From Clostridiales bacterium (GTDB lineage Bacteria; Bacillota; Clostridia; Saccharofermentanales; Saccharofermentanaceae): 64,000 nucleotides of DNA. A program made the translations under genes and the position numbers. Positions 1 to 64,000 of this stretch are shown in pieces; within the stretch, counting starts at the first letter, position 1; each line of letters begins with the position of its first letter. The notes beneath the pieces are model-generated. The model was not told the DNA's origin and did no database searches. It saw only the letters and a program-made list of their open reading frames with translations. The stretch is from the NCBI GenBank assembly GCA_017513085.1, contig JAFWDK010000003.1, positions 32,001 through 96,000 of the forward strand, given 5' to 3'.

Positions 1-243
1 TATATTTTCTTCAGGACATACTTTTCTGAAAAAAGCATCCGGGATCTGAAGGAGCATACCTGCTCCATCACCCGTATTCTCATCGCTTCCCTCACCACCA
101 CGATGGGCAAGGTTTGCAAGGATCTTCAGACCGTCTTTCACCGTCTGGTGAGTTCTTTTGCCGTGGATGTTCACGACAAAACCGATACCACAAGCGTCAT
201 GCTCGTAGTCCGGCGAATAAAGTCCCTGCTTTTGCATCATCAT
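1..243 (-). CDS. gltB: Glutamate synthase large subunit, N-terminal fragment (runs off the window)
   Basis: Not in the ORF track. Manual translation gives MMMQKQGLYSPDYEHDACGIGFVVNIHGK...LAHRGGEGSDENTGDGAG, which has the EHDACG, HRG and GDGAG motifs of GltB. RBS AAGGAGG at 257-251. Confidence 0.93.
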   Translation of the reverse strand, partial: MMMQKQGLYSPDYEHDACGIGFVVNIHGKRTHQTVKDGLKILANLAHRGGEGSDENTGDGAGMLLQIPDAFFRKVCPEENI

Positions 244-342
244 AAAAATTCCTCCTTAGGTCGAGAAAGTGCCGCGGGAGGATCGTTCGCAAGCGCATCG
301 CGCCGGATCCGCCGCTTCTTTTCGGAAGCAGTCCGTCAGCAC

Positions 343-371
343 TTAGCGTCATTGCTAAATCTTCATTGCTT
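343..371 (-). promoter_or_regulatory. Tandem ANTAR-binding hairpins in the gltB leader
   Basis: Minus strand reads AGC-AATGAA-GAT then TTAGC-AATGAC-GCTAA (hexaloops with A1 and G4). A long GC-rich stem follows. Promoter TTGCAA(402-397)-N17-TATTAT(379-374). Confidence 0.75.
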
Positions 372-687
372 GCATAATATCATTTTGCAAGTTTTATTGC
401 AACATCTTGCAATTATCAGAGCAAAAAACGATAAAAAATGTGCATTATTTGTTTAGTTATGCATTTCTCTCTTGCCGATTATTCATTTTTATTCGATAGA
501 TCGTATAAAGAATGCATCTTTTCGAATGCTTCGTCAAAGCTTTATGCCTTTTCCGACTGAAGCATCATCTTTACTTTTGACATATAGTATCCGGAGCGGA
601 ATTTCTCCGAGATCAGTTCTTGATACGCGAAAGTTCCGATTTTATTGCAGCGTGTCTCTCTTATAAGTAATCAAGTTCATTTTTCAT

Positions 688-1487
688 TATCTTCTCGCAG
701 GCTGGATAAGATCATTTGGAGGAACTCGGCGATTTGATCTTACTTCCTCACTGGCTGGATAAGACCATTTAGAGGAAATCGGCGATTTGATCTTATCTTC
801 TCGCAGGCTGGATAAGACCATTTAGAGGAAATCAGTAATTTGATCTTACTTTCTCGCAGGCCGGATAAGACCATTTAGAGGAAATCAGTAATTTGATCTT
901 ATCTTCTCACTGGCTGGATAAGATCATTTGGAGGAAATCGGCGATTTGATCTTATCTTCTCACTGCCCAGATAAGACCATTTGGAGATAATCAGTAATTT
1001 GATCTTACTTTCTCGCAGGCCGGATAAGACCATTTAAAGGAAATCGTCGATTTGATCTTACTTCCTCGCAGGCCAGATAAGACCATTTGGAGAGAATCAG
1101 TAATTTGATCTTACTTTCTCGCAAGCTGGATAAGACCATTTGGATGAAATCAGTAATTTGATCTTATCTTCTCACTGCCCGGATAAGACCATTTAAAGGA
1201 AATCGGCAATTTGATCTTATCTTCTCACTGCCCGGATAAGACCATTTGTAGATAATCGGCAATTTGATCTTACTTCCTCGCAGGCCGGATAAGACCATTT
1301 AGAGGAACTCGGCGATTTGATCTTACTTCCTCACTGCCCGGATAAGACCATTTAGATGAACTCGACAATTTGATCTTATCTTCTCGCAAGCCAGATAAGA
1401 CCATTTGGAGGAACTCGGCGATTTAATCTTACTTCCTCACTGCCCGGATAAGACCATTTGGAGGAAATCGGCGATTTGATCTTATCT
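688..1487. repeat. Tandem array of 15 degenerate 53-bp units
   Basis: GATAAGA(T/C)CATTT recurs at an exact 53-bp period (core at 704, 757, 810 ... 1446). Unit approx. TTAYYTYCTCRCWGSCYGGATAAGAYCATTTRGAGGAAMTCRGYRATTTGATC. Confidence 0.97.
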
Positions 1488-1536
1488 AGGTCTGGAAGAT
1501 CGTGAAAAGAAAATATGTCGGGAAGATCGCGGAAAG

Positions 1537-1567
1537 AAAACGGCTGCCTCGTGTGAGACAGCCACTT
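1537..1567 (-). terminator. Intrinsic terminator downstream of dapL
   Basis: Minus strand GGCTGTCTC-ACAC-GAGGCAGCC followed by GTTTTCTTT. Confidence 0.6.
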
Positions 1568-1909
1568 CTGCAATAAAATATCACGGTCACTTTGTCTTTA
1601 GGATATTCATTGCCGCGTCGTAGACATTTTTACTTACATACACGGCACATATCGTCGGAAGCGAAAAGCCCCCTGCCCGAAGCGTCCGACTCCGGCACCA
1701 CTGACCAGATCGGCTACATGTTCGGCGTCGTAATTCTGGACATCGTACTTGATACCCGCCGTTTTCAGAGCACCTGCAATTTCAAAAACTAATCGGTTTT
1801 CGGTCCGCTGAAAACTTCGCGTTTTTAAACCTCATTATTTCTTCCCGCCTGCGTTCAAAATGCCATCATTATTGCAACCGGAAAAAGTTTTATCCAGCGG
1901 GAAAAGCAC

Positions 1910-3100
1910 TCACCCTTCGCCATAGATCTCCTTGATGCGCTTCATCGCTTCGATCGTGTTGTCGCAGGTGTTGAAGGAAGTAAATCTTACATAGCCTTCG
2001 CCGCATTCGCCAAAGCCGGAGCCAGGCGTGCAGATCACATTGGCACAGGAGAGCAGTTCATCGAAGAAAGCCCAGGACTTCATCTCCTTCGGGCATTTGA
2101 CCCAGAGATAAGGCGAGTTTTTCCCACCGGTAAAAGGCCACTTCAGTTCCGTGAAAGTCTCCGCCATCACACGGGCATTCTCCTTGTAGTATGCGATATT
2201 TTCCAGGATCTGCGCATGGCCGGCATCTTTCAGGCAGGCAGCCGCTGCACGCTGCACCGGGTAGGAGACACCATTGAACTTGGTCGTCTGGCGTCGCAAC
2301 CACATCTTCCGGAGTTGCACGCCGTCACGTACAAGTCCCGCCGGCACGATGGTATAACCGCACCGCACGCCTGTAAAACCTGCTGTCTTAGAAAAAGAAC
2401 AGAACTCAATGGCGCAGGATCTTGAGCCTTCGATCTCGTAGATGGAACGCGGTATATCCGGATCTGAGATAAAAGATTCATAGGCCGCATCAAAAAGGAT
2501 CACGGAACCATGCTCATTTGCATAATCCACCCAGATCTTCAGACGCTGTCTGTCGTACGCCGCACCGGTCGGATTATTCGGAGAACAAAGGTAGATGATA
2601 TCCGCTGCAAGTCCTGGGAAAGGCATCGGAAGAAAATCATTATCGGCCGTGGCCGAAAGCTTGACGATCTTTCTTCCTGCCATCACATTGGTATCGACAT
2701 AGACCGGATAGACCGGATCCGTCACGGCAACAACATTATCCACATCAAAGATATCGAGGATATTTCCAAGATCGCTCTTCGCACCGTCACTGACGAAGAT
2801 CTCATCGCTGAAGAGTTTCACTCCGCAATTTCTGTTATAGTAATCGGAGATCTCATCTCTCAGGAACTCATAGCCCTGTTCCGGACCGTAACCGTGAAAA
2901 CCTTCCGCGGTTCCCATCTCTTCCGAAGCCTTGATCAGCGCATCCACAGCAGCCGGACAAAGCGGCCGCGTGACATCGCCGATGCCCATTTTGATCAGAG
3001 AAGCGCTATGATTTTCCGCCATGAATTTCCTGACACGTTCGGCCACTTCCGAAAACAGGTATGTTTCTTCGATGTTCTGGTAATTCTTGTTGATCTTCAT
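1910..3100 (-). CDS. dapL: LL-diaminopimelate aminotransferase
   Basis: GIGDVT, GYGPEQG, SDGAKSD, CSPNNPTG and SFSKTAGFTGVRCG (PLP lysine) motifs; adjacent to dapF. Confidence 0.95.
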   Translation of the reverse strand: MKINKNYQNIEETYLFSEVAERVRKFMAENHSASLIKMGIGDVTRPLCPAAVDALIKASEEMGTAEGFHGYGPEQGYEFLRDEISDYYNRNCGVKLFSDEIFVSDGAKSDLGNILDIFDVDNVVAVTDPVYPVYVDTNVMAGRKIVKLSATADNDFLPMPFPGLAADIIYLCSPNNPTGAAYDRQRLKIWVDYANEHGSVILFDAAYESFISDPDIPRSIYEIEGSRSCAIEFCSFSKTAGFTGVRCGYTIVPAGLVRDGVQLRKMWLRRQTTKFNGVSYPVQRAAAACLKDAGHAQILENIAYYKENARVMAETFTELKWPFTGGKNSPYLWVKCPKEMKSWAFFDELLSCANVICTPGSGFGECGEGYVRFTSFNTCDNTIEAMKRIKEIYGEG

Positions 3101-3114
3101 GTTCCTCTTCCTCC

Positions 3115-3966
3115 TTATACTTCGATCACACCATCGAAACTGACTACGGCAGGACCTGTCATGAGCACACGTTCATCGGTGTAATTAATCACAAGTTCGC
3201 CACCGTTCAGGATCACGCGCACGTCTTCGCCCTTGTTAACGTATCCATTAAGGCATGCCGCCACGACCGAAGCACAAGTCCCCGTCCCGCATGCCCACGT
3301 CTCGCCGGATCCTCTCTCCCAGACACGCATCCGGAGAAGCCCCGGTCCCAGGACTTCTACAAACTCTGTATTCACACTTTCCGGAAACATCGGATGATGT
3401 TCAAACTTCGGACCGACGGAAGCAAGATCCATCTTCTCCACATCCTTCACAAAAAGCACTACGTGAGGATTTCCCATCGATACACAAGTAATGCGGAAGG
3501 TATTTCCGTCTATCTCAACTTCCCGATCGACTACACGATCACCGGGCAGATCCACAGGGATCAGTTCCGGCGACAAGATCGCACGACCCATATCGACTGT
3601 TGCACTTACTGCTTCACCCTGTTCACCCAGCTGCAGCTTAAGCTTCTTGATCCCGCTCTTCGTTTCGATCGTAAGGGTATCCTTTTTCACGTGCCACTTA
3701 TCGTGGACAAACTTACCGACACAGCGTATGCCGTTGCCGCACATCTTTCCTTCTGAACCATCGAGATTGAACATGACCATCTTGGCATCCGCCACCTCGG
3801 ACGGAGCGACCAGGATCAGGCCATCGCTGCCGATCCCGAAATGCCTGTCCGAGATCCGTACAGACAGAGAAACCGGATCCTCTATCTCATATTGACGGGC
3901 ATCTATATATACATAATCATTTCCACAACCCTGCATCTTCGTGAATGCACACTTCATTTTCTTCAC
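3115..3966 (-). CDS. dapF: Diaminopimelate epimerase
   Basis: FTKMQGCGND, MCGNGIRC, SMGNPH and ERGSGETWACGTG motifs. Confidence 0.96.
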   Translation of the reverse strand: MKKMKCAFTKMQGCGNDYVYIDARQYEIEDPVSLSVRISDRHFGIGSDGLILVAPSEVADAKMVMFNLDGSEGKMCGNGIRCVGKFVHDKWHVKKDTLTIETKSGIKKLKLQLGEQGEAVSATVDMGRAILSPELIPVDLPGDRVVDREVEIDGNTFRITCVSMGNPHVVLFVKDVEKMDLASVGPKFEHHPMFPESVNTEFVEVLGPGLLRMRVWERGSGETWACGTGTCASVVAACLNGYVNKGEDVRVILNGGELVINYTDERVLMTGPAVVSFDGVIEV

Positions 3967-3987
3967 CTCTTTCGGTCAGATCCAAAG

Positions 3988-4016
3988 CATAACTTCACGC
4001 CATTGTGCATGTTATG
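3988..4016 (-). promoter_or_regulatory. ANTAR-type hairpin upstream of dapF
   Basis: Minus strand CAC-AATGGC-GTG (4007-3996) inside an outer CATAAC/GTTATG stem. Confidence 0.6.
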
Positions 4017-4036
4017 TATTCTGTTTTTTTAATCAG

Positions 4037-4621
4037 TTATTCTTCGTAAGTTTTGATGATCTCATAAGCGACTTCCGCTCTCGTGCGCCCGCTGTTCATG
4101 GCTTCTTTCTCGATGAACTTATGCGCCTCCTCTTCCGAAAACGCCAGCGTCTGCATGAGGAGCAGTTTGCCACGCACGATCACTTTCTCATCGTCAAGTT
4201 TTTTCTTCAGCGCACACAATCTGATGTGTGCCATATCGGCTGCATTGATCGCTGTGGCAAAAGCACTCTGCGTGAGCGGACGTGTCAGTATCGTGGCGCC
4301 AAGATCAAGAAGTGTCTTTCTTGCCGTCTTACTATCCGGATCGGACAGAACTTCCTCTTCCGCCAGGAAAAGCACACTGGCTGTCGGATGCGTTACGGCG
4401 ATCCTGCACGCCTTCTGGGCTTTGGGATCCGCGATCGGCGCAGATACGATCAGAAGACCATAGTCGCCTTTTCTTGCAAGCTCTAAACCATTCTCCGGAA
4501 GCGAACTCCAGATAATATCATGCGGATGCTTGAGGCTTTTCCGTATGAGATCTTCCAGCACGCGGTTCGCGCCGGCCACCGTTCTTAATATAAGAACCTT
4601 ATCAATACCAGTTGAACTCAT
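4037..4621 (-). CDS. ANTAR-domain antiterminator with receiver-like N-terminus (NitR-like)
   Basis: C-terminal RGKLLLMQTLAFSEEEAHKFIEKEAMNSGRTRAEVAYEII is an ANTAR signature. Start moved to ATG 4621 (RBS GAGGTG). Confidence 0.9.
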   Translation of the reverse strand: MSSTGIDKVLILRTVAGANRVLEDLIRKSLKHPHDIIWSSLPENGLELARKGDYGLLIVSAPIADPKAQKACRIAVTHPTASVLFLAEEEVLSDPDSKTARKTLLDLGATILTRPLTQSAFATAINAADMAHIRLCALKKKLDDEKVIVRGKLLLMQTLAFSEEEAHKFIEKEAMNSGRTRAEVAYEIIKTYEE

Positions 4622-4815
4622 TCCGATCACCTCTTTTATTCCGGGTCCCGGCATATCCAAAACCCCATCCTATGCTTACAGTAGTTAGTCTACACTTACT
4701 CCTGTGTTTTTGCAACTTCTTTTTTGTCAAAATTCATTCAACATGAAAAACATTCATTTTTCTCATCAATTTTGACAAATAATGCAAGTTTTGCAAAAAG
4801 ATTATTCATTTTGTG

Positions 4816-4897
4816 TTGACAGGCGGATTCTTTTGTCGTATCCTACCGACATAAAGCAAAGGCGCTTGGAACCAAGGAACGGGTCCCAAGCGCTTTT
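4816..4897 (+). promoter_or_regulatory. Glutamine synthetase promoter, ANTAR hairpin and overlapping attenuator
   Basis: TTGACA(4816)-N17-TATCCT(4839). AAGC-AAAGGC-GCTT at 4854-4867 overlaps the 5' arm of stem AAAGGCGCTTGG/CCAAGCGCTTTT (4858-4897). Confidence 0.8.
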
Positions 4898-4921
4898 GAC
4901 GTTTTTAAGGAGGAAAGAACT

Positions 4922-7018
4922 ATGACTAACGTACCTGAGATCTTCGGAACTATGGTTTTTAATGAACAGATCATGAAGGCCCGTCTCCCGAAAGAAACTT
5001 ACAAAGCAATGAAGAAGACTATTAATGAAGGACTTCCGTTGAATATAGAGATCGCGAATGTAGTGGCAAATGCTATGAAAGACTGGGCAACCGAGAAGGG
5101 TGCCACACACTTCACACATTGGTTCCAGCCATTGACCGGCATCACAGCCGAGAAGCACGACAGCTTCATCTCCCCTACATCTGATGGTGGCGTGATCATG
5201 GAGTTCTCGGGCAAAGAACTGGTCCAGGGTGAGCCGGATGCTTCTTCCTTCCCGAGCGGCGGACTCCGTGCAACATTCGAGGCAAGAGGATATACAGCAT
5301 GGGATCCGACAAGCTTCGCTTTCATTAAAGACAATACACTCTGCATCCCGACCGCATTCTGTTCTTACAGCGGCGAGGCACTCGACAAGAAGACACCTCT
5401 TCTCCGCTCGATGGAAGTGATCAGCAAGCAGGCAGTAAGAATCTTAAGACTCTTCGGAAATACGGACCCGCACCTTACAGTAAAGACAACAGTTGGTCCT
5501 GAACAGGAATACTTCCTCATTCCGGTTGAACTCTATAATCAGAGAAAAGACCTGATCTTTACAGGAAGAACACTTTTTGGAGCCAAAGCACCGAAGGGCC
5601 AGGAGCTCGAAGACCATTACTTCGGTTCCATCAAGCCGAGAGTTTCCGCTTACATGAAAGATCTCGACGAAGAACTCTGGAAACTGGGTGTACTTGCTAA
5701 GACAAAGCATAACGAAGTAGCTCCGGCACAGCACGAATTGGCACCGATCTTTACAACGACCAATATCGCAACCGATCACAACCAGCTGATGATGGAGATC
5801 ATGCAGAAAGTTGCGAAGAAACACGGTCTGGTTTGCCTCCTTCACGAAAAGCCATTCGCAGGTGTAAACGGATCCGGTAAGCATAACAACTGGTCCATCT
5901 CCACATCTTCTGGTGTGAACCTCCTTGAACCCGGCGATACACCTTCTGAGAATGCCCAGTTCCTGCTCTTCCTGGCAGCAGTCATCCGTGCAGTAGATGT
6001 ACATCAGGATCTGCTCCGTATCTCGGTTGCGACCGCAGGAAACGATCATCGTCTTGGTGCAAACGAAGCACCGCCGGCAGTTGTATCCATGTTCTTAGGT
6101 GATGAACTCAATGCAATCATCGAGTCTATCGTAGAAGGCAAAACATACGACCAGCACGAGAAAGTACAGATGGAGATCGGTGTAGACGTTCTTCCGAAGT
6201 TCCCGAAGGATTCTACAGACAGAAACAGAACTTCCCCGTTCGCATTTACCGGTAATAAGTTCGAATTCAGAATGTTAGGTTCCGCTAACTCCATCGCATG
6301 TGCGAACATCATGCTGAATACAGCAGTTGCAGACAGCCTCTGTGAGTTTGCCGACAGACTCGAAAAGGCAAGTGATTTTAATGCAGAGCTTTCAGCACTC
6401 ATTAAGGAAACGATCACCGCTCATAAGAGGATCATCTTTAACGGCAACGGTTACGATGAGAGCTGGATCAAGGAAGCAACCGAAGAAAGAGGTCTTCTCA
6501 ATCTCCGTTCCACACCGGAAGCGATGGAACGTTTTCTCGATCAGAAGAACAAAGATCTGTTCTTAAAGTTTGGTGTATTTAGTCTTGCAGAAATGCAGAG
6601 CAGACACGATATCCTCCTGGAGAACTACAGCAAGATCATCAATATCGAAGCACTCACCATGATCGATATGGCAAGAAAGGATATCCTGCCGGCAGTGACT
6701 TCCTACATCAAGGAACTCGCAGATACAGCGATCGCAGTACAGCAGGCCAGCGGCGCAGATACAGCTTTTGAAAAAGATCTGATCACGCAGCTCAGCAAGC
6801 TCCAGAGCGATATCGCAGCAAGAACCAAGGTCCTTGAAGATGCGGTGATCGAAGTACACGAAATCTCCGATATCCTTGCCCAGTCCTATGCATATAGAGA
6901 TAAGGTATTCGTGGCTATGCAGGATCTCCGTGCAGCCGCAGATCAGGCAGAGTCCCTCTGCAGTGCCAAGATCTGGCCGTTCCCGACATACGGCGAACTG
7001 CTCTTCGGAGTAAGATAA
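4922..7018 (+). CDS. glnN: Glutamine synthetase type III
   Basis: 698 aa; [44 protein letters not shown] and [18 protein letters not shown] motifs. Confidence 0.96.
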
Positions 7019-7046
7019 GAAAGTAAATAGTGAAGTAAGAAAAAAG

Positions 7047-7106
7047 CAGCAAAGGTGCTGTAGCTCTCACCCGGAAACGGGATCCGCTACAGCACCTTCT
7101 CTGTTT
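7047..7106 (+). promoter_or_regulatory. ANTAR hairpin overlapping an attenuator upstream of amt
   Basis: CAGC-AAAGGT-GCTG (7047-7060) overlaps stem AAGGTGCTGTAGC/GCTACAGCACCTT (7052-7098), followed by CTCTGTTT. Confidence 0.8.
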
Positions 7107-7138
7107 ACTTCACAAGAAGAAAAAATGAGGTGAATAAA

Positions 7139-8917
7139 ATGGAAGCATTAGTACAGTCAGCAAACGACACTATATTCAGTGTATGGTTCTTAATGGGAGC
7201 CGCCCTGGTCTTCTTCATGCAGGCAGGTTTCGCAATGGTTGAGACCGGCTTTACCAGAGCAAAAAACGCAGGAAACATCATCATGAAAAACCTGATGGAT
7301 TTCTGTATCGGTACTGTAGTTTTCAGTCTTTTGGGTTTCGCCCTCATGATGAGTGAAGATTACATCATGGGTTTCATCGGTGTTCCGAACCTGAAGATCT
7401 TCTCGGATTTTAGTAACTTCCCAATGTCCGCTTTCGTATTCAACCTGGTATTCTGCGCTACCGCTGCAACGATCGTTTCCGGTGCCATGGCAGAAAGAAC
7501 CAAGTTCTCCGCATACTGCGTATATAGTGGTATCATCAGCCTGGTCGTATATCCGATCGAAGCCGGTTGGGTATGGAACTCTCAGGGCTGGCTCGCAAAG
7601 CTCGGTTTCATCGATTTCGCAGGTTCTGCAGCGATCCATTCCGTCGGCGGTATCACCGCTCTGATCGGTGCGATCATCCTTGGGCCCCGTATCGGTAAGT
7701 ACGTCAAAGACCAGAGCGGCAAGATCGTTAAGGTTAAGGCGATCCAGGGTCACTCCTTAACACTCGGTGCTCTCGGTTGCTTCATTCTCTGGTTCGGCTG
7801 GTATGGATTCAACGGTGCCGCCGCAACATCGATCTCTTCTCTTGCAGCTATCTTCGTAACCACAACAGTTGCTCCGGCAGTTGCCACATGCGTCACCATG
7901 ATCTATACATGGATCAAGAACGGCAAGCCTGATGTATCGATGTGCCTGAACGCCTCTCTGGCAGGTCTTGTTGGTGTAACTGCAGGTTGTAACAACGTAG
8001 ATGTTATCGGTGCCGCGATCATCGGTATCGTAAGTGGTATCCTCGTCGTAGTAGTCATTGAAAAACTCGATATCAAGTGTCACGTAGATGACCCGGTCGG
8101 TGCGGTAGGTGTTCACCTGGCAAACGGTGTCTGGGGTACGATCGCAGCAGGTCTCCTCTCCACTTCCACAGCCGATGCCGGAGTAGACGGACCGATCTAT
8201 GCACTCATTCACGGCACATCTTTTTCCGAAGGCATGAAGGTACTCGGTGTACAGTTCTTAGGTATTGGCGCGATCCTTGCCTGGACAGCCGCCTGCATGA
8301 TTCCTGCATTCCTTCTCATCAAAAAGACCATCGGCCTTCGTGCTTCCGCAGAAGACGAGCTCGCCGGTATGGATATCTCCGAACATGGTCTCGTATCCGC
8401 TTATGCTGACTTCGCATCGGTAGCTGACTTTGCTCCGACAGTAGATGACTCTGCACTCGCAGGAATCAAGGTCATCGGTGAGACACCCATGGCAGAAGCT
8501 GTTGAAGTCAAAGAAGTCGCCAGAGCTGCTTCCGGCATCTCCTACAAGAGTCCTGACGGAAAGAAGCTCACCAAGATCGAGATCGTCTGCAAAGAGCGCA
8601 TGCTCGAACCACTTAAGTCCGCGCTCCTTGACATCGGTATCACCGGCATGACCGTTTCCCATGTACTGGGTTGCGGCATCCAGAAAGGCAAACCTGAATT
8701 CTATCGAGGCGTTGAAGTGGAACCTTCACTTCTCCCGAAGATCCAGATGGATATCGTGGTAGCCAGAGTTCCGGTACAAGCCGTTATCGATACCGCGAAA
8801 AAAGTACTCTACACCGGTCACATCGGTGACGGCAAGATCTTCGTCTACGATGTGGAGAACGTCATCAAAGTACGAACCAGTGAAGAAGGATTCGACGCCT
8901 TACAAGACGTTGAATAA
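7139..8917 (+). CDS. amtB: Ammonium transporter fused to a C-terminal P-II domain
   Basis: FMQAGFAMVE, DFAGS, WFGWYGFN and DDPVGA Amt motifs, then GCGIQKG..EFYRG and TGHIGDGKIFV PII motifs. Confidence 0.95.
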   Translation: MEALVQSANDTIFSVWFLMGAALVFFMQAGFAMVETGFTRAKNAGNIIMKNLMDFCIGTVVFSLLGFALMMSEDYIMGFIGVPNLKIFSDFSNFPMSAFVFNLVFCATAATIVSGAMAERTKFSAYCVYSGIISLVVYPIEAGWVWNSQGWLAKLGFIDFAGSAAIHSVGGITALIGAIILGPRIGKYVKDQSGKIVKVKAIQGHSLTLGALGCFILWFGWYGFNGAAATSISSLAAIFVTTTVAPAVATCVTMIYTWIKNGKPDVSMCLNASLAGLVGVTAGCNNVDVIGAAIIGIVSGILVVVVIEKLDIKCHVDDPVGAVGVHLANGVWGTIAAGLLSTSTADAGVDGPIYALIHGTSFSEGMKVLGVQFLGIGAILAWTAACMIPAFLLIKKTIGLRASAEDELAGMDISEHGLVSAYADFASVADFAPTVDDSALAGIKVIGETPMAEAVEVKEVARAASGISYKSPDGKKLTKIEIVCKERMLEPLKSALLDIGITGMTVSHVLGCGIQKGKPEFYRGVEVEPSLLPKIQMDIVVARVPVQAVIDTAKKVLYTGHIGDGKIFVYDVENVIKVRTSEEGFDALQDVE

Positions 8918-8938
8918 TACATAATCTGAAATTCCATC

Positions 8939-8969
8939 GGAGTCCCGCCGGATACGGCAGGGCTCCTTT
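8939..8969 (+). terminator. Terminator-like hairpin between amt and asnB
   Basis: GGAGTCCCGCCG-GATA-CGGCAGGGCTCC followed by TTT. Confidence 0.45.
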
Positions 8970-9003
8970 GGATATTTCAATATATATCGGAGGAATAAAA
9001 CAA

Positions 9004-10584
9004 ATGTGTTCAATCATGTTCTACTTGCGTCCGGGGCTGACCCGGGAGCTTTTTCAGAAAGGTTTTGAAAAGACCATCTCACGTGGCCCGGACCAGAGCC
9101 GGGTCATCGATCTGGGAGATGGTCTCATGGGTTTTCATCGTCTGGCCATCATGGGACTTACACCTGAAGGCATGCAGCCCTTTACCATGGGCAGCAGATA
9201 CCTCGTCTGCAACGGCGAGATCTACGGCTTCGAAGCATTTCGGCAGGAGCTTCTTTCCGACGGCTATCCTTTCGCCTCGGACAGCGACTGTGAAGTGCTT
9301 CTTCCGCTTTATGAAAAATACGGTGTCGACATGTTCTCGAAGCTTGATGCCGAGTTCGCTCTGATCCTCTACGATACGGCTACAAAATCACTTGTCGCAG
9401 CCAGAGACCCGATCGGCATCCGTCCGCTCTACTATGGTTTCGACGACGAAGGATATATCGTACTGGCAAGTGAAGCGAAAAATATCGTACCTTATTGTAA
9501 GAAGGTTCTTCCTTTCCCTCCCGGACATTACTATAAAGACGGAAAATTCACCTGCTACTGTGATATCACAAAAGTCGACCACATAATCGATGACGATCTT
9601 CCGACGATCTTTCAGAACATTCACGACAAACTCGTGGAAGGCGTCAGAAAACGTCTGGTCTCTGACTCCAAAGTCGGATTTCTTCTCTCCGGCGGACTGG
9701 ATTCTTCTTTGGTCTGCGCCATCGCGCAGCGCATGGAAGATCATCCGATCAAGACATTTGCCATCGGTATGAGTGAAGACGCGATCGACCTGAAATACGC
9801 AAAAGAGGTAGCCGACTATATCGGTTCCGAGCACACGGAAGTCATCATCACGAAAGAAGATGTCATCTCCGCCCTTCCCGAAGTCATCTCGATCCTCGGG
9901 ACCTATGACATCACAACGATCCGTGCATCGATGGGCATGTATCTGCTCTGCAAACAGATCCACGAGATCTCCGATGTACGCGTGCTTCTCACCGGAGAGA
10001 TCTCCGACGAACTCTTCGGCTACAAATACACGGACTTCGCCCCCTCGGCAAGTGCTTTTCAGGAAGAAGCCGTCAAAAGGATCCATGAGATCCATATGTA
10101 CGATGTTCTTCGCGCCGACCGCTGCATCTCCAGTAACTCTCTCGAGGCACGCGTGCCGTTCGGTGATCTGGATTTTGTGAAATACGTCATGGCGATCGAT
10201 CCGCAGAAGAAACTCAACACCTATGGCAAAGGAAAATATCTCCTGCGAAAAGCTTTTGAAGGAGACCTTCTGCCCCACGATATCCTTTTCCGTGAAAAAG
10301 CAGCCTTCTCTGATGCCGTCGGTCATTCCATGGTCGACCACCTTAAGGAATATGCTGCTTCGTATTATTCGGACGAAGAATTCTCTTCGAAAAAAGCCCG
10401 GTTCTCTTTCGCGCAGCCGTTTACCAAAGAGTCTCTTCTCTATCGTGAGATCTTCGAGAAGTATTATCCGGACAACGCGGAGATGGTCGTAGATTTCTGG
10501 ATGCCGAACAGATCCTGGGAAGGCTGTGACGTGGACGACCCGTCCGCCCGTGTACTGAAGAACTATGGAGACAGCGGTAAATAA
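9004..10584 (+). CDS. asnB: Asparagine synthetase B (glutamine-hydrolysing)
   Basis: Start MCSI gives the Cys2 nucleophile. RGPD, HRLAI, NGEIY, LSGGLDSS and LEARVPF motifs. RBS GGAGG. Confidence 0.94.
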   Translation: MCSIMFYLRPGLTRELFQKGFEKTISRGPDQSRVIDLGDGLMGFHRLAIMGLTPEGMQPFTMGSRYLVCNGEIYGFEAFRQELLSDGYPFASDSDCEVLLPLYEKYGVDMFSKLDAEFALILYDTATKSLVAARDPIGIRPLYYGFDDEGYIVLASEAKNIVPYCKKVLPFPPGHYYKDGKFTCYCDITKVDHIIDDDLPTIFQNIHDKLVEGVRKRLVSDSKVGFLLSGGLDSSLVCAIAQRMEDHPIKTFAIGMSEDAIDLKYAKEVADYIGSEHTEVIITKEDVISALPEVISILGTYDITTIRASMGMYLLCKQIHEISDVRVLLTGEISDELFGYKYTDFAPSASAFQEEAVKRIHEIHMYDVLRADRCISSNSLEARVPFGDLDFVKYVMAIDPQKKLNTYGKGKYLLRKAFEGDLLPHDILFREKAAFSDAVGHSMVDHLKEYAASYYSDEEFSSKKARFSFAQPFTKESLLYREIFEKYYPDNAEMVVDFWMPNRSWEGCDVDDPSARVLKNYGDSGK

Positions 10585-10611
10585 GCAGGATCCGGTTTAA
10601 TTGATAAAAAA

Positions 10612-10629
10612 CTGTGCAAAGACGCACAG
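10612..10629 (+). promoter_or_regulatory. ANTAR-type hairpin upstream of pyrG
   Basis: CTGTGC-AAAGAC-GCACAG, a perfect 6-bp stem with an A1/G4 hexaloop, just 5' of the RBS. Confidence 0.65.
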
Positions 10630-10643
10630 AAAGTGAGGAATGA

Positions 10644-12233
<1,590 letters not shown>

Positions 12234-12291
12234 AAATGAAAGTCATCGGAATAAGAATTGCAAAATGCTCTCTGATCCCAATGAATAAGAA

Positions 12292-12918
12292 TCACTTTCC
12301 ATCCGGGAAGCTGGTAAAAGAACCGTGCTCCAAAACAGGGTATCCGAACTTTTCTTTTGCATCCGAAAAAGCTTTGATCATGAAGCTCATGGATCTGGCC
12401 AGATTGCGCATGGTCTGCAATCCTTCCAGGTCTTTTTTCACATCTTCGGCCGTAAAGCCGTGCACCTGGTTCCAATACGTGGAAGAGGCAACAGGCATAC
12501 TGCTGATCGTGAAGTATTTATTCAGCACATCGAAACTGGCAGTGTTACCGCCTCGTCTGCAGCTGACAACAGACGCGCCGACTTTCATCTGCTTGGAGAA
12601 AGATGAGCTGTAGAACAATCTGTCCAGGAAAGACAGGAGCGTGCCATTCGGCGAACCATAGTAGACCGGACTTCCGATCACCAGACCATCTGCTTTTTCA
12701 AACTTTTCAGCGACTTCATTGACGAGATCATCAAAGACACATTTCCCTTTGGAACTACATTGTCCACAGGATATACATCCACGGATATCTTTATTTCCCA
12801 CCTGGATCAGTTCAGTCTCGATCCCTTCTTCCTCGAAGATATTGATCATCTCCTCCAGTGCGGTCGCTGTGCAACCATGAGCATGCGGACTTCCGTTTAA
12901 CAGTAAAACCCTGGACAT
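12292..12918 (-). CDS. Flavodoxin-fold NAD(P)H-dependent FMN reductase / iron-sulfur flavoprotein
   Basis: NGSPH, CISCGQC-x5-C and GSPVYY motifs. Confidence 0.85.
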   Translation of the reverse strand: MSRVLLLNGSPHAHGCTATALEEMINIFEEEGIETELIQVGNKDIRGCISCGQCSSKGKCVFDDLVNEVAEKFEKADGLVIGSPVYYGSPNGTLLSFLDRLFYSSSFSKQMKVGASVVSCRRGGNTASFDVLNKYFTISSMPVASSTYWNQVHGFTAEDVKKDLEGLQTMRNLARSMSFMIKAFSDAKEKFGYPVLEHGSFTSFPDGK

Positions 12919-13019
12919 AGATCATTCCTCCCGATAGCAAAACCTGTCCTCATGGTATCACACAGTCAAACCAGCGTCAAAGCACCCTTCTTCAAGGCTT
13001 TCGCGAACAGATCCGTCTG

Positions 13020-13796
13020 TTATCCAAGTGCCACATCCAAAGCCATCATGACCGTAAAGCCAACAGAAAACATGAGCACACCGATATCAGAATGCTCTCC
13101 TGCACTCATCTCAGGGATCAATTCTTCCACGACAACATAGATCATCGCGCCAGCCGCAAAGGAAAGAAGATACGGCATCGCCGGAACAAGAAGTCCGGCC
13201 GCCAGGATCGTCAGAATGCCACCGACGGGTTCTACCGCACCGGAACCCATTCCGAGAAGAAATGCCTTATTCTTACTCTTTCCCTGTGCGTGAAGCGGCA
13301 TGGAAATGATCGCACCCTCCGGGAAATTCTGGATTGCTATGCCCAGAGACAATGCCAAAGCACCGCCCAGCGTCATCGTCGTATTTTGAGAAAGAAAACC
13401 GGCATATACAACACCAACTGCCATACCTTCCGGAATGTTATGAAGAGTTACCGCAAGGACCATCATAGTGGTCTTGGCAAGCTTGCTCTTCGGACCTTCC
13501 GACTTATCCGTATTCATATGAAGATGCGGGATCACGTGATCAAGAAGCAACAGAAAAAGCACTCCTGCCCAGAATCCGATGGCCGCCGGAAGAAATGCCA
13601 GTCTCCCTTTGTCTTCCGACTGTTCCATCGCAGGGATCAAAAGGCTCCAGATCGAAGCGGCGACCATGACTCCGCCAGCAAATCCTGTTAGCGCTCTTTG
13701 GACCGGAACACTCAATTCCTTCTTCATAAAGTACACGCAGGCCGCGCCCAGTGCAGTCCCCAGAAACGGAATCATCAATCCGATAAAAATGTCCAT
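13020..13796 (-). CDS. ZIP (ZupT/GufA) family metal transporter
   Basis: LHNIPEG and IQNFPEG motifs; multiple hydrophobic segments. Confidence 0.92.
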   Translation of the reverse strand: MDIFIGLMIPFLGTALGAACVYFMKKELSVPVQRALTGFAGGVMVAASIWSLLIPAMEQSEDKGRLAFLPAAIGFWAGVLFLLLLDHVIPHLHMNTDKSEGPKSKLAKTTMMVLAVTLHNIPEGMAVGVVYAGFLSQNTTMTLGGALALSLGIAIQNFPEGAIISMPLHAQGKSKNKAFLLGMGSGAVEPVGGILTILAAGLLVPAMPYLLSFAAGAMIYVVVEELIPEMSAGEHSDIGVLMFSVGFTVMMALDVALG

Positions 13797-13830
13797 ACTC
13801 TATCCTCTATTCTTCCCCACTCAATACAGA

Positions 13831-14265
13831 TCACAATTTCTGGTTAAAACCGGTCTTATCCTCACTGCTGTATCCCGCTTTCCGGTAAAAATTCAGCGTA
13901 GATTCTTTCTTCGAGCCGGTCATCAGCATGATCTTATAACAGTTTTCTGCAATAGCAATCTCCTTCGCCTTCGCAAGGCAATCCCCGGCATATCCTTTAC
14001 AACGATAGTCCTCATGTGTCACCACATACTCGACCAGCGCAAAAGGCCGCACATTATGCGTCAGGTTCGGAATAATGATGCAACAGCAGGAAGAAACGAT
14101 CTTGCCATCGACTTCACAGACGATGACATGATAATTCTTATCCTCAAGCATCTGCTCCCACATTTCGAAAAGATGCGCATCATGCTCCGGAATACTCTCT
14201 TCATGAAGATAAAGATAGAGTTCCAGCATCTGTTCCAGATCTTCTTTTCGTGCCTCTCGAATCAT
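13831..14265 (-). CDS. GNAT family acetyltransferase
   Basis: VVTHEDYRCKGYA acetyl-CoA motif; FYRKAGY. Confidence 0.88.
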   Translation of the reverse strand: MIREARKEDLEQMLELYLYLHEESIPEHDAHLFEMWEQMLEDKNYHVIVCEVDGKIVSSCCCIIIPNLTHNVRPFALVEYVVTHEDYRCKGYAGDCLAKAKEIAIAENCYKIMLMTGSKKESTLNFYRKAGYSSEDKTGFNQKL

Positions 14266-14458
14266 CTGACCACCTCGTTCACATAGTCTGTCAGTTACTA
14301 TTATCTAACTACTCTCCGCATTCGTCCAGAGTCTGAAAGCATATGGCGAACATACAGAAAACATCCTTTCTCGATTGTATATGACATTTACAACATGATA
14401 CAATTATTTTGTCATAGGAAAGCAATCAGTGAATCATTCAAGAAAGAGAAGTAGGTCT

Positions 14459-15391
14459 ATGCGCGAAAAAACCACTCAAATCGTAGAAGAAATAAAAAAA
14501 GTCATATGCGGCAAGGATGAAGTGATCCGTCTTATCCTGCAAAGTGTTCTTTCCGGCGGACATGTACTGATGGAAGATGTGCCCGGAGTAGGAAAAACAA
14601 CAATGGCCGTTTCTTTTTCCAAGACCATGGGCCTGGATTACGGACGTGTACAGTTCACACCGGACGTCCTGCCCTCCGATCTTACCGGCTTTTCGCTTCT
14701 GAATCAGGAAACACATACCATGAAATACCAGAAAGGTGCCGTTTTCCACAACCTCTTCCTGGCAGACGAGCTGAACCGCGCTTCCGCGCGTACCCAGTCC
14801 GCACTTCTTGAAGCAATGGAAGAGGGACAAGTCACCGTCGACGATAAGACCTATCCCTTGCCGAAACCTTTCGTTGTCATAGCTACCCAGAATCCTTCCG
14901 GCGCCTCCGGAACCTCACTTCTTCCGGACTCACAGATGGACCGTTTTGCCGTCCGCGTTTCGATGGGATATCCTTCTCAGGATAACGAGATCGAGATGCT
15001 CATGAACCGTCAAAACGGCGCCAATCCGCTTTCCGAATTAAAGCCGGTCTGCACGATTGAAGACATTCTTCAGATGCAGGACGAGACCAGCAAAATGTAT
15101 ACAAAATACAGAGTACTCAAATATATCGTCGCGCTGATGGACCGGACCCGCACACATCGAATGCTTGCCCGTGGCGGAAGTCCCCGTGCGACACTGGCTC
15201 TGACCGCTATGGCCAAAGCCCACGCGTACATGACCGATCGTGATTACGTGATCCCGGATGACGTCAAAGCTGTATTTCCGGCCGTCATGTGCCATCGTAT
15301 GCTGCTCACTCCGGAAGCGGAGTTTAAAGAAATCAGTGCAGTAGAAATTGCAAATGAGATCGTAAAAACAACAATTATTCCAAAGGAATGA
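14459..15391 (+). CDS. MoxR family AAA+ ATPase
   Basis: EDVPGVGKT, RVQFTPDVLPSD, ADELNRA and ATQNP motifs. Confidence 0.93.
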   Translation: MREKTTQIVEEIKKVICGKDEVIRLILQSVLSGGHVLMEDVPGVGKTTMAVSFSKTMGLDYGRVQFTPDVLPSDLTGFSLLNQETHTMKYQKGAVFHNLFLADELNRASARTQSALLEAMEEGQVTVDDKTYPLPKPFVVIATQNPSGASGTSLLPDSQMDRFAVRVSMGYPSQDNEIEMLMNRQNGANPLSELKPVCTIEDILQMQDETSKMYTKYRVLKYIVALMDRTRTHRMLARGGSPRATLALTAMAKAHAYMTDRDYVIPDDVKAVFPAVMCHRMLLTPEAEFKEISAVEIANEIVKTTIIPKE

Positions 15392-15394
15392 TCT

Positions 15395-16294
15395 ATGCTT
15401 CGAAGTTGGGTGATCTACATTCTGGCGTTGCTTGGTGAAGCCATGTTCTTTCTCTGTTATCGGATGTGGTTCTCCTGGTTTGTCCTGATCATGACGATAG
15501 CGATCCTCCCGCTTGCCTTCGTGATCAGTTTCGCTTGCTCCCTTTTCTTCCAGATCGAATCCGATGCTTTTCGAAAAGTTATAAAGGGCGACGAAACACA
15601 GATCTCCTTCACCTCTTCCGGACTGGAATTCTTTCCTTTTGCACTTTATTCGGTACGCATCCTGCTTACTGAATCAATGACCGGCGAAGTAAGTATGATC
15701 CAGCTCTTTTCACAAGGCGATACGACAGACAGCGTGATCATCAACACCGATCACTGCGGCACGTACCGTTTCCAATCCGCTAAAGTCCGCGTTTACGACA
15801 TGTTCGGTCTTTTCTTCATTCCTAAGACATTTGAACTTGCCGGCGAGATCGTCGTCATGCCTGTGCCGTGTATTCCTCAGGCGGTCCCCGACCTCAGTGG
15901 TTTCCAGGCCAAAGGCCTGCGTCGGTCCAATTCTTCCTCTTCTGAAATCTACGATGTGCGCGGTTATGTTCCCGGAGATCCGGTCAAGAAGATCCACTGG
16001 AAACTGTCAGCAAAGAAAAACTCTCTCATGATCAAAGAACCGCAGGAAGAAACTTTCGGCCATTCCCGCCTCGTTCTCCCATTTACCCGCGACCGCGACA
16101 AGATGGACCGGACCCTGGGGGAAGTGCTTTTCACGTCGAGATATTTCCTTTCTCACGAAGTTGAACACAAGATCCGTGTTCTGCCTCCTGTAAAAAAAGA
16201 GATCGCTTTTGATATTGCTTCCAAAGAAGACCTGGACAAGGCGATGATCGCGATCCTTCATATTCCGATCCCGGAGGACCTGGAAGATGAATGA
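15395..16294 (+). CDS. DUF58 domain protein
   Basis: VRGYVPGDPVKKIHWKLSAK motif; N-terminal TM helices; lies between MoxR and a transglutaminase. Confidence 0.88.
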   Translation: MLRSWVIYILALLGEAMFFLCYRMWFSWFVLIMTIAILPLAFVISFACSLFFQIESDAFRKVIKGDETQISFTSSGLEFFPFALYSVRILLTESMTGEVSMIQLFSQGDTTDSVIINTDHCGTYRFQSAKVRVYDMFGLFFIPKTFELAGEIVVMPVPCIPQAVPDLSGFQAKGLRRSNSSSSEIYDVRGYVPGDPVKKIHWKLSAKKNSLMIKEPQEETFGHSRLVLPFTRDRDKMDRTLGEVLFTSRYFLSHEVEHKIRVLPPVKKEIAFDIASKEDLDKAMIAILHIPIPEDLEDE

Positions 16295-18788
16295 CCGTCG
16301 CTCGAAAAAGAAAGCAAAACAGTTCACCGAGAACCGGCTTGAGAAAAAGCGCGTTACTGTCGCCGAGCAGGAAAAGATCCGTGCCAAAGAGGAACAGAAA
16401 CGGCGGAACCGCAAGCATTCCATGCATGTCGTCCGAGCAGTCAGGAAAACATCTGAACCGACCTATCTCACAATGGTCTTTTCAGTGATCCTGAATCTTC
16501 TTTTGGGAACAGGGTTTACGCTTATGCTGACCTCGACCTACAATCTGTCGGTCAATATCTATATATTCATTCCTCTTCTGCTCCTTCTTTCCCTTGGCAT
16601 ATCCTACTGTCACGGGCAGAAAGAAAAACTGACTTCCTTTCTTCTGGCAGGTCTTCTCGCATCGACCGTATGGTGTTTTTTCATGACGGATCTGTTCCAC
16701 ACCAACGCGCAGACGAGACTCGTGTATTCCACCTTGCAGCAACGTGTCTTTCACGCATGGAAGCCAATGTGGGAAGCTGATCTATTGATTGAAAGACGGC
16801 GCGATGTTACGATTCTGATGTGGCTTGTCAACTTTATCCCCACATACTTTACATCTCTTACGATCGAGAAGCGCCGGAGCATCTTTCTTTCGCTCATCTG
16901 GTATATTCCGCTTCTTTTCGGCGCAACTGTCACTTCGAGCATGACCCCGAAAGCCATTCCCTGCCAGCTTGCTGTAGCAGGCATATTGCTGCTTCTCATC
17001 TTCCATTTCGTCCGACGACTTGGAGATACAAGCACTGACAAACGAATGCTCATGATCACGGCACCGGTCCTTATCCTGAGTTTCCTGATCGGCGGTCTCT
17101 TCCCGAAAGAAAGTTATTCGTATGACAAGCTGGCCGCGTCCCATTTTCAGGAACTGCGCGGATTCATCCAAGATCTGCGAGGAAGACTGAAGATCGGCGG
17201 AGAACCTGAAAAGGAGGAAGAGCAGGAAGAGAAAGGGCCAGGATACGTCGGCAGCATCTCGTTCTCCGAGGAGGAAAACCCGATCCCTTTCATGAACGTT
17301 TTTGAAGAGGACCTGAGCAAAGTCGGTTTTTTCGAACCGGATGACACGAAGCTCATGACTATTTCCCGCTATTTTAATGACACAGAGAACCATTCCGTTC
17401 TCGTCAACAATCGTATGATCTATCTGCGCAGCACATGCATGGAAATAATGGGCGGAAACTCCTGGCGCACCTTCTCTCCTTCCGAAGAACGGGAACTCAC
17501 TGATTTTTATTCCGAAGATAACGAATGCCCGCAGCGCGAGGCTGATTTTGTACTCCGCGTGCGCACGCTTTATCCTTTTGAAGCATATCTGGTCCCCTAC
17601 TACACAGATCATTTCTATATCTCAGAAGAAAGCAAGTATTCGGATCTTGATATCATTACGCACACAACCTGGAATCTCTACGAACGAATCCCGAATTCCG
17701 GTGTTCAGGACTACGACTACGCGTTCAATACAACGCCCCGGAAATCTCAACCGGAATGGAATCCGGATTATCTCGAAGAAGAGGTATACGGAGTATGTCT
17801 TGAAGTTCCGGAAAAGACCAAAAACAGCATTCTTAAGATCAAAAAACTCCCTGACTGGTACAAAGAACTGCTTGACGGAACACGCACGATGACTACGTCG
17901 GAAAAAGTCAATGCGGTAGTCGAATATGTAAGGAAACTTCACCCTTACGACCCCAACACCCCCTATCCGCCGGAAGGGGCCGATTTTGTGACCTGGTTCA
18001 TCACACAGAGCAAAACCGGATTCTGTGTACACTATGCCACTACTGCCGCGGTCCTTCTCCGCCTTATCGGTGTTCCGACCAGGTATGCAACCGGCTATCT
18101 TGTCGGCAGCGATCCTTTTGTTGCCTCAAACGATGTTCTGATGAGAGACGCTCACGCCTGGTTTGAATTCTTCGATCCGGATTATGGATGGATCCTGGAT
18201 GATCCGACACCCGGAAATGTGTTTAACGTCAGTTACTACAACGCCTATGCAATCGCAAAAGAATATGGTGACATGAATTACGATTACCGCGAAACACCGA
18301 CCCCTAGTCCTACGCCTTCGCCTACACCTACCCCGACCGTAGCACCTGTCCAGGGAACCATTTACGGCCCGACATTGTCACCGACCCCGACTGTGACTCC
18401 GATTCCGGAATCGACATTCGGCCTGCCTTTCAAGCTCCCTCCGGTCATTCTTGTCATCCTGCTCGTGCTCGTGATCGTTGCCGCCGTGCTTGCGCTTCTG
18501 CGTCTTCTCTACGTCCTGTCCTGGAAGATACGGTTTAAGAAAGATCCTCTGAGCCGTCGCGCGATCGAGTATACCCGTTACTTCAATATGCACCTGCACA
18601 TTCTTGAAGCCGCAGATTCCCGCGTCGTCCGCTCGATCTTCACCAAAGCCGAATACAGTAATGAAAACATCACCGAAGAAGAACTCAAAAAACTGATCCG
18701 GTTTGGTCTTCACAACCTCGACAAACAGATCCCCGGACGAAATGTATTACGGAGAATGCTTTCCAAGATCTTACGCGTTTCTCTCTAA
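16287..18788 (+). CDS. Membrane protein with a transglutaminase-like domain
   Basis: GFCVHYA, AHAWFE and WILDDPTP (Cys-His-Asp triad); N-terminal TM segments; Pro/Thr linker before a C-terminal TM. Confidence 0.88.
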   Translation: MNDRRSKKKAKQFTENRLEKKRVTVAEQEKIRAKEEQKRRNRKHSMHVVRAVRKTSEPTYLTMVFSVILNLLLGTGFTLMLTSTYNLSVNIYIFIPLLLLLSLGISYCHGQKEKLTSFLLAGLLASTVWCFFMTDLFHTNAQTRLVYSTLQQRVFHAWKPMWEADLLIERRRDVTILMWLVNFIPTYFTSLTIEKRRSIFLSLIWYIPLLFGATVTSSMTPKAIPCQLAVAGILLLLIFHFVRRLGDTSTDKRMLMITAPVLILSFLIGGLFPKESYSYDKLAASHFQELRGFIQDLRGRLKIGGEPEKEEEQEEKGPGYVGSISFSEEENPIPFMNVFEEDLSKVGFFEPDDTKLMTISRYFNDTENHSVLVNNRMIYLRSTCMEIMGGNSWRTFSPSEERELTDFYSEDNECPQREADFVLRVRTLYPFEAYLVPYYTDHFYISEESKYSDLDIITHTTWNLYERIPNSGVQDYDYAFNTTPRKSQPEWNPDYLEEEVYGVCLEVPEKTKNSILKIKKLPDWYKELLDGTRTMTTSEKVNAVVEYVRKLHPYDPNTPYPPEGADFVTWFITQSKTGFCVHYATTAAVLLRLIGVPTRYATGYLVGSDPFVASNDVLMRDAHAWFEFFDPDYGWILDDPTPGNVFNVSYYNAYAIAKEYGDMNYDYRETPTPSPTPSPTPTPTVAPVQGTIYGPTLSPTPTVTPIPESTFGLPFKLPPVILVILLVLVIVAAVLALLRLLYVLSWKIRFKKDPLSRRAIEYTRYFNMHLHILEAADSRVVRSIFTKAEYSNENITEEELKKLIRFGLHNLDKQIPGRNVLRRMLSKILRVSL

Positions 18789-18857
18789 AGGCAAAAAAGA
18801 AAGCCCGGATTCCCATGCTCCGGCCTTCTCTCTGTATCCCATCCATAAATCGATTTA

Positions 18858-19538
18858 TTAATGAATAAGTCCGTCAGAGTATGCCGCCACGCCATGGGAA
18901 TAGTTATCCAGGATTCCTTTCTCGAGCGAGAAGATCCAGAATACATTTTTCTGTTCGCGGTAAAATGCATCCGGTTCCATGCTTTGAAGGAAGGTTACAC
19001 TCCACACTTCACTATCTCCGTATGGCCCACCGGCTCCGACCCGTCCGAATTCCAGACGGTAAGATTTCCCGGGGCCGAGAGAATGTAGAACCACTACCAG
19101 ATCTCTCTTCTGAAAAAAAGCTTCATCTAAGCCGCTCAAAAACTCTTTGATGGATAGATCCTCGCTGTTATTCTCAATGAATTCCATATTCTGATCCAAA
19201 AGCAGAAGGAAAGCATCTCTTTGTTCGATGTTCCGCACGGTAAAGGCCGGAAAACTCCAAACAAGATCTGCCCCCAGATCGCCGTAATTCTCTGCTTTAC
19301 GGTATATCTTCTGCAGTCCCTCACCAGAGGTTTTACCACCCGATGCAGTTCTATACATGACTTCATCTTGATTCTCGTCTACTCTCGTGAACAGATCGGG
19401 ATCGCTTGTTACAGGCCGGGAATTATCTTTCTTCTGAAAAAGCACTCCAACTTTCCACGCAATCAGAATTACGGTAGTGATGACTAACACTACCGTAACA
19501 ATAGTGAGAAGCATTAGTTGAGTCTTTTTGTGCCGCAT
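18858..19538 (-). CDS. Hypothetical protein with an N-terminal membrane anchor
   Basis: 226-aa ORF with one hydrophobic N-terminal helix; no motif recognised. Confidence 0.6.
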   Translation of the reverse strand: MRHKKTQLMLLTIVTVVLVITTVILIAWKVGVLFQKKDNSRPVTSDPDLFTRVDENQDEVMYRTASGGKTSGEGLQKIYRKAENYGDLGADLVWSFPAFTVRNIEQRDAFLLLLDQNMEFIENNSEDLSIKEFLSGLDEAFFQKRDLVVVLHSLGPGKSYRLEFGRVGAGGPYGDSEVWSVTFLQSMEPDAFYREQKNVFWIFSLEKGILDNYSHGVAAYSDGLIH

Positions 19539-19591
19539 AAATCACAAACCCGGTTTCCAAATCTATTACAAATATAATAGTGCAACTGAGT

Positions 19592-21145
19592 TTATCCGAC
19601 AAGTTTCCCGCTCTCGATATGGATCACTTCATCACAGCATAAAGCTAAGAGCTCAGGATCGTGAGTACTGACCAATATCGTGCTTCCTGACTTAGCCAGT
19701 TTTTTAAGCATATCTCCGACTTGCTTCATATGAGCATAATCAAGACCGGATGTCGGTTCGTCGAAAAGGAGGATCTTCGCCCCGGCTGCCATTGCCGAAG
19801 CAATGGCCACTCTTTGCTTCTGTCCACCGGAAAGTGCCATCGGATGCTTATCTTTAAAAGGGAGAAGTCCCAGCCTATCCAGGATCTCGTCACAACGCTT
19901 CTCATCGTCTTCTTCCATCGAGAGCATCACTTCCGCTTTCACACTATCCGTAAAAAGCTGATGATTCACATCCTGCATGACCATATAGGTTATTTTCAAA
20001 CGTTCCTTGCCGGCATACTGCTTCCCGTCAACCTCAATCTTACCTGGGCAGCGCTTCTCAAGCCCGCAAACGCAACGCAAAAACGTGGATTTTCCTGTTC
20101 CGTTCCTGCCGATCACACCGACTACTTTTCCGGCAGGAAGAATGAGATTCGGAATACATAATTGCAGACCGTCACACTCGCCGGTTATTCCATTCTGTAT
20201 ACATTTCCGAAGGCGTCTGCCGCTGTGTTTTTTATCGTAAGAAAAGCAAAACTCGGAAAGTATCACTTTCTCCCCTATGTCAGATGCTTGAGTCAGATTT
20301 CCATTACGCTTCGGTTTCTCCCTCGCAGGCATCTGTTTTGAAGTGATCTGACCCTTTTCATCTGTAAACGCATCGATGTATTTCTCTTCCAGCGAAATCG
20401 GGCGAAGCTTCAGTTCCGCCACTTCCGATTCAGAAAGAGTACGGAATTCTTCACCGCGCCACTCCTTCTTTACTGCTCCGTCAGAAAGATAAAGGACCCG
20501 GTCGATCAGGTCTTTCACATACCAGAGTCGGTGCTCCGAGATGATGATCGTCTTTCCTTCTTCTTTCCACCTGCGGATCGAATCCCGAAGATCGGAGATT
20601 GCATTCCAGTCAAGATTCGAAGATGGTTCATCAAGAAGAATGATTCCCGGAAGCAGTGCCGACACTGAGGCACAGGCGATCTTCTGCTTCTCCCCTCCTG
20701 AAAGCTCGAAAAGCGAGCGGTTCAGAAGTTTTTCGATTTTCATCTCCGAGACGGCCAAGTTTTTTCTCTTCACAATTTCCTTAGGAGAAAGTCCGATATT
20801 CTCCGGACCAAAAACGATCTCTCCATCCGTATCTACAGAGAAGAATTGGGATCTTGGATTCTGAAAGACCGTGCCCACTACTCCGGCCAGTTTATAAAGT
20901 TCCGTCTCCCGAATATTGTTTTCCGCCACGATCACATTCCCCGTCAGATCCCCGGAATAATAATGGGGGATCAGGCCATTGATCAGTCGTAGGATCGTCG
21001 TCTTTCCACATCCTGAAGCCCCGCAGAGCAGCACTGTTTCTCCTTTAGTAAAAGAGAGAGAAACATCTGAAAGAAGCCCCTCCGTGCTCCCTTTATATTT
21101 GAAAGAGACATGATCGATCTTAATGATAGATTCTTGATTTTCCAT
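19592..21145 (-). CDS. ECF transporter duplicated ATPase (A-A' fusion)
   Basis: Two Walker A motifs (GASGCGKT, GRNGTGKS); LSGGE and LSGGQ; FQNPRSQFF. Confidence 0.92.
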   Translation of the reverse strand: MENQESIIKIDHVSFKYKGSTEGLLSDVSLSFTKGETVLLCGASGCGKTTILRLINGLIPHYYSGDLTGNVIVAENNIRETELYKLAGVVGTVFQNPRSQFFSVDTDGEIVFGPENIGLSPKEIVKRKNLAVSEMKIEKLLNRSLFELSGGEKQKIACASVSALLPGIILLDEPSSNLDWNAISDLRDSIRRWKEEGKTIIISEHRLWYVKDLIDRVLYLSDGAVKKEWRGEEFRTLSESEVAELKLRPISLEEKYIDAFTDEKGQITSKQMPAREKPKRNGNLTQASDIGEKVILSEFCFSYDKKHSGRRLRKCIQNGITGECDGLQLCIPNLILPAGKVVGVIGRNGTGKSTFLRCVCGLEKRCPGKIEVDGKQYAGKERLKITYMVMQDVNHQLFTDSVKAEVMLSMEEDDEKRCDEILDRLGLLPFKDKHPMALSGGQKQRVAIASAMAAGAKILLFDEPTSGLDYAHMKQVGDMLKKLAKSGSTILVSTHDPELLALCCDEVIHIESGKLVG

Positions 21146-21186
21146 TTATTTTCTGTCCATACGCGGATACATATTCAAACATCCGC

Positions 21187-21888
21187 TCATCTGAAATATT
21201 TACAGTATACAAAGACCCCGAGCACTGCAGTAAATACCAGCATCAGAAGAATGTCCGCGGCATGAAGTTTCAGTTCTACAACACTGGTTCTTTTCACATT
21301 GCCGTCAAGGCCGCGCGTGATCGCTGCAGCCGAGAGCTCATCTCCGATATTGACACAAGAGAATAGCAGCGGGATCATGCGATATTCTACCATCTTCAGT
21401 ACATTTCCACTTCCGAAAGTGATTCCTCTCATCTTCATGGCGTCTCTGATCGATCCGTATTCTTCTTTGATCGTCGGAAAGAAACGCATCACGACAGCAA
21501 GAGAAATAGCAATTCCGTTAGGAATATGGAGTTTTTGCATCGCAGACATAAACTCATCGATCTTCGTAGTCCTCACACAGTACCAGGCGGTGATCATGGA
21601 CGGCATGAACTGCACGACGATTCCGCAGTAGCCGATCAGGATAGCGGTGATTATTCCTGAAGACTCCTCAGAAAGAAAGAAAAAAGTCAATACAAGCGCC
21701 ACGCCATAGAAGATCAGGAACCGTATTGCACTCGCATATTTCTTTTCTATAAAAAGAAGCGTGATCGGCACCAACGTCATAAAAATGCGAACGCCCCATA
21801 GAAATGGCGTCGTGGCCGTCATGAGGACGACCATCGACACCACCAGGATCATATATAGCTTTGTTCGGGGGTCCAGTGCAACATGCAT
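21187..21888 (-). CDS. ECF transporter T component
   Basis: LDPRTK start, MRFFPT, AMKMRG and AAITRG motifs. Start overlaps the upstream stop (TGATG). Confidence 0.9.
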   Translation of the reverse strand: MHVALDPRTKLYMILVVSMVVLMTATTPFLWGVRIFMTLVPITLLFIEKKYASAIRFLIFYGVALVLTFFFLSEESSGIITAILIGYCGIVVQFMPSMITAWYCVRTTKIDEFMSAMQKLHIPNGIAISLAVVMRFFPTIKEEYGSIRDAMKMRGITFGSGNVLKMVEYRMIPLLFSCVNIGDELSAAAITRGLDGNVKRTSVVELKLHAADILLMLVFTAVLGVFVYCKYFR

Positions 21889-22478
21889 CAGACAATACCC
21901 GCCTTTTCGAAATGCTTCTTTACTACTTTCTTGCCGATCACTGCGCCGATACAACCGAATACGAAGCAAAGGATCAGAAGAACCGCAATCGTCTTTTCAT
22001 TGATAGCCCGGAAAAGATCGTCACAATATTCCGCAGAGTAACCTCCGTCAAGAAGATCCTTTCTGTATGAGTCGGCAGTCACAATGACCGGGAAATAATT
22101 CGCACAGATCCACAGACAGAACACACCATAGCTTATGATCGTTTTCTTAAAACTCTTATATTTTCCGGACTTGGCAATCAAATCTGCGACTACACCGGCA
22201 CAAACAATGAGCGGAGCACCGAGATATCCCATGCCCAGGACAAACATGAGGATCGCAATAAGCACTGACATGATCGTGATCATGCCGAACTTTTCGACTT
22301 TCGTGTAAAAGAGCATCATCGGGATCGCGCCTACCAGCGGGATCATGATGACATACGATGCCACAATATACGGGTGAATGTATCCGAGCATACCGCACAA
22401 GAACTCCACCACGATCAGGATCGCCGTAAAAATACCAACTGTTATAAAGTCTTTTGCTTTCAACTTATTACTGTTCAT
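21888..22478 (-). CDS. MptD-family putative ECF S component
   Basis: KLKAKDFITVGIFTA start and KKHFEKAGIV end are characteristic; about 6 TM helices; upstream of T and A-A' genes. Confidence 0.88.
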   Translation of the reverse strand: MNSNKLKAKDFITVGIFTAILIVVEFLCGMLGYIHPYIVASYVIMIPLVGAIPMMLFYTKVEKFGMITIMSVLIAILMFVLGMGYLGAPLIVCAGVVADLIAKSGKYKSFKKTIISYGVFCLWICANYFPVIVTADSYRKDLLDGGYSAEYCDDLFRAINEKTIAVLLILCFVFGCIGAVIGKKVVKKHFEKAGIV

Positions 22479-22499
22479 ATAAACCCTCTACCTTCATTA

Positions 22500-22546
22500 G
22501 TTATCATTAGCTAACTTGCGATCGCTAACAGTTAGCTTTTGCTAAC
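22500..22546. promoter_or_regulatory. Two GTTAGC-N4-GCTAAC operators upstream of the ECF operon
   Basis: GTTATC-ATTA-GCTAAC (22500) and GTTAGC-TTTT-GCTAAC (22531), with an extra GCTAAC half-site between them. Confidence 0.85.
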
Positions 22547-22634
22547 CAATAATAAAATATAAGTAGAGAAAAATCCAGTAGTAATTGAACACTTTTTTAG
22601 ATTTGTTCAGTAAAATCGTCATATTTCACGAAAA

Positions 22635-24371
22635 TCATGTTCCGGATTGCAGTGTTACCATACGTGCATACATACCGTTTTCCGAAAGTAATTCATCATG
22701 ACTTCCCCGCTCTATGATATTTCCATCAGATACGACCAGTATCTGATCCGCATCTTTAATCGTCTTCAGGCGATGCGCAATGACCAGAAGCGTCTTATTC
22801 CGGCACAGTTCCGATATTGCTTCCTGAATCGCCCTTTCATTGTCAGCATCTACACTGGCCGTTGCCTCATCCAGAATAACGATCGGTGCATCTTTTAATA
22901 TACATCTGGCGATAGAGATACGCTGCTTCTCACCACCGGAAAGAGACGCTCCGCCCTCTCCGATCACAGTATCAAAGCCATCCGGAAGTGCCATGATGAA
23001 ATCGTAGCAGCGTGCTTTTCGGGCAGCTTCGTAAACTTCCTCTTTCGAAGCATCCGGGCGGGCCATCGCAATATTGTTATAGATCGTATCCTGGAAGAGA
23101 TACACACGCTGGAATACCATACTGATGTGATCCATCAGATCTCCCATCGGCACCTTCCTGATATCTTTCCCGTTCACCATGATCCTTCCTTCTCCGATAT
23201 CCCAGAACCGTGCAAGAAGCGAAGCGATCGTTGATTTGCCTCCTCCGGACGGGCCGACCAGAGCGCACATTTCGCCGTTTTTTACCTTGAAGGAGACATG
23301 CTTAAGTACATCTTTCTCAGTATATCCGAAAGTGACATCATCATATTCGATTGCCGCCACACTTCCATTTTCCGCGGATGCCTCCGAGAGCGTCTCTTTT
23401 CCGGTATCCGGCATTTCTTTTTCCGCAAAAAGCGCTTCGATGCGGTCCAGACTGGCAGAAGTAACTGTGAGACGTGCCATCTGGGAATAATAACTTTTGA
23501 CCGCACTGAAAAGGTCAAAGAGAAATAGTGCCATGCCGACCATATACACATTCGAGATCATTCCATTATGAAAAAGATAAGCACATGCAATAAGCACAAG
23601 CGAAGTACCGATTCCATATGTAAGATGCAGAGCTCTTGACCAGGGAGTGTAATCCACTTCAAATGCGATGCTCTCCTGACAGTTTTTCTCAAACTCATCC
23701 GTTAGTTTCTTTGAGTTTTCTCCCAGAAGATTATAGGTCTTAATGATTCCCATTCCTTCTGCAAAATCCAGCACTTCGTTGGTCAATGATTCGCTATACT
23801 CCTGCTTCTTGCGGGAATGCTCCATAGTATGACGGAGCATAAGATTTCCGACTACAAAGAAAACCAGCACGACAAGCAGAGACAAAAGCCCCAGCCGTAT
23901 GTCCATATAGAACATCATGAGGATCATCAGCGCCTGGGAAATAATGAAGGAGACCAATTCCGAAAGGACACCCATGCAGTTTTCTTCTATAAAGACCATA
24001 TCGGTGGATAAGATCGAACTGATCTTACCTATATTTCCTTCGGTGAAATACCCCATCGGTAGTTTTCTCAGATGGTCACCCAAACGGATACGCATATCCG
24101 CAAATACTTTATACCCGGCCGATGACTGAAGGATATTCGTCAGATGTTCGAATCCTGCCTGAAGGAGCACACTTGCAGCAAGAACGATACCGAAGATCAG
24201 GCAGGTCTTCTTATCCATGGTTCCTTCCATAAAATACTTGATCATCAGGAAACTCAGCATCAGCGGCATTTTCATCAGGCACCCTTTGAAAAAGGATGTT
24301 ATATAGGATGCCCGGATCGATTTTTTATACTTTCCCGTCATACGGATCAGTCGATGCATGATCTTGATCAT
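22635..24371 (-). CDS. YbtQ/IrtB-like ABC half-transporter (TMD+NBD)
   Basis: HLRKLPMGYF, GPSGGGKS, LSGGEKQR and DEATA motifs. Start overlaps the partner's stop (ATGA). Confidence 0.88.
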   Translation of the reverse strand: MIKIMHRLIRMTGKYKKSIRASYITSFFKGCLMKMPLMLSFLMIKYFMEGTMDKKTCLIFGIVLAASVLLQAGFEHLTNILQSSAGYKVFADMRIRLGDHLRKLPMGYFTEGNIGKISSILSTDMVFIEENCMGVLSELVSFIISQALMILMMFYMDIRLGLLSLLVVLVFFVVGNLMLRHTMEHSRKKQEYSESLTNEVLDFAEGMGIIKTYNLLGENSKKLTDEFEKNCQESIAFEVDYTPWSRALHLTYGIGTSLVLIACAYLFHNGMISNVYMVGMALFLFDLFSAVKSYYSQMARLTVTSASLDRIEALFAEKEMPDTGKETLSEASAENGSVAAIEYDDVTFGYTEKDVLKHVSFKVKNGEMCALVGPSGGGKSTIASLLARFWDIGEGRIMVNGKDIRKVPMGDLMDHISMVFQRVYLFQDTIYNNIAMARPDASKEEVYEAARKARCYDFIMALPDGFDTVIGEGGASLSGGEKQRISIARCILKDAPIVILDEATASVDADNERAIQEAISELCRNKTLLVIAHRLKTIKDADQILVVSDGNIIERGSHDELLSENGMYARMVTLQSGT

Positions 24372-26110
24372 ACGTTCTTTTCCTCCTTGATTCTCCATGT
24401 GCTGGCGCTCACCGAGGCGTCCCACAGATTTTTATACTCAGGACATGAGAGCAGAAGCGCTTCGTGGCGATCCGACGCAATACATTCACCATCTTTCATT
24501 ACACATATCGTATCGGCGTTCCTGATCGTAGATAAACGATGAGCAATGACCAGAACCGTTTTGTTCTTCATGATCTCATCGATCGCCCGATTCATCTTTT
24601 CTTCGTTTTCCGGATCCATAAATGCCGTAGCCTCATCCAGCACGATGATCGGAGCATTTTTCAAGATCGCTCGCGCAAGTGAGATCCTCTGCCGTTCTCC
24701 TCCGGACAACTGTTTTCCTCCATCACCGGCAAGAGTCTCAATACCATTTGGAAGTCTTTCCAGAAATTCATCACACTGCGCCCGTGATGCGGCTTCAAGC
24801 ACTTCTTCCTTGGTAGCTTCCGGATTTCCGATATGGATATTCTCATATAGAGAAGTATTGAAAAGAAACTGCTCCTGAGAAACAAATGCAACCTGATCAT
24901 TCAGTGCACGGAGCGACATATCCGTAATATCCTGTCCGCCGATCGAGATATGTCCCGAAGAAAGATCGTAGTAGTGGACCAGAAGTTTTGCCAGTGTGGA
25001 TTTACCGGACCCGGATTCACCAACCAGCGCGGTGGTCGTTCCCTGTTTTAATGAAAGAGAAACACCATGTAGCACTTCTTTCTCGTCATATCCGAAGTGT
25101 ATGTCTTCAAAGATTACATCGGAATTATTCCCGGTAAAATCCGATGTTCCTTCCTTCAGCGGCGGAAATTCCATCATCTTTTCCAGAGCATCGATCTTAA
25201 AGTTCAGCTGAGGAAACTTTCCCGCGAAGTTCAGTGCTTTTAGCACGGAAGGACCCACCGCAAACGACATGCAGATGACCAGGACCAGTTTATCCAGAGC
25301 GATCACCTCGTTGATGACCAGGAGAGATCCGACAGGCAGTATCAGAAGTGCCAGACACGGCAATACACTTGCATAGATCGCCATCCACGGCCAGCAGACT
25401 TTGTACCAGGCAAGCGTAAAGTCTCTGTAGCTTCTAACGACTTCTCCGAACCGTTTATAGGAGTCGCCGTCCTTATTAAACACTTTCACGACTTCCATTC
25501 CATTGACGTATTCGATGATCGTGTTGTTCATCTTCGTCGCGGATGCATAATAGTCGTTCATTTTCGACATGCCGGCTTTCATCATCATGCTCATGGCAAT
25601 CATTCCGACTATAAGTGGTACCAGAGACAGCAATCCTAATCTCCAATCCGCGACAAACATCAAAACCAGTATCAGAACCGGTATTGCCACATTCGCAATG
25701 CCTTCCGGGATTGCATGAGCCAGCAGAAGTTCGATCTGATCGATATCATCTGTAAACACTTTCTTGATCCGTCCGGTCCCCATATCCTGGATATGGCCGA
25801 GAGGCTGTTTTTCCAGTTTTCCTTGAAGAGATACACGAAGATTTTTCAGCGTGTGATAGGCACTGTAATGCGAAAATGACAGGCCCTGCGTGTATAACAC
25901 CGCGAAGAGGATCTTACAGACAGCAACTGCCGCCACCCGGTATAAAATATAGGAAGTACTGACGGATTCCCCACGGATCAGCGGGGAAATGATCTGAAAC
26001 ACAAAAAAATACGGAAGTACATTCGCAATGATACCCAGACTCATACAGATCACGGCCCAGATCGTGTACTTCTTGTATTTCCCGATATAGGGAGCAACTT
26101 TCTTAAACAT
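24368..26110 (-). CDS. YbtP/IrtA-like ABC half-transporter (TMD+NBD)
   Basis: AHAIPE, IEYVNGMEVVKVF, GESGSGKS and LSGGERQR motifs. Confidence 0.88.
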   Translation of the reverse strand: MFKKVAPYIGKYKKYTIWAVICMSLGIIANVLPYFFVFQIISPLIRGESVSTSYILYRVAAVAVCKILFAVLYTQGLSFSHYSAYHTLKNLRVSLQGKLEKQPLGHIQDMGTGRIKKVFTDDIDQIELLLAHAIPEGIANVAIPVLILVLMFVADWRLGLLSLVPLIVGMIAMSMMMKAGMSKMNDYYASATKMNNTIIEYVNGMEVVKVFNKDGDSYKRFGEVVRSYRDFTLAWYKVCWPWMAIYASVLPCLALLILPVGSLLVINEVIALDKLVLVICMSFAVGPSVLKALNFAGKFPQLNFKIDALEKMMEFPPLKEGTSDFTGNNSDVIFEDIHFGYDEKEVLHGVSLSLKQGTTTALVGESGSGKSTLAKLLVHYYDLSSGHISIGGQDITDMSLRALNDQVAFVSQEQFLFNTSLYENIHIGNPEATKEEVLEAASRAQCDEFLERLPNGIETLAGDGGKQLSGGERQRISLARAILKNAPIIVLDEATAFMDPENEEKMNRAIDEIMKNKTVLVIAHRLSTIRNADTICVMKDGECIASDRHEALLLSCPEYKNLWDASVSASTWRIKEEKNV

Positions 26111-26131
26111 AAGCTCGTCCTTTCCAAAAAG

Positions 26132-26171
26132 ATAATCCACATAGTTAGCATTTGCTAACTATGTGGATTAT
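26132..26171. promoter_or_regulatory. Operator (26144-26159) inside a 40-bp palindrome
   Basis: ATAATCCACATAGTTAGCA-TT-TGCTAACTATGTGGATTAT; minus-strand TATAAT at 26172-26167. Confidence 0.85.
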
Positions 26172-26198
26172 ACTCGTTTCACTATCCGATTCCACCAT

Positions 26199-27191
26199 TT
26201 ACAAATCGTTTTCTAACACTTTTCGCTCACGGTATTCTTTGGGACTCATTCCGAACCGTTCCCGGAAAGACTTGGAGAAATAACTCATATTGTTATACCC
26301 TGCACGTGTTGCGGCTTCAGAAACATTCATCCGGGTCTCGCAAAGAAGAGATGCCGCATACTCCAGCCGCATCTCCTGCACGTATGCATGCAGGGATGTA
26401 TCATACATCATCCGGAACAAACGGTTGAGCTTACTAAGACTCATGGCCAGGGACTTTGCGATATTCGGCGCGCTGTAGTCATCGTACGGGACCAGCTGGA
26501 TCTTCTCTCGGAGATGCTCGACCGAAAGACGGTCCTGAGGATCGATATATACTTCCTTTTTCACGTTTCCACTCTCTCCATTAACAATACCGAAAAGCAC
26601 CTGTGCCGTCAGTTCGATCATTTTTGTCTCCAGATAGACATCTTTAAACTCCGCATAGCGGTCGGCACTGTCGATCTCAGATAGGATCCTGAACATCTCC
26701 GGCGTAATACGTGTTTTCATTACCCGAGCAAAAACCAGCTTCTCGATCCGATCGCTCTCTCCCTTCGGAAAAAGCATATGAAGAAGTTCGGAAAAGCGCG
26801 ATGTTTTCATCTGCAGGCTACGGAACTGATAATGCCGTCCGCTGGGGTAAAACATAGAGGTGCCGATGTTATCATTCCTGTAGATACACACCTCCCCCCG
26901 TTTCATGATCACCTTCTGAAAACGTGGCGAGGCGGGATCCTCTCCCACCTGCCACTCGATATCCTGATTAAGATTGAATATGATCTGCACTTCATCCATC
27001 CCTGCATTATCACATTTCTTTGCGTCCGTATCCTTGGTAAAGGACAGATCCCAGCGGTAGTACAGGACATCATTCCTGGACTTTTCCTTCCGGATCTTCG
27101 CCGTGCCGATCTCCTCAGGAAACCCGGCCGCGCCATCCATATACTGATACAGTTCTTCCGTGCTGATCATGTTTTTTCTTTCTTTACTCAT
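26199..27191 (-). CDS. AraC family regulator (YbtA/PchR-like)
   Basis: C-terminal MNVSEAATRAGYNNMSYFSKSFRERFGMSPKEY; sits between two ABC pairs. Confidence 0.9.
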   Translation of the reverse strand: MSKERKNMISTEELYQYMDGAAGFPEEIGTAKIRKEKSRNDVLYYRWDLSFTKDTDAKKCDNAGMDEVQIIFNLNQDIEWQVGEDPASPRFQKVIMKRGEVCIYRNDNIGTSMFYPSGRHYQFRSLQMKTSRFSELLHMLFPKGESDRIEKLVFARVMKTRITPEMFRILSEIDSADRYAEFKDVYLETKMIELTAQVLFGIVNGESGNVKKEVYIDPQDRLSVEHLREKIQLVPYDDYSAPNIAKSLAMSLSKLNRLFRMMYDTSLHAYVQEMRLEYAASLLCETRMNVSEAATRAGYNNMSYFSKSFRERFGMSPKEYRERKVLENDL

Positions 27192-28927
27192 TACTCCATC
27201 TTCCAGTTCTGTGAAAGCATCTGCTGCTCTGTCATATGACGGTAGAGACTGTCTTTTCCCATCAATTCCGAAGGGGTTCCTTCTTCTGCGACGACACCGT
27301 CCTTCAGCACAACGATATGATCCGCATTAGCGATCGTACGCATACGGTGGGCGATAATCATTACGGTCTTATTCCTGATCAGGCGGGAAAGCGCTTCCTG
27401 GATCACTGTCTCATTTTCAGCATCGAGAGAGGCTGTCGCTTCATCGAGAAGAATGATCGGTGCATCCTTCAGAAAAGCTCTTGCGATAGAGATACGCTGA
27501 CGTTCTCCTCCGGAAAGTTCACTTCCGTTTTCTCCGATCCTTGTGTTGTATCCTTCCGGAAGGAGCGATACGAACTCTTCACAGTTGGCTAATCTCGCCG
27601 CTTCCTTTACTTCATCATCAGTTGCTCCTGCCTTACCGATGCGGATATTCTCCAATACACTGTTATTGAACAGCGTGACATCCTGGAACACAATGGAATA
27701 CTTCTGCAAAAGAGTCTCCGGATCAATACCGGAAATATCCGTGCCTCCCAATGTGATCTTACCTTCCGTCGGATCCCAGAAACGGGCTGCCAGTCGGGAG
27801 ATCGTCGTTTTTCCTCCACCTGAAGGACCGATCAATGCAGTCACCTCGCCCTGCTTGGCTGTAAAGCTTACATCCTTCAGGACCGTAGTATCATCCGAAT
27901 ACTGAAAACCTACATGATCGAAAGTAATATCATATCCGGTGTTCGACAGGTGATCCGTTCCAGTCTGGATCTTATGTGAAAGCACTTCATCCAGACGTTC
28001 ACTCTGGATTCCGATGGAAATGATCGCAGCAAAATTCTGTAGTGTGATCTGCATCGGATCGTAAAGCCGCGAAACCAGCATAAGGAACATAAAGAAGGTA
28101 AGTATCGATATACTTCCATCAGCAAACAGAGCTCCTCCAACCAAAGCCGTCGTTCCGATACCGAGTTTCAGGATAATGGCTGCGGAATTGACATATACGG
28201 CCATTTTCAGTTCAGTGAAAAGAGCCATTTTTTCCACTTTCCGGATCTTGTTCTCCAGGCCGTCCATATATTTTCCCTCCGCATTATTCGCGCGCAGGTC
28301 ACGGATCGATTCCAGGCACTCCTGGATCCCATCTGCCATATCCATTTTGATCGCTGTATTTTTCCGAATAGCTCTTTTTTCTGCACCGGAGCAACTGAGC
28401 ACGATCAGAAACGCTATCGGGATCACCCAGAAACTGGCAAGTGCCATACGCCAATCGAAGAAGAAGAAGAGACTGATTCCGACCAGACTTGTAGAAATGA
28501 GTGCGCCGATCAGTTCAGGGATCCAGTGACTGGAAGCTGTTTCGATCGATGCACAGTCTCCCATGATATTGGTGGTAAGATCCGCAATATTCTTCTTCCC
28601 GAAATACGATAGCGGCAATTTACGGAGCTTCTCGGCAAGAGCCGTTCTTCGTACTCCGCTTTCCCGATATGTAGATAAGAATGTGGCATTATACTGAAGA
28701 TAATTCGTAAAAGCAATCAGCGCGAGAATAACAGCGCTGGCTATTAAATAGATCCCCAGACGGTCACGGGAAAGATTATCTTCCAGAAGATCCTTAATAA
28801 GCATATAAAGCACACCCGAAGGCATCATCAGGCAGATATTGGTCAGCGCACAGAAAAAACATGCTTTCACCATATCTTTAGCGCCTTGTTCTGAAAGCGC
28901 ATATTTATGCATAAGTTTCTTTATCAT
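27191..28927 (-). CDS. YbtQ/IrtB-like ABC half-transporter
   Basis: LAEKLRKLPLSYF, GPSGGGKT and LSGGERQR motifs. Confidence 0.88.
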   Translation of the reverse strand: MIKKLMHKYALSEQGAKDMVKACFFCALTNICLMMPSGVLYMLIKDLLEDNLSRDRLGIYLIASAVILALIAFTNYLQYNATFLSTYRESGVRRTALAEKLRKLPLSYFGKKNIADLTTNIMGDCASIETASSHWIPELIGALISTSLVGISLFFFFDWRMALASFWVIPIAFLIVLSCSGAEKRAIRKNTAIKMDMADGIQECLESIRDLRANNAEGKYMDGLENKIRKVEKMALFTELKMAVYVNSAAIILKLGIGTTALVGGALFADGSISILTFFMFLMLVSRLYDPMQITLQNFAAIISIGIQSERLDEVLSHKIQTGTDHLSNTGYDITFDHVGFQYSDDTTVLKDVSFTAKQGEVTALIGPSGGGKTTISRLAARFWDPTEGKITLGGTDISGIDPETLLQKYSIVFQDVTLFNNSVLENIRIGKAGATDDEVKEAARLANCEEFVSLLPEGYNTRIGENGSELSGGERQRISIARAFLKDAPIILLDEATASLDAENETVIQEALSRLIRNKTVMIIAHRMRTIANADHIVVLKDGVVAEEGTPSELMGKDSLYRHMTEQQMLSQNWKME

Positions 28928-28929
28928 TA

Positions 28930-30693
28930 TTACGCACCTACCTTCCACTCGATCGACCGGCTGTATTCATCAACCATCCGCTTGTAGAGACCGTTCTGAT
29001 CCATAAGATCTTTATGTGATCCGCTTTCTACGAGTTTTCCATCTGACAAGACAAAGATCCTGTCCGCGTCGGCCACGGTACTAAGACGATGTGCGATCAT
29101 GATCACCGTCTTATCCTTTGCCATTTCCGAGAAAGCCGCCTGAACTTTCGTCTCGTTATCCGGATCGGCAAATGCCGTCGCCTCATCCAGGATCAGGATC
29201 GGCGCATCTTTTAAAACAGCACGGGCGATCGTGATCCGCTGCTGTTCTCCTCCGGACAGATAGGTTCCCTTTTCACCCAGGACCGTATGGATCCCGTTCG
29301 GAAGCTTATTGATAATGTCCATGCACTGTGCTTTTTCCAGAGCCGCCAGAACCTCTTCTTCCGTCGCGGAAGGTCTTCCCATCCGAACATTTTCCAGGAT
29401 CGATGTCTTGATCAACCGGCTGTCCTGAAATACGAAGGACACCTGTCCCATCAGTTCCGACGAAGACATATCCTTGATATCCACTCCACCGATAGATATC
29501 TTTCCCTCACTCACATCGAAAAAGCGCACCAGAAGCTCCGCCAAAGTAGTTTTTCCTGATCCTGAAGGTCCGACCAGTGCAACATGTTCGCCGGGACGGA
29601 TCGAAAGAGAAATATCCGATACCGCATCTCTTGTTGCATCTTTATAACGATAGCTGACATGTTCCAGTTCAATACTGCTGTCCTTGGCCGAAAGCGAGCT
29701 TTTCGATTCCGGGAGAGGTTCAATAGCCAGGACCTGATCTACACGTTTCAGCGCATCGATCAACGTCATTTCCGCTTCGCCGGAATAAGCAACCTTGGTT
29801 AGTGCTACCGTGATCAGCGGTGTTACGATAATGTAGTACATGACATTCAGAATATCGGCATTGGCGATACCGTCGCCTGTAATAAGAAAAGCCGATACAA
29901 CGAGTGCCAGAAAAATCGCATTTATACAAGTCATGAATGCGATCATGGGTTTACGGAGCATGAGCGTGTAGTCTGTCGACCATTTTCCGAAATCATCGAT
30001 CGATTTTTTAAATCTTGCAAATGAATGCACGGTCTGACCGAAAGTCTTCACTACCGGGATTCCGCGTACGTACTCTGTCGCTTCACTGCTCATGACCTCA
30101 AGGGCACTCTGATACTCCCCCATTTTTTCCTGCATGTTCTTCCCCATCATAGTCATCATAAAGCAAAACCCGATGATTGCAGGGATCACGCAGATCAGAC
30201 CGATCTTCCAGTTAAATGCAAGTACCAGAACAATAAGACCCACAGGGGTAACTGCCGCGACGGTCTTATCTGCCAGATTATGGGCGATATATGTTTCAGT
30301 TGCCGCGGTCGAATCATTCACGATACGGCGGATCTTGCCGGTTCCGTCTTCATCAAAAACGCCCAAAGGCAGCGTAATGATCCTTCTCATCAATGCGCTC
30401 CTCATATTCGCTTGAACCCGGAACGCAGCAATGTGCGTGCACAACAGCGCCAGAATATAAACCAGAAGCGCTCCGATGATCAATCCTACCGCCAGCCATG
30501 CGTGTCCGGTGATCAGATCCGGGTCCTGTCCCTCTACCGCGATCTTAATGATCTTCCATAACTCATAAAACGGGATAAGTGTCATAACACCACTAACACC
30601 GGCCAGGACCCTTCCTATCAGGATCAGGTTCTTGTGACCGCCTGCATAATTCCGTATGAGCTTCATGTGATCATACTTTTCAACTTTTGCCAA
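28930..30693 (-). CDS. YbtP/IrtA-like ABC half-transporter
   Basis: THIAAF, EYVRGIPVVKTF, GPSGSGKT and LSGGEQQR motifs; TTG start with RBS AGGAG. Confidence 0.88.
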   Translation of the reverse strand: MAKVEKYDHMKLIRNYAGGHKNLILIGRVLAGVSGVMTLIPFYELWKIIKIAVEGQDPDLITGHAWLAVGLIIGALLVYILALLCTHIAAFRVQANMRSALMRRIITLPLGVFDEDGTGKIRRIVNDSTAATETYIAHNLADKTVAAVTPVGLIVLVLAFNWKIGLICVIPAIIGFCFMMTMMGKNMQEKMGEYQSALEVMSSEATEYVRGIPVVKTFGQTVHSFARFKKSIDDFGKWSTDYTLMLRKPMIAFMTCINAIFLALVVSAFLITGDGIANADILNVMYYIIVTPLITVALTKVAYSGEAEMTLIDALKRVDQVLAIEPLPESKSSLSAKDSSIELEHVSYRYKDATRDAVSDISLSIRPGEHVALVGPSGSGKTTLAELLVRFFDVSEGKISIGGVDIKDMSSSELMGQVSFVFQDSRLIKTSILENVRMGRPSATEEEVLAALEKAQCMDIINKLPNGIHTVLGEKGTYLSGGEQQRITIARAVLKDAPILILDEATAFADPDNETKVQAAFSEMAKDKTVIMIAHRLSTVADADRIFVLSDGKLVESGSHKDLMDQNGLYKRMVDEYSRSIEWKVGA

Positions 30694-30715
30694 ATTAAAT
30701 CACTCCTTTTTTCTA

Positions 30716-30731
30716 GTTAGCTATCGCTAAC
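30716..30731. promoter_or_regulatory. GTTAGC-N4-GCTAAC operator
   Basis: GTTAGC-TATC-GCTAAC just upstream of the RBS of the ABC pair. Confidence 0.85.
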
Positions 30732-30755
30732 CGTCAAACGATAACTTATACAATA

Positions 30756-30779
30756 AAAAAGAGCCTTGCGGCTCTCTTC
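30756..30779 (-). terminator. Intrinsic terminator after tetR
   Basis: Minus strand AGAGCC-GCAA-GGCTCT followed by a T run. Confidence 0.7.
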
Positions 30780-31396
30780 TATTTCACACCCATGATCTTC
30801 AGCCATCCCGGCATGAAGAACTCTTCTAATGTATTCAGATAACTTAGGATCTTTTCGTCTTCCTCTTCATGGAGGATCGACTCAAAGCAAGCCGATAAAT
30901 ACGCAGTGAGCAGCATATGTAATTCTGTTTCACTGATTTCTTTTACCGGATAACCTTTCTCTTTAAAATACTCCAAAGCACGCATAAATTCCTTCTGATT
31001 CTCGATGACGAAATCATGTACGAAATTCTCATATTTCGTTCCCTTCGAACCATTGAGCAAAAGGCGGAATTCTTCTTTCTTCGGAAGGATCACAGTCTTG
31101 ATCAGATCCATGATCGTTTCATCAAAAAGCTTCTCTTCACTTTCCTTGCGTGCTGTCATTTCGTATTTGATCCGGATATGCCGTTTGGTCCAGTTTTCAA
31201 TTTCTGAAACCAGGGGGGAAACAATTGCCTCAAACATGGATGCCTTGTCGGGATAATGCCGATAAAGTCCGGCGGAAGTCATGCCCGCACGGGAACCGAT
31301 GCTACGGATCGATGCAGCTTCAAATCCTTTTTCAAGAAACTCTTCCTTGATCGCCCGGTTCACTTTGATGTGACTTGCAGACTTATCTCTTGGCAT
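30779..31396 (-). CDS. TetR/AcrR family regulator
   Basis: EEFLEKGFEAASIRSIGSRAGMTSAGLYRHY HTH. Start moved to ATG 31396 (RBS AAAGGA). Confidence 0.9.
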   Translation of the reverse strand: MPRDKSASHIKVNRAIKEEFLEKGFEAASIRSIGSRAGMTSAGLYRHYPDKASMFEAIVSPLVSEIENWTKRHIRIKYEMTARKESEEKLFDETIMDLIKTVILPKKEEFRLLLNGSKGTKYENFVHDFVIENQKEFMRALEYFKEKGYPVKEISETELHMLLTAYLSACFESILHEEEDEKILSYLNTLEEFFMPGWLKIMGVK

Positions 31397-31490
31397 GAAC
31401 AACAGACTTCCTTTCATTGTGATCATCGTTAGCTATCATTGATAACCTACATAATCATGCACCATAAAAGGAAGTCTGTCAAGTTCATGA

Positions 31491-32237
31491 TCAAGCTTTT
31501 TTACCCTGATTTGCCACAGCTTCCATCTTCGCTTTCAAAGCTTCCTGATCACCGAGATAGTAGTGATTCAGAACACGGAAATCATCATCAAATTCATATA
31601 CCAGTGGAACAGCTGTCGGAATATTGACGCCGATGATCTCTTCGGAAGACAGGTTATCAAAATACTTCACAAGAGCACGGAGCGAGTTACCGTGAGCCGC
31701 GATCACCACTCTCTTTCCCGCCTTCATTTCCGGCTTGATCACCTCTTCAAAATACGGGATCACGCGCTCTATCGTCGTTTCCAGACTTTCATTCTTCGGA
31801 AGAAGCGAAACATCCACATCCCGGAACATAGCCTGCTTTGTCGCAGAACGCTCATCGTCGTCAGAAAGCTCCGGCGGTTTTACGTCGAAAGAACGTCTCC
31901 AGATCTTTACCTGCTCCTCACCGTATTTTTCGGCAGTTTCAGACTTATTCAACCCCTGTAGCGCACCGTAGTGGCGTTCGTTCAGTTTCCATGACTTCAC
32001 GACAGGGAGCCAGGCTCTGTCCATCTCATCCAGCGCAATATTCAGCGTATGGATCGCACGCTTCAGATAGGAAGTGAAACAAATATCAAAGTCATATCCT
32101 TCAGCAAGAAGCATCTGTCCTGCCGCCTTTGCCTCCTCTCTTCCCTTTTCGCTCAGATCCACATCTGTCCACCCGGTGAACAGGTTGAGCTTATTCCATT
32201 CACTTTCTCCATGTCGGATCAATACTAATTTCATCAT
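31491..32237 (-). CDS. gpmA: 2,3-bisphosphoglycerate-dependent phosphoglycerate mutase
   Basis: [26 protein letters not shown] and AHGNSLR motifs. Confidence 0.96.
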
Positions 32238-32266
32238 GATTCATCTCTCCTTTATATATGATTCTA

Positions 32267-32521
32267 TTAACCAAACAATCCGAAAAGTTTTTTCTCATAA
32301 GGAGCCGCCTGAACCGACAGGACCGTATATCCTGTCTCGCGGATCGCTTCTTTGAGTTGTTGCATATCTGGTCTTTCTTCCGCGACAAAAGAACTCTCCC
32401 CTTTGCTATGGGAGCTCTTGACCTTCTTGGCTCCCGGGATGGTTTTCCTTATCACTTCATTGATATGCGCCTCACACATACTGCATGCCATACCTTCAAT
32501 TTTCATCGTGATCTGATACAT
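32267..32521 (-). CDS. Heavy-metal-associated (HMA) domain protein
   Basis: GMACSMC (GMxCxxC) motif; 84 aa. Confidence 0.88.
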   Translation of the reverse strand: MYQITMKIEGMACSMCEAHINEVIRKTIPGAKKVKSSHSKGESSFVAEERPDMQQLKEAIRETGYTVLSVQAAPYEKKLFGLFG

Positions 32522-32531
32522 ATTGACTCCT

Positions 32532-34400
32532 TTACATAAACAAAGCTGCTACATGATAAACAATGCAGGATAGGAGCAGTGCTGATCCGAAATAGAAGAT
32601 GGCTACCCGTGCTGTCCACTTTAAGGAATGGGACTCACGATAAGTCGTAGAGAGAGCCATCACGCACGGAATATTGAACGTCACGGCAAACATGAATGCC
32701 AGAGCTTCTGCCGAAGAGACCGCATTACTCATGACCGTAGAAAGCGTACCTGCATCCGCTCCACTTGTTTTAGCATTAAATGTCGCATTGAGGAGTGAAT
32801 TATCACCTACAAATACAGAGTTCAGGACACCGAGAACTGCTTCTTTTGCAAAGGCCGAGCTTAAGAATGCCATAAAAGTACGCCATCCCATACCGAAGAA
32901 CTTGGTCACCGGCTCGATCGCCGTACCGGCTTTATAAAGGATACTGTCTTCAACTTTTCCGCTTCCACTGTATGAAAGTGCCCAGAACAGAAGCGAGATC
33001 AAGGTCACCGTCCGAAGCGCACGGAAGAAGATATCGGAAGACTTAAAGAAGGATTCTTTCCAGATATGTTTCCAGTGAGCTTTGTGATACGGCGGAAGCT
33101 CCATGATCATACCGGTACGGCTCTCAATAGGTGCAAGTTTTTTACCGAAGATCTTGGATACAAGAAAGATCATCACAAAGATATAAAGAAGGATCCCGAT
33201 GCAGATCAGCAGCGTTCCCCATGCCGGGAAGAACATACCGGAAATGACCGGCACGATCGCCCAGATCGATGCACACGGGATGGCCCATACTGCTGCCATC
33301 GCCAGCATCTTCTGTCCCCAGTTATCCATGACACGGGTACCACAGGAACCTCCGATCGTACAGCCGAACCCCATAAGAAGCGGAGCGACCGCCTTGCCTT
33401 GAAGGCCGATCTTGCTTAATACGCCATCGAACTGATATGCGGCTCTTGCCAAAAAACCAACTTCTTCCAGGAAGCCGAAAACAAGATTTACACCAAGTAC
33501 AAAAGCGGCCATAGAAAGAGAGAAATAGACTACATTCGGCAGCATCAGACTGAATATCGATACCAGCCATGGATGAACGTTCCATCCCGTCAAAGCATCT
33601 GCGATCGGCCCGCTGGTATACTGTGGAATCATGGATCCAATGCTCATAAACGGAATACAAATGATCATCGCCACCAAGAAAGCTAGAAGAATAATACCGA
33701 TAGTAACAACTTTTCCAAGGACCGGACGGATCGCGATACGGTCAAATTTAGATAAGGAATACTTTTCATCTTTGGTTTTCGTTACGCCATCGAGGATCTC
33801 CGAAACCCACTGGAATTTCGTTTCACTTTCTGCCTTCAGCTGATCCGCGCTCATCTTATCCTTTGCTCCATTTCCCGAAGCCAGATAGGGAGCCGAGGAA
33901 AGAGTATGCGGAGCAGAGAGTTCCTTCACGATCAACTCTTTCAGTTTCCCATATTCTTTTCCTTCCGCCGCTGTGAACGGAAGGACCGGGATACCCAGAC
34001 GCGAGGAAAGAAGATCAACATCAATAGTTTTGTTCTGCTTTTCCGCCACGTCCATCATGTTCAGGATCAGGATCGCAGGTTTCCCCATCGAGGCAAATTC
34101 CGATACCATATACATGCTTCTCTCAAGCTGGGAAGCATCGACCAGTATACATACCAGATCAGCTTTCCCGCTTTTTATAAAATCCTCTGTGATGATCTCT
34201 TCATCCGAGTTTCCGGAAAGCGCGTAGCTGCCGGGAAGGTCAACCAGATTATATTTCGTTCCGTTATAAGAAAAAGAACCATCCTTCTTTTCGACAGTCT
34301 TACACGGCCAGTTACCAACATGCTGACGGGCACCGGTCAATTGATTAAATACAGTGGACTTACCGGAGTTCGGCTGTCCCAGAAGTGCAATCGTGCTCAT
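32532..34400 (-). CDS. feoB: Ferrous iron transporter B
   Basis: GQPNSGKS, DLPG, NMMD, GFGC, MELPPY and PC gate motifs. Start overlaps the feoA stop (TAATG). Confidence 0.92.
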   Translation of the reverse strand: MSTIALLGQPNSGKSTVFNQLTGARQHVGNWPCKTVEKKDGSFSYNGTKYNLVDLPGSYALSGNSDEEIITEDFIKSGKADLVCILVDASQLERSMYMVSEFASMGKPAILILNMMDVAEKQNKTIDVDLLSSRLGIPVLPFTAAEGKEYGKLKELIVKELSAPHTLSSAPYLASGNGAKDKMSADQLKAESETKFQWVSEILDGVTKTKDEKYSLSKFDRIAIRPVLGKVVTIGIILLAFLVAMIICIPFMSIGSMIPQYTSGPIADALTGWNVHPWLVSIFSLMLPNVVYFSLSMAAFVLGVNLVFGFLEEVGFLARAAYQFDGVLSKIGLQGKAVAPLLMGFGCTIGGSCGTRVMDNWGQKMLAMAAVWAIPCASIWAIVPVISGMFFPAWGTLLICIGILLYIFVMIFLVSKIFGKKLAPIESRTGMIMELPPYHKAHWKHIWKESFFKSSDIFFRALRTVTLISLLFWALSYSGSGKVEDSILYKAGTAIEPVTKFFGMGWRTFMAFLSSAFAKEAVLGVLNSVFVGDNSLLNATFNAKTSGADAGTLSTVMSNAVSSAEALAFMFAVTFNIPCVMALSTTYRESHSLKWTARVAIFYFGSALLLSCIVYHVAALFM

Positions 34401-34624
34401 TATACCTTCACCTCCACTTCGATCCTCTCGCAATCCTTACGATTCAAAGCCAGAAGTGTTTCCCGCGCATAAATCAGAAGCGGCATCTTCTTATCATTAC
34501 GAACGACCTGTATACGAGTCCCTTCAGTTAATCCGATCGAAGTTACGCGTGACAGGAAATGCGTATCCGAACCCAGCGTCCGTATAGTCGCCATCTGATC
34601 CACTCTTACATCACTAAGTCTCAT
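34400..34624 (-). CDS. feoA: Ferrous iron transport protein A
   Basis: 74 aa; SIGLTEGTRIQVVR motif; directly upstream of feoB. Confidence 0.88.
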   Translation of the reverse strand: MRLSDVRVDQMATIRTLGSDTHFLSRVTSIGLTEGTRIQVVRNDKKMPLLIYARETLLALNRKDCERIEVEVKV

Positions 34625-34644
34625 TCATTCATCCCCCTTGCATC

Positions 34645-34752
34645 GTTAGCATATGCTAACCCGTATATATTGATTAGCCATATTGAAAACGAAAGAAATA
34701 TATTTTTGCGGAATTTCGCAGTTAGTATATGCTAACCGTTGTGCAAATGCAA
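34645..34752 (-). promoter_or_regulatory. feo promoter with two operators
   Basis: GTTAGCATATGCTAAC (34645) and GTTAGTATATGCTAAC (34721). The second overlaps the -10 of TTGCAT(34752-34747)-N17-TATACT(34729-34724). Confidence 0.85.
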
Positions 34753-34775
34753 GGGCATTTTAAAGATTTTCTTTC

Positions 34776-35408
34776 TCATTTTTCACAGAACGAAGCATTT
34801 CGAAGAGTAATATATCTATTGTCTCCTTCCATATAGGTATCAAATACTCCCCTCACCATACACTCTTCGCCAATATCCGGATAATCATCCGGGAAAGTTC
34901 CTTCTTTTTCCATTTCAAATTCGATTCCCTGGGCACAACACTGTGTTGCATCCTGGATCACGCAGGCATAATAACGGATGCCGTTGCTCTCATCGTATGC
35001 CGTTGCAAAAGCGCCCTTCATCTTAACTACTGTGCCTACATACTTTTCCGGATCGATGGACATACTATACACCGTTGCATATACTGCACCTGAAGAAAGC
35101 ACAGTAAGATCGATATCTACACCTTCTTCGTTCTTAGCAAAAGACGGAACAGGCTCAGAAGGAAGTGCCGCGGCTGAAGTATAGGCCGGCAAAGACGTAA
35201 AATCCTGCACGATCTGTTCAGTTTCTATTCCCGATCCCGAAGATCGTCCTTCCAATCCTGATTGAAGAATATCTCCCACACCCGTCTGCTTGCTGGAAGC
35301 ATGTCCTCCTGCCACCGCACCTGTTTGCGTATTTCCGCATCCTGGCAAAGAAAGAACGATAAGACATATTATAGAAACAATTCTTACTCTTACGATAATC
35401 CTGCTCAT
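34776..35408 (-). CDS. Putative lipoprotein with a CC motif, zinc-uptake associated
   Basis: Lipobox-like LPGC; PEKYVGTVVKMKG...ACVIQDATQCCAQGIEF; last gene of the znu-like operon. Confidence 0.7.
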   Translation of the reverse strand: MSRIIVRVRIVSIICLIVLSLPGCGNTQTGAVAGGHASSKQTGVGDILQSGLEGRSSGSGIETEQIVQDFTSLPAYTSAAALPSEPVPSFAKNEEGVDIDLTVLSSGAVYATVYSMSIDPEKYVGTVVKMKGAFATAYDESNGIRYYACVIQDATQCCAQGIEFEMEKEGTFPDDYPDIGEECMVRGVFDTYMEGDNRYITLRNASFCEK

Positions 35409-36247
35409 GCCCGCACACCTCCTTTAGTTTTTCCTATCAGAAAGCAAATCAAAAAACCAACCACATCAACTGTCACGATCGTAGATCCTACCGGTGTCGA
35501 ATACATAAGCGCAATCACGATTCCGGCAAGTGTACAGATCAGTGACAACAGAGCAGCAAAAACCGTGACTGAACGAAAACTCTTGAAGATCCTCATCGAC
35601 GACAGAGCCGGAAAAATCACCAGTGCAGAAATAAGAAGTGATCCTACGAGATTCATCGCGAGAACGATAATAACAGCAATCATGACCGCAATGAGGAAAT
35701 GATACAGTTCCACTTTCATTCCGATGGCTCGTGAAAACTGTTCATCGAATGTTACACAGAAGATTTTGTTATATAACAAAATGAATCCGATAAAAACAAG
35801 AATGGAAAGGACCACACAAAGCCAAACTTCGGTCACCGATAATGTTAAGATCGAGGTCGAACCGAAGAGCGTAGTACATACATCCCCGGAAAGATTTGAC
35901 GAAGTGGAAAACAAGTTCATCAGAAGATACCCGAATGCCAACGCTCCCACAGAGATCATCGCAATCAGGGCATCCCCCTTCAGCTTCGCATTTTGTCCGG
36001 TACGAAGAAGAAGGATCGCGCAGATTATCGTAACCGGAAGGACAAGAAGCATCTCATTCGTAAGTCCGACCACTGCCGCAACACTCATCGCGCCAAAAGC
36101 CACGTGTGACAGACCATCTCCGATATAGGAATACCGTTTCAAAACCAACGTCACACCCAGAAGCGCGGAGCAAAAAGCAATCAGAACACTGACGATCAAG
36201 GCTCTTTGCACCAAAGGCAACTGTAAATACATCCAGAGTTTATCCAT
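35405..36247 (-). CDS. Zn/Mn ABC permease (ZnuB-like)
   Basis: GDGLSHVAFG, LFGS and VGSLLISAL motifs. Confidence 0.92.
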   Translation of the reverse strand: MDKLWMYLQLPLVQRALIVSVLIAFCSALLGVTLVLKRYSYIGDGLSHVAFGAMSVAAVVGLTNEMLLVLPVTIICAILLLRTGQNAKLKGDALIAMISVGALAFGYLLMNLFSTSSNLSGDVCTTLFGSTSILTLSVTEVWLCVVLSILVFIGFILLYNKIFCVTFDEQFSRAIGMKVELYHFLIAVMIAVIIVLAMNLVGSLLISALVIFPALSSMRIFKSFRSVTVFAALLSLICTLAGIVIALMYSTPVGSTIVTVDVVGFLICFLIGKTKGGVRA

Positions 36248-36947
36248 CGTAGCCCACCTCCTTTAAAAAATTGCTTCCGATATCGCTGTTCATATATTCA
36301 TTTTTCGTGCCGAAGTGCACTGTCGTTCCAATATGCAGAATATGACTCGCATAGCGAAGTGCTGCAGCAATATCGTGGGAGATCATGATCACCGTAAGGC
36401 CTTGTCCATGTAGTTCCTCAATTAAGTCATACATTTCACATGTCACTTTAGGATCCAATCCTGATACCGGTTCATCCATCAGCAAAAGTTTTCCTGATGC
36501 GCAAAGTGCCCTTGCAAGAAGGACCCGCTGTTGCTGTCCACCGGACAATTCACGGTAACACCTTTTACCAAGATCTGTGATGTGCATCCTCTCCATAGCG
36601 TGATATGCTTTTTCTTTCTCGTCTTTCAGGTAAAAAGGCCGAAATCCGGCGCGTCCCTGACATCCGGACAGAACAACTTCTGTCACGGATGCGGGGAAAT
36701 CGCGCTGAACCAGAGTCTGCTGCGGAAGATATCCGATTTCATCGGCCTTCAGACCATCACCCATAATAATCTGTCCGGAAATCGGAGGTTGAAGGTGAAG
36801 AACCGTACGTATCAGAGTTGTTTTTCCGGATCCGTTCTCCCCGACAATACACAGATAATCTCCTCTTTGGACTTGAAAACTCAAAGGCGGCAGGATAGCT
36901 TTTGATTCATATCCCAGCACCAGTTTCTCGATAGTCAGAAACGCCAT
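36240..36947 (-). CDS. Zn/Mn ABC ATPase (ZnuC-like)
   Basis: GENGSGKT, GYLPQ, DFPASV and LSGGQQQR motifs. Confidence 0.92.
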   Translation of the reverse strand: MAFLTIEKLVLGYESKAILPPLSFQVQRGDYLCIVGENGSGKTTLIRTVLHLQPPISGQIIMGDGLKADEIGYLPQQTLVQRDFPASVTEVVLSGCQGRAGFRPFYLKDEKEKAYHAMERMHITDLGKRCYRELSGGQQQRVLLARALCASGKLLLMDEPVSGLDPKVTCEMYDLIEELHGQGLTVIMISHDIAAALRYASHILHIGTTVHFGTKNEYMNSDIGSNFLKEVGYDG

Positions 36948-36964
36948 GATCCTCTCCCCCTGCT

Positions 36965-38017
36965 TTATGCGCCCAAGGCCTCTTTTAGTGCTTTTAGATT
37001 GGATTTCATCACGGAAAGATATGTTTTCCCATTTTTCACGTCGTCTCCGGTCGTCGACTGCAAAGAATCCATCACCAGGATCTTTTTTCCTGACCCGGAA
37101 GCATTCTCCAAAACCGTTTCTGCGATTTTGTGTTGAGTTCCCTCAATCGTCAATACTGCCGGAAGATTCAGTTCATCCACTTTCCCTGACAGGAAGACGA
37201 TCGTTTCGAAGCTGGCTTCACTCTCTGCCGAGCATCCGGTAAAAGCAGCATAATAAGTGAGGCCATAATCATCTGCCATATATCTGAAAGGGAATCGGTC
37301 TGCAAACAGTATTGTCTTACAGGATGACTTCTCCACAACCTCTTTATACTCATTATCCAGAGTTTCCAGTTCGGAAATATAGGCATCCAGATTTTTCTTA
37401 TAAATTCCTTTATGTTCCGGTATCAACTTCTCCAGTTCTGCTTCGATCTTCGTGCAGATCACCTTGGCGTGACGAAGTGAAAGCCATACATGCTCATCAT
37501 ATTCAGGTTCCTCATGCTCATGATCATGATCGTGTTCTTCCTCATGGTCGTGGTCTTCGTCATGGTCATGTTCTTCCTCATGGTCATGTTCTTCCTCATG
37601 GTCGTGGTCATGTTCGTGTTCCATACCTTCGACCACTTCTTCTATTTTAACGTTGTCGCCAAGCACCTCAAGGAGATCGATCACGACCATATCTTTATTG
37701 GAAGCCTGTTTCAAAACATCGTCTACCCACTCGTCAGACTCTCCCCCTACATACACAAACATATCGCACGTTGTGATCTTAAGGATATCTTCCGCAGTAG
37801 GTTGATACGAGTGAAGATCCACTCCTTTATCCAAGAGCATCGTGACATCCGCATCTTCTTTATTCTCTCCAAGGATCGACATGACCCAGTCATATTCCGG
37901 GAAGATCGTTGTCACGATCGAGATTTTTTTCGAATCTTTTTTCTTTGTGTTTTGGCAAGCAGAAAAGCTCACTGCAGTCGCTACTGCAGCAAGAAAACCG
38001 ATTAATCTTTTATTCAT
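36965..38017 (-). CDS. Zn ABC substrate-binding lipoprotein with His-rich loop (ZnuA/AdcA-like)
   Basis: Lipobox FSAC, DLHSYQP and DEHVWLS motifs; HDHEEE repeat loop. Confidence 0.92.
   Translation of the reverse strand: MNKRLIGFLAAVATAVSFSACQNTKKKDSKKISIVTTIFPEYDWVMSILGENKEDADVTMLLDKGVDLHSYQPTAEDILKITTCDMFVYVGGESDEWVDDVLKQASNKDMVVIDLLEVLGDNVKIEEVVEGMEHEHDHDHEEEHDHEEEHDHDEDHDHEEEHDHDHEHEEPEYDEHVWLSLRHAKVICTKIEAELEKLIPEHKGIYKKNLDAYISELETLDNEYKEVVEKSSCKTILFADRFPFRYMADDYGLTYYAAFTGCSAESEASFETIVFLSGKVDELNLPAVLTIEGTQHKIAETVLENASGSGKKILVMDSLQSTTGDDVKNGKTYLSVMKSNLKALKEALGA
37511..37622 (-). repeat. Coding 18-bp repeat producing the His/Asp/Glu loop of ZnuA
   Basis: CATGGTCATGTTCTTCCT-like units on the + strand encode HDHEEE. 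Confidence 0.85.
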
Positions 38018-38067
38018 TTTTTTCCTCCACGAATTGATATATGAGTTAGAATCAAATCGTGGATGGA

Positions 38068-38385
38068 TCAATTATTCAATTGTATCTTACGGGAAACCGG
38101 AGTCGGACGCACCTGCACCCACACGGAAAAGGTAAGGATCGCATAAAAAACGGAAAGGCCGATAACCGCCATACCCGCATGACAGCATACTTCTTTCATG
38201 CCGGAGAGAACTTTCTCACACTGCGCCATGATCTCGCAGATCGGGCAATGTTCCTCTTCACACTCGTGATTCATCTCCACGAACAAAAATAATCCAGAGA
38301 AAAGAATGGAGAATGTGATCAATAAACCGAGAAAAACGGAAGCCAATCGTAGAAGTTTCGAAGTCTTCTTTTGCCCTTTCTCCAT
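38068..38385 (-). CDS. Small Cys/His-rich membrane protein
   Basis: Two TM helices flanking HECEEEHCPICEIM..C..CCH; RBS AGGAG; first gene of the znu-like operon. Confidence 0.75.
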   Translation of the reverse strand: MEKGQKKTSKLLRLASVFLGLLITFSILFSGLFLFVEMNHECEEEHCPICEIMAQCEKVLSGMKEVCCHAGMAVIGLSVFYAILTFSVWVQVRPTPVSRKIQLNN

Positions 38386-38414
38386 TTTTTCTCTCCTTTT
38401 TCCTTTTCAAAAGC

Positions 38415-38470
38415 GAAGCGTATAATTGCGAATCATTCGCAATTATACGCTTCCGTAAAATCTCTGTCAA
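38415..38470 (-). promoter_or_regulatory. Consensus promoter overlapped by a Zur-type palindrome
   Basis: TTGACA(38470-38465)-N17-TATAAT(38447-38442); perfect IR GAAGCGTATAATTGCGAAT-C-ATTCGCAATTATACGCTTC. Confidence 0.8.
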
Positions 38471-38494
38471 ACCTGTTTTTCTATAATCTCACTT

Positions 38495-40729
38495 CTATTC
38501 CTGATTATTCTTCAGGCTCTCCACCATCTCTACCTTTTTCACCTTCGAAGACAGGAGGAACATGGAGATCACATAGGATGCAAGAGTGATTCCCACACAG
38601 ATCAGGAGCGACTTGGGCGTGACATAGTTCTCAATAAAGGAATTATACTTCGCCGTCTGGGATTCAAAGTTCAGCCGGTTCAGAACCGTGCCCAGCCAGA
38701 TACCCAGAGCGATACCGATCGGCAGAAGCAGATGATAAATATAGGTCACGATGCGGTTGATCTCCCCGTCCCTATAACCCAGCACCTTCAGCATCGAGAT
38801 CACCGAAGTACTCTCATTGAGAAGGATATTTACCATCAGGTATGTCGTGATGACCGAGATAATGACTGCGATCACCGTGATCGGCATCAAAAGATCTTTC
38901 ATGCCCTGATTGATCGTCTTATCCAGCGCTTCCGAAAGAGAAGATTTGCTCACTTCACGCAGAAGCTCCGAATCTCTGTATGGCAGCTTCTCCTTGCTCA
39001 TGACCAGCGTATAGGCGTTCTCCGGCATAGAAAGGAGCTTGTTGACCGAGGATCGGGATGCAACCATCAAAGACTGCGAACCGTTGACAAAAACTCCATC
39101 CACATGGACCGGATACTCTTTAAGATCCGCGATATTTCTTATAGTAATGGTATCTCCGGCTTTCACGTGATATGCAAAAGCACTCATCTCGGAGATATAG
39201 AATTTGTCCTCATCAAGTGGGAACTCATTTCCATCCGAGTCTTTTACATGGATCATCGAAGTATCGTCGATTCCCATCAGGGTGATCAGGTCCGGGTTAT
39301 CCTTGACTTCAAAGGAAGCTGCCATCACTGCCGCTCCCTTATCCGGAACTCCGGTCTTTACCGAAGAAAGAAAGTATTCGTATTCAAATTCACCTGTCTC
39401 TTTCACGCTGGTGTCGACATATCTCTGGATCGAGTCCACGCAGGCGAAGGTAAATGCCACCAGTGTGCCGCCCAGCGCGATGCCGCAGATGACCAGAAGG
39501 GTTCTGGGGAGATGGCCGAACACAGCGCGAAGCTTATACTTTGTTCTGAAACTTAACTTCGCCTTTCGAAGTCCCATCCTCTTCTTCTTATTCTTCTTAA
39601 GGCCCTTGATCATGTCGATCGCTGACCCGCGCATGTTGATAAGCGCAGTAATAAAAACTGCGATCACATAGCACGCGGTAGGAAGCACAAGTGCAATAAG
39701 AGAGGATTTCCAGGTGATGTGTGTCACTTTATAGAAGACTTCCATCTTATCCTCGATCAGCATATCTGAAAGAGGAGCAAGTGCCGGGATCGAAAAAAGA
39801 ACACCCAGGATACCACCAAGAATTCCCGGAATTGCGCCCAGCACACTGTAATGCAGAGCCAGTTCATACCGCTTATATCCCAAGGCATGGAGGACACCGA
39901 TCATCTTTCTCTCGTTTTTGATCTTACGACCCAGCACGACCGCGATCAGAAGCACCATGAACACCATCGTTGTCGGCAGGATGATTTGCACGGTATAACT
40001 TAATTCATCGAACTGATCTTTCGGGCTCTGAATACGGGAGTTATTACTGACATCCACATAGGACAGCGTCCCGTACTTCTCGTTCAGTGCTTTTCGAAAA
40101 GCCGTCACGTCAGTCTTATCACTATATCGAACAGCATAAACTGTCGCCATATCCTTTTTCTCATATGTGACAAAAGCACTTTCCTTCACCACACCGATGC
40201 CAAACCGGTCGCTGTCGGAAAAGGTATCCGTGATGTTTTTCAGGCAGAAAAGATAGTCCGTGCGGATGACTTCGCCACAGATGTGATAGGTCCTTCCGTC
40301 AAGATCGATACTATCGCCGATCTCGAGGTTCTGGCGTTGCATAAAAAGCCCATTTAGAAGAATATCTGTATCGGACTCAAGATCCCTGCCATCCTGCACC
40401 CTGTATAGATTGATCGCTGAAGAGGGAGCAAAGATTCGGACCTCCGCTTCCGAGTTTTCCATATGAAGATCGATATAAGGCTGTGTTTCCACAGTAACGT
40501 GGTGCTTTTCTTCCAGTTCCTGTACATCATCGATCGGCAGCAGTGTCATAAACTGCGCGTCTTCCAGCTGTGCCTCATCCAGAAGCTTATTAAAACTTTC
40601 CTGTTGTACCCCGTAAGAGGAATCGAATGCCACATACAGACATACCACAAGTGCCGTCAGTATCGTTATACTCAAGAAAAATGACAAATTACTTCGGAAA
40701 TTCCGGATATATCTTTTATTCAGTACCAT
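38495..40729 (-). CDS. FtsX/MacB-like ABC permease with two FtsX domains
   Basis: ERKMIGVLHALGY and ISMLKVLGY motifs; large extracellular loops. Confidence 0.88.
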   Translation of the reverse strand: MVLNKRYIRNFRSNLSFFLSITILTALVVCLYVAFDSSYGVQQESFNKLLDEAQLEDAQFMTLLPIDDVQELEEKHHVTVETQPYIDLHMENSEAEVRIFAPSSAINLYRVQDGRDLESDTDILLNGLFMQRQNLEIGDSIDLDGRTYHICGEVIRTDYLFCLKNITDTFSDSDRFGIGVVKESAFVTYEKKDMATVYAVRYSDKTDVTAFRKALNEKYGTLSYVDVSNNSRIQSPKDQFDELSYTVQIILPTTMVFMVLLIAVVLGRKIKNERKMIGVLHALGYKRYELALHYSVLGAIPGILGGILGVLFSIPALAPLSDMLIEDKMEVFYKVTHITWKSSLIALVLPTACYVIAVFITALINMRGSAIDMIKGLKKNKKKRMGLRKAKLSFRTKYKLRAVFGHLPRTLLVICGIALGGTLVAFTFACVDSIQRYVDTSVKETGEFEYEYFLSSVKTGVPDKGAAVMAASFEVKDNPDLITLMGIDDTSMIHVKDSDGNEFPLDEDKFYISEMSAFAYHVKAGDTITIRNIADLKEYPVHVDGVFVNGSQSLMVASRSSVNKLLSMPENAYTLVMSKEKLPYRDSELLREVSKSSLSEALDKTINQGMKDLLMPITVIAVIISVITTYLMVNILLNESTSVISMLKVLGYRDGEINRIVTYIYHLLLPIGIALGIWLGTVLNRLNFESQTAKYNSFIENYVTPKSLLICVGITLASYVISMFLLSSKVKKVEMVESLKNNQE

Positions 40730-40740
40730 ACTCCGTCACC

Positions 40741-41439
40741 TCAGATCTCAAGGTCCGAAACCGGAAGTTTCTTTCTGTTCATGCTGTTCTCGACGATCTT
40801 TCCGTCATGGATCCGTATGATCCTGTCCGCCATTCCGGCGATACCTTCGTTGTGGGTAATGATCAGTATCGTCGTCTTAAATTCCCTGTTGATCTTCTCC
40901 AGCATCATCAATACATCCCGTGACGATTTCGAATCCAGCGCGCCGGTCAATTCATCGCAAAGGAGGATCTGCGGATTCTTCACCAGCGCACGGGCAATTG
41001 CGCAGCGCTGCTGCTGACCGCCGGACAGTTCCCGCGGGAACTTATGTTTATGCTTGGCAAGATTCAACGTTTCCAGAAGATCGTCGATCGACAGAGGCTC
41101 TTTCGATATATCCGCCACCACTTCCACATTCTCCCGCACGGTCAGATCCGGGATCAGGTTATAGGATTGAAAAACAAATCCCACATGTTTTCTCCGATAC
41201 TCCGAAAGGCCGCTCTTCCCTTGGGATGTGAGTTCCGTTTTTCCGATCCGTATCACACCGGAATCCGGTGAATCGATTCCACCCAGCATATTTAACAGCG
41301 TGGATTTTCCCGAACCGGAAGGTCCCAGGATCACTGTAATTTCTCCTTGTTCCGCGGAAAAGTCCACCCCGTCCATAGCACGGATCAGGCTCTCTCCGCT
41401 CCCATACTGTTTAACCGCATTTTTCACTTCAATAAACAT
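40741..41439 (-). CDS. ABC ATPase (LolD/MacB type)
   Basis: GPSGSGKS, GFVFQSYNL and LSGGQQQR motifs. Confidence 0.92.
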   Translation of the reverse strand: MFIEVKNAVKQYGSGESLIRAMDGVDFSAEQGEITVILGPSGSGKSTLLNMLGGIDSPDSGVIRIGKTELTSQGKSGLSEYRRKHVGFVFQSYNLIPDLTVRENVEVVADISKEPLSIDDLLETLNLAKHKHKFPRELSGGQQQRCAIARALVKNPQILLCDELTGALDSKSSRDVLMMLEKINREFKTTILIITHNEGIAGMADRIIRIHDGKIVENSMNRKKLPVSDLEI

Positions 41440-41530
41440 CGCTTCTTCTCCTTTTTTCGTGTTTTGGGACGTAGGAAACTCCACCCTTACATTCGTAAAG
41501 GCACTTGTTTCACTGAATGTCCATTCATTC

Positions 41531-42535
41531 TTAAGTATGTAATCGACGATATTCGGTCGGTGTCACTCCATATGTCTTCTTAAAAAGCGCACAGAACTTA
41601 CTCGGATTGCTGTATCCGGCTTCTTCCGCCAGATCCGCGATACTTTTTCTCGTTTTCCGAAGATCTTCTTCCGCCTTTTGCAGCCGGACATTCTGAAGGA
41701 ATGTATAGATCGGAGCACCATATACTTTCCGGAAATACATCTTCAGCGCCGGTGCTGTACAATGAAGTTCTTCTGCCAGTTCTTCCGCCGTCAGATGAAT
41801 GCTTGGATCCTGTAGTATCCGTCTTCTCGCGTCTTCTGCGATCTTCCTTTGACCGGAAGTGGTATATTCGCTTTTCCGGAGCGGTTCCACATCTTCGTGA
41901 AGAAGAAGATAAAGAAGTCTCGTACTCTGCATCCTTGCCCGCGGTAGATCCATGGTCCGGTCATCGATCCCCTTCGCCAGATCCTCCACGATCTGGCGGA
42001 ATTCAGCAGATGCATTTCCCACGAAGCATTCTCTATCCCTTTCGATCAGGTTCATACAGGCTTCTTTAGTGATGCCATAGTAAGAAAGCGTGGTCCGGTC
42101 ATTGTCACTCATGAGTTCGAAGTTAAAATACAGACCGAATCCTTGATAGTATTCTTTCCGGAACGTCAGCATGACTTGAGGATCATTCTCATCGAATCCG
42201 ATCATACCTTTATCCAGATAGGCATACTTTCCTTTCCCCCTCATGAATACTTCGACGCGTCCGTCCATGCAATAGTTCAGTTTAAAGAAACGGAGCCGGT
42301 CTGTAAGAACAGGACGCCGTCCATCAATATGTGCACCAAATTCAAGTTCTCTCGGGATCGTGTAGTAGAATATCCCCATACCTTCGAAGGGCATCACCAC
42401 ATACGCCTCGACCGCTTCATCATCACGAGGTGATGCTTTTAGCTCCATCTTGGTAATCCATTCAGATGCACGTGCAAAATGCACTATATCATCCAAAGGA
42501 ACCGGGGAAACTTTTTTGACCAGATCTTCAAACAT
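41531..42535 (-). CDS. AraC family regulator (PchR-like)
   Basis: KSIADLAEEAGYSNPSKFCALFKKTYGVTPTEY. Confidence 0.9.
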   Translation of the reverse strand: MFEDLVKKVSPVPLDDIVHFARASEWITKMELKASPRDDEAVEAYVVMPFEGMGIFYYTIPRELEFGAHIDGRRPVLTDRLRFFKLNYCMDGRVEVFMRGKGKYAYLDKGMIGFDENDPQVMLTFRKEYYQGFGLYFNFELMSDNDRTTLSYYGITKEACMNLIERDRECFVGNASAEFRQIVEDLAKGIDDRTMDLPRARMQSTRLLYLLLHEDVEPLRKSEYTTSGQRKIAEDARRRILQDPSIHLTAEELAEELHCTAPALKMYFRKVYGAPIYTFLQNVRLQKAEEDLRKTRKSIADLAEEAGYSNPSKFCALFKKTYGVTPTEYRRLHT

Positions 42536-42577
42536 CTTCTGCTCCTTACTTCGTTATGATCGCATTGTAACACAGAA

Positions 42578-42593
42578 GTTAGCATATGTTTAC
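42578..42593. promoter_or_regulatory. Degenerate operator upstream of araC
   Basis: GTTAGC-ATAT-GTTTAC (2 mismatches). Confidence 0.55.
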
Positions 42594-42623
42594 TCCATTT
42601 GAACAAAAATAGCCCAAATGATA

Positions 42624-43124
42624 TCACAATAATGTACAGATCCATGCAAGGATCGCACAAGCCGGGAAAAAGCAGATCACATGGGTAATATGTGTTTTCT
42701 TGTTATATCCGAACAGGCTCCTGTTATAGACAGATCCGACTTGCGGATAGTAATGGGTAAAGAATCCGAAACCCTGATTACAAAGAAGCACCCAGTCAAA
42801 GAAGATCACATCAAATGCCTTAAGCAAAAGCAGCATGACCAGAAATCTTACGAAAAACTGCCAGAAGCTGTACTCGTGAATTATGCCATCCCATGCGCCA
42901 AGAACAACTGCACCGCCCATAAGCACCATCGAAAGTGCTGCCATAACATAGCCCACAGCGTGCTGTCCCTTAAACCGTTCCGGGACATAGTCAGGTGTCA
43001 CCTCAATGGCTTCTTTGGGCGCGGAAGAGAAAAATTTCTTGTCTTGGATAAACCCGACGCCACTCCAGAGCATCAGAAAAAGCCCTGCCATCATCATAAG
43101 TGAAAGTAAAATCGTAACTAGCAT
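42624..43124 (-). CDS. Hypothetical membrane protein (about 4 TM)
   Basis: Hydrophobic 166-aa ORF with RBS AAGGAG. Confidence 0.75.
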   Translation of the reverse strand: MLVTILLSLMMMAGLFLMLWSGVGFIQDKKFFSSAPKEAIEVTPDYVPERFKGQHAVGYVMAALSMVLMGGAVVLGAWDGIIHEYSFWQFFVRFLVMLLLLKAFDVIFFDWVLLCNQGFGFFTHYYPQVGSVYNRSLFGYNKKTHITHVICFFPACAILAWICTLL

Positions 43125-43159
43125 TTTTAAAGCTCCTTTACTATTATCCGATACACCAT

Positions 43160-43175
43160 GTTAGCATAAGCTAAC
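43160..43175. promoter_or_regulatory. Operator in a divergent promoter region
   Basis: GTTAGC-ATAA-GCTAAC. Confidence 0.85.
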
Positions 43176-43232
43176 CATTTGTGCTATAATCGGCAAGAAA
43201 AAAGTGGGAAACAGTATAGAAAGGAACGGCAC

Positions 43233-44117
43233 ATGGGTAAGGATGGCTTTGCACAATCTTTCCTGATTCGTCGTGATGGGTTTCACGGTCACTTATTTCT
43301 TCCTCATCAGGATAAATACCCGGGACTGGCTCTTCTGGTCCTCGGTGGCGGCAGTATGCCATATTCATTCACGAGAAAGGAAGCGGATGCTTTTTCCGAA
43401 GAAGGCATCTCCTCACTCGCTGTCGGCTACTTCGGTGTAAAGGATGCACCGAAAACGATCGTCCATGTACCCATCGAGTATGTGGAAAAAGCTGCCGCCT
43501 ATCTTCATGCTTTCGGATATACGAAGGTGATTGCAGTCGGGATCTCCAAAGGCTCGGAGCTGGCGCTGACCGCCGCCTCCTTTCTTCCTGACATAGACGG
43601 TGTCATTGCCTTTGCTCCATCTTGCCGGGTGTACATGGGCATCGGATCCGGAATATCCTGGGTAGATCGTTCTTCATGGACATTCCGCGGGGTCCCGCTC
43701 TCTTTTGCTTATCATCGGTCTTCCGGTATCAAGGCAGTTCTTCACAGCCTGAAAGCACGAGAACTGACCTTTCGTCCGGTATATGAAAAAGCAGATCAGG
43801 ATGCAGAAGAGGGAACCATCATCCCTGTAGAGAGAATACATGGTCCCCTACTTCTTATTGCCTCTTCACAGGATTCCCTTTGGTCCAGCGAAAATGCCTG
43901 CCGCATGATTCGTCAGAGGCTTATTGCCCAGCCATTCCGGTATCCTGTAAAAACATTGATCTATCCGTACGCTTCCCACATACTTCTTCCGTTCGAAAGC
44001 GGCTTTGAAAGATTTTTCCGGGTCGCAAGGAAACATCCGGAAGAATGCCGTCAGACGATCCTTGATGTGAGACACGAAGTATTTACATGGCTAAGAGATC
44101 TTATTCCCGATTCTTAA
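43233..44117 (+). CDS. Alpha/beta hydrolase, BAAT/acyl-CoA thioesterase-like
   Basis: GISKG nucleophile elbow, IPVERIHGP, QDSLW and YPYASH motifs. Start ATG 43233 (RBS AAAGGA). Confidence 0.85.
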   Translation: MGKDGFAQSFLIRRDGFHGHLFLPHQDKYPGLALLVLGGGSMPYSFTRKEADAFSEEGISSLAVGYFGVKDAPKTIVHVPIEYVEKAAAYLHAFGYTKVIAVGISKGSELALTAASFLPDIDGVIAFAPSCRVYMGIGSGISWVDRSSWTFRGVPLSFAYHRSSGIKAVLHSLKARELTFRPVYEKADQDAEEGTIIPVERIHGPLLLIASSQDSLWSSENACRMIRQRLIAQPFRYPVKTLIYPYASHILLPFESGFERFFRVARKHPEECRQTILDVRHEVFTWLRDLIPDS

Positions 44118-46365
44118 GTGCTTCGGTCATATCGATCTTACGGACTTGCTTTACATGGATCGCATTTGTAATCAGACAGGTGGCCGTACCAAGCACAACA
44201 ATGATTGCAAGAACCAGTGGTGTCACCCGGAAGTAGAAGTATCCGCTCATCGAATTAAGCATACCCGGCCAGAGCTTGCCGATCAGGAAATACTGAAGAG
44301 GCAGGAACACGATCACAGATAGAATAATGATCCATTGTGTCTGAGACAGGTAAAGCTTATTCACTTCTTTATTCCGGTACCCAAAAACTTTCAAAAGCGA
44401 AATATTCAGTGCATTTTTTTCAATAACCATTTTGGTAAGCATAAACATAACGATAACATAGCAGATGATTCCTACTGCAGTTAACATCACAATGAGTGAG
44501 GCCATAAGCGTCTTCATCTGTTTCGCGCTGTCCGCCACCTTCTCTTTCGTGACAACAGTTGATATGAAACGTTCATCGATCCCCTGGATCTCACTGTCAG
44601 AAAAAACAGTATTATAATATCCTTCGCCTTTTTCCAGATACGCATTCAGCGTATCCTGTGAAGTAAAAGCATATACTCCCAGTTCGAAGTCAACGATTTT
44701 CAAAACTTTAGCGTTCCATGTATGAAGTGTCAGTTTGTTGCTGATTTCGATGGTATCTCCGGTATGTATACCGATTTTGGCTGCCATAATATCGGAAATG
44801 ATGATCTCATCTTTCGAAAGCGAGGCGACATCTATACTTTGCAAATACTTTGAATCACTGCTGATGCCAAGGACATTCACCGGAAGCATTCTGCCATTGT
44901 ACTCTGTCTCATAGGTGCTGATCGTATCTTTTTCCACATCGGACGGAAGGACAGACGGATCCGGAAGCGGTGATTTCAGAACATATTGATACTCTGCTAC
45001 TGCGGAACCCGGAAGGGTATCGATGTATTTATCAAAGGAGGATCGCATGCCCACGCCGAACATGCAAAGGAGTCCAGCGAGGAAAACACCAATGATCAGG
45101 GAGATATACTGTCCCTTGCTTCTTACGACTGTACGGACACGGAAACGGTTGAGGAAACCGAGTTTTTTCATCTCATGAGCATTCTTCACCCGCTTCTCTT
45201 TTTTCGTATCTTTTCGGATCAGGCGAAGCGGAGTAAGGTTGAGTTTTTTCCCGAAAACGATCAGGTTAATAAGGATCACAGAAAGGATCGGGAACCCGAT
45301 CATGAGGGCCATTCTGACCGGATCGATCGTATAAAGCATTTTCGGGACCACATAATAGGCATATACACTTTCCAGAGGAATCTTATAGACGAATGTTAAG
45401 GCAAGAAGAAGACCTATACCGGTAGAGATAAGGGTAACCAGAACCGGAATCGTCAGATAATGACGCAGGATCGATTTCTTCTTATATCCAGTGGCAATCA
45501 GAACTCCGACAAAAGAACACTCGTCTTCGAATGTATGGACCGATACAAGTGCGAAAAGGAAGGCAACGATCACCATTGAAAGGAGCATAAAATAGGTCGA
45601 CATATTAATATTCAGTTCCAATTTGGAGATCAGATTATTCACTCTGTTGTTATCTCCGATTGCACAGAAGTCAGTCAGAATACCCTTATCCCCGAGTTTT
45701 TTGATGATTTCCCGGTTCTCCTGGTTGACTTCTTCTCTGGACAGTTCATTTTTGAACTTATATGCATACTGGTAGATCATGCTCTCTTCATCCAGTTTGG
45801 AGAAAAAACCGTCGCTGACGATTGCGACACCGAAGACTTCACGGTCCGCCAGAAGATCACCCAGTTCCCTGAAGCTGACGATATATTCAGGAAGTCCGAT
45901 AATACCCGAAACTTCCATTTCCTCTGTTCCGACTTGAAAATGGTCACCGAGTTTCAGATCATGCGTTTCTGCATAGAGACGATCCAGTGCAATCTCCTTA
46001 TCACTGTCCGGAAAGCTTCCTTCCAACAGGAACGGAACATCAATGGAATTCCGCATCCGAAACACACGGATATCCGACTCTTCCACAGAAGGAAGATCAA
46101 CATACGGCTGATATTCGAGTTCGAGAGTATCCCCTAACAGACCAGAAACCTCAGATTGATCCATCGGTACAGCAAGTGAGAAGAAACCGTCTTCCAGACC
46201 ATTCTTATCTTTCATATCATGAAAAGCCGCCCGGATCCCCTGATTTCCGACCACATAGGCAGCACAAAGGCAGATCACAAGTATAATGAACAGTGCGATT
46301 CCCCCATAGATTCCGATGTTTCTTTTAAAGAAACGGGGAAGTCTTTTCTTAAGAACATTTCTCAT
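44101..46365 (-). CDS. FtsX/MacB-like ABC permease, paralog of 38495-40729
   Basis: GVLIATGY and ISLLKVFGY motifs; same architecture and similar C-terminus (EALKNRE). Confidence 0.88.
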   Translation of the reverse strand: MRNVLKKRLPRFFKRNIGIYGGIALFIILVICLCAAYVVGNQGIRAAFHDMKDKNGLEDGFFSLAVPMDQSEVSGLLGDTLELEYQPYVDLPSVEESDIRVFRMRNSIDVPFLLEGSFPDSDKEIALDRLYAETHDLKLGDHFQVGTEEMEVSGIIGLPEYIVSFRELGDLLADREVFGVAIVSDGFFSKLDEESMIYQYAYKFKNELSREEVNQENREIIKKLGDKGILTDFCAIGDNNRVNNLISKLELNINMSTYFMLLSMVIVAFLFALVSVHTFEDECSFVGVLIATGYKKKSILRHYLTIPVLVTLISTGIGLLLALTFVYKIPLESVYAYYVVPKMLYTIDPVRMALMIGFPILSVILINLIVFGKKLNLTPLRLIRKDTKKEKRVKNAHEMKKLGFLNRFRVRTVVRSKGQYISLIIGVFLAGLLCMFGVGMRSSFDKYIDTLPGSAVAEYQYVLKSPLPDPSVLPSDVEKDTISTYETEYNGRMLPVNVLGISSDSKYLQSIDVASLSKDEIIISDIMAAKIGIHTGDTIEISNKLTLHTWNAKVLKIVDFELGVYAFTSQDTLNAYLEKGEGYYNTVFSDSEIQGIDERFISTVVTKEKVADSAKQMKTLMASLIVMLTAVGIICYVIVMFMLTKMVIEKNALNISLLKVFGYRNKEVNKLYLSQTQWIIILSVIVFLPLQYFLIGKLWPGMLNSMSGYFYFRVTPLVLAIIVVLGTATCLITNAIHVKQVRKIDMTEALKNRE

Positions 46366-46386
46366 AATGACACCTCTTCCCCTCTC

Positions 46387-47085
46387 TTACCAGACCAGAT
46401 CCTTAGCACAGATCTTTGCCTTATTCACTTCATCCTTCGTAATACGGCCGTCTTTTAAGTGGATGATCCGGTCAGACATCCGGCTGATCGCTTCGTTATG
46501 TGTTACGATCAGGATCGTCGTATTATATTCGTGATTAACTCTCTCAAGGAGCTCCAAGATCTCCTTGGATGTATCATAGTCCAGAGCTCCGGTCGGCTCA
46601 TCACAAAGAAGCAGTGTCGGAGCCTTAACCAGTGCTCTTCCAATTGATGTTCTCTGTTGCTGTCCTCCGGAAAGCTGTCTCGGATACTTATTCTGATGCT
46701 CTTTCAAGCCCAGATCCTTCAGTAGTTTCTGGATGTCCAGAGATTTCTTTCCCAGGAAACCGCAAACTTCGATATTCTCTTTGACTGTCAGATCCGGGAT
46801 CAGGTTATAAAACTGGAACACAAAGCCCAAGTGATCTCTTCGGTACTCCAGAAGACCGTCCTTATCATCCAGTTCGATTTTCTTGCCATTGATACGGATC
46901 TCTCCGGATGTGAGTGTATCGATACCGCCAATCAGATTAAGAAGTGTTGACTTACCTGCACCGGATGGTCCGAGGACCGTGCAGACCTCCCCTTTTTCAA
47001 GCTGAAAGTTCAGGCCCTTCAATACATGGACAACATTCTCACCAATCCCATAGTCCTTCTTTAAATCCTTTACTTCTACAAACAT
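46387..47085 (-). CDS. ABC ATPase (LolD/MacB type)
   Basis: GPSGAGKS, GFVFQFYNL, LSGGQQQR and CDEPTGALD motifs. Confidence 0.92.
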   Translation of the reverse strand: MFVEVKDLKKDYGIGENVVHVLKGLNFQLEKGEVCTVLGPSGAGKSTLLNLIGGIDTLTSGEIRINGKKIELDDKDGLLEYRRDHLGFVFQFYNLIPDLTVKENIEVCGFLGKKSLDIQKLLKDLGLKEHQNKYPRQLSGGQQQRTSIGRALVKAPTLLLCDEPTGALDYDTSKEILELLERVNHEYNTTILIVTHNEAISRMSDRIIHLKDGRITKDEVNKAKICAKDLVW

Positions 47086-47185
47086 TTTCCGTACATCCTT
47101 TCTGTGTTTTTTCGCGCACTATACCCGGGGAAGGTGTTTTTCTCGTTGCCTTTCCCTGTATAGTGTTTCTTTATCTGTTTTTTTC

Positions 47186-48925
47186 TTATTCGGCGATCTT
47201 CCAGGAAGCAGCCTCTTGCCTGTCGTGAATAAACTGCTTATAGATGCCCTCTGCTTTCACAAGTTCCTCATGACTTCCATGCTGGACGATCCGCCCGTCA
47301 TCGATCACAAAGATCTGATCAGCGTGGCGCACAGTCTTTAGGCGGTGCGCAATCATGATGATCGTCTTCTCCCTTGTCAGTTCCTCGATGGCCGATGTGA
47401 GCTCTGCTTCATTTTCCGGATCCACATTCGCCGTTGCTTCATCGAGAATGATGATCGGTGAATCTTTCAGGATCGCTCTTGCAATGGAGATACGCTGCTT
47501 CTCACCTCCGGAAAGACTGGCTCCACCTTCTCCGATCACAGTATCATATCCATCCGGCAGAGTTCTTATGAAATCATCGCAACGGGCTTTTTTCGCAGCA
47601 GCAATCACTTCGTTCATACTTGCATCGGGTTTGCCGAAACGGATGTTATTGGCGATCGTATCTTCGAAAAGATATACTCTCTGAAATACGAAACTGAAGT
47701 TTCTCATCAGCGAATCGAAGCTATAGTCTTTCACGTTTCTTCCACCTAATTTGACTGCACCTTCATCCACATCCCAGAAACGGGCAAGAAGATTGCACAG
47801 TGTCGTCTTTCCGCCTCCGGAAGGGCCGACGAATGCGGTAGTCGTCTTCTCCGGGATCGTAAGAGAAACATCGTTGATGATCTTCTTTTTGTCATATGAA
47901 AAACCGATATGCTCGACTGTGATCGAATGATCCTTCGGAGTGATCTCCTCCCCGTCAATATCCATCGGCGGCATGTCCATGATCTCTTTTGCCTTGGTAA
48001 CGGCAATGTTGATATTCCGCATCAGCGCAGAGAATATACCCATGATCTCAAGGCTTTCATATACCATAAAGGAAGAGATCATCATCATGATGCAGTAAAG
48101 AAGGGACATACTTCCATCAAAATAGAACTTCAACGATGCTATACACATCAGAACACCGGTGAGTTTAGTTGTTAACCCCTGAAGGAAGACATGAGGCATG
48201 ACACAGAACTCCAGTTTAGTATCCGTCTTCACCTTGCCTGCTATGGCTTTTTCCAGTTTCTTTGCTGTCTTATCCGTGAGATTATAGTTTTTTACCTCTG
48301 CAATCCCCTGAACATATTCGATCACTGCGGTAACGATTGCTTCATCCGCCTCATGCTTCATCGGCGCTACGGTCTTCGTACTTCTCTGCATAAACGTATT
48401 CCAAAGAATAAATACCACAATACCGGCAAGAAGGATCAGGCCGATCCTCCAGTCGAAGGCAAATACAAAAGCAGCGATCACAGCAGTGGTAAGAATTCCC
48501 TGCGAGACGACCATTACGATACGTGTTGCAATATCCGAGAGGCTTTCCATGACATTGGTCGTAACATTCGTGATGGAACCAAGACTGTTATGATTGAAGA
48601 ATCCCATCGGCAGATAGCGGAGATGTTCGGCGATCTCTATGCGTTTATGAGCACAGGAATGGTAGCCGGCCTCTGTCTGAAGCATCGTGATTTTCAGTCC
48701 GATCAGGATCTGACCGATCACGGATACCAGCATGATGCCTAAGGAAAGAAGGATCCTTCGGTTCGTCATGTCATCTTCGATCACCCCTTGTGCGAAAACG
48801 GCAACAGCAGAAATCCGAAGGGCCGCAAACACGGCTTTCACCACACTGAGAACAATGGCCAGATAAAGTTTCTTTCTATCTCCTTCATTACAAAAATCGA
48901 AGAATTTTCTAAGTGTCGAAAACAT
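47186..48925 (-). CDS. YbtQ/IrtB-like ABC half-transporter
   Basis: IAEHLRYLPMGFF, GPSGGGKT and LSGGEKQR motifs. Confidence 0.88.
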   Translation of the reverse strand: MFSTLRKFFDFCNEGDRKKLYLAIVLSVVKAVFAALRISAVAVFAQGVIEDDMTNRRILLSLGIMLVSVIGQILIGLKITMLQTEAGYHSCAHKRIEIAEHLRYLPMGFFNHNSLGSITNVTTNVMESLSDIATRIVMVVSQGILTTAVIAAFVFAFDWRIGLILLAGIVVFILWNTFMQRSTKTVAPMKHEADEAIVTAVIEYVQGIAEVKNYNLTDKTAKKLEKAIAGKVKTDTKLEFCVMPHVFLQGLTTKLTGVLMCIASLKFYFDGSMSLLYCIMMMISSFMVYESLEIMGIFSALMRNINIAVTKAKEIMDMPPMDIDGEEITPKDHSITVEHIGFSYDKKKIINDVSLTIPEKTTTAFVGPSGGGKTTLCNLLARFWDVDEGAVKLGGRNVKDYSFDSLMRNFSFVFQRVYLFEDTIANNIRFGKPDASMNEVIAAAKKARCDDFIRTLPDGYDTVIGEGGASLSGGEKQRISIARAILKDSPIIILDEATANVDPENEAELTSAIEELTREKTIIMIAHRLKTVRHADQIFVIDDGRIVQHGSHEELVKAEGIYKQFIHDRQEAASWKIAE

Positions 48926-48926
48926 C

Positions 48927-50687
48927 TCATTCCACCTCCTTTGAAAGAATATGGGCATCCCACATCTTACGGTACAGTCCGCTTTCACGGAGAAGTTCTT
49001 CCTGTTTACCGCATGCTTCGATGCTGCCCTGGTTCACAAGGATGATATTGTCTGCCGAAGCGATCGTAGAAAGGCGGTGCGCGATAACGATCAGCGTTTT
49101 CCCCCGGACCAGTTTCGCTACGCTCTTTTGTACCAGTGCTTCATTCTCCGGGTCTGTATAGGCCGTTGCTTCGTCAAGTATCACGACCGGAGCATCTTTC
49201 AGCATCGCACGCGCAATGGAGATCCTCTGGCGCTCTCCGCCGGACAGATGAGATCCGGCACCGCCGCAAATCGTCTGATATCCGTCTTCAAGACGCATAA
49301 TGAAATCATGGCATCCGCATCTTTTCGCAGCATCAATTACCTGCTCATCTGTCGCTCCGGGATGACCCATACGGATATTTTCCATGACTGTTTCATCAAA
49401 AAGATAGTTATCCTGTGAAACATACGCAATGTTCTGATTGTATACATCCAGCGGGATCTTACGGATATCTACTCCACCGAGAAGAATCGCGCCTTCATTT
49501 ACATCCCAGAAAGAAGCGATGAGCTTGGCGATCGTCGACTTTCCCGATCCCGAAGGGCCGACCAGTGCATTGACTGTGCCTTCTTTGATATGAAGGTTTA
49601 CACCGTGAAGCACTTCTTCTTTTTCATAGGCAAAATGGACATTTTTCAGTTCGATATCATAACCTTCGGGAAGTTCGGATACTTTATCCGGACGTTCCAG
49701 TTCCGGTTTGACGATAATGGATGTCGCCTCGCCGATAATTACCTGACATTTCTTCAGATCATCCAGATAATTGGCAATGACCAGAAATGGTGATACCAGA
49801 CCAAGGGCAAGAATGATCAGCATAAAAGCATCACTTCCGCTGACCCATCCGCGGCTATAGAACCATCCCGCAAAAGGAACCAGAGAAAGAAGCTGCGCAG
49901 GAAGCATCGTCAGCGCCACATTCTGATACACGTTGCAGCTTCTCATCCACTCTATAAAACAGTCCGCGCCTTCCTTCGCCGCCGTGACAAACTTGGCGTA
50001 AGAGGTCTTTGCTTTACCGAAAGCCTTGATCACTTCGATACCGTTTATATACTCGACAGCAGTATCATTCAGCGCTTTTGTCTTATCAATGGTATTCTGG
50101 AAACGCTCTCCGGCACCGATAAATTCAAAACTGAAGAAAAGAGCACCAATCGGAAGTGAAAGGAGAGAAAGAAGCGCGAGTTTCCAGTTGATCGTCAGCA
50201 TATATACGAAGACGACGATCGGGATCAGGAGATTCGAGGTCACTTCCGGAAGAATATGTGCCATAGTTGTCTCCACTGAATCGACACGCTCGATAATGAT
50301 GTTCTTATATGTTCCGGACGATTCAGAAAGAACGTCTCCGAGTGGCATCTTCGCCATATGCTTCGTTATCCTTCTTCGGATATTCCCGAGTACTTCAAAG
50401 GTCGCTCTATGAGAGAGCGCTGTTGAGATCGTATGCATCAGTCGGTTCAGTACCCAGCAGATCGCAACAAAGAGCAGCTGACGATAGCAGAATGTGCTAT
50501 CCGCATTTCCGGAAAGGAGTTCTTTGACGATCCTACCGATAAAAATATATGGCAAAAAGCCAAAAGCAACGCTGAGTATAGCAAGTACTATACTTGCGAC
50601 ATAATAACTTTTCTTTGTCCCGGCAAATTCCACGACCCAGCTTACCGTTGACCTTGGTTTTACCTTTGATGTGTTTTTTTCCATCAC
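48927..50687 (-). CDS. YbtP/IrtA-like ABC half-transporter
   Basis: SHRATF, AHILPE, VEYINGIEVIKAF, GPSGSGKS and LSGGERQR motifs. Confidence 0.88.
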   Translation of the reverse strand: MMEKNTSKVKPRSTVSWVVEFAGTKKSYYVASIVLAILSVAFGFLPYIFIGRIVKELLSGNADSTFCYRQLLFVAICWVLNRLMHTISTALSHRATFEVLGNIRRRITKHMAKMPLGDVLSESSGTYKNIIIERVDSVETTMAHILPEVTSNLLIPIVVFVYMLTINWKLALLSLLSLPIGALFFSFEFIGAGERFQNTIDKTKALNDTAVEYINGIEVIKAFGKAKTSYAKFVTAAKEGADCFIEWMRSCNVYQNVALTMLPAQLLSLVPFAGWFYSRGWVSGSDAFMLIILALGLVSPFLVIANYLDDLKKCQVIIGEATSIIVKPELERPDKVSELPEGYDIELKNVHFAYEKEEVLHGVNLHIKEGTVNALVGPSGSGKSTIAKLIASFWDVNEGAILLGGVDIRKIPLDVYNQNIAYVSQDNYLFDETVMENIRMGHPGATDEQVIDAAKRCGCHDFIMRLEDGYQTICGGAGSHLSGGERQRISIARAMLKDAPVVILDEATAYTDPENEALVQKSVAKLVRGKTLIVIAHRLSTIASADNIILVNQGSIEACGKQEELLRESGLYRKMWDAHILSKEVE

Positions 50688-50756
50688 TCACCCCTCCTTG
50701 TCTTATCTCAACCGGCAGATGGAATACCGGAGAGAAAATCTGGTGAACATTATGTG

Positions 50757-50772
50757 GTTAGCGTACGCTAAC
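50757..50772. promoter_or_regulatory. GTTAGC-N4-GCTAAC operator
   Basis: GTTAGC-GTAC-GCTAAC, a perfect palindrome. Confidence 0.85.
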
Positions 50773-50780
50773 TGCTGTAC

Positions 50781-50810
50781 AAAAAGAAAAGCGACCAGGT
50801 CGCTTCTTTT
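50781..50810 (-). terminator. Terminator after the second tetR
   Basis: AAGCGACC-A-GGTCGCTT flanked by A and T runs. Confidence 0.6.
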
Positions 50811-50814
50811 GTTT

Positions 50815-51429
50815 TCAGAAACCAAGCACCGCCCGCCATCCGGGGATGAAGAATTTCTCAAGAGTCTTCGCATAGTGCATCGCCTGCTCTTTGGTGAAAT
50901 CATGTTCTACCGCCGCTACAACTGCATCGATGTTCATAGTCACCAAAAGATGCATCTCCTCATCTGAAACCTCATTGACCGTGAATCCATTCTTCCTCGC
51001 ATTCGCTATATATTCATGGGTATTTTTTTCTTCCATAAGAGCAATATCATGAACGAAATTGGCATACCTTGTTCCCTGGGAAGAGCAGATGATCAGTTTA
51101 AATGCATCAAGGTGCGAATAGATATAATCCAGCATGATCGAAGTGGAAGAAGAATCTTCCCACACGCGCGTTGTTTCCGGAAGATTCAGTGTCTCATTTT
51201 CTTTCTTTGCCAGATCATCGTACAAAAGCATCATGCCGTCGATAGCCGGATCCACAAGTGCCGAAAACATCTCTTCTTTACTCTCGAAATGTTTGTAAAG
51301 ACCGGATGCACTCATTCCGGCAGCAGAAGCGATCCTGCGCATAGATGCGTCCATAAAACCGTATGTACGAAACTCTTCGTATGCCGCTTTCATGATCAGA
51401 TCGTGATGTGCTTTCTTATCGCGAACCAT
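50815..51429 (-). CDS. TetR/AcrR family regulator
   Basis: EEFRTYGFMDASMRRIASAAGMSASGLYKHF HTH; paralog of 30779-31396. Confidence 0.9.
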   Translation of the reverse strand: MVRDKKAHHDLIMKAAYEEFRTYGFMDASMRRIASAAGMSASGLYKHFESKEEMFSALVDPAIDGMMLLYDDLAKKENETLNLPETTRVWEDSSSTSIMLDYIYSHLDAFKLIICSSQGTRYANFVHDIALMEEKNTHEYIANARKNGFTVNEVSDEEMHLLVTMNIDAVVAAVEHDFTKEQAMHYAKTLEKFFIPGWRAVLGF

Positions 51430-51458
51430 TTATCTTCCTTTCCAGATATTCAAAACAT

Positions 51459-51518
51459 ATTTAGCGAACAGTGTTTACTAACCGTAGTTAGAGTACACCG
51501 TTCGCTAAATCTTGTCAA
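51459..51518 (-). promoter_or_regulatory. tetR promoter with paired inverted operators (probable autoregulation)
   Basis: TTGACA(51518-51513)-N17-TACTCT(51495-51490), overlapped by IR ATTTAGCGAAC...GTTCGCTAAAT. Confidence 0.65.
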
Positions 51519-51546
51519 CATGTTTTTTTCTTCTTTCAGGAAATCA

Positions 51547-51595
51547 TTGACGGATTTGGATGAACCCGATAAGATTGTAGTTAGCATACACTAAC
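51547..51595 (+). promoter_or_regulatory. xylA promoter with an operator at the start site
   Basis: TTGACG(51547)-N17-TAAGAT(51570); GTTAGC-ATAC-ACTAAC at 51580. Confidence 0.75.
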
Positions 51596-51635
51596 TCGTT
51601 GTGCAAATTCACTATTATAAAATGGAGGTATCACT

Positions 51636-52964
51636 ATGAGTGAAATTTTTAAGGGTATCCCTCAGATCAAGTATGAAGGACCAGAAAGCAAGAATCCGAT
51701 GGCATTTAAGTACTATGATCCTGACCGAGTCGTTCTGGGAAAGAAAATGAGCGAGCAGCTTCCGTTTGCTATGGCATGGTGGCATAACCTTTGTGCCAAT
51801 GGCGTAGATATGTTCGGACGCGGCACGGCAGACAAACGCTTCGGGGCTGAGACTGAAGGAACAATGGAGCACGCCAAGGCGAAAGTAGACGCCGGTATCG
51901 AGTTCATGAAGAAACTCGGCATTAAATACTTCTGCTTCCATGATGTCGATCTCGTTCCGGAAGCGGATGATATTAACGAAACCAACAAAAGACTGGATGA
52001 GATCACGGATTATATCCTTGAGAAGACTTCCGGTACCGACATTAAGTGTCTCTGGGGTACAGCCAACATGTTCAGTAATCCCCGTTTCATGAATGGCGCC
52101 GGTAGTACAAATGATCTGGATGTTTATTGCTTTGCCGCAGCGCAGGTCAAGAAAGCCATCGAACTTACTGTAAAGCTCGGCGGACGAGGATACGTTTTCT
52201 GGGGTGGCCGCGAAGGCTACGAGACCCTTCTGAATACCAAGGTCAAATTCGAGCAGGAGAACATCGCCAACCTGATGAAAATGGCCAGAGATTATGGAAG
52301 AAAAATCGGATTTACCGGGACTTTCCTGATCGAACCGAAGCCGAAAGAGCCGATGAAGCACCAGTATGACTTCGATGCGGCAACAGCGATCGGATTCCTG
52401 AAAGAATACGGCCTGGACAAGGACTTCATGATGAATATTGAAGCGAATCACGCAACTCTGGCAGGTCATACATTCCAGCATGAACTTCGTATCAGCCGCA
52501 TCAACAACATGCTCGGTTCCATCGATGCGAACCAGGGCGATATCATGCTGGGCTGGGATACGGACTGCTTCCCGAGCAACGTATATGACACGACACTTGC
52601 TATGTATGAGATCCTGAAGAATGGCGGCCTTCCGGTCGGCATCAACTTCGACTCGAAGAACAGACGTCCGAGCAATACCTATGAGGATATGTTCTATGCG
52701 TTCATTCTGGGTATGGATTCCTTTGCTTATGGTCTTCTGAAGGCTGCAGAGATGATCGAGGACGGCCGCCTCGAGAAGAATATCGAAGAACGTTACGCTT
52801 CCTTCTCTTCCGAACTCGGACAGAAAGTAAGATCCGGAGAGTCCACGCTTGAAGAACTGGCAGCAAGAGCTGCCGAACTGAAGGCTCCTCAGAATCCTGT
52901 ATCCGGTAAACAGGAATACCTCGAGGGTGTTCTCAATAATATTATTCTATCGAATAACGATTGA
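51636..52964 (+). CDS. xylA: Xylose isomerase (class II)
   Basis: FHDVD, FWGGREG, IEPKPKEP, NIEANH, GWDTD and NFD motifs. Confidence 0.96.
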   Translation: MSEIFKGIPQIKYEGPESKNPMAFKYYDPDRVVLGKKMSEQLPFAMAWWHNLCANGVDMFGRGTADKRFGAETEGTMEHAKAKVDAGIEFMKKLGIKYFCFHDVDLVPEADDINETNKRLDEITDYILEKTSGTDIKCLWGTANMFSNPRFMNGAGSTNDLDVYCFAAAQVKKAIELTVKLGGRGYVFWGGREGYETLLNTKVKFEQENIANLMKMARDYGRKIGFTGTFLIEPKPKEPMKHQYDFDAATAIGFLKEYGLDKDFMMNIEANHATLAGHTFQHELRISRINNMLGSIDANQGDIMLGWDTDCFPSNVYDTTLAMYEILKNGGLPVGINFDSKNRRPSNTYEDMFYAFILGMDSFAYGLLKAAEMIEDGRLEKNIEERYASFSSELGQKVRSGESTLEELAARAAELKAPQNPVSGKQEYLEGVLNNIILSNND

Positions 52965-53016
52965 CAAAAGAACTCCTCGATGGTATAAAGAAATGAGTTA
53001 GCATATGCTAACTCAT
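52961..53016 (+). promoter_or_regulatory. Strong promoter plus perfect operator with no convincing downstream CDS
   Basis: TTGACA(52961)-N17-TATAAA(52984) with TGn extension; ATGAGTTAGCATATGCTAACTCAT at 52993-53016. Confidence 0.85.
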
Positions 53017-53180
53017 ATCTTAATTCTAAATTCCCTCCCGCGAGTGCTTTTCTGGAATGGGCACAGGGAGGGAATTAATTATTCTAAAAAAGTTTCACAT
53101 CGATCCTTCGTCAAATATACGAAAGAAACGGTCCTGTCAGTGATATCCTCACCGCAGGACCGTTTCAGCGTATATCTTTT
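52996..53180 (+). ncRNA. Candidate operator-controlled sRNA
   Basis: Bounded by the promoter and a terminator; contains hairpin AATTCCCTCCC...GGGAGGGAATT (53029-53075); no RBS-led ORF. Confidence 0.4.
53115..53180. terminator. Terminator hairpin between the convergent + transcript and eno
   Basis: GAAACGGTCCTG...CAGGACCGTTTC with outer ATATACG/CGTATAT and a CTTTT tail. Confidence 0.7.
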
Positions 53181-53190
53181 CCTAGAAGAG

Positions 53191-54635
<1,445 letters not shown>

Positions 54636-54745
54636 CAGATCATCCACGAATACTTTTGGGAGCAACAATGTCAAAAGGTTTACCCCATGAACTCTTCGCC
54701 TGGTCTGCAGTCAATTCAGTAGTTTCTATCACAGACAAAGCTATC

Positions 54746-55744
54746 TCATTCGAACTCAGAGATGGAAACATGCTCTCCTTTCCGGATCCTGTTCCGAAGG
54801 GTCATCAGTTCATGATCCTTTTTCTCTGCCAGGAGCAGAACGGCCGCTTCCTGATCATCCCGATGGATGATCTTATCAATACGGCCATTTCTGATCACGA
54901 TACGTTTCGGAGACATCAGGGAAAGAATCGGGTCATGGGTCGCGATCAAGACGATCTTATCATTACCTGTCAGAAGCTCCATCGCCTTTCTTCGATCGAT
55001 ACCTGCATTTTCGATCTCATCGATCAAAACGATCGGCGCACGTGAGAGGTAGGCACAGTCTGCAATCATCAGCGCACGTGACTGTCCTCCGCTTAAGGCT
55101 GTCACCGCGGTATCCCGGGAAAAAGGCTCACCAGCCAGGGAAACAGCTACCTCATACACTTTCTGCACTTTCCCGGGGATCTCTTCCTTTCTGAGGAAAC
55201 ACTCGGCATGCATGGTAAGAAATTCTTCCACATTCATATCCAGGACGAAATTCATATTCTGCGAAAGCTGAGCGATCGAACGTCTTCTTTCGCCTGTTTT
55301 GAGCCATTCTTCCTTATTTTTTCCGTCAATCAGTATCGTTCTCTGTGTCGGAGTGTCCTTTAGTGCCTGCCACTCGATATCTTCCAGGAGGCGGCTCTTT
55401 CCGGAGCCGGTTTCACCGACAATGGCGATCATTTCACCTTTTCGGATAGTTATAGGATCGAAGCACTCACTCGCACCATCTTTCCCAACTCCCGGAATGA
55501 TCGTGATGGATCCGACACTTCGGATCTCCTCGGAGAGACATTCCGACGCACTTCGGAGATAGGCAGAAAATTCCTCTTCCACTTCGTTTCGGCTCATCTT
55601 TCTCTGCTCGAAAAATGAATCCGGAAGCTCCATCAGGTTTTCAGAAAAGCTCTTTTCCTTATCCCAGATCACCTCAAAGTCATCCAGATAGTATGGCAGA
55701 TAGGGGTAGTCCTTCTCCAGTTGCAAAAGCGGGATCGTCAGCAT
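54746..55744 (-). CDS. ABC-type ATPase with an N-terminal extension and no partner permease
   Basis: GETGSGKS, LSGGQSRA, IDEIENAG and ATHDP motifs. Confidence 0.85.
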   Translation of the reverse strand: MLTIPLLQLEKDYPYLPYYLDDFEVIWDKEKSFSENLMELPDSFFEQRKMSRNEVEEEFSAYLRSASECLSEEIRSVGSITIIPGVGKDGASECFDPITIRKGEMIAIVGETGSGKSRLLEDIEWQALKDTPTQRTILIDGKNKEEWLKTGERRRSIAQLSQNMNFVLDMNVEEFLTMHAECFLRKEEIPGKVQKVYEVAVSLAGEPFSRDTAVTALSGGQSRALMIADCAYLSRAPIVLIDEIENAGIDRRKAMELLTGNDKIVLIATHDPILSLMSPKRIVIRNGRIDKIIHRDDQEAAVLLLAEKKDHELMTLRNRIRKGEHVSISEFE

Positions 55745-55760
55745 TCATGTACCTTCTTTC

Positions 55761-56444
55761 TCAGATCTTGATGTGTTTAACGTTTCCGATCTGGTACTCG
55801 GTTCCTATCTTTGTTTCACCTAAACAATAGGAACAGAGCGCCATAGGCATCGGAAAACGAAGCGTCTCATTTTCGATTTCTCTCTCCATAGCCATATTCC
55901 GGATCGCCCGTGTGATCTCTGAAATTCCCTGTCCGGTAAGCCCGTTGACAGGAAATATCAGTGCTTTTGGATTAGAGGTCTCAACTCTTCGCATGAACAC
56001 TTCTCTTTCTGCTTGAGAAACGATATCTCCTTTTGTAATAAGTACAATATCTGCCAGTTTCAGGAGAGGACCGATTTTTCTGGGAGCCCGGATCCCGCTT
56101 AACTGATCGATCACACAGACAGCCAGCACATTTTTGATGTAGGGCGAGCATCGGTTACAAAGGCCGGCACTCTCCGTAAAAAGATAGTCCAGCTCTTCCT
56201 TTTTCCCCCAATCATAGACAGTCTGAATATTCGTGATGTAATAGTGATCGGGACAAAGTTCGGAAGAAAGTCCCTTTGCCGATGGGATCCCGGCCTGACT
56301 ATAGGTCTTGTCGTCTTCGGTCTGGAGGCAGTCAAACTTACACGCCCCCACTTTACTTCCATCTCTCATAATTTCTTTTAAGATCCGCGTCATAACGGTA
56401 GTTTTGCCCGTTGCAGGCGGTCCGGCAAAGGTTACCAGCTTCAT
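55761..56444 (-). CDS. HypB/UreG-like P-loop GTPase (putative metallochaperone)
   Basis: GPPATGKT, LCPDH, ESAGLCNRC, TKGD and a C-terminal CSYC. Confidence 0.85.
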   Translation of the reverse strand: MKLVTFAGPPATGKTTVMTRILKEIMRDGSKVGACKFDCLQTEDDKTYSQAGIPSAKGLSSELCPDHYYITNIQTVYDWGKKEELDYLFTESAGLCNRCSPYIKNVLAVCVIDQLSGIRAPRKIGPLLKLADIVLITKGDIVSQAEREVFMRRVETSNPKALIFPVNGLTGQGISEITRAIRNMAMEREIENETLRFPMPMALCSYCLGETKIGTEYQIGNVKHIKI

Positions 56445-57370
56445 TACTTTTCCTCCGTCATGATCTTCTTACATCTTTGGATTATTTCCGGAAGGGAGGG
56501 ATCATAGAGATACTCCCAGCCGACAAAGCGAAGACTTCCGGGAAGAGCATTGACAACACCTGTAATGTTACTCGGGAAGAATCCCTTCTCTCGGAAGATC
56601 CTGCCGGCCTCCTCGCGGCAGAGGATGGACATGAGCCTTTCCGCCTCGGGATTTGATTTTGAAGTTACAACAAGTGGCAGGATCGGTGCACCATCGCTGA
56701 ACCAGATGAGTTTCATTCCCTTCTGACGGGCTTTGATCTCCCCGAAGATCCAAGGCATCAGGTAGATATATGGTTTTTCGCCTTCGATTCCACCCGGCTT
56801 GATCATCTGTGAGGGATGCACGATCGCACAGATATTCTTTCTTAATCGTCTGATTCCCTCGTCTCCCGCAACTTGATGAATATATGTCAGAATGATCCCG
56901 TCAAACATGTGGCCGTCATCCGGAAATGCAATACTGTTTTCAAACTCACCCGAAAGCAGGTCAGAAAAAGCCTTCGGTTCACTTCTTCCCTTCGACTGAT
57001 CGGTATCCACGACCATGACCAGAGGAATGCACGAATAGATATCAAACATTCCTTTCGGATCAGAAAAGGAAGCAAACGCCGGATTCCCGAGAAGTGTTTC
57101 TCCTGATGCATGAAATCCTTTTTCTTTTATGACAGGATGATTGACGAGACCTTCGATACCTGTCCCCATGAAAACATCCGGATCACACTCTTTAAAGATC
57201 TTATCGACCCAGGATAAACCGAACTCCGCTAATGCGATGTTATATTCTTTCCGGTCAGAGATATACTCATCCAGATAATCCTGAAAAGGAAGCTGCACCA
57301 CACATGGAACACGTCCGACCAGTTTCGCTTCTTTATTCTCTGCTGTGTAATGAAGTTCTTCTTCTCTCAC
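56444..57370 (-). CDS. Substrate-binding-fold protein without a signal peptide
   Basis: VPC, HPSQM and WFSDGA motifs; GTG start with RBS GGGAGG; no hydrophobic leader. Confidence 0.7.
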   Translation of the reverse strand: MREEELHYTAENKEAKLVGRVPCVVQLPFQDYLDEYISDRKEYNIALAEFGLSWVDKIFKECDPDVFMGTGIEGLVNHPVIKEKGFHASGETLLGNPAFASFSDPKGMFDIYSCIPLVMVVDTDQSKGRSEPKAFSDLLSGEFENSIAFPDDGHMFDGIILTYIHQVAGDEGIRRLRKNICAIVHPSQMIKPGGIEGEKPYIYLMPWIFGEIKARQKGMKLIWFSDGAPILPLVVTSKSNPEAERLMSILCREEAGRIFREKGFFPSNITGVVNALPGSLRFVGWEYLYDPSLPEIIQRCKKIMTEEK

Positions 57371-58208
57371 GAAATCGATTCCTCCCTTCGACAACTGTCA
57401 CCTGTTCGCTTATGTCCCGACTGAGTACATCAATGGGTAGTACACATACATGTCTTTTCTCTTCGATCATAAAATCACGGATCCGCACATCAACATCAAA
57501 AGCCCTGCAAAGATTTTCTTCGGAAATCACTTCGTTTGCATTTCCGAATGAATTGCTTCCATCACGATTCAGGATCAGGGCTTTATCGGATATAGCCAGC
57601 GCGTGCTCCGGATAGTGAGTATTTACAATGGATGAGATGCCCCGTTCTCTGCACAGCTTATGGATCGTATTGATGACGATCAGCTGGTTTTTAAAGTCGA
57701 GATTCGACTCCGGTTCATCCAGTATCAGAAGTTCAGGATCTGTAGCTAATGCTCTGGCAATAAGGACCATCTGCAGTTCACCACCGGAGATCTCATTACA
57801 CAGCTTCCCGCGAAGCCGGCTCATCCCGACCATATCCAGACATTCTTCCGCAAAGCGGTAGTCTTTCTTCGTCGGCTGCGCCAGTATTCCCAGGTGGGCA
57901 TTTCGTCCGAGAAGAACCATCTCTTCTGTGGTATAGGAGAATGCGGAGCGCTTTGCCTGCGGCACATATCCTATCTTCTTCCAGATCTCCTGGTTCTTCC
58001 ATTCGTGCCATGGTTTACCATTGATATATGTACTGCCGGCACGCCATGGAAGGAAGCCGAGCGTGCATTTCAGCAGAGTCGTCTTGCCGACACCATTTGA
58101 TCCCAGGATCGAAAGGATCTCTCCCTCTTTGACAGAGAAAGAAAGGTTTTTAAGGATGTCAGGTCCTTTCTTATATCCGAATGATGCATCTTTCACCTCA
58201 AAGATCAT
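57333..58208 (-). CDS. Iron-chelate/cobalamin ABC ATPase (FepC/BtuD-like)
   Basis: GSNGVGKT, GYVPQ, ISGGELQ and DEPESNLD motifs. Confidence 0.9.
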   Translation of the reverse strand: MIFEVKDASFGYKKGPDILKNLSFSVKEGEILSILGSNGVGKTTLLKCTLGFLPWRAGSTYINGKPWHEWKNQEIWKKIGYVPQAKRSAFSYTTEEMVLLGRNAHLGILAQPTKKDYRFAEECLDMVGMSRLRGKLCNEISGGELQMVLIARALATDPELLILDEPESNLDFKNQLIVINTIHKLCRERGISSIVNTHYPEHALAISDKALILNRDGSNSFGNANEVISEENLCRAFDVDVRIRDFMIEEKRHVCVLPIDVLSRDISEQVTVVEGRNRFRERRRTSLHSRE

Positions 58209-59203
58209 GTTTTTACACCTCCTGTCCGACGAAGCAGAATAATAAATACCGGGGCGCCGATAATCGCAGTAAGGATTGAGATCGGCAGTTCCGCAGCGGT
58301 TGCAGATCTCGCAACTGTATCAATAAGCAGAAGGTACGTCGCTCCCAGTCCGATGCTGGCCGGAATAACATATTTATTATTGTTTCCGAACATCATACGG
58401 GAGATATGCGGGATCAAAATACCGATCCATCCGACCTTTCCGCACATGGCGATGACAGATCCGGTAATCATGGTAGAGGATACGATCGTAAGTCCCCTCA
58501 TCAGTTTCAGGTTGATTCCCATTGCCCTTGCCTCATCATCGTTTAATGAAAGAACATTCAGTTTCCATCTAAGACAGAAGAGAATGATGATACCGATAAG
58601 CATCGGGATCGTTCCGATCCACAGTTTTTGGAAACTGGTTCCGGATAAACTGCCCATAAGCCAGTATGTGATTTCCGGAAGTACATCCTGCGGATCCGCT
58701 ACATACTTTATAAGAGAAACCAGAGCTTCAAAAAGTGAGCTGATCACCATACCGGATAGGATCAGCATGACAAGCGAAGACTCACCTTTCACACGGCTGA
58801 TCATGTACACCAGCCATACGGATAAGAGACCCATAGCAAAAGCCGTTCCCTGAATTCCAAGAGATGGAAGCCGCAGCATAATTCCGAGCGTCGCCCCAAA
58901 AGAAGCGCCCGTGGCGACTCCTAAAGTATCAGGAGTCGCCAGGGGGTTGGAAAACATACTCTGAAAGGCTGCACCGGCAACGGCCAGACCCGCGCCTGCG
59001 ATAATCGCCAGGATCGATCTGGGAAGACGGATCTTATACAGTACCGTCTTCACATTCGGATCATCGACCTTCATGCCCAGGAGGACTTTTACGCAGTCTT
59101 TGATGGGGATCGAGTACCGGCCCACACCTAACGCGATCAGAAAAGATGCGACAAGTGCAATAGTAATGCCGATCACCCAGATTAATTCTGTTTTCTTTTT
59201 CAC
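58205..59203 (-). CDS. FecCD/BtuC family permease
   Basis: IRLPR, NPLATPDTLGV, WLMGSL and GWIGILIPH motifs. Confidence 0.93.
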   Translation of the reverse strand: MKKKTELIWVIGITIALVASFLIALGVGRYSIPIKDCVKVLLGMKVDDPNVKTVLYKIRLPRSILAIIAGAGLAVAGAAFQSMFSNPLATPDTLGVATGASFGATLGIMLRLPSLGIQGTAFAMGLLSVWLVYMISRVKGESSLVMLILSGMVISSLFEALVSLIKYVADPQDVLPEITYWLMGSLSGTSFQKLWIGTIPMLIGIIILFCLRWKLNVLSLNDDEARAMGINLKLMRGLTIVSSTMITGSVIAMCGKVGWIGILIPHISRMMFGNNNKYVIPASIGLGATYLLLIDTVARSATAAELPISILTAIIGAPVFIILLRRTGGVKT

Positions 59204-59224
59204 GTGTTCACCTTTGTCCCCGGA

Positions 59225-60481
59225 TCAGAGGCCTCTTGCCGCATCACGTGACGGAATGAACATCATATCCAGCTGCTCGTCAGAAAGATCATATCCGCAC
59301 ATTTCCTTATAGTATTCCTTTGCGATCTTACGGATATCCGTATCCTTGAAAAGATCCGGATAGATCACAGAAGCCATCCACTGCATAGTAACCGGAGAAT
59401 CTCCACCCGGTGTATAGCTTCTATAAAGACCAAGAGGCATCTTATAGACACGCTTGTTCTTTACTGCATTGATCGTGCTCCAATCATCTGTACCGATAGC
59501 ATTGTTATAGAGATCTTCCGGCTGTGTGCCGCAGAAATTGGTGATAATGATAATATCCGGATTCCATTCATATACCTGTTCCATCGATATCTTCAGGATA
59601 GAACCATCCGGCACTTCGCTGGCAACATTGTATGCATTTACGGACTCACACCACCACTGGCCGAAGAAGTTCACACCGGAGGCCACCATCGCCGCATCTG
59701 TGTACTTGAAGAGAACCAGGACGCGTGCCTTCTGATCATCCGGAATGTCCTTTGTTTTTTCGATGATATCCGCATGGACAGCATCACTCTTCTCCATAGC
59801 CTTCTTTGCAAAATCCGAACCGCCGAAGATTTGGTCGAGAAGGTCGATCCAATGTTCATAGGTCTCGATAATGTCATACTTCCAGGCAGAAGCAGATGTA
59901 GTAACTGCCGGGATGCCGGCTTCACGGATCGCTTTTGCCTGTTCCTGTCCGACACCAATGACAATATCCGGCTTAAGGATCAGGAGTTCCTCCAGATTTA
60001 CCTCATCACCACTGATAAAAGCTGTATTTGCGTTTAAGATCTCCGGGTAGATCTGTCCAAGAAGGCCGTTTTCCGCAGCACTCATAGATACCGGATGGAT
60101 ACCCACGATCTTTTCCGCAGAACCAAGATACTCTGCAATAACAGATGCCAGCGGATAGAAAGACCCTACTGCAATTCGATTGATCGTATTAGGAACCTCA
60201 ACGGTATCTCCGGCATGGTCGACAACAGTATGTGTGCCATTGGGATCACCAAACGGGTTCTCGGAATCTTTGCTTTCTCCTTTGACCTCTGTGCTGGTCT
60301 CGGAAGACTCCTCCGAAGAACTTTCGGAAACACTCTCCGACGTCTCCGCACTGGTCTCCTCGATCGTTTGCGTATCAGAAGTCGACGAAGCGCTCGTTTC
60401 CTCATCTTTCTTTGCACAGGCCGACAGGGCGCAAAGTGCAATAGCTACCGACATTAAGCCGGCAAGAAGTTTTTTCTTCAT
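59225..60481 (-). CDS. Iron-chelate/cobalamin-type binding lipoprotein
   Basis: Lipobox LSAC; S/T/E-rich linker; VVDHAG, NLEELLILKPD, SMEQVYEWNPD and AVKNKRVY motifs. Confidence 0.9.
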   Translation of the reverse strand: MKKKLLAGLMSVAIALCALSACAKKDEETSASSTSDTQTIEETSAETSESVSESSSEESSETSTEVKGESKDSENPFGDPNGTHTVVDHAGDTVEVPNTINRIAVGSFYPLASVIAEYLGSAEKIVGIHPVSMSAAENGLLGQIYPEILNANTAFISGDEVNLEELLILKPDIVIGVGQEQAKAIREAGIPAVTTSASAWKYDIIETYEHWIDLLDQIFGGSDFAKKAMEKSDAVHADIIEKTKDIPDDQKARVLVLFKYTDAAMVASGVNFFGQWWCESVNAYNVASEVPDGSILKISMEQVYEWNPDIIIITNFCGTQPEDLYNNAIGTDDWSTINAVKNKRVYKMPLGLYRSYTPGGDSPVTMQWMASVIYPDLFKDTDIRKIAKEYYKEMCGYDLSDEQLDMMFIPSRDAARGL

Positions 60482-60557
60482 AATAATCCTCTTTCTACTT
60501 ACTTTAGTAAGAACTATGTATATTTTTAAGCCGGTCGTTTAAAAGCGCCGAACGGGC

Positions 60558-61697
60558 TTACAGATCATGTTCAAGCCATTTATTTTCATCCAGGTAATTC
60601 CAGTAACTGTTTTTCCCTACACGGCTTGAGACGGAGTACTGCGGAAAAGGTATCTGATCTTTTACCCCTCCCGAAAACTCTATAAATAACGGGTCCGCGA
60701 TCAGAAGATCCTTCTGATCCTTCACTACGGAAAGGATCGTATCTTCATCACTTAGATAAGTGGATACATCATCTTCATGTTCGATCGTATATAGCTTGCA
60801 GTCTATATTCTCTGACCGCAGGAAGTTTCGTATCGAGTCCCCGATCACCGAGTCAGCAATAATGACTCCGGATCGTCGGGAAGTCTTAGGACTAAGCACC
60901 TTAAACACAGCGGTCTTCCCTTCGCGGACCAGTTCAAGATACGAACTCATCTGTTTCTGTCCTATCGGGAAATTCACGATATAAGGTGTCTGATACTTTT
61001 TTTCCATAGCTTTGGCGATCGCAAGTCCCGCCTGGTTCCAAACCAGGTTCAAAGTGACTTTCTCCGGATACTGGTAAAACAAAAGAGAGCCGTACATGCC
61101 CTGTTCCTGCATCAGACAGATACCATTCTCCGTAAGTCTGCCGCAAAGGCTGTCATACACTTCCTGATGCATATCCAGCGGGGAGATGCCCGGAATAGCT
61201 ACTGTTCCTCCATCTTTCCAGGGTTCGCGCTTCTCCGGGTTTTTCTCGTAATAGTCTGTGAGTGCAAAGTAAGCCATAAGAATACCGTCATAGTAAGAAC
61301 CTTTAATTCCCGCGGTCGGAAATCCGAAACAAGGGATACCGGTTCTATTCTCGACCGCTCTGGCGACTCCGTTAAAATCAAAACCGATGACATTCGGCAC
61401 CGGACTTCCGACAATAGCTATAAACTTCGGATGTCGTTCCAAAGCATTCTTTGTGATCTTACCGATCAGTTTCTCATCGTCACCGAGGATAGCATCCACC
61501 TTTCGAAGGCTTGTGCAATACACCATAGAATGACTGCCGTACCATCTCGGCTCATCGAAATGGGTATAATTTCCCGTGCAGCCTGCCGCATCATGAATGC
61601 AGATCATACCGCCGAGATCAAAAAGCGCGGAGCATACCCCTGAATAATCTCCTGCAAAAGGAGGAAGATACATACAAACTTTATGTTTTTTATTCAT
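60558..61697 (-). CDS. Nitrogenase component 1-like subunit (NifK/BchB-like)
   Basis: PFAGDYSGVCSAL, IHDAAGCTG, ILGDDEKL and IVGSPVP..IGFD motifs. Confidence 0.85.
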   Translation of the reverse strand: MNKKHKVCMYLPPFAGDYSGVCSALFDLGGMICIHDAAGCTGNYTHFDEPRWYGSHSMVYCTSLRKVDAILGDDEKLIGKITKNALERHPKFIAIVGSPVPNVIGFDFNGVARAVENRTGIPCFGFPTAGIKGSYYDGILMAYFALTDYYEKNPEKREPWKDGGTVAIPGISPLDMHQEVYDSLCGRLTENGICLMQEQGMYGSLLFYQYPEKVTLNLVWNQAGLAIAKAMEKKYQTPYIVNFPIGQKQMSSYLELVREGKTAVFKVLSPKTSRRSGVIIADSVIGDSIRNFLRSENIDCKLYTIEHEDDVSTYLSDEDTILSVVKDQKDLLIADPLFIEFSGGVKDQIPFPQYSVSSRVGKNSYWNYLDENKWLEHDL

Positions 61698-62947
61698 CAG
61701 ACGATTCCTCCGTATTCATCGATCAGTTTTCGGATATCCGCTTTTTCTTTCATCGCGAACCGCATAGTATCCATAAGGATCCTTATTCCCTGATATCCGA
61801 GCATTCCTTCATCAGAAGAGATATCTGCAACATATCGCGCATTGCTTAAGTAGGCAGCTTCTTCGCCTACTGCCAAAGCTATTGTTTCCGTTTCCGAACG
61901 GAAAACCGAATCCGGATGATCCCCCTGAATGATCTCGACCTGCGGATACTCGTTAAGGAGGATATCGGCATACTTCTGATCGGGTCCCACCACTTCAGAA
62001 AGATAGACACGCGTTACACGGAAACCGTATTCCAGAAGTGCTACGGCCAGAGATAGGGGAAATACGGTTGCACTGTCAGAAACAAAGACCGGCACATCCG
62101 CAACTTCTTCTCTGGCATAATAGATCGCCTGTTCACATAAGGAACGGTCGTCTTTAATCTTTTCAGAAAGATCTTCTCCCAAAAAGTCAGACAGATCCTG
62201 ATACTCTTTAGTGACAGTATCAATATCATAGGATATCGGCATTTCCACGTGTGTAGCGCCGGTTCTTTTCTCCAGACGTCTCAGCGCATATCTCACAAAT
62301 GGTTTTATCACTATAGATCTTCCGGAGCGGGACATCTCCTCATACTCTGAAAAAGTACTGCACGAGGAAATCTGGCGGACCATATGGCCATTTTGATTCA
62401 GGACCCGGATCAGCTCGTTATCTTCCGGGATCCCGACGAAGTTTCCCCAGAGCGTTACACCATCATCCGTCTTCTCCCAATCGGGTAGCACACTTAACAT
62501 CGCATCAAACGTCGTGACTGCCGGTGGCATCTTGGTGGAAGATGCAATTGGATTCATATGTCCGGCACGGAAAAGGATATCCGGATATCTTTTCCCGAGG
62601 ATCGCGGTCACTTTCTCCATATCCGTACCGATAAAATCATCCAGGCAGGAAACATAAATAAAGAGAAGACGGATGTCCTTTTCCGTTCTTTCCAGAAGCT
62701 CATCCACGCCATCCAGGATCTCCTGATCGTATCCCTCCACGATGTCGCTCTGGTCAATATAAAGATAAGAAATACGGTCTTTATAGTGATGCTGGATCGC
62801 GCCGAGCGCCCCATGCCGGAAGCACGCTGACGGGCAGACAAACAAAAGATAAGATCCGGGGATAAGTGCAGCGACACGGATGATTCCCCATCCGTCATGC
62901 GCAGGATTGCAGTAACAAAGGTTCGGTTCAAATCGCATGTTCATCAC
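61697..62947 (-). CDS. Nitrogenase component 1-like subunit (NifD/BchN-like)
   Basis: [14 protein letters not shown] and [11 protein letters not shown] motifs; coupled to the nifH-like gene. Confidence 0.85.
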
Positions 62948-63756
62948 CTCCGAAGCAGATAAATCAATTCTTCGGTATACGGATCTTTTTGTATGGACGT
63001 ATCATCGCCATGGCAGAGACTGATTATTCTATCTGCCAATTTTTCATAATCCTTAGCGATCGACGATCGGGGAAACTTCTCGATAACAGTCTTTCCCTCC
63101 TGTTCCGCCGCCTGCACCATCTTACTTCTATGGATATGTGAAATAACCGGAAGGTCGTGTTCTCTGGCAAAGCGGGTAACAAGATCCTTTTCATTCTCAA
63201 CAAGCCGCTCATTTAAAATCAGGCCACGTACACGGGCGTATCCGCGCTCTTTGAAATTGTCTACGGCACGGGAAATATTATCTGCGGCAAAAAGAGCCAT
63301 CATCTCACCGGAAGTAACGATAAAGACATGTTCCGCATATCCGTCACGGATCGGCATGGCAAAACCGCCACAGACTACATCGCCGAGAACATCATATAGA
63401 ACGATATCCGGGGCGTATTTTTCAAAAGCACCGAGCTCTTCCAGTTTCTGGAGAGCCGATATGATACCAAGACCAGCACATCCGATACCGGGCGTCGGTC
63501 CACCCGATTCTACACAGAGGACACCGTTATATCCATCGTGAACGAGATCAGAAAGCTCGACGTCTTCACCCTTCTCCTTGATCATTCCGAGGACCGTGCT
63601 GATCTTCTCGCCCCCCATCAGGTTTTTAGTAGAGTCCGCTTTCGGATCGCAACCGATCTGCATGACTTTATAACTGCGTGAAAGAGCGGCTGCAAGATTC
63701 GACGTTGTGGTTGATTTGCCTATTCCGCCTTTACCATAAATAGCTATCTTTAACAA
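62944..63756 (-). CDS. NifH-like Fe protein (Group IV / Nfl type)
   Basis: [31 protein letters not shown] and [14 protein letters not shown] motifs; both [4Fe-4S] cysteines present. Confidence 0.93.
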
Positions 63757-63810
63757 TTTTCTACCCCTGTATTGCCTTTTCTATAAAATTGAATATAATA
63801 ATCTCAATCG

Positions 63811-63826
63811 GTTAGCCACTGCTAAC
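63811..63826. promoter_or_regulatory. GTTAGC-N4-GCTAAC operator upstream of the nitrogenase-like operon
   Basis: GTTAGC-CACT-GCTAAC. Confidence 0.85.
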
Positions 63827-63885
63827 TGTGACAGTATACTAAAAAGGAGTTTCAAAAAAAGTTGCCTGTGCAACATCTCAAAAAA

Positions 63886-64000
63886 ATGTTAAAAAACGAA
63901 ATACACGCATTACAATCAGATCTATTTCGAGGATTCAACCCGGACGAAATCGATAGCATCCTGTCTCGGACCTGCTCATGCAGGAGAAAATTTACGAAGA
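63886..64000 (+). CDS. Probable Crp/Fnr family regulator, N-terminal fragment
   Basis: Open to the window end: MLKNEIHALQSDLFRGFNPDEIDSILSRTCSCRRKFTK resembles the start of a cNMP-binding domain. Only 38 codons are visible. Confidence 0.5.
   Translation, partial: MLKNEIHALQSDLFRGFNPDEIDSILSRTCSCRRKFTK

Follow-up and report, generated by a model that had tools for sequence, protein, structure and literature searches.

A GTTAGC-N4-GCTAAC palindrome as the putative operator of a small DtxR-like iron repressor in Clostridia

The palindrome GTTAGC-N4-GCTAAC, found repeatedly in the stretch of 64 kb of an uncultured Clostridiales bacterium analysed here (in the following, the window), is most probably, judging from sequence comparison, the operator of a minimal iron-sensing repressor of the DtxR family of ~120-130 aa, which would be encoded outside the window. 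Number and placement of the sites are non-random, and the motif is conserved beside iron genes and beside DtxR-like genes elsewhere. We infer the identity of the binding protein and of its metal, that regulation is negative, and that the source genome encodes the regulator. A literature search for the GTTAGC-N4-GCTAAC motif found no paper containing it.

Sites and genes in the window

The window contains exactly nine perfect copies of the motif, and none occurred in 100 dinucleotide-preserving shuffles; the figure of ~0.004 copies given by a previous sequence-only reading is correct for uniform composition (64000/4^12 = 0.004). With up to two mismatches, 14 matches are present (0.94 expected; 0 of 100 shuffles reach 14). 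Thirteen of these are the nine perfect and four near-perfect sites of that reading, whose positions our count reproduces (listed below); the remaining one, at 6274 (one mismatch), was not listed there, lies within the ORF of a type III glutamine synthetase and is probably due to chance. Matches with exactly three mismatches (n = 7) are at chance level, the total then being 21 vs 13.2 expected, with 5 of 100 shuffles reaching 21. The extended form of the motif is a/g-GTTAGC-AWWT-GCTAAC-t/c, and since the flanks of the window sites exhibit no conservation, the motif is not a mobile repeat.

The sites and the genes situated behind them are as follows (distances are to the start codon named):

22500-22515 (one mismatch) and 22531-22546 (perfect): 21 and 52 nt from ATG 22478, upstream of the ECF operon
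18858..22478, minus strand: ECF-type transporter operon (Pfam, NCBIfam) with MptD/Trep_Strep S component, CbiQ-type T component, double ATPase and a 226-aa protein of no assigned function
26144..26159 (perfect): 33 nt from ATG 26110, in the middle of a perfect 40-bp palindrome (26132-26171)
22635..26110, minus strand: ABC half-transporter pair 1, exporter fold (Pfam ABC_membrane and ABC_tran)
30716..30731 (perfect): 22 nt from TTG 30693, upstream of pair 2
26199..30693, minus strand: ABC half-transporter pair 2, followed by an AraC-family regulator (26199-27191)
34645-34660 (perfect) and 34721-34736 (one mismatch): 20 and 96 nt from feoA ATG 34624
30779..34624, minus strand: candidate single transcript of feoA (34400-34624), feoB, gpmA (31491-32237, cofactor-dependent phosphoglycerate mutase) and a TetR-family gene (30779-31426)
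42578..42593 (weak, two mismatches): 42 nt from ATG 42535, upstream of the AraC-led cluster
34776..42535, minus strand: AraC-led cluster with AraC-family regulator, MacB/FtsX-type ABC, 105-aa membrane protein, TroA/ZnuA-type metal ABC importer (SBP, ATPase, ABC-3 permease) and 210-aa lipoprotein-like protein
43160..43175 (perfect): divergent intergenic region, 35 nt from ATG 43124 (minus) and 57 nt from ATG 43233 (plus)
42624-43124, minus strand: membrane protein of 166 aa outside known families, divergent partner of the next gene
43233-44117, plus strand: BAAT_C/dienelactone-hydrolase-like protein
50757..50772 (perfect): 69-72 nt from start 50687/50684, upstream of pair 3
44101..50687, minus strand: ABC half-transporter pair 3, then a MacB/FtsX-type ABC system
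51580..51595 (one mismatch): between divergent xylA and TetR genes, 40 nt from xylA ATG 51636 and 150 nt from TetR ATG 51429
50815-51429, minus strand: TetR-family gene
51636-52964, plus strand: xylose isomerase, xylA (TIGR02630, 661 bits)
52997..53012 (perfect): orphan site between convergent xylA and eno
54583..54598 (perfect): 75 or 93 nt from candidate ATGs 54507/54489, upstream of eno
53191..54507, minus strand: enolase, eno (Pfam Enolase_N/C)
63811..63826 (perfect): 54 nt from TTG 63756, upstream of the NifH-like operon
54746..63756, minus strand: NifH-like operon with NifH-like ATPase, two nitrogenase component-1-like proteins, Peripla_BP_2/FecCD/ATPase importer, SBP_bac_6 protein, CobW/HypB-like GTPase and an extra ABC ATPase

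Spacing suggests that the genes within 34776..42535 and likewise those within 54746..63756 form one operon each. Twelve of the 13 sites lie 20-96 nt upstream of a start codon preceded by a ribosome-binding site (SD). All of them are intergenic, as had been stated before, if starts are placed at the SD-preceded ATG, GTG or TTG; under longest-ORF starts, ORF ends would reach the sites at 26144, 43160 and 54583. Downstream of the orphan site at 52997, no ORF with a ribosome-binding site was found on either strand; just upstream of it, TTGACA-17-TATAAA (52961-52989, plus strand) can be read by eye, but was not called by the promoter scan.

Concerning the promoters, an overlap of sites with the -10 region or the start site had been claimed, and this could be checked in part only. 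Three promoter calls touch sites: TTAGCA-18-TATAAT overlaps the site at 43160 and TAAACA-17-TACAAT that at 42578, whereas TTGACG-17-TAAGAT at xylA stops 5 nt short of the site at 51580. As promoter-like hexamer pairs are at chance frequency overall (16 vs 19.7 and 18 vs 20.9 expected), a repressor geometry is suggested mainly by the closeness of the sites to start codons.

The palindrome in other genomes

A scan of reference genomes with one 16-mer variant, GTTAGCATATGCTAAC, yielded at least 119 loci. Among the matches listed, 112 of 119 bear titles that we read as Bacillota, mostly Clostridia, a skew which could partly reflect the scan order. The 1.158 Mb around the listed GTTAGCATATGCTAAC loci contain another 54 perfect sites, with different spacers (~0.07 expected). 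The 80 loci with flanking sequence contain 126 sites, 90 of which are situated between ORFs, with ORFs making up 90% of the bases; of the others, 19 fall into the initial 120 nt of an ORF with longest start, 10 into the final 10 nt, and seven lie well inside ORFs.

Among 120 site-flanking ORFs that were scanned, FeoA/FeoB is the most frequent assignment (26, plus one FeoB-associated), followed by DUF3793 (13), the DtxR family (7), ZIP (5), exporter-fold ABC proteins (4), flavodoxin (3) and DUF2325 (3); 26 belong to no family, and FTR1, FecCD, ferritin, TonB receptor, Trep_Strep, Mn-catalase, SOD, AhpC and iPGM occur once each. In other Clostridia, the palindrome lies upstream of feoAB, flavodoxin/DUF3793, ZIP, FTR1, ferritin, FecCD and pairs of YbtPQ/IrtAB-like ABC proteins. 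The proximal site precedes feoA by 15-81 nt in 14 of 15 cases at other loci, and by 20 nt in the window. Homologues of pair 1 are site-linked in five loci (L006, L013, L044, L051, L074), those of pair 3 in other loci as well, and at locus L043 a site immediately precedes a Trep_Strep homologue. For eno, xylA, gpmA and the NifH-like operon, no site-linked homologues are found among the sampled loci.

A small DtxR-like protein as candidate regulator

The DtxR family is the only transcription-factor family recurring beside the sites, its seven flanking ORFs comparing with one each of AraC, MerR and HTH_3 and none of TetR or Fur among the same 120. A gene for a small DtxR-like protein (~120-130 aa) is present in 13 of the 80 flanked loci (E <= 6e-22), and in 10 of these 13 a perfect site is centred 12-188 nt upstream of it; as the loci were chosen by the motif itself, this is not an independent sample. 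The protein is widespread in Clostridia and common in gut Clostridia. The window contains no DtxR-like frame, consistent with the earlier remark that no cognate regulator is evident there.

The small proteins consist of Pfam domains PF01325 and PF02742 and do not possess an SH3 domain. In DtxR numbering, the equivalents of Cys102, Glu105 and His106 are invariant in all 133 aligned rows; at the position of Met10, Met is found in 128 of these rows and in eight of the 10 site-adjacent proteins, the other two (L015, L079) having Asn or Asp. Auxiliary-site ligands are absent from the family (T/S for E83; A/S/V/T for H98), such that activation may differ from that of DtxR/IdeR. The recognition helix SKPSVSRA is conserved (130-132 of 133 rows keep its S, P and R positions), in agreement with the half-site being invariant. 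M10 and C102 are named as determinants of Fe over Mn in section 3.2.7 of PMC11672702, so that, by this excerpt, the Met/Cys signature favours iron.

It is this signature, together with the main targets (feoAB, flavodoxin/DUF3793, ferritin, FTR1, FecCD and TonB receptor), which makes it unlikely that the same protein responds, like MntR/TroR, to Mn(II) or equally to Mn and Fe, with the regulon being a manganese or general divalent-metal response: MntR has Asp/Asn and Glu in place of Met and Cys. The manganese reading accords with the MntR-like two-domain build, with the top PDB E-values (MntR proteins 1e-11, slightly ahead of DtxR, 3e-11), with the JGI label of relatives, "Mn-dependent DtxR family transcriptional regulator", and with site-linked ZIP and TroA/ZnuA-type transporters, Mn-catalase and SOD; for the ZIP and TroA-type transporters, Mn or Zn would fit too. 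Moreover, DtxR is stated in the excerpt of PMC11672702 to respond to several metals in vitro.

Concerning the operator, the DtxR consensus TTAGGTTAG(G/C)CTAACCTAA, as quoted in an excerpt of PMC1382209, reads, in our own interpretation, as a pair of TTAGS-N4-SCTAA units shifted by 5 bp against each other, and the window motif as one such unit, which bears out the likeness of TTAG...CTAA to DtxR-type operators noted before. This equality of half-site and spacing renders it quite improbable that an unlinked regulator of another type (e.g., Fur, Rrf2 or MarR) binds the palindrome and that the DtxR-like gene is just a target beside feoAB. A site adjoining a transcription-factor gene is indirect evidence, and 67 of the 80 flanked loci have no DtxR-like gene within ~10 kb; yet no second factor family recurs among the flanking ORFs, and the mismatch to the Fur box reported earlier holds, with no E. 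coli-type Fur box at <=3 mismatches in the window.

The window's two TetR genes are paralogous (34% identity, similar HTH regions), each lying just upstream of a site-preceded ABC pair, and two site-linked clusters include AraC genes, as could be expected if a local TetR- or AraC-family protein bound the palindrome independently of metal and controlled the neighbouring ABC transporters. That case, which the sequence-only reading had named as a refutation for TetR, is highly improbable: neither of the two TetR homologues in the sampled loci is preceded by a site, the palindrome precedes feoAB in many genomes without a nearby TetR gene, the flanking ORFs elsewhere include no TetR and a single AraC, and the two AraC proteins are alike in the C-terminal HTH only (28% over 127 aa). 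Finally, the terminator scan flags four of the palindromes as hairpins with T-rich tails (26132-26171, 43160-43175, 52993-53016, 54579-54602), and site 52997 lies between convergent genes. A purely structural role (as RNA hairpin or terminator, REP-like repeat, or signal for recombination or uptake) is nevertheless hardly credible: the 6-bp stem is weak, the arms are invariant and the loop variable, such that the covariation expected of a structure-selected hairpin is absent, flanks are unconserved, no Rfam match was obtained, and the sites lie upstream, not downstream, of genes of one functional class in >100 genomes.

The Fur-independent, DtxR/IdeR/MntR-like Fe (or Mn) repressor encoded elsewhere, as proposed from the letters, is hence supported by the site-linked iron genes, the recurrence of DtxR and the ligand signature. 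The repressor would consist of a winged-helix domain and a dimerisation/metal domain without SH3. Fe(II) bound at the primary site (Met10, Cys102, Glu105 and His106 equivalents) would place one dimer on each palindrome, 20-96 nt upstream of start codons, and block transcription of about ten units: feoAB-gpmA, the three YbtPQ/IrtAB-like ABC pairs, the MptD-type ECF transporter, the AraC-led MacB/TroA-type cluster, xylA, eno, the NifH-like/FecCD operon and the divergent membrane-protein/hydrolase pair. On iron shortage, the apo-protein would dissociate from the DNA, and iron-uptake and iron-sparing units would be derepressed.

Comparison with known systems

The proposed system is related to DtxR (Corynebacterium) and IdeR (Mycobacterium, Saccharopolyspora), with which the clostridial protein has both Pfam domains and the four primary ligands in common; the TTAGS half-site and the 4-bp spacer within the unit are likewise the same in the excerpted operator descriptions, and the regulon logic is similar (genes of iron uptake and storage together with some of central metabolism). 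Despite this similarity, the SH3-like third domain and the auxiliary ligands E83 and H98 are missing, Gln43 of the DtxR recognition helix is Arg, and the operator is a single palindrome of 16-18 bp, whereas the DtxR box is a double unit of 19 bp; separate sites, spaced by 24-26 or 33-35 bp, seem to provide for additional dimers. MntR (Bacillus subtilis, E. coli), a two-domain Mn(II) sensor, is similar in size and build and provides the best PDB matches (2h09, 6kta), but its targets are Mn transporters, with feoAB and flavodoxin not among them.

Fur, which acts as iron regulator in Clostridioides difficile and Bacillus, is a functional analogue: depending on Fe(II), it represses feo, flavodoxin and the uptake of siderophores and haem, whereas its protein family and its box are unrelated. 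Fur-type master regulators oversee AraC-type sub-regulators (Btr, YbtA, PchR).

YbtPQ (Yersinia/UPEC) and IrtAB (Mycobacterium) are exporter-fold ABC siderophore importers, heterodimeric and under control of an iron regulator, as is predicted for the window pairs; importers of the IrtAB kind are IdeR-regulated. The window subunit at 28930-30693 is closer to YbtP (6p6i_A, 4.5e-99) and IrtA (7e-95), its best bacterial half-transporter matches in the PDB, and to YbtQ (6e-80) than to MsbA (8e-72), and Pfam reveals no siderophore-interaction or reductase domain in the window pairs. The gene of AraC-type YbtA adjoins YbtPQ, and pair 2 also has an adjacent AraC gene. The haem ECF transporter LhaSTA of Staphylococcus lugdunensis, induced by iron limitation according to the excerpt of PMC7299338, resembles the window ECF operon in having S, T and A components and an iron-regulator box upstream; it is described there as Fur-controlled, unlike the DtxR-like control proposed for the window operon.

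The palindromic box in the window

All nine perfect GTTAGC-N4-GCTAAC boxes (also called sites or motifs here) reported in the sequence-only reading were confirmed, against none in any of 100 dinucleotide-preserving shuffles of the window (perfect sites at 22531, 26144, 30716, 34645, 43160, 50757, 52997, 54583 and 63811). At up to 2 mismatches the window contains 14 matches (0.94 expected), among which the near-perfect sites of that reading at 22500, 34721 and 51580 (1 mismatch) and 42578 (2 mismatches) were recovered; the one further match, at 6274 (1 mismatch), lies within the ORF of a type III glutamine synthetase and is regarded as a chance occurrence. Matches with exactly 3 mismatches were dropped as a class, their number being at chance level. 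The sequences around the 16-mers of the window are unrelated to one another, so the motif is not a dispersed repeat element. When a start codon is defined as an ATG, GTG or TTG with a Shine-Dalgarno sequence in front of it, 12 of the 13 listed sites are situated 20-96 nt upstream of one, and from 18.8 kb onward nearly all genes are on the minus strand.

Listed sites, the genes that they adjoin and the distance to the start codon
22500 and 22531: operon of an MptD/Trep_Strep ECF transporter; 21 and 52 nt
26144: ABC half-transporter pair 1; 33 nt
30716: ABC pair 2 and an AraC gene; 22 nt
34645 and 34721: feoA-feoB, then gpmA and a TetR gene; 20 and 96 nt
42578: AraC-led cluster of MacB-type and TroA/ZnuA-type ABC genes; 42 nt
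43160: divergent pair of a 166-aa membrane protein and a BAAT_C-type hydrolase; 35 and 57 nt
50757: ABC pair 3 and a MacB-type system; 69-72 nt
51580: xylA and a divergent TetR gene; 40 and 150 nt
52997: between the convergent genes xylA and eno; no target ORF
54583: eno; 75 or 93 nt
63811: putative nine-gene operon with a NifH-like ATPase; 54 nt

The members of the nine-gene operon are the NifH-like ATPase, two nitrogenase component-1-like proteins, a Peripla_BP_2/FecCD/ATPase importer, an SBP_bac_6 protein, a CobW-like GTPase and another ATPase. For the 166-aa membrane protein, a search of the protein atlas returned unnamed clusters only. No credible site is found in the first 18 kb, which carry nitrogen-assimilation and housekeeping genes; the nitrogen-assimilation cluster at 4037-12233 (ANTAR-domain regulator, type III glutamine synthetase, ammonium transporter-P-II fusion, asparagine synthase and CTP synthase) is likewise devoid of a credible iron box. 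Genes of the Fur, DtxR and MarR families are absent from the window; the regulators that it encodes are two TetR proteins (paralogues, 34% identical), two AraC proteins, whose similarity is confined to the HTH, and the ANTAR-domain protein in the first 18 kb.

It had also been claimed that sites lie over the -10 element or the start site. Such a geometry is weakly supported. Promoter-like hexamers occur at chance frequency overall, so that a consensus scan does not establish it, although sites are adjoined or overlapped by three promoter calls (xylA, 43160 and 42578). Several calls of the terminator scan are the box palindromes themselves. The window holds no tRNA gene according to the tRNA scan and no Rfam match at gathering thresholds, and nothing credible appears in 52900-53300 at E <= 1.

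Several single sites are accompanied by local elements. Site 26144 forms the centre of a 40-bp perfect palindrome at 26132-26171 (ATAATCCACATA-site-TATGTGGATTAT), called as an 18-pair hairpin. The AraC stop codon lies on one side of it and the start of ABC pair 1 on the other. The palindrome may serve as a terminator or attenuator, or as a composite operator to which a second protein binds. The orphan site 52997 begins 7 nt past a near-consensus TTGACA-17-TATAAA on the plus strand in the region 52961-53085, and is followed by a strong hairpin (53029-53076), whose stem is CCCUCCC/GGGAGGG and whose tail is U-rich. After this comes the eno terminator hairpin, at about 53125-53170. The region, with a folding z-score of -7.7 on both strands and no match to an Rfam family, may encode an iron-repressed small RNA, or the hairpins may just be terminators of the convergent genes. 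An identical 12-mer, CGTTGTGCAAAT, stands directly after the 1-mismatch sites 34721 and 51580 (34737-34748 and 51597-51608). Its two exact copies in the window compare with 0.24 expected (2 of 100 shuffles reached two), it is absent from all 119 listed loci described below, and it may be a small duplicated promoter module or the site of a second factor. Upstream of a GNAT-ZIP gene pair lies a 3-mismatch match at 14294-14309 (GTTACTATTATCTAAC), a candidate weak operator only; ZIP homologues in other loci have perfect sites in 4 of 6 cases.

The box and its neighbouring genes in other genomes

A scan of the reference-genome collection (596 Gb) with the fully palindromic variant GTTAGCATATGCTAAC returned at least 119 stretches (loci, numbered L001 onward), 80 of which included flanking sequence of up to 10 kb on either side. 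By title, the 119 matches listed comprise 112 from Bacillota, five from other phyla (L014, L053, L065, L103 and L106) and two unclassified ones. The Bacillota among the matches listed are overwhelmingly Clostridia (Oscillospiraceae, Lachnospiraceae, Ruminococcus, Christensenellaceae and Eubacteriales MAGs), together with Veillonella and Erysipelotrichaceae, a make-up that could be biased by scan order; at uniform composition, this 16-mer is expected about 140 times in 596 Gb, all taxa together. Cultured carriers among the loci include Agathobaculum hominis, Christensenella tenuis, Youxingia wuxianensis, an Acutalibacter sp. and a Butyrivibrio sp. Three other properties do not depend on scan order, i.e., the excess of boxes with other spacers, their placement between ORFs and the pairing of sites. 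The loci (1,158,427 bases) contain 176 perfect GTTAGC-N4-GCTAAC boxes, 122 with the selected ATAT spacer and 54 with other spacers, the latter against about 0.07 expected. In the 80 flanked loci, where called ORFs cover 90% of the bases, 90 of 126 sites are intergenic with respect to these ORFs, 19 fall within the first 120 nt of an ORF drawn from its longest start, 10 within the last 10 nt of an ORF and only 7 well inside. Among the 47 pairs of sites within 120 bp of each other, the distances between centres cluster in two classes, 24-26 bp for 10 pairs and 33-35 bp for 11. These classes, about one helical turn apart, suggest that two dimers may bind in phase. When base counts are symmetrised, one further position is gained at either end of the motif, giving a/g-GTTAGC-AWWT-GCTAAC-t/c. 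Since blastn identity between the window and the loci is only 65-71%, the genome to which the window belongs is not represented in these loci. The CTP synthase of the window shares 95% and 90% identity with proteins labelled 'Clostridiales bacterium' (MAG), 80% with one labelled 'Clostridia bacterium' and 76% with one labelled 'Oscillibacter sp.', which places the source among uncultured Clostridia. In a gammaproteobacterial MAG (Succinivibrionaceae; L014:7949-10016), two perfect sites flank a radical-SAM gene and a gene for a TonB-dependent receptor; the box, and perhaps the regulator too, may thus extend beyond Bacillota, or the contig may be a binning error.

The 120 ORFs starting beside a site in the flanked loci were translated and scanned against Pfam.

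Families encoded by the 120 site-flanking ORFs
FeoA or FeoB: 26 (15 FeoA, 12 FeoB_N, one fusion)
FeoB-associated: 1
DUF3793: 13
DtxR family (PF01325 and PF02742): 7
ZIP: 5
Exporter-fold ABC: 4
Flavodoxin: 3
DUF2325: 3
Large FMN_bind surface proteins: 2
FTR1, FecCD, ferritin, TonB-dependent receptor, Trep_Strep, Mn-catalase, Fe/Mn-SOD, AhpC, iPGM: 1 each
Assorted unrelated families: about 20
No family: 26

This content, with feoAB, flavodoxin, ferritin, FTR1, FecCD, a TonB receptor and YbtP/IrtA-like ABC pairs, reads as that of an iron-limitation regulon. FeoB homologues in the loci have a site at most 400 nt upstream in 15 of 24 cases and within 4 kb in the other 9. Measured from Pfam coordinates, the FeoA domain starts 15-81 nt downstream of the proximal site in 14 of 15 cases, compared with 20 nt in the window, whose own FeoA found nothing better than E = 0.047 in the loci (tblastn). 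Site-linked homologues also exist for the ABC pairs of the window (in L006, L013, L044, L051 and L074), for ZIP proteins and for the MptD S component (L043). For eno, xylA, gpmA and the NifH-like genes no homologues were found in the loci, and the case for their membership of the regulon therefore comes from the window only.

DUF3793, the second commonest site-flanking family (L002, L005, L009, L012, L022, L023, L027, L049, L060, L061, L064, L070 and L075), is encoded divergently from a flavodoxin gene in L027, and in L061 genes of both kinds flank sites about 4 kb apart. This uncharacterised family is apparently part of the core response of Clostridia to iron starvation, as DUF2325 (3 of 120) may be.

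A linked DtxR-like protein and its predicted metal

A profile built from seven site-flanking DtxR-like proteins was run on six-frame translations of all loci and of the window. Of the 80 flanked loci, 13 gave a DtxR-like gene at E <= 6e-22; there was one weak match (L062) besides, and no such frame in the window. In 10 of the 13 cases the centre of a perfect site is found 12-188 nt upstream of the frame, usually in the intergenic region common to a divergent dtxR-like/feoA pair. A regulator gene with both DtxR domains (PF01325 and PF02742) is thus linked to the box in related genomes; for the organism of the window we infer the same link, the window itself having no DtxR-like frame. The family is large, with at least 8000 clusters (90% identity) at E <= 1e-10 among the candidates scored. 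Its best 120 homologues are 119-137 aa long, a length that leaves no room for the SH3-like third domain, which according to the excerpted text of a 2024 review is not found in every member of the DtxR family (PMC11672702).

The best matches among solved structures are MntR (1e-11), DtxR (3e-11) and IdeR (1e-9). In the alignment to DtxR, ESGEMYLE falls on DTTEMYLR and EDACKIEH on DEACRWEH. Of the 133 aligned rows (13 locus-derived proteins, one of them duplicating the reference, and 120 homologues), all possess the equivalents of Cys102, Glu105 and His106 of DtxR, and 128 possess Met at the position of Met10, including 8 of the 10 site-adjacent proteins. The five remaining rows carry Asp (L006, L074 and L079) or Asn (L015 and L043), L079 and L015 being the site-adjacent exceptions. 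Met10, Cys102, Glu105 and His106 make up the Fe-type primary site, in which, according to the review, M10 and C102 may give Fe(II) preference over Mn(II), MntR having Asp/Asn and Glu instead (PMC11672702). With Cys in 133 of 133 rows, the MntR-type signature (Asp/Asn at Met10 and Glu at Cys102) does not occur. The auxiliary site is not preserved: His79 is retained in 132 of 133 rows, Glu83 is replaced by Thr/Ser and His98 by Ala/Ser/Val/Thr. Concerning the DNA-binding part, the recognition-helix segment SKPSVSRA aligns on SGPTVSQT of DtxR; of Ser37, Pro39 and Gln43, which we take to be the DNA-contact residues of DtxR, Ser and Pro are kept and Gln43 corresponds to Arg in 130 of 133 rows. In L006 (3053-3595) and L074 (2700-3200), genes beside ABC pairs encode more distant DtxR-like paralogues in which Asp occupies the place of Met10 but Cys102 is retained. 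They are 3-7 kb away from sites, with none directly upstream, and may form a separate (Mn?) sensor subfamily.

Most likely, an Fe(II)-loaded dimer of this minimal DtxR-like protein would bind each palindrome and repress the adjoining promoter, from which it would be released when iron is scarce. The main rival is that the same protein senses Mn(II), as its automatic names, its MntR-like size and the ZIP/TroA targets might indicate; the Met/Cys ligands and the feo, flavodoxin and ferritin targets argue against this, and we consider it improbable. NCBI lists the protein as 'metal-dependent transcriptional regulator' and JGI as 'Mn-dependent DtxR family transcriptional regulator'; the latter label conflicts with the Met/Cys signature and with the feo and flavodoxin targets, and is probably wrong for this clade. 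That a different regulator, unlinked to the sites, binds the box is somewhat less probable still, as no other factor recurs there: the non-DtxR transcription factors among the 120 site-flanking ORFs are one AraC, one MerR and one HTH_3 protein, with no Fur. A TetR or AraC protein encoded in the window is a very poor candidate, despite its proximity here, as neither kind of gene consistently adjoins the motif across genomes (TetR 0 and AraC 1 of 120) and the two TetR homologues in the loci have no upstream site. A purely structural role of the palindromes, as REP-like or mobile repeats or as structured RNA, is hardly credible given invariant arms with variable loops, unconserved flanks, placement upstream of genes and the lack of Rfam matches.

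Proposed regulon and comparison with known operators

The gpmA product is the cofactor-dependent mutase, which needs no metal, and in L055 the gene of the metal-dependent iPGM carries a site; that the regulon swaps these enzymes is speculation. In the cluster at 54746-63756 behind the iron box, the NifH-like ATPase scores 334 bits with the CfbC and NifH models alike, below both cut-offs; its companions include the two nitrogenase component-1-like proteins, the haem/siderophore-type Peripla_BP_2/FecCD importer and the CobW/HypB-like GTPase, and a literature search on such a nitrogenase-like/FecCD operon found nothing relevant. The three ABC pairs of the window are closest to the exporter-fold siderophore importers YbtP/YbtQ and IrtA, ahead of MsbA. 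YbtPQ is accompanied by the AraC-type regulator YbtA, and the window pairs likewise sit with AraC genes. For an iron-regulated ECF haem transporter, LhaSTA offers a precedent in the excerpted text of PMC7299338.

A wider reading joins these points, and we regard it as doubtful in its entirety: the minimal, SH3-less DtxR protein with a single metal site, automatically annotated as 'Mn-dependent', would serve the dominant gut Clostridia (Oscillospiraceae, Lachnospiraceae, Christensenellaceae and their relatives) as master sensor of Fe(II), in the place that Fur has elsewhere, and would act on a single-dimer operator. Here it would govern a 41-kb iron island with three unusual features. Two of these would be a swap of metal-dependent enzymes of central metabolism (gpmA, eno, xylA) and, at 52996-53085, a small RNA repressed by iron. 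The third would be a nitrogenase-like reductase coupled with a FecCD-type importer, by which iron might be released anaerobically from a chelate or tetrapyrrole that the cell takes up.

How the abundant butyrate-producing Clostridia of the gut sense iron has been poorly described. In Faecalibacterium duncaniae, feo genes were found in 2024 to be iron-repressed and flavodoxin to be co-induced; in the accessible text of that study the word 'repressor' does not occur and the iron regulator is not named (PMC10781979). A fixed, searchable 16-bp box with a candidate regulator would make iron regulons of uncultured Clostridia readable from metagenome assemblies, would allow the 'Mn-dependent' automatic label to be corrected, and would nominate DUF3793, DUF2325, YbtPQ/IrtAB-like ABC pairs, MptD-type ECF transporters and the nitrogenase-like operon for study as candidate iron-starvation genes.

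The strings TTAGCATATGCTAA, GTTAGCATATGCTAAC, TTAGC-N4-GCTAA and GTTAGC-N4-GCTAAC were not found in the literature searched, a scope outside which RegPrecise, subscription journals and bioRxiv supplements lie; the half-sites GTTAGC/GCTAAC as operators led only to unrelated or classical DtxR work, and result listings and the beginnings of abstracts gave no description of a DtxR-like iron regulon or box in Clostridia. The box may possibly have been catalogued earlier. Repression by a metal-loaded DtxR-family protein on a palindromic box is a textbook mechanism; notable here are the single-unit operator, the single metal site, the missing SH3 domain, the low-GC hosts and the unusually dense 41-kb cluster of about ten putatively regulated units.

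With regard to known operators, resemblances to a CRP/FNR-type 5-N4-5 box and to the TTAGC half-site of SlyA/MarR-type proteins were weighed and discarded, as genes of these types do not recur next to the sites. The window contains no Fur box at up to 3 mismatches from the E. coli-type consensus (GATAATGATAATCATTATC-like) given in the sequence-only reading. The corynebacterial DtxR consensus, 5'-TTAGGTTAG(G/C)CTAACCTAA-3' (19 bp), is taken from the excerpted text of PMC1382209. In our own reading, it may be decomposed into two imperfect TTAGS-N4-SCTAA palindromes of 14 bp, offset by 5 bp, with TTAGG-TTAG-SCTAA at positions 1-14 and TTAGS-CTAA-CCTAA at positions 6-19. Crystal structures of the DtxR type show two dimers on opposite faces of the DNA, consistent with these two units; 1c0w, 1f5t and 1u8r, entries among our structure matches, are presumably such structures. 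Unlike the DtxR/IdeR box, the motif studied here is a 16-18-bp palindrome without the full 19-mer TTAGGTTAG(G/C)CTAACCTAA architecture. The DtxR-like TTAG...CTAA core claimed for it nevertheless holds, and in a more specific form, as (G)TTAGC-N4-GCTAA(C) corresponds to exactly one unit of the DtxR box, with the identical half-site at the identical intra-dimer spacing, used singly.

Follow-up and report, generated by a model that had tools for sequence, protein, structure and literature searches.

An orphan promoter with a probable iron-type operator between xylA and eno of a clostridial genome: a candidate non-coding RNA related to the eno leader

RyhB, PrrF and FsrA are Fur-repressed sRNAs that spare iron, and type-I 3'-UTR-derived sRNAs such as DapZ and MicL are transcribed from a promoter of their own at the end of the upstream coding sequence. 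In the mycobacterial sRNA MrsI, the seed is a 6-nt apical loop (PMC6016810, in the part describing this RNA). The actinobacterial DmdR1/IdeR boxes given in Table 1 of PMC7174319 contain the half-sites GTTAG and CTAAC, and in the account of IdeR metal binding in PMC11672702, M10 and C102 are named as the Fe-selective sulfur ligands. Our literature search found no metal-responsive sRNA described in rumen Clostridia, and no paper on the operator analysed below or on a DtxR-type regulon in Clostridia.

Here we analyse an orphan promoter in a 64-kb stretch of clostridial DNA (the window, meaning the whole stretch that was analysed), located between the convergent genes xylA and eno. We suggest that it is a metal-regulated promoter without a gene that most likely drives a short non-coding RNA, and that it arose as a copy of the eno promoter and leader; we put the probability of this reading at about 0.5. 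The features of the locus are collected in Table 1, with the eno start taken as 54483 because position 1 of the TIGR01060 model aligns at residue 39 of an over-long open reading frame.

Table 1. Features of the xylA-eno interval and of the eno leader, in window coordinates
Feature	Position	Strand	Details
xylA (xylose isomerase)	51636..52964	+	NCBIfam TIGR02630, E 6.6e-199
Orphan sigma-A-type promoter	52961..52989	+	TTGACA 52961-52966, 17-nt spacer, TGn-extended TATAAA 52981-52989
Perfect 24-bp palindrome ATGAGTTAGCATATGCTAACTCAT	52993..53016	.	core AGTTAGC-ATAT-GCTAACT at 52996-53013
Pyrimidine/AU-rich single-stranded linker cauaucuuaauucua	53014..53028	+	unpaired in MFE and centroid folds
Long hairpin	53029..53076	+	arms aauucccuccc (53029-53039) / gggagggaauu (53066-53076)
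Variable spacer	53077..53124	+	no conserved sequence, start codon or SD
Bidirectional terminator-like stem-loop	53125..53166	.	13-bp stem and inner 4-bp stem (folding)
eno (enolase), convergent with orphan	53191..54483	-	NCBIfam TIGR01060, E 1.7e-198
eno promoter and 5' leader, paralogue of orphan	54484..54635	-	TTGACA-N17-TATAAA 54635-54607; operator 54599-54582

A first-pass annotation of this DNA had reported a TTGACA-N17-TATAAA promoter with an extended -10 at the xylA stop codon, a perfect 24-bp palindrome at the start site and a terminator downstream. All three are present, with the -35 overlapping the stop codon (52962-52964) and a strong stem-loop as the terminator, yet the palindrome proves to be one copy of an abundant motif. 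The arrangement TTGACA-N17-TATAAW occurs three times in the window against 0.02 expected, the other two cases being the promoter of eno and one at 38442-38470 that is Zur-box-like. An automated promoter scan skipped the orphan because its rule demands T, the usual base, at the last -10 position, where the orphan has A. The core operator covers the predicted +1 (~52995-52997), and in our model the palindrome, if transcribed, is the 5'-terminal hairpin of the RNA. The long hairpin that follows has an inner stem gugc..gcac and carries GGAAU in its apical loop. Folding of the RNA from 52996 to 53180 gives -65.1 kcal/mol (z = -7.7), with 0 of 200 shuffles folding as well, and the z-score of its counterpart in a sister genome (L001) is -8.6.

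The terminator-like stem-loop is common to the convergent xylA/orphan (+) and eno (-) transcripts and lies ~25 nt from the eno stop codon. The eno strand has the better U-tract; after the stem the + strand has just three U, so that read-through into antisense eno is possible. Between the xylA stop codon and 53125 we found no other terminator-like site except the palindrome itself, which is flagged on both strands, and the orphan element is thus also the xylA 3' UTR.

The same annotation had seen no RBS-led reading frame behind the promoter, and we agree: no ORF with an SD-like leader was found in the xylA/eno gap, and none is kept between the orphan and its orthologue in the sister genome. We rejected two candidates for a small protein in the window, a 95-aa ORF at 53005-53292 and a 37-aa ORF with an ATT start, neither of which is conserved. 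A 33-aa ATG-initiated ORF of the sister genome was rejected as well, its frame in the window having ATA at the start and a stop as the second codon. Finally, we rejected the view of the tail as a remnant of eno coding sequence: the variable spacer can be aligned neither to the sister genome nor to the eno 5' coding sequence, and 131/200 and 135/200 shuffles reach the observed scores.

Comparison with the eno promoter-leader shows the orphan to be an inverted, diverged paralogue, with 74 of 122 positions identical (~60%) over ~120 nt. Both have the two hexamers, the operator, the linker and the long CU/GA hairpin. In the eno leader, the operator is followed by the linker, a hairpin at ~54569-54513 (arms aauuccucucc / ggggaggaauu), and then the SD and ATG. 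The apical loops differ, reading GGAAU in the orphan and AAUUCC in the eno leader. Unlike the leader upstream of eno in rumen and gut Clostridia, the orphan has no SD, start codon or eno coding sequence, and it points the opposite way. These alignments indicate that the orphan is paralogous to the leader of eno and is not itself a leader in use. As for a mobile or invertible cassette around eno, none of the annotated neighbours is a recombinase or transposase, and the repeats are only ~60% alike.

Over the stretch that runs from the -35 through the 3' arm of the hairpin, the sister genome matches the orphan at 91 of 116 positions (78%). Four-fold degenerate sites provide the neutral yardstick: between the two genomes 42% of them differ and 58% are identical (217 sites in eno, 173 in xylA). 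Within the orphan, identity reaches 22/22 in the arms, 17/18 in the operator and 11/15 in the linker, and is complete in both hexamers and in the block gatggtataaagaa. The inner stem changes with compensation between the two genomes, and a consensus of five sequences contains 26 pairs, seven of them with compensatory double changes. The extension of the palindrome beyond 18 bp (to 24 bp) is not conserved; the sister tail is unalignable and has a different hairpin in the place of the terminator. Part of the conservation of the -35 could stem from coding constraint on xylA.

These data bear on whether the element is merely a relic. The first-pass annotation had named a leftover leader as an alternative, to which the paralogy comes close; conservation far above neutral in the sister genome speaks against a leftover. 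A relic could be a partial inverted duplication of the eno leader or the leader of a deleted gene; its promoter may fire, with an RNA that has no function of its own. The clear homology to the eno leader would fit such an origin, as would the very narrow distribution of the element, which is present in two of the 81 genomes examined (the window and the sister genome) and missing at the locus in another relative (L002) whose eno is 93% identical. A covariance model (R1) run over 827,651 bases found no further copy; apart from its five training sequences it picked up weaker eno leaders and bare palindromes, scoring 33.6 bits at best. A search with the 12-nt arm pattern matched the orphan and the eno leader only. 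Moreover, in a further relative (L062) the eno/xylA gap holds a real gene, for an IdeR-like regulator, so the gene content of this slot has turned over. A relic also accords with the lack of an exposed seed and of a specific target signal, described below. We nevertheless regard it as rather unlikely. The 78% identity against 58% at four-fold sites, with hexamers, operator and arms intact, argues against it, as do the compensatory changes in the inner stem and the lack of anything in the tail that resembles eno coding sequence. We also rejected recent gene conversion between the two inverted copies as the source of the similarity, because the orthologues cluster together: the two orphans are more alike than either is to the eno leader of its own genome.

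A role in cis would take one of several forms: antisense or convergent transcription into the eno 3' end, a structured 3' UTR for xylA, or an accessory, high-affinity operator that enriches the repressor locally around eno and xylA. The promoter does face eno, and the weak + strand terminator and the double use of the element as xylA 3' UTR are consistent with the first two. For the third, operators at 52996 and 54582 lie on both sides of eno, and the promoter of xylA has the same operator at 51579-51596, ahead of the gene. We consider a cis role improbable overall. A strong hairpin keeps the unit short in both genomes although its sequence has been replaced, an operator acting only as DNA leaves the compensatory changes in the hairpin unexplained, and the identical operator at the eno promoter implies that orphan and eno would be derepressed jointly.

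If the promoter produces a non-coding RNA, as we favor, its mode of action may lie in the hairpin. The first-pass annotation had likened the RNA to RyhB and FsrA and taken the UUCCCUCCC arm of the hairpin as an anti-Shine-Dalgarno-like sequence. The hairpin is there, but every base of the arm is paired, as one side of a perfect 11-bp stem that the inner stem prolongs, whether one takes the MFE, the centroid or the consensus fold. The C-rich arm is thus not an exposed seed of the IsrR/FsrA kind, for IsrR is described in PMC9410917 as having single-stranded C-rich regions and no G stretches, whereas here the G-rich partner is as conserved as the C-run. An iron-sparing sRNA of the RyhB/FsrA/IsrR type, using this arm as a seed on mRNAs for iron proteins, would be in keeping with a non-coding element, with an operator that belongs to an iron-type regulon and, as a putative iron-sensing repressor site, lies over the predicted +1, and with the usual C-richness of Firmicutes seeds as presented in PMC9410917. 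On balance we judge this version very unlikely, and we do not think that the RNA acts through its buried C-rich arm. Rfam also gave no match to a known sRNA family: with Rfam 15 at the gathering score the window has no sRNA hit, only chance-level matches came from 52800-53400 at E<=10, and these searches together with those of the eno leader at E<=5 and of 13 loci at the gathering score returned nothing beyond one tRNA and chance-level matches.

The only regions of the orphan that are both exposed and conserved are the 5-nt loop block GGAAU and the U-rich linker. If the orphan has a seed, GGAAU would by analogy with MrsI be the best candidate. Cofold and duplexfold comparisons with the start regions of the 49 called ORFs of the window revealed no specific target, and the cofold gain for the eno leader (-9.2 kcal/mol) compares with up to -15.8 for those start regions. 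GGAAU in the orphan and AAUUCC in the eno leader are the only apical-loop blocks conserved in both genomes. They are complementary over 5 nt, which would allow a kissing-loop contact, or titration of a protein that binds the hairpin. A scheme in which an eno-leader copy induced by iron limitation targets the eno mRNA itself or one of its binding factors is a long shot; if true, the copy would couple glycolysis to iron status under an undescribed IdeR-type regulon of rumen Clostridia. As a working guess, the role of the RNA may be regulatory and linked either to eno or to the response to iron limitation, via the conserved hairpin or its apical loop.

We next turn to the operator. Exact GTTAG-N6-CTAAC occurs 12 times in the window against ~0.06 expected (0.055 in shuffles), and AGTTAGC-N4-GCTAACT at up to two mismatches has 14 copies against 0.07 expected. 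Across 80 related eno loci (763,651 bases), GTTAG-N6-CTAAC has 103 sites in 57 loci, compared with 0.85 in shuffles, and 98 of the 103 are called intergenic. A -10-like hexamer ends 5-9 nt upstream of the motif in 72 of 115 sites, with a sharp peak at 6-8 nt. In the window the motif heads feoB, an ECF transporter, four ABC-exporter pairs with AraC/TetR genes, an operon with a nifH-like gene and a siderophore-type ABC transporter, xylA and eno. Motif-linked genes in relatives (41 + 6 proteins) include FeoB (two), ZIP (four), flavodoxin (three) and DUF3793 (seven), along with HMA (one) and ABC exporters (six); a literature search on DUF3793 matched only work on a fungal plant pathogen. Motif sites precede iron-uptake and iron-sparing genes, and the gene set is strongly metal-biased.

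The abundance of the motif could be read differently, namely that the palindrome is a generic 5'-terminal hairpin stabilising mRNAs, or a binding site for some other global factor; the element would then not be metal-regulated. The motif is indeed very dense, at about half of the transcription units of the window, it has a fixed position at the start site, 53 of 79 related loci have it at the housekeeping gene eno, and a tblastn search of the 64-kb window with two IdeR-like proteins from relatives (L039 and L062) found no such regulator gene. Several observations make this improbable. The half-sites are conserved in primary sequence beyond pairing, the sixth pair being non-complementary in 38 of 103 sites. 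Sites that lie over a -35 or -10 (ideR of L039; 34720 and 43159 in the window) would stay untranscribed. The metal bias of the gene set extends to flavodoxin and the IdeR-like gene, and GTTAG/CTAAC half-sites recur, at a different spacing, in the DmdR1/IdeR boxes of Table 1 in PMC7174319. The proposal of the first-pass annotation that the promoter is metal-repressed thus gains support, since the regulon of the motif abounds in genes for metal uptake and iron sparing (feoB, ZIP, flavodoxin, siderophore-type ABC) and includes an apparently autoregulated IdeR-like gene; unlike for the Fur-controlled sRNAs that it named, the likely regulator is IdeR-like.

Indeed, we consider a DtxR/IdeR-family protein, not Fur, the likely regulator of the palindrome, because the motif also precedes an IdeR/DtxR-type gene that keeps Fe-type ligands. 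In L039 the motif lies over the -35 of the gene (L039:7397-7777) for a 127-aa protein with Fe_dep_repress and Fe_dep_repr_C domains. In L062 it heads a putative operon DUF3793-flavodoxin-gpmA-like-eno-ideR, and the IdeR-like protein encoded there at L062:6383-6748, compared with M. tuberculosis IdeR (1b1b), retains equivalents of M10, C102, E105 and H106. A third IdeR-like gene, a weak match, is found in L010. The link between regulator and motif is suggested by these two to three loci together with the content of the regulon.

These results are consistent with a model in which an Fe2+-loaded, dimeric IdeR/DtxR-type repressor binds AGTTAGC-N4-GCTAACT over the start site and thereby prevents initiation. 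Under iron scarcity the repressor would leave, freeing the promoter at the xylA stop codon, which is close to consensus, to fire. The predicted transcript of ~170 nt (~52996 to 53170) would comprise the operator hairpin, the U-rich linker, the long CU/GA hairpin and the variable spacer, and would end at the bidirectional terminator that xylA and eno have in common. If transcribed and iron-regulated, the orphan would give rumen Clostridia a candidate metal-responsive sRNA and would exemplify an sRNA born from duplication of an mRNA leader. The wider result may outweigh the orphan: (A/G)GTTAG(C)-N4-(G)CTAAC(T/C) appears to define, for Lachnospiraceae and Ruminococcaceae, an iron regulon of the IdeR type that holds flavodoxin, feoB, DUF3793 and, unexpectedly, enolase. 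Operator and regulon would offer direct handles on the iron economy of fibre-degrading gut anaerobes.

Among described systems, the apparent regulon resembles the DtxR/IdeR/DmdR1 regulons of Actinobacteria in its palindrome with GTTAG/CTAAC half-sites (boxes in PMC7174319), in its genes for iron uptake and iron sparing (as treated in PMC7174319 and PMC11672702) and in a putative regulator with the M10/C102/E105/H106 ligand set. It differs in that the clostridial half-sites are 6 nt apart, compared with 1 nt in the DmdR1 boxes of PMC7174319, which also differ in length; in that the putative clostridial regulator has just 122-127 aa and no third (SH3-like) domain; and in that the regulon takes in eno, xylA and a gpmA-like gene.

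The orphan itself resembles MrsI (ncRv11846), an IdeR-associated iron-sparing sRNA of mycobacteria for which PMC6016810 describes a DtxR/IdeR-family operator near the start and a hairpin domain at the 5' end, with an intrinsic terminator behind it and the most conserved part ahead of that terminator. Unlike MrsI, the orphan belongs to a different phylum and has no sequence or Rfam similarity to it, has 4-6 nt between its half-sites, unlike the 19-bp iron box of Actinobacteria, and is paralogous to an mRNA leader. With IsrR, FsrA, RyhB and PrrF it has in common a putative metalloregulator box at the promoter and stem-loops followed by a terminator, its predicted ~170 nt being close to the 174 nt given for IsrR in PMC9410917; the orphan lacks homology to them, its regulator is probably IdeR-like and not Fur, and its C-run is paired with a conserved G-run, in contrast to IsrR. 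Like the type-I 3'-UTR-derived sRNAs, the orphan has a promoter that overlaps the 3' end of the upstream gene, here xylA, and its predicted RNA would use the xylA terminator; its probable origin by duplication of the leader of another gene would be unusual among them.

The orphan element between xylA and the convergent eno reads in the window as the first-pass annotation had described it, with promoter, palindrome, hairpin and stem-loop all in place (see the table). TTGACA-N17-TATAAW occurs three times in 64 kb against 0.02 expected; the eno promoter accounts for one of the other two sites, and a promoter at 38442-38470 for the second. The RNA fold of 52996-53180 has an energy of -65.1 kcal/mol (z = -7.7), and comparing the window with L001, a sister genome that carries the orphan, we found no conserved ORF within the element.

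Features of the orphan element and of the eno upstream region in the window
Feature	Position	Strand	Remark
-35 box, TTGACA	52961-52966		overlaps xylA stop codon; from sequence
TGn-extended -10 box, TATAAA	52981-52989		17-nt spacer after TTGACA; from sequence
Perfect 24-bp palindrome, ATGAGTTAGCATATGCTAACTCAT	52993-53016		from sequence and palindrome scan
Hairpin 5' arm, aattccctccc	53029-53039
Hairpin 3' arm, gggagggaatt	53066-53076
Strong stem-loop	53125-53166		just short of stop codon of convergent eno (53191-53193)
eno upstream region	54635 down to 54484	-	TTGACA-N17-TATAAA, palindrome 7 nt on, homologous linker, hairpin, SD and ATG

The palindrome recurs: AGTTAGC-N4-GCTAACT with up to two mismatches occurs 14 times in the window, against 0.07 expected. 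The exact core GTTAG-N6-CTAAC is found 12 times (0.055 in shuffles), 11 of these being intergenic on the ORF map and one within a glnA-like ORF. Searching genome contigs for eno yielded 80 loci, which come from Clostridia of rumen and gut and from a few Treponema bins, and 57 of them hold 103 exact cores over 763,651 bases (0.85 in shuffles), 98 of which the ORF caller places between genes. Judged by these counts, the palindrome is a regulon motif and not a unique operator. Hexamers resembling a -10 box peak 6-8 nt upstream of GTTAG, with 74 matches across those three offsets against a background of 1-12 per offset (mostly 2-7) at offsets of at least 13 nt, and such a hexamer ends 5-9 nt upstream in 72 of 115 sites; the motif is therefore predicted usually to cover the transcription start.

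Operators also come in pairs, upstream of feoAB (34644-34737; 76 nt apart, one overlapping a -10 box), upstream of an ECF transporter (22499-22547; 31 nt apart), and comparably, 75-134 nt apart, in the eno loci L002, L024, L039 and L052. Six locus records (L071, L075 and L078, also L025, L063 and L072) have Treponema, Spirochaetaceae or Desulfovibrionaceae titles yet contain a Clostridia-like eno (82-87% identity), a sign of either horizontal transfer or contaminated bins; in three of them the operator core, too, is present, 24-40 nt upstream of eno.

In the window, the motif precedes feoB and an ECF transporter (two sites each), four pairs of ABC exporters accompanied by AraC or TetR genes, xylA together with a TetR gene divergent from it, eno, and an operon that combines nifH-like and nifDE-like genes with an ABC importer of the siderophore type. 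For the relatives, 41 proteins and then 6 more were assigned to families: DUF3793 (7), ABC exporters (6), ZIP (4), flavodoxin and ABC ATPases (3 each), FeoB, Trep_Strep, AraC, TetR, DUF2325 and methyltransferases (2 each), and HMA, permease, ATC hydrolase, xylA and a DtxR-family repressor (L039, 7397-7777; 1 each), with four in no family, one of them an ORF called on the wrong strand. This gene content shows the predicted regulon to be metal-biased, and we consider a non-metal meaning of the palindrome quite improbable.

DUF3793 is a consistent member, with its seven cases. The minus-strand operon at 54746-63827, led by an operator at 63810, encodes a nifH-like protein, two nitrogenase-component-1-like proteins, an IsdE-like binding protein, a FecCD/BtuC-type permease, SBP_bac_6, a CobW/HypB-like GTPase and an ABC ATPase, and presumably has a metal- or tetrapyrrole-related role. 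Two TetR-family paralogues (30715-31426 and 50756-51429; 33% identical) each adjoin, on the upstream side, an operator-bearing ABC-exporter pair, and an operator at 51579 is located between xylA and one of the two paralogues; TetR proteins may act locally at these operators. Upstream of an AdcA/ZnuA-like zinc ABC operon (35405-38385), a separate perfect 19-1-19 palindrome (38415-38470) overlaps the -10 box of a TTGACA-N17-TATAAT promoter that is itself perfect; we take the palindrome to resemble a Zur-type box, and therefore to be a second, separate metal operator in the window.

In L039, the motif overlies the -35 box of the DtxR-family repressor gene itself. In L062 a 122-aa homologue directly follows eno, closing a co-directional run headed by the motif (DUF3793-flavodoxin-His_Phos_1 (gpmA-like)-eno-IdeR-like regulator). 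Its alignment with M. tuberculosis IdeR conserves M10, C102, E105 and H106, and a review names M10 and C102 of IdeR as ligands favouring Fe(II) over Mn(II) (PMC11672702). GTTAG/CTAAC half-sites also appear, with other spacing, in the DmdR1/IdeR boxes printed in Table 1 of PMC7174319. We infer that the regulator of the motif is an IdeR-type Fe-responsive repressor; the 64-kb window itself has no IdeR-type regulator gene. eno lies within an iron-type gene cluster in L062 (3093-6748) and in L002 (2650-4340), the latter ordered HMA / DUF3793-flavodoxin / eno with an operator for each unit. In L039, about five tandem copies of a ~77-nt repeat (~6900-7390), each with a short gtccctac-n-atagggac palindrome, separate the IdeR-like gene from a small Cys-rich ferredoxin-like ORF.

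Aligned over about 120 nt, the orphan and the eno leader, whose hairpin arms read aattcctctcc and ggggaggaatt, are identical at 74 of 122 positions, and at the sequence level this alignment shows the orphan to be a paralogue of the eno promoter-leader. Homology stops just past the 3' arm, and the orphan tail matches the eno CDS and the L001 tail no better than shuffles. In 53 of 79 loci an exact core lies no more than 260 nt from the eno start and has a long hairpin after it (L067, whose eno is truncated by the end of the locus, is excluded); no Rfam family matched the eno leader. Across Lachnospiraceae and Ruminococcaceae this leader, which may be a cis-regulatory one not yet described, keeps an operator at +1, in many cases an (A/G)TAAATCAT box, and a long hairpin with a 5' arm that often resembles CUCCUUU. 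In the window (~54486-54512, minus strand), an ATG 7 nt after the G-rich 3' arm opens a 6-codon frame whose end is 1 nt short of the eno ATG; since L001, L003 and L006 do not keep this frame relation, we doubt that it encodes a leader peptide.

L001, a Ruminococcaceae MAG record, has an eno protein 99% identical to that of the window and shares with it the convergent xylA/eno arrangement and the orphan. While 42% of four-fold degenerate sites differ between the two (217 sites in eno, 173 in xylA), the orphan from -35 through 3' arm is identical at 91 of 116 positions, including 22/22 in the hairpin arms, 17/18 in the operator and the whole block around the -10 box. This comparison of the two genomes shows conservation of the orphan above the neutral level. 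The inner stem has a compensated difference (gugc/gcac vs ugucu/agaca), compensatory double changes affect 7 of 26 pairs among five aligned sequences, and the terminator is at the same place in L001 but formed by a different hairpin. Next to this conservation, it seems rather unlikely that the orphan is a relic leader. The two orphans are closer to each other than to the eno leader of their own genome, which rules out recent gene conversion as the cause of the likeness. Downstream of eno in L002 (eno 93%) the orphan is absent and other genes are found, and R1, a covariance model of the orphan/eno-leader module, detected no further orphan copies over 827,651 bases. Among sites in the eno loci, the L001 orthologue is the only one in a convergent gap without a nearby gene start (L038:10400 could not be judged). 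A cis-antisense, 3'-UTR or auxiliary-operator role for the orphan is, taken jointly, improbable.

In the mechanism we favor, an Fe-loaded IdeR-like protein would repress at +1 of the orphan, iron shortage would derepress the promoter, and an RNA of ~170 nt would end at the shared terminator. The first-pass annotation had proposed the C-rich arm as an anti-Shine-Dalgarno seed, an idea weakened because this arm pairs with a G-rich arm that is just as conserved, unlike the C-rich regions of IsrR, which are single-stranded (PMC9410917). Exposed and conserved in the orphan are the U-rich linker and a loop block, GGAAU, which in both genomes is complementary to the conserved AAUUCC of the eno-leader loop; this predicted complementarity is a lead, not a result.

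In position, the orphan matches those sRNAs that are transcribed from a promoter of their own located where an upstream CDS ends. It is similar to the Fur-repressed IsrR, FsrA and RyhB, yet a member of no described family. Were the proposed RNA made, the closest in working would be MrsI, with its apical-loop seed and an IdeR site close to the start (PMC6016810).

Follow-up and report, generated by a model that had tools for sequence, protein, structure and literature searches.

What is a nitrogenase-like reductase doing in the same operon as a putative metal-chelate importer in a gut anaerobe? The operon occupies positions 54746–63826 of the window, i.e., the whole 64,000-nucleotide stretch of DNA analyzed here, and we found no paper in the literature linking a nitrogenase-like H-D-K set to a metal-chelate importer. 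We consider it somewhat probable (roughly 0.6) that the operon is an iron-starvation unit pairing a nitrogenase-fold reductase with an uptake pump. Because H-D-K is linked to an importer in 61 of 62 loci and lies under a predicted iron-type repressor site, its most likely role is to help gut anaerobes free iron from a chelate, such as heme, that the importer brings in, rather than to fix N2.

Operon Organization and Transcription

ORF analysis and domain searches identified nine genes on the minus strand, from the H-like gene to that of an ABC-type ATPase. The co-oriented gene set named in the initial annotation is indeed present at the locus in full, but its count of eight was wrong, as its own list gave nine. 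The reductase genes encode a NifH-like protein (62944–63756; 270 aa; Fer4_NifH, 313.8 bits) and the D-like (61697–62947; 416 aa; Oxidored_nitro, 78 bits) and K-like (60558–61697; 379 aa; Oxidored_nitro, 72 bits) nitrogenase component-1 subunits. They are followed by genes for a class III (Peripla_BP_2) substrate-binding lipoprotein (59225–60481), recognized by a domain match and a signal peptide, a FecCD/BtuC-type permease of a type II ABC importer (58205–59203; FecCD, 293 bits), and the importer ABC ATPase (57333–58208). The last three genes encode a signal-less, cytoplasmic SBP_bac_6 protein whose start codon is uncertain (56444–57394), a G3E (CobW/HypB/UreG-type) GTPase (55761–56444), and a soluble ABC-type ATPase (ABC_tran; 54746–55744), all assigned, like the importer ATPase, from domain matches.

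Four gene pairs overlap (H/D and FecCD/ATPase by 4 nt, D/K and SBP/G3E by 1 nt), and gaps of 76, 21, and 16 nt separate K from the binding protein, the binding protein from FecCD, and G3E from the ABC-type ATPase, respectively. Contigs from sheep-gut RNA libraries of three studies, which may contain DNA too, span the operon and run across six gene junctions; none of them crosses the K/binding-protein junction. An Rfam scan of the window returned zero families at gathering score. Divergent from H lies the 5′ end of a Crp/Fnr-family regulator gene (63886–64000, plus strand), which continues past the window (L001:1886-2551). A Crp/Fnr-like gene adjoins H divergently in 17 of 66 loci, with no correlation with the palindrome described below.

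A Predicted Nitrogenase-Fold Reductase Outside the Nif, DPOR, and COR Clades

The H-like protein scores almost equally against the NCBIfam models for CfbC (334 bits; cut-off 402) and nifH (333.8 bits; cut-off 394), missing both cut-offs, and its top PDB match is Clostridium pasteurianum NifH (265 bits), with BchL at 151 bits. Its P-loop and the [4Fe-4S]-bridging Cys93 and Cys129 are invariant across 76 sequences, which predicts a working Fe protein, and the switch regions are present. In the D-like protein, which carries an HMNPI motif, Cys42 and Cys101 are invariant and Cys38 is near-invariant; in the K-like protein, Cys40 and Cys61 are invariant. In the alignments, D Cys42, D Cys101, and K Cys40 coincide with cluster-ligand positions of Nif and Bch proteins, and K has a proline at the position of the later cluster cysteine of NifK and BchB. 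No further invariant cysteine besides these candidate ligands appears in the D/K alignments, and P-cluster and FeMo-co ligands are absent from them. This pattern fits one inter-subunit [4Fe-4S] cluster, and not a P-cluster or FeMo-co.

These features bear on whether the locus encodes a nitrogenase, true or alternative, or else a MAR/ISR-type reductase of sulfur compounds. The H-like protein shares 50–60% identity with NifH proteins and is named “nitrogenase iron protein” in public records, both of which favor a nitrogenase. However, besides the missing P-cluster and FeMo-co ligands, D and K reach none of the Nif/Vnf/Anf cut-offs, and nifB, nifE, and nifN were not found nearby: PF00148 matches within the window are D and K only, and the genome's sole NifB-like gene sits on a different contig (C5:19706-20840), in agreement with the earlier statement that the window holds no nifB/E/N. 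The genome also has a separate nifB-nifH-cysK-DK-DK cluster, which fits the sulfur-linked Group IV type as far as that type is outlined in PMC13753814, and there are no sulfur genes near H-D-K. We regard both enzyme types as highly improbable here.

The trees covered Nif, DPOR, and COR references and the genome's own nifB-linked cluster. D and K branch on long stems as clades separate from NifDKEN, BchNB, BchYZ, and that cluster, and H also falls outside the Nif, DPOR, and COR clades. Placed against this set, D/K appear to be a deep, uncharacterized branch of the nitrogenase family; the separation from CfbC and CfbD comes from missed cut-offs, with none of 71 D-like proteins matching CfbD (TIGR03282) and none reaching any NCBIfam cut-off. 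NifE is the best named family for both subunits (60 of 71 D-like proteins match, best E 4e-17; K, 50 bits), as might be expected if H/D/K built or repaired a cluster from imported iron, together with the G3E GTPase and a SufC-like ABC ATPase, and the transporter supplied metal only. Such a NifEN-like scaffold is quite unlikely, given NifE scores far under cut-off, the branching of D and K outside NifE and NifN, and the failure to find a NifB or radical SAM partner nearby.

Conserved Linkage to an ABC Importer

H-D-K relatives occur in 225 species genomes (Clostridia, Treponema, and Synergistota); cultured carriers include Romboutsia lituseburensis DSM 797 and Faecalispora sporosphaeroides DSM 1294. 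We fetched 80 of the 225 loci found, and 62 had enough flank for a linkage count. In 61 of these 62 loci, which span three phyla (Bacillota, Spirochaetota, and Synergistota), H, K, the binding protein, the permease, and the ATPase are all encoded no more than 9 kb from D, so that the neighborhood of reductase and type II ABC importer is well kept. The same genome holds a paralogous cluster in which H-D-K likewise sits with a permease, an ATPase, and a binding protein of its own. At least two paralogous clusters per genome are common, several loci hold extra binding-protein copies, and these frequent paralogous clusters are better explained by a range of related substrates than by heme as the only one.

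The binding lipoprotein has a signal peptide, a lipobox cysteine (Cys22), and a Ser/Glu-rich linker. It scores 51 bits against the IsdE model, and its PDB relatives are 4ovk (172 bits), then HI_1472 (70 bits), a molybdate/tungstate binder, and also Ni-binding proteins. Its relatives share invariant Arg354, Lys347, Tyr, and Trp residues, and so many invariant aromatic residues in a class III binding protein suggest an organic chelate over a bare ion, a further point against the scaffold. The permease scores best against BtuC models (199 bits, below cut-off), and the top match of the importer ATPase is a heme ABC ATPase model (146 bits; cut-off 261). Such named-family scores, all well below cut-off, do not discriminate among heme, corrinoid, and siderophore.

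A Probable Iron-Type Operator

The palindrome GTTAGCCACTGCTAAC (GTTAGC-N4-GCTAAC) lies between the H-like and Crp/Fnr-like genes (63811–63826), 55 nt 5′ of the H start. A second copy (54583–54598) lies between the last operon gene and an enolase gene, the latter being the sole copy found in the genome. Searching with GTTAGCNNNNGCTAAC at up to two mismatches gave 14 matches in the window versus 0.94 expected, and 0 of 100 shuffles reached 14; the 3.06-Mb genome has 19 exact copies, 12 of them on the operon's contig. Sites precede feoB (34645 and 34721) and three ABC half-transporter pairs (26144, 30716, and 50757), which bears out the claim that the operon shares its palindrome with feoAB and these pairs (labeled YbtPQ-like in the initial annotation). 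The regulon further includes an ECF transporter and a DUF3793-flavodoxin-DtxR-like operon. The island under the palindrome also holds AraC regulators and an esterase-like gene.

The motif is conserved in related loci: 44 of 73 have the palindrome in the 300 nt that precede H, where the background frequency is 0.013 per 300 nt, and 49 of 73 have the looser RTTAG-N6-CTAAY. The strict form is absent in 29 of 73 loci. Since a Fur-like box (up to two mismatches) was found in only 3 of 73 loci, versus 15 of 2000 random windows, we do not extend iron control outside DtxR-bearing lineages.

A small DtxR/MntR-family regulator, that of the flavodoxin operon, is the likely binder. The palindrome precedes the DtxR-like gene or operon in this genome and in 10 of 16 others, and a DtxR-like orthologue (at least 95 bits) occurs in 21 of 24 palindrome-bearing genomes versus 11 of the 26 that lack the palindrome (Fisher p = 0.0012, overstated because the genomes are related). 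The regulator has C-R-I-E-H at the E-G-I-E-H position of Bacillus subtilis MntR, where the cysteine presumably marks an iron-sensing DtxR/IdeR. Because it carries Asp at the position of DtxR Met10, manganese sensing is also possible. The link of feoAB, flavodoxin, and this regulator would make the regulon iron-type, and it ties the operator to metal as first proposed.

The regulon also bears on the second-ranked substrate, a low-potential ferric siderophore. The enzyme would then directly reduce Fe(III) to Fe(II) in an imported chelate of very low potential (e.g., a tris-catecholate) in an ATP-driven reaction replacing ligand ester hydrolysis. The island is rich in siderophore-type systems under the same operator (ABC pairs, AraC, esterase-like), ABC half-transporter pairs (YbtPQ/IrtAB in the earlier labeling) recur near 27 of 80 H-D-K loci, the paralogous clusters and extra binding proteins fit many related ligands, and the invariant Arg354, Lys347, Tyr, and Trp residues fit as well. 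However, the siderophore reductases known to us are simple flavin or Fe-S proteins, and siderophore biosynthesis genes were not found in related loci. In addition, [4Fe-4S]-only nitrogenase-fold enzymes of known substrate all use tetrapyrroles, as far as those covered in PMC13474568 go. We therefore consider a siderophore substrate possible but doubtful.

Accessory Genes

The last three genes are accessory, not core: among 46 loci with enough flank, G3E and the ABC-type ATPase occur together in 16, SBP_bac_6, G3E, and the ATPase in 11, and G3E is missing in 30. Their resemblance to metallochaperones would suit the scaffold, but most loci lack them. The SBP_bac_6 protein has no PDB relative and no signal peptide, and its Atlas record begins at residue 9. 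The soluble ATPase carries an N-terminal domain of 95 aa and lacks a membrane partner, and a G3E gene is present wherever it is found. The GTPase is cysteine-rich, with Cys39, C64-P-D-H67, C96-x-x-C99, Cys110, and C204-x-x-C207 invariant in 19 sequences; the C-P-D-H motif presumably resembles the Cys-Pro-His nickel site of UreG.

This motif, the top permease score against BtuC models, the Ni-binding relatives of the binding protein, and the equal CfbC and NifH scores of H favor salvage or remodeling of a non-iron tetrapyrrole or metal chelate (a corrinoid, or a Ni or Co complex), with G3E as a metal chaperone, cf. the F430/B12 pathways. Such a role is nevertheless quite unlikely, as neither the window nor seven diverse loci yielded a riboswitch, cobalamin or other, the operator is common to feoAB and flavodoxin, G3E is so often missing, the recurrent neighbors include no chelatase or tetrapyrrole biosynthesis genes, and CfbD is matched by no D-like protein.

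Proposed Function

The initial annotation read the locus as an ATP-driven low-potential reductase acting on an imported metal chelate, not N2 fixation, and phylogeny, ligands, neighborhood, and motif agree with it. DPOR, COR, and CfbCD reduce the macrocycle of Mg- and Ni-tetrapyrroles; we tentatively rank an iron tetrapyrrole (heme) first as the substrate. From the observed gene content, linkage, operator, clades, and ligand pattern, we infer the following sensed metal, electron path, substrate, and metal fate. When its metal co-repressor is scarce, the small DtxR/MntR-family repressor would leave GTTAGC-N4-GCTAAC at the promoter, and the iron chelate would be imported via the lipoprotein, the FecCD/BtuC-type permease, and the ATPase. 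Ferredoxin or flavodoxin would pass electrons to the NifH-like dimer, and ATP hydrolysis would drive very-low-potential electrons through the inter-subunit [4Fe-4S] cluster (proposed ligands D Cys42, D Cys101, and K Cys40, plus D Cys38 or K Cys61) to the chelate bound by D/K. Macrocycle reduction would loosen the heme iron without oxygen, and the SBP-like protein, the G3E GTPase, and the soluble ABC ATPase may capture the freed metal or mature the enzyme.

Comparison With Known Systems

Like H-D-K, DPOR (BchL/BchN/BchB) and COR (BchX/BchY/BchZ) combine a NifH-like ATPase with a heteromeric component 1 in which a single inter-subunit [4Fe-4S] cluster, predicted for D/K, replaces the P-cluster. 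D Cys42 and Cys101 align with the cluster cysteines of BchN and BchY, and K Cys40 with an Asp in BchB and a Cys in BchZ. By contrast, D/K form separate long-stemmed clades, widely miss the BchN, BchB, and BchL cut-offs (the last by H), have predicted all-Cys ligation, and are encoded together with an importer behind a metal operator rather than in a pigment pathway. CfbCD, the Ni-sirohydrochlorin a,c-diamide reductive cyclase, is described in PMC13474568 as having a [4Fe-4S]-only component 1 and a metallated tetrapyrrole substrate. H is as close to CfbC as to NifH but under the CfbC cut-off, D-like proteins do not match CfbD, D and K are distinct subunits, and the system is bacterial, not methanogenic.

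Group IV NFL (MarBHDK, IsrBHDK, IV-A/D/E) and Group VI Nfl proteins are, as far as these sources describe them, non-N2-fixing, occur in anaerobes, and include many uncharacterized clades (PMC13474568, PMC13753814, 10.1101/765248). H-D-K is also nitrogenase-like, found in anaerobes, and read as not N2-fixing, but it lacks nflB and a P-cluster-like cysteine set, neither sulfur genes nor radical SAM suites are among its recurrent neighbors, and D/K fall outside the genome's own nflB-linked cluster in a tree built without MarD, IsrD, and Group VI. The role that we propose for H-D-K would be the same as that of other heme-iron systems, although folds and chemistry are unrelated: ChuW/HutW (radical SAM) and HmuS (dechelatase) release heme iron anaerobically, and their genes lie beside a heme importer. 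Finally, the operon shares a FecCD permease, a class III binding protein, and an ABC ATPase with BtuCDF, HmuTUV, and FecBCDE; it differs from them in that its importer parts miss the equivalog cut-offs and in having, throughout all but one of the 62 loci, a nitrogenase-like enzyme joined to the importer.

Gene content and conservation of the operon

Nine closely packed genes run along the minus strand of the window from 54746 to 63756; the initial annotation had counted eight, although its own list names nine. The first three encode a NifH-like protein (H, 63756-62944, Fer4_NifH 314 bits) and the D-like (62947-61697, 78 bits) and K-like (61697-60558, 72 bits) nitrogenase component-1 proteins, referred to here as D and K. 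These are followed by genes for a binding protein of the Peripla_BP_2 family (60481-59225), a lipoprotein with a signal peptide, a lipobox at Cys22, and a Ser/Glu-rich linker, for a FecCD permease (59203-58205, 293 bits), and for the ABC ATPase of the importer (58208-57333, recognized by its domain match). Three accessory genes complete the operon, encoding an SBP_bac_6 protein without a signal peptide (57394-56444), a G3E GTPase of the CobW/HypB/UreG type (56444-55761, likewise a domain match), and a soluble ABC-type ATPase with a 95-residue N-terminal extension and no membrane partner (55744-54746). Overlaps measure 4 nt for H/D and 1 nt for D/K; the widest gap, 76 nt, separates K from the binding protein, and a simple scan found no terminator-like site in it. 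The permease, binding protein, and ATPase, matching PF01032 (293 bits), PF01497 (68 bits), and PF00005 (109 bits) and encoded in one operon with the lipobox present, make up a type II ABC importer of the BtuCDF/FecBCDE class. The G3E GTPase has seven invariant Cys and a C-P-D-H motif; working with the soluble ABC ATPase, it may serve as an acceptor for the metal or in maturation of the enzyme.

The next gene downstream encodes the sole enolase found in the genome. It is preceded by an exact copy of the operator described below (54583-54598), where a simple scan also marks a terminator-like hairpin, and this site may represent the operon end, enolase control, or both.

A profile built from 17 D-like proteins identified 225 relatives in one-per-species genomes, of which the best 80 were fetched. 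The nearest relatives, at 97-98% identity, are from goat and cattle rumen MAGs, and hosts among the best 80 of the 225 include rumen and gut Clostridia, Lachnospiraceae, Christensenellaceae, and Oscillospiraceae. Named carriers are Romboutsia lituseburensis, Clostridium lamae, a C. butyricum MAG, Faecalispora, Anaerobacterium, Petroclostridium, several Treponema, and Synergistaceae/Fretibacterium. Conservation of the neighborhood in other anaerobes, which had been proposed as a check, was borne out: among the 62 loci of the best 80 that have at least 1 kb before and at least 5.2 kb after D, reductase and importer genes occur together in 61, where H and K lie within 9 kb along with the binding protein, permease, and ATPase, in nearly constant order, and the exceptional locus lacks only an ATPase match. 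The operon observation is real and far beyond chance. The G3E GTPase and soluble ABC ATPase occur together in 16 of 46 wider-flank loci, in 11 of them with the cytosolic SBP as well.

In a same-class sample, a D-like gene (E <=1e-30) is present in 11 of 299 genomes and 8 of 175 genera, our own genome included. Searched against 1.84 billion representatives, the D profile matched 429 proteins at E <=1e-30 (counted as 50%-identity representatives) and 1415 at E <=0.001, some of which are D-K fusions. In several sampled genomes two D-like genes lie 7 kb apart. One protein record, P0064, appears to fuse D to SBP_bac_6, but it comes from a single 2.4-kb public contig that joins a truncated D to the C-terminal half of the SBP domain, and is probably the product of a deletion or of chimeric assembly.

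Much of the operon is covered by contigs from sheep-gut metatranscriptomes (four runs, three studies), which are 95-99% alike to it, indicating a related strain; they are to be read with the caveat that RNA libraries can contain DNA and that contigs give no expression levels. These contigs bridge the ABC/G3E, G3E/SBP, SBP/ATPase, ATPase/permease, permease/binding-protein, and D/H junctions, while none among them bridges K/binding-protein or D/K. No RNA contig covers 61157-61790 or 63059-64000, from which nothing firm follows. Contigs from several runs end within 25 nt of one another in the K/binding-protein spacer (60497-60522), which weakly suggests processing there or an internal 5' end.

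Operator palindrome and candidate regulator

The palindrome GTTAGCCACTGCTAAC is located at 63811-63826, inside the 130-nt spacer that separates H from a divergent gene of the Crp/Fnr family. Allowing up to two mismatches, GTTAGCNNNNGCTAAC has 14 matches in the window against 0.94 expected, and none of 100 shuffles reached 14. The initial annotation stated that the same palindrome precedes feoAB and YbtPQ-like pairs, and we located sites upstream of feoB, three pairs of ABC half-transporters, an ECF-type transporter, AraC and TetR regulators, an esterase-like gene, and the enolase gene. The ZnuA/ABC-3 operon in the window has no palindrome site. Nineteen exact copies are present in the 3.06-Mb genome, including 12 on the window's contig; three exact copies on that contig lie just outside the window, ahead of methyltransferase and ABC genes. 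The relaxed form GTTAG-N6-CTAAC occurs 44 times genome-wide against about 3 expected, and its matches outside contigs C23 and C6 are mostly within coding sequence or repeats. Conservation of the motif in other anaerobes, another of the proposed checks, was likewise borne out: in the 300 nt preceding H, 44 of 73 loci have the strict palindrome and 49 of 73 the relaxed form, compared with 0.013-0.014 per 300 nt elsewhere in the same loci.

Several further features of the operator sites are worth recording. An operator island of about 60 kb with about 15 operator copies spans window positions 18858-54600 together with the fetched locus L001 (C23:94001-112572). It contains an ECF transporter with a Trep_Strep S-component, at least four ABC half-transporter pairs, three FtsX-type ABC systems, feoB followed by a His_Phos_1 gene, TetR and AraC regulators, methyltransferases, and an ACT plus metallo-beta-lactamase-fold gene. 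Another exact copy (C6:43080) lies between an Rrf2-family gene, which adjoins IscS/IscU-like genes, and a heavy-metal P-type ATPase gene. At contig ends, paired GTTAG-N6-CTAAC sites 208 nt apart (C8:39338-39694, C12:56364-56646, C26:169522-169730, and C32:48774-48982) look like a repeated element that broke the assembly. ORFs made of repeat units of about 20 residues (PNSPVIRFRDAGSITGENEKM-like) adjoin operator-like sites at C14:242965-244941 and C7:66612-66941.

On contig C6, two operator sites head an operon encoding a DUF3793-like protein, a flavodoxin, and a 126-residue DtxR/MntR-family protein. This protein scores 37.4 bits against PF01325 (Fe_dep_repress, cut-off 26), and its best PDB match is MntR (55 bits), with the Asp, Glu, and His ligands and a C-x-x-E-H motif in register. 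Its C-R-I-E-H aligns with E-G-I-E-H of B. subtilis MntR, and a Cys at that position is a mark of the iron-sensing DtxR and IdeR. In 10 of 16 other genomes, the regulator orthologue or its DUF3793-flavodoxin operon has one or two copies of the motif directly upstream. Across 50 genomes with the reductase cluster, a close orthologue (at least 95 bits) was found in 21 of the 24 with a strict palindrome before H versus 11 of the 26 without (Fisher p = 0.0012, which is overstated as the genomes are related), and in five of those 11 the site is present as a symmetric variant that differs by one or two bases. In its domain, its metal-site residues, and an operon of its own preceded by the site, the protein has the features of the DtxR/MntR family and is the candidate binder of the operator. 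Because the regulon content comprises feoAB, flavodoxin, and chelate importers, the metal sensed reads as iron, with manganese possible.

Other candidate binders were less consistent with the distribution of the operator. Three TetR paralogues are encoded just upstream of operator-plus-ABC units, but the distant flavodoxin-operon site has no TetR gene. The Crp/Fnr-family gene divergent from H (plus strand, 63886-64000, continuing at L001:1886-2551) encodes a regulator that would fit the 5-N6-5 format of the site; a homologue is adjacent and divergent to H in 17 of 66 loci, including the palindrome-less Romboutsia and Clostridium lamae. However, this adjacency does not track the palindrome (both in 10 loci, palindrome only in 29, Crp only in 7, neither in 20), and true orthologues are confined to close relatives. 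We take this gene for a local regulator, which may sense the substrate. Fur control was likewise set aside, as the signal from Fur boxes preceding H is too weak (3 of 73 loci versus 15 of 2000 random windows, two mismatches at most), and no riboswitches were found in the window or in 7 diverse loci.

A separate family of nitrogenase-like proteins

The P-loop, switch regions, and two cluster Cys of H are invariant in 76 sequences. Against solved chains, H scores 265 bits with NifH and 151 bits with BchL, and it falls below the NCBIfam cut-offs for NifH (333.8 versus 394.35), CfbC (334 versus 402), and BchL (207 versus 345). D and K reach at most 50 bits against the Nif equivalog models (cut-offs 427-654) and 28-30 bits against the BchN model (cut-offs 324-420), and none of 71 D-like proteins attains any NCBIfam cut-off. 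Among solved structures, the D profile comes closest to VnfD (56 bits) and NifE (54 bits); PDB 9d9u and 9fmg, titled only “Nitrogenase”, give 38 bits.

Two further nitrogenase-like clusters are present in the genome. The cluster at C5:243936-250326, ordered permease-ATPase-H-D-K-binding protein, encodes proteins 55% (H), 28% (D), 31% (K), and 46% (binding protein) identical to those of the window, and no palindrome was seen upstream of it. Its ATPase has a C-terminal TM1266-like domain (“iron-only hydrogenase system regulator”). The system at C5:19706-28918 comprises a nifB-like gene whose reading frame is interrupted in its 3' part, a NifH above the NifH cut-off, a cysteine-synthase-like gene (cysK), and two D/K-like pairs, none of which reaches the Nif cut-offs; the system resembles a Group IV NFL cluster of the sulfur-linked type.

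The maximum-likelihood tree of component 1 held 47 proteins, including four from this nifB-nifH-cysK-DK-DK cluster, with one reference per family: NifD, K, E, and N from a Mesorhizobium plasmid, and BchN, B, Y, and Z from a Roseinatronobacter plasmid. The D-like and K-like proteins form clades supported at 100/100 on stems of 2.42 and 1.63 changes per site, respectively; each takes in the genome's own second paralogue and lies outside all references, including the nifB-linked cluster, whereas deeper relations are unsure since the references sit on long branches. In a quick H tree, the family is one group (SH-aLRT 80) apart from NifH, BchL, and BchX. The phylogeny called for by the initial annotation, as run with Nif and Bch references, places H, D, and K outside both of these groups.

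Cys42 and Cys101 of D and Cys40 of K align with cluster-ligand columns of Nif and Bch proteins. The family has Pro where NifK and BchB have the later cluster Cys, D Cys38 and K Cys61 are peculiar to it, and no other Cys is invariant, with none beyond Cys101 in 71 D-like sequences. This pattern fits one inter-subunit [4Fe-4S] cluster of the DPOR/COR/CfbD kind, rather than a P-cluster or FeMo-co.

Proposed function and substrate

The constant type II ABC importer partner and the iron-type control suggest, as our preferred reading, that an iron chelate would be imported and then reduced inside the cell by the ATP-driven enzyme. Strict anaerobes cannot use oxygen-dependent heme cleavage. In addition, a 2026 review describes the [4Fe-4S]-only nitrogenase-like enzymes with a known substrate (DPOR, COR, and CfbCD) as acting on metallated tetrapyrroles (PMC13474568). 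On these two grounds heme is, by analogy, the favored substrate. The main rival is a low-potential ferric siderophore, which would accord with the siderophore-like island around the operon and with the many paralogues. The importer's best matches are weak, namely a heme ATPase model (146 bits), IsdE (51 bits), BtuC (199 bits), and, in the PDB, HI_1472 (70 bits) and 4ovk (172 bits, ligand not known), and as sequence matches they do not decide between heme and siderophore.

As far as sequence goes, these results support the earlier interpretation of a low-potential reductase acting on an imported metal chelate. We give somewhat less than an even chance to the full reading, that this is the first nitrogenase-fold enzyme for nutrient metal acquisition: an oxygen-independent, ATP-driven system, induced by iron hunger, that reduces heme (or a ferric chelate of very low potential) after import and so frees the iron. 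Gene transfer would have carried it between anaerobes of the gut, rumen, and mouth, with paralogues diversified for different chelates. The preferred reading, if right, would account for iron acquisition from chelates without oxygen in many Clostridia, treponemes, and Synergistota, and an iron-type DtxR/MntR regulon whose operator is defined would be added for Clostridia.

The known roles of nitrogenase-like enzymes are N2 fixation, the making of chlorophyll and F430, and the cleavage of organic sulfur compounds. In public records the proteins of this family and its importer are named “nitrogenase iron protein”, “nitrogenase component 1”, “oxidoreductase”, “AAA family ATPase”, “hypothetical protein”, and “iron ABC transporter permease”, and in the literature searched, of which coverage was partial, we found no paper on the reductase-importer linkage; further papers or supplements may treat it. 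Several nitrogenase-like clades are listed without function in the 2026 review (PMC13474568); the function of this clade is directly approachable because transporter and regulation point to a substrate class. Another study notes “pseudo-nifH” in Clostridia without function, a source of inflated counts when guts and sediments are surveyed for nifH (PMC8597730), and the preferred reading, if right, would provide a role for part of that signal.

Comparison with known nitrogenase-like systems

Nitrogenases bind the P-cluster through three Cys from each of the alpha and beta subunits, whereas D has two aligned Cys and K one. FeMo-co has Cys and His ligands in the alpha subunit and is assembled by NifB/E/N; here, neither these ligands nor the NifB/E/N set were found. 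The absence of nifB/E/N from the window, already remarked, was confirmed, as D and K are its only PF00148 genes and the sole NifB-like gene is on contig C5.

Neither model scores nor the tree, with its one long-branched reference per family, place the proteins in DPOR or COR. With respect to CfbCD, H misses the CfbC cut-off, CfbD (TIGR03282) matches neither D, K, nor any of 71 D-like members, and D and K are separate genes, in contrast to the homomeric CfbD. Groups IV-A, D, E, and F are described as nflBHDK sets beside sulfur genes (PMC13474568, PMC13753814); by contrast, our family has no adjacent nflB, P-cluster-like Cys set, or sulfur neighbors. For Group VI, Meheust et al. (preprint 10.1101/765248) describe a NifH sister to BchL/BchX that adjoins radical SAM suites. 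Compared with that description, H is closer to NifH, and no radical SAM protein is among the annotated recurrent neighbor clusters. The Group IV description does not fit the H-D-K family, and the Group VI description seems not to fit it either. Judged by its sequences, the enzyme appears to represent a new branch of an established kind, one that has many members and can be tested.
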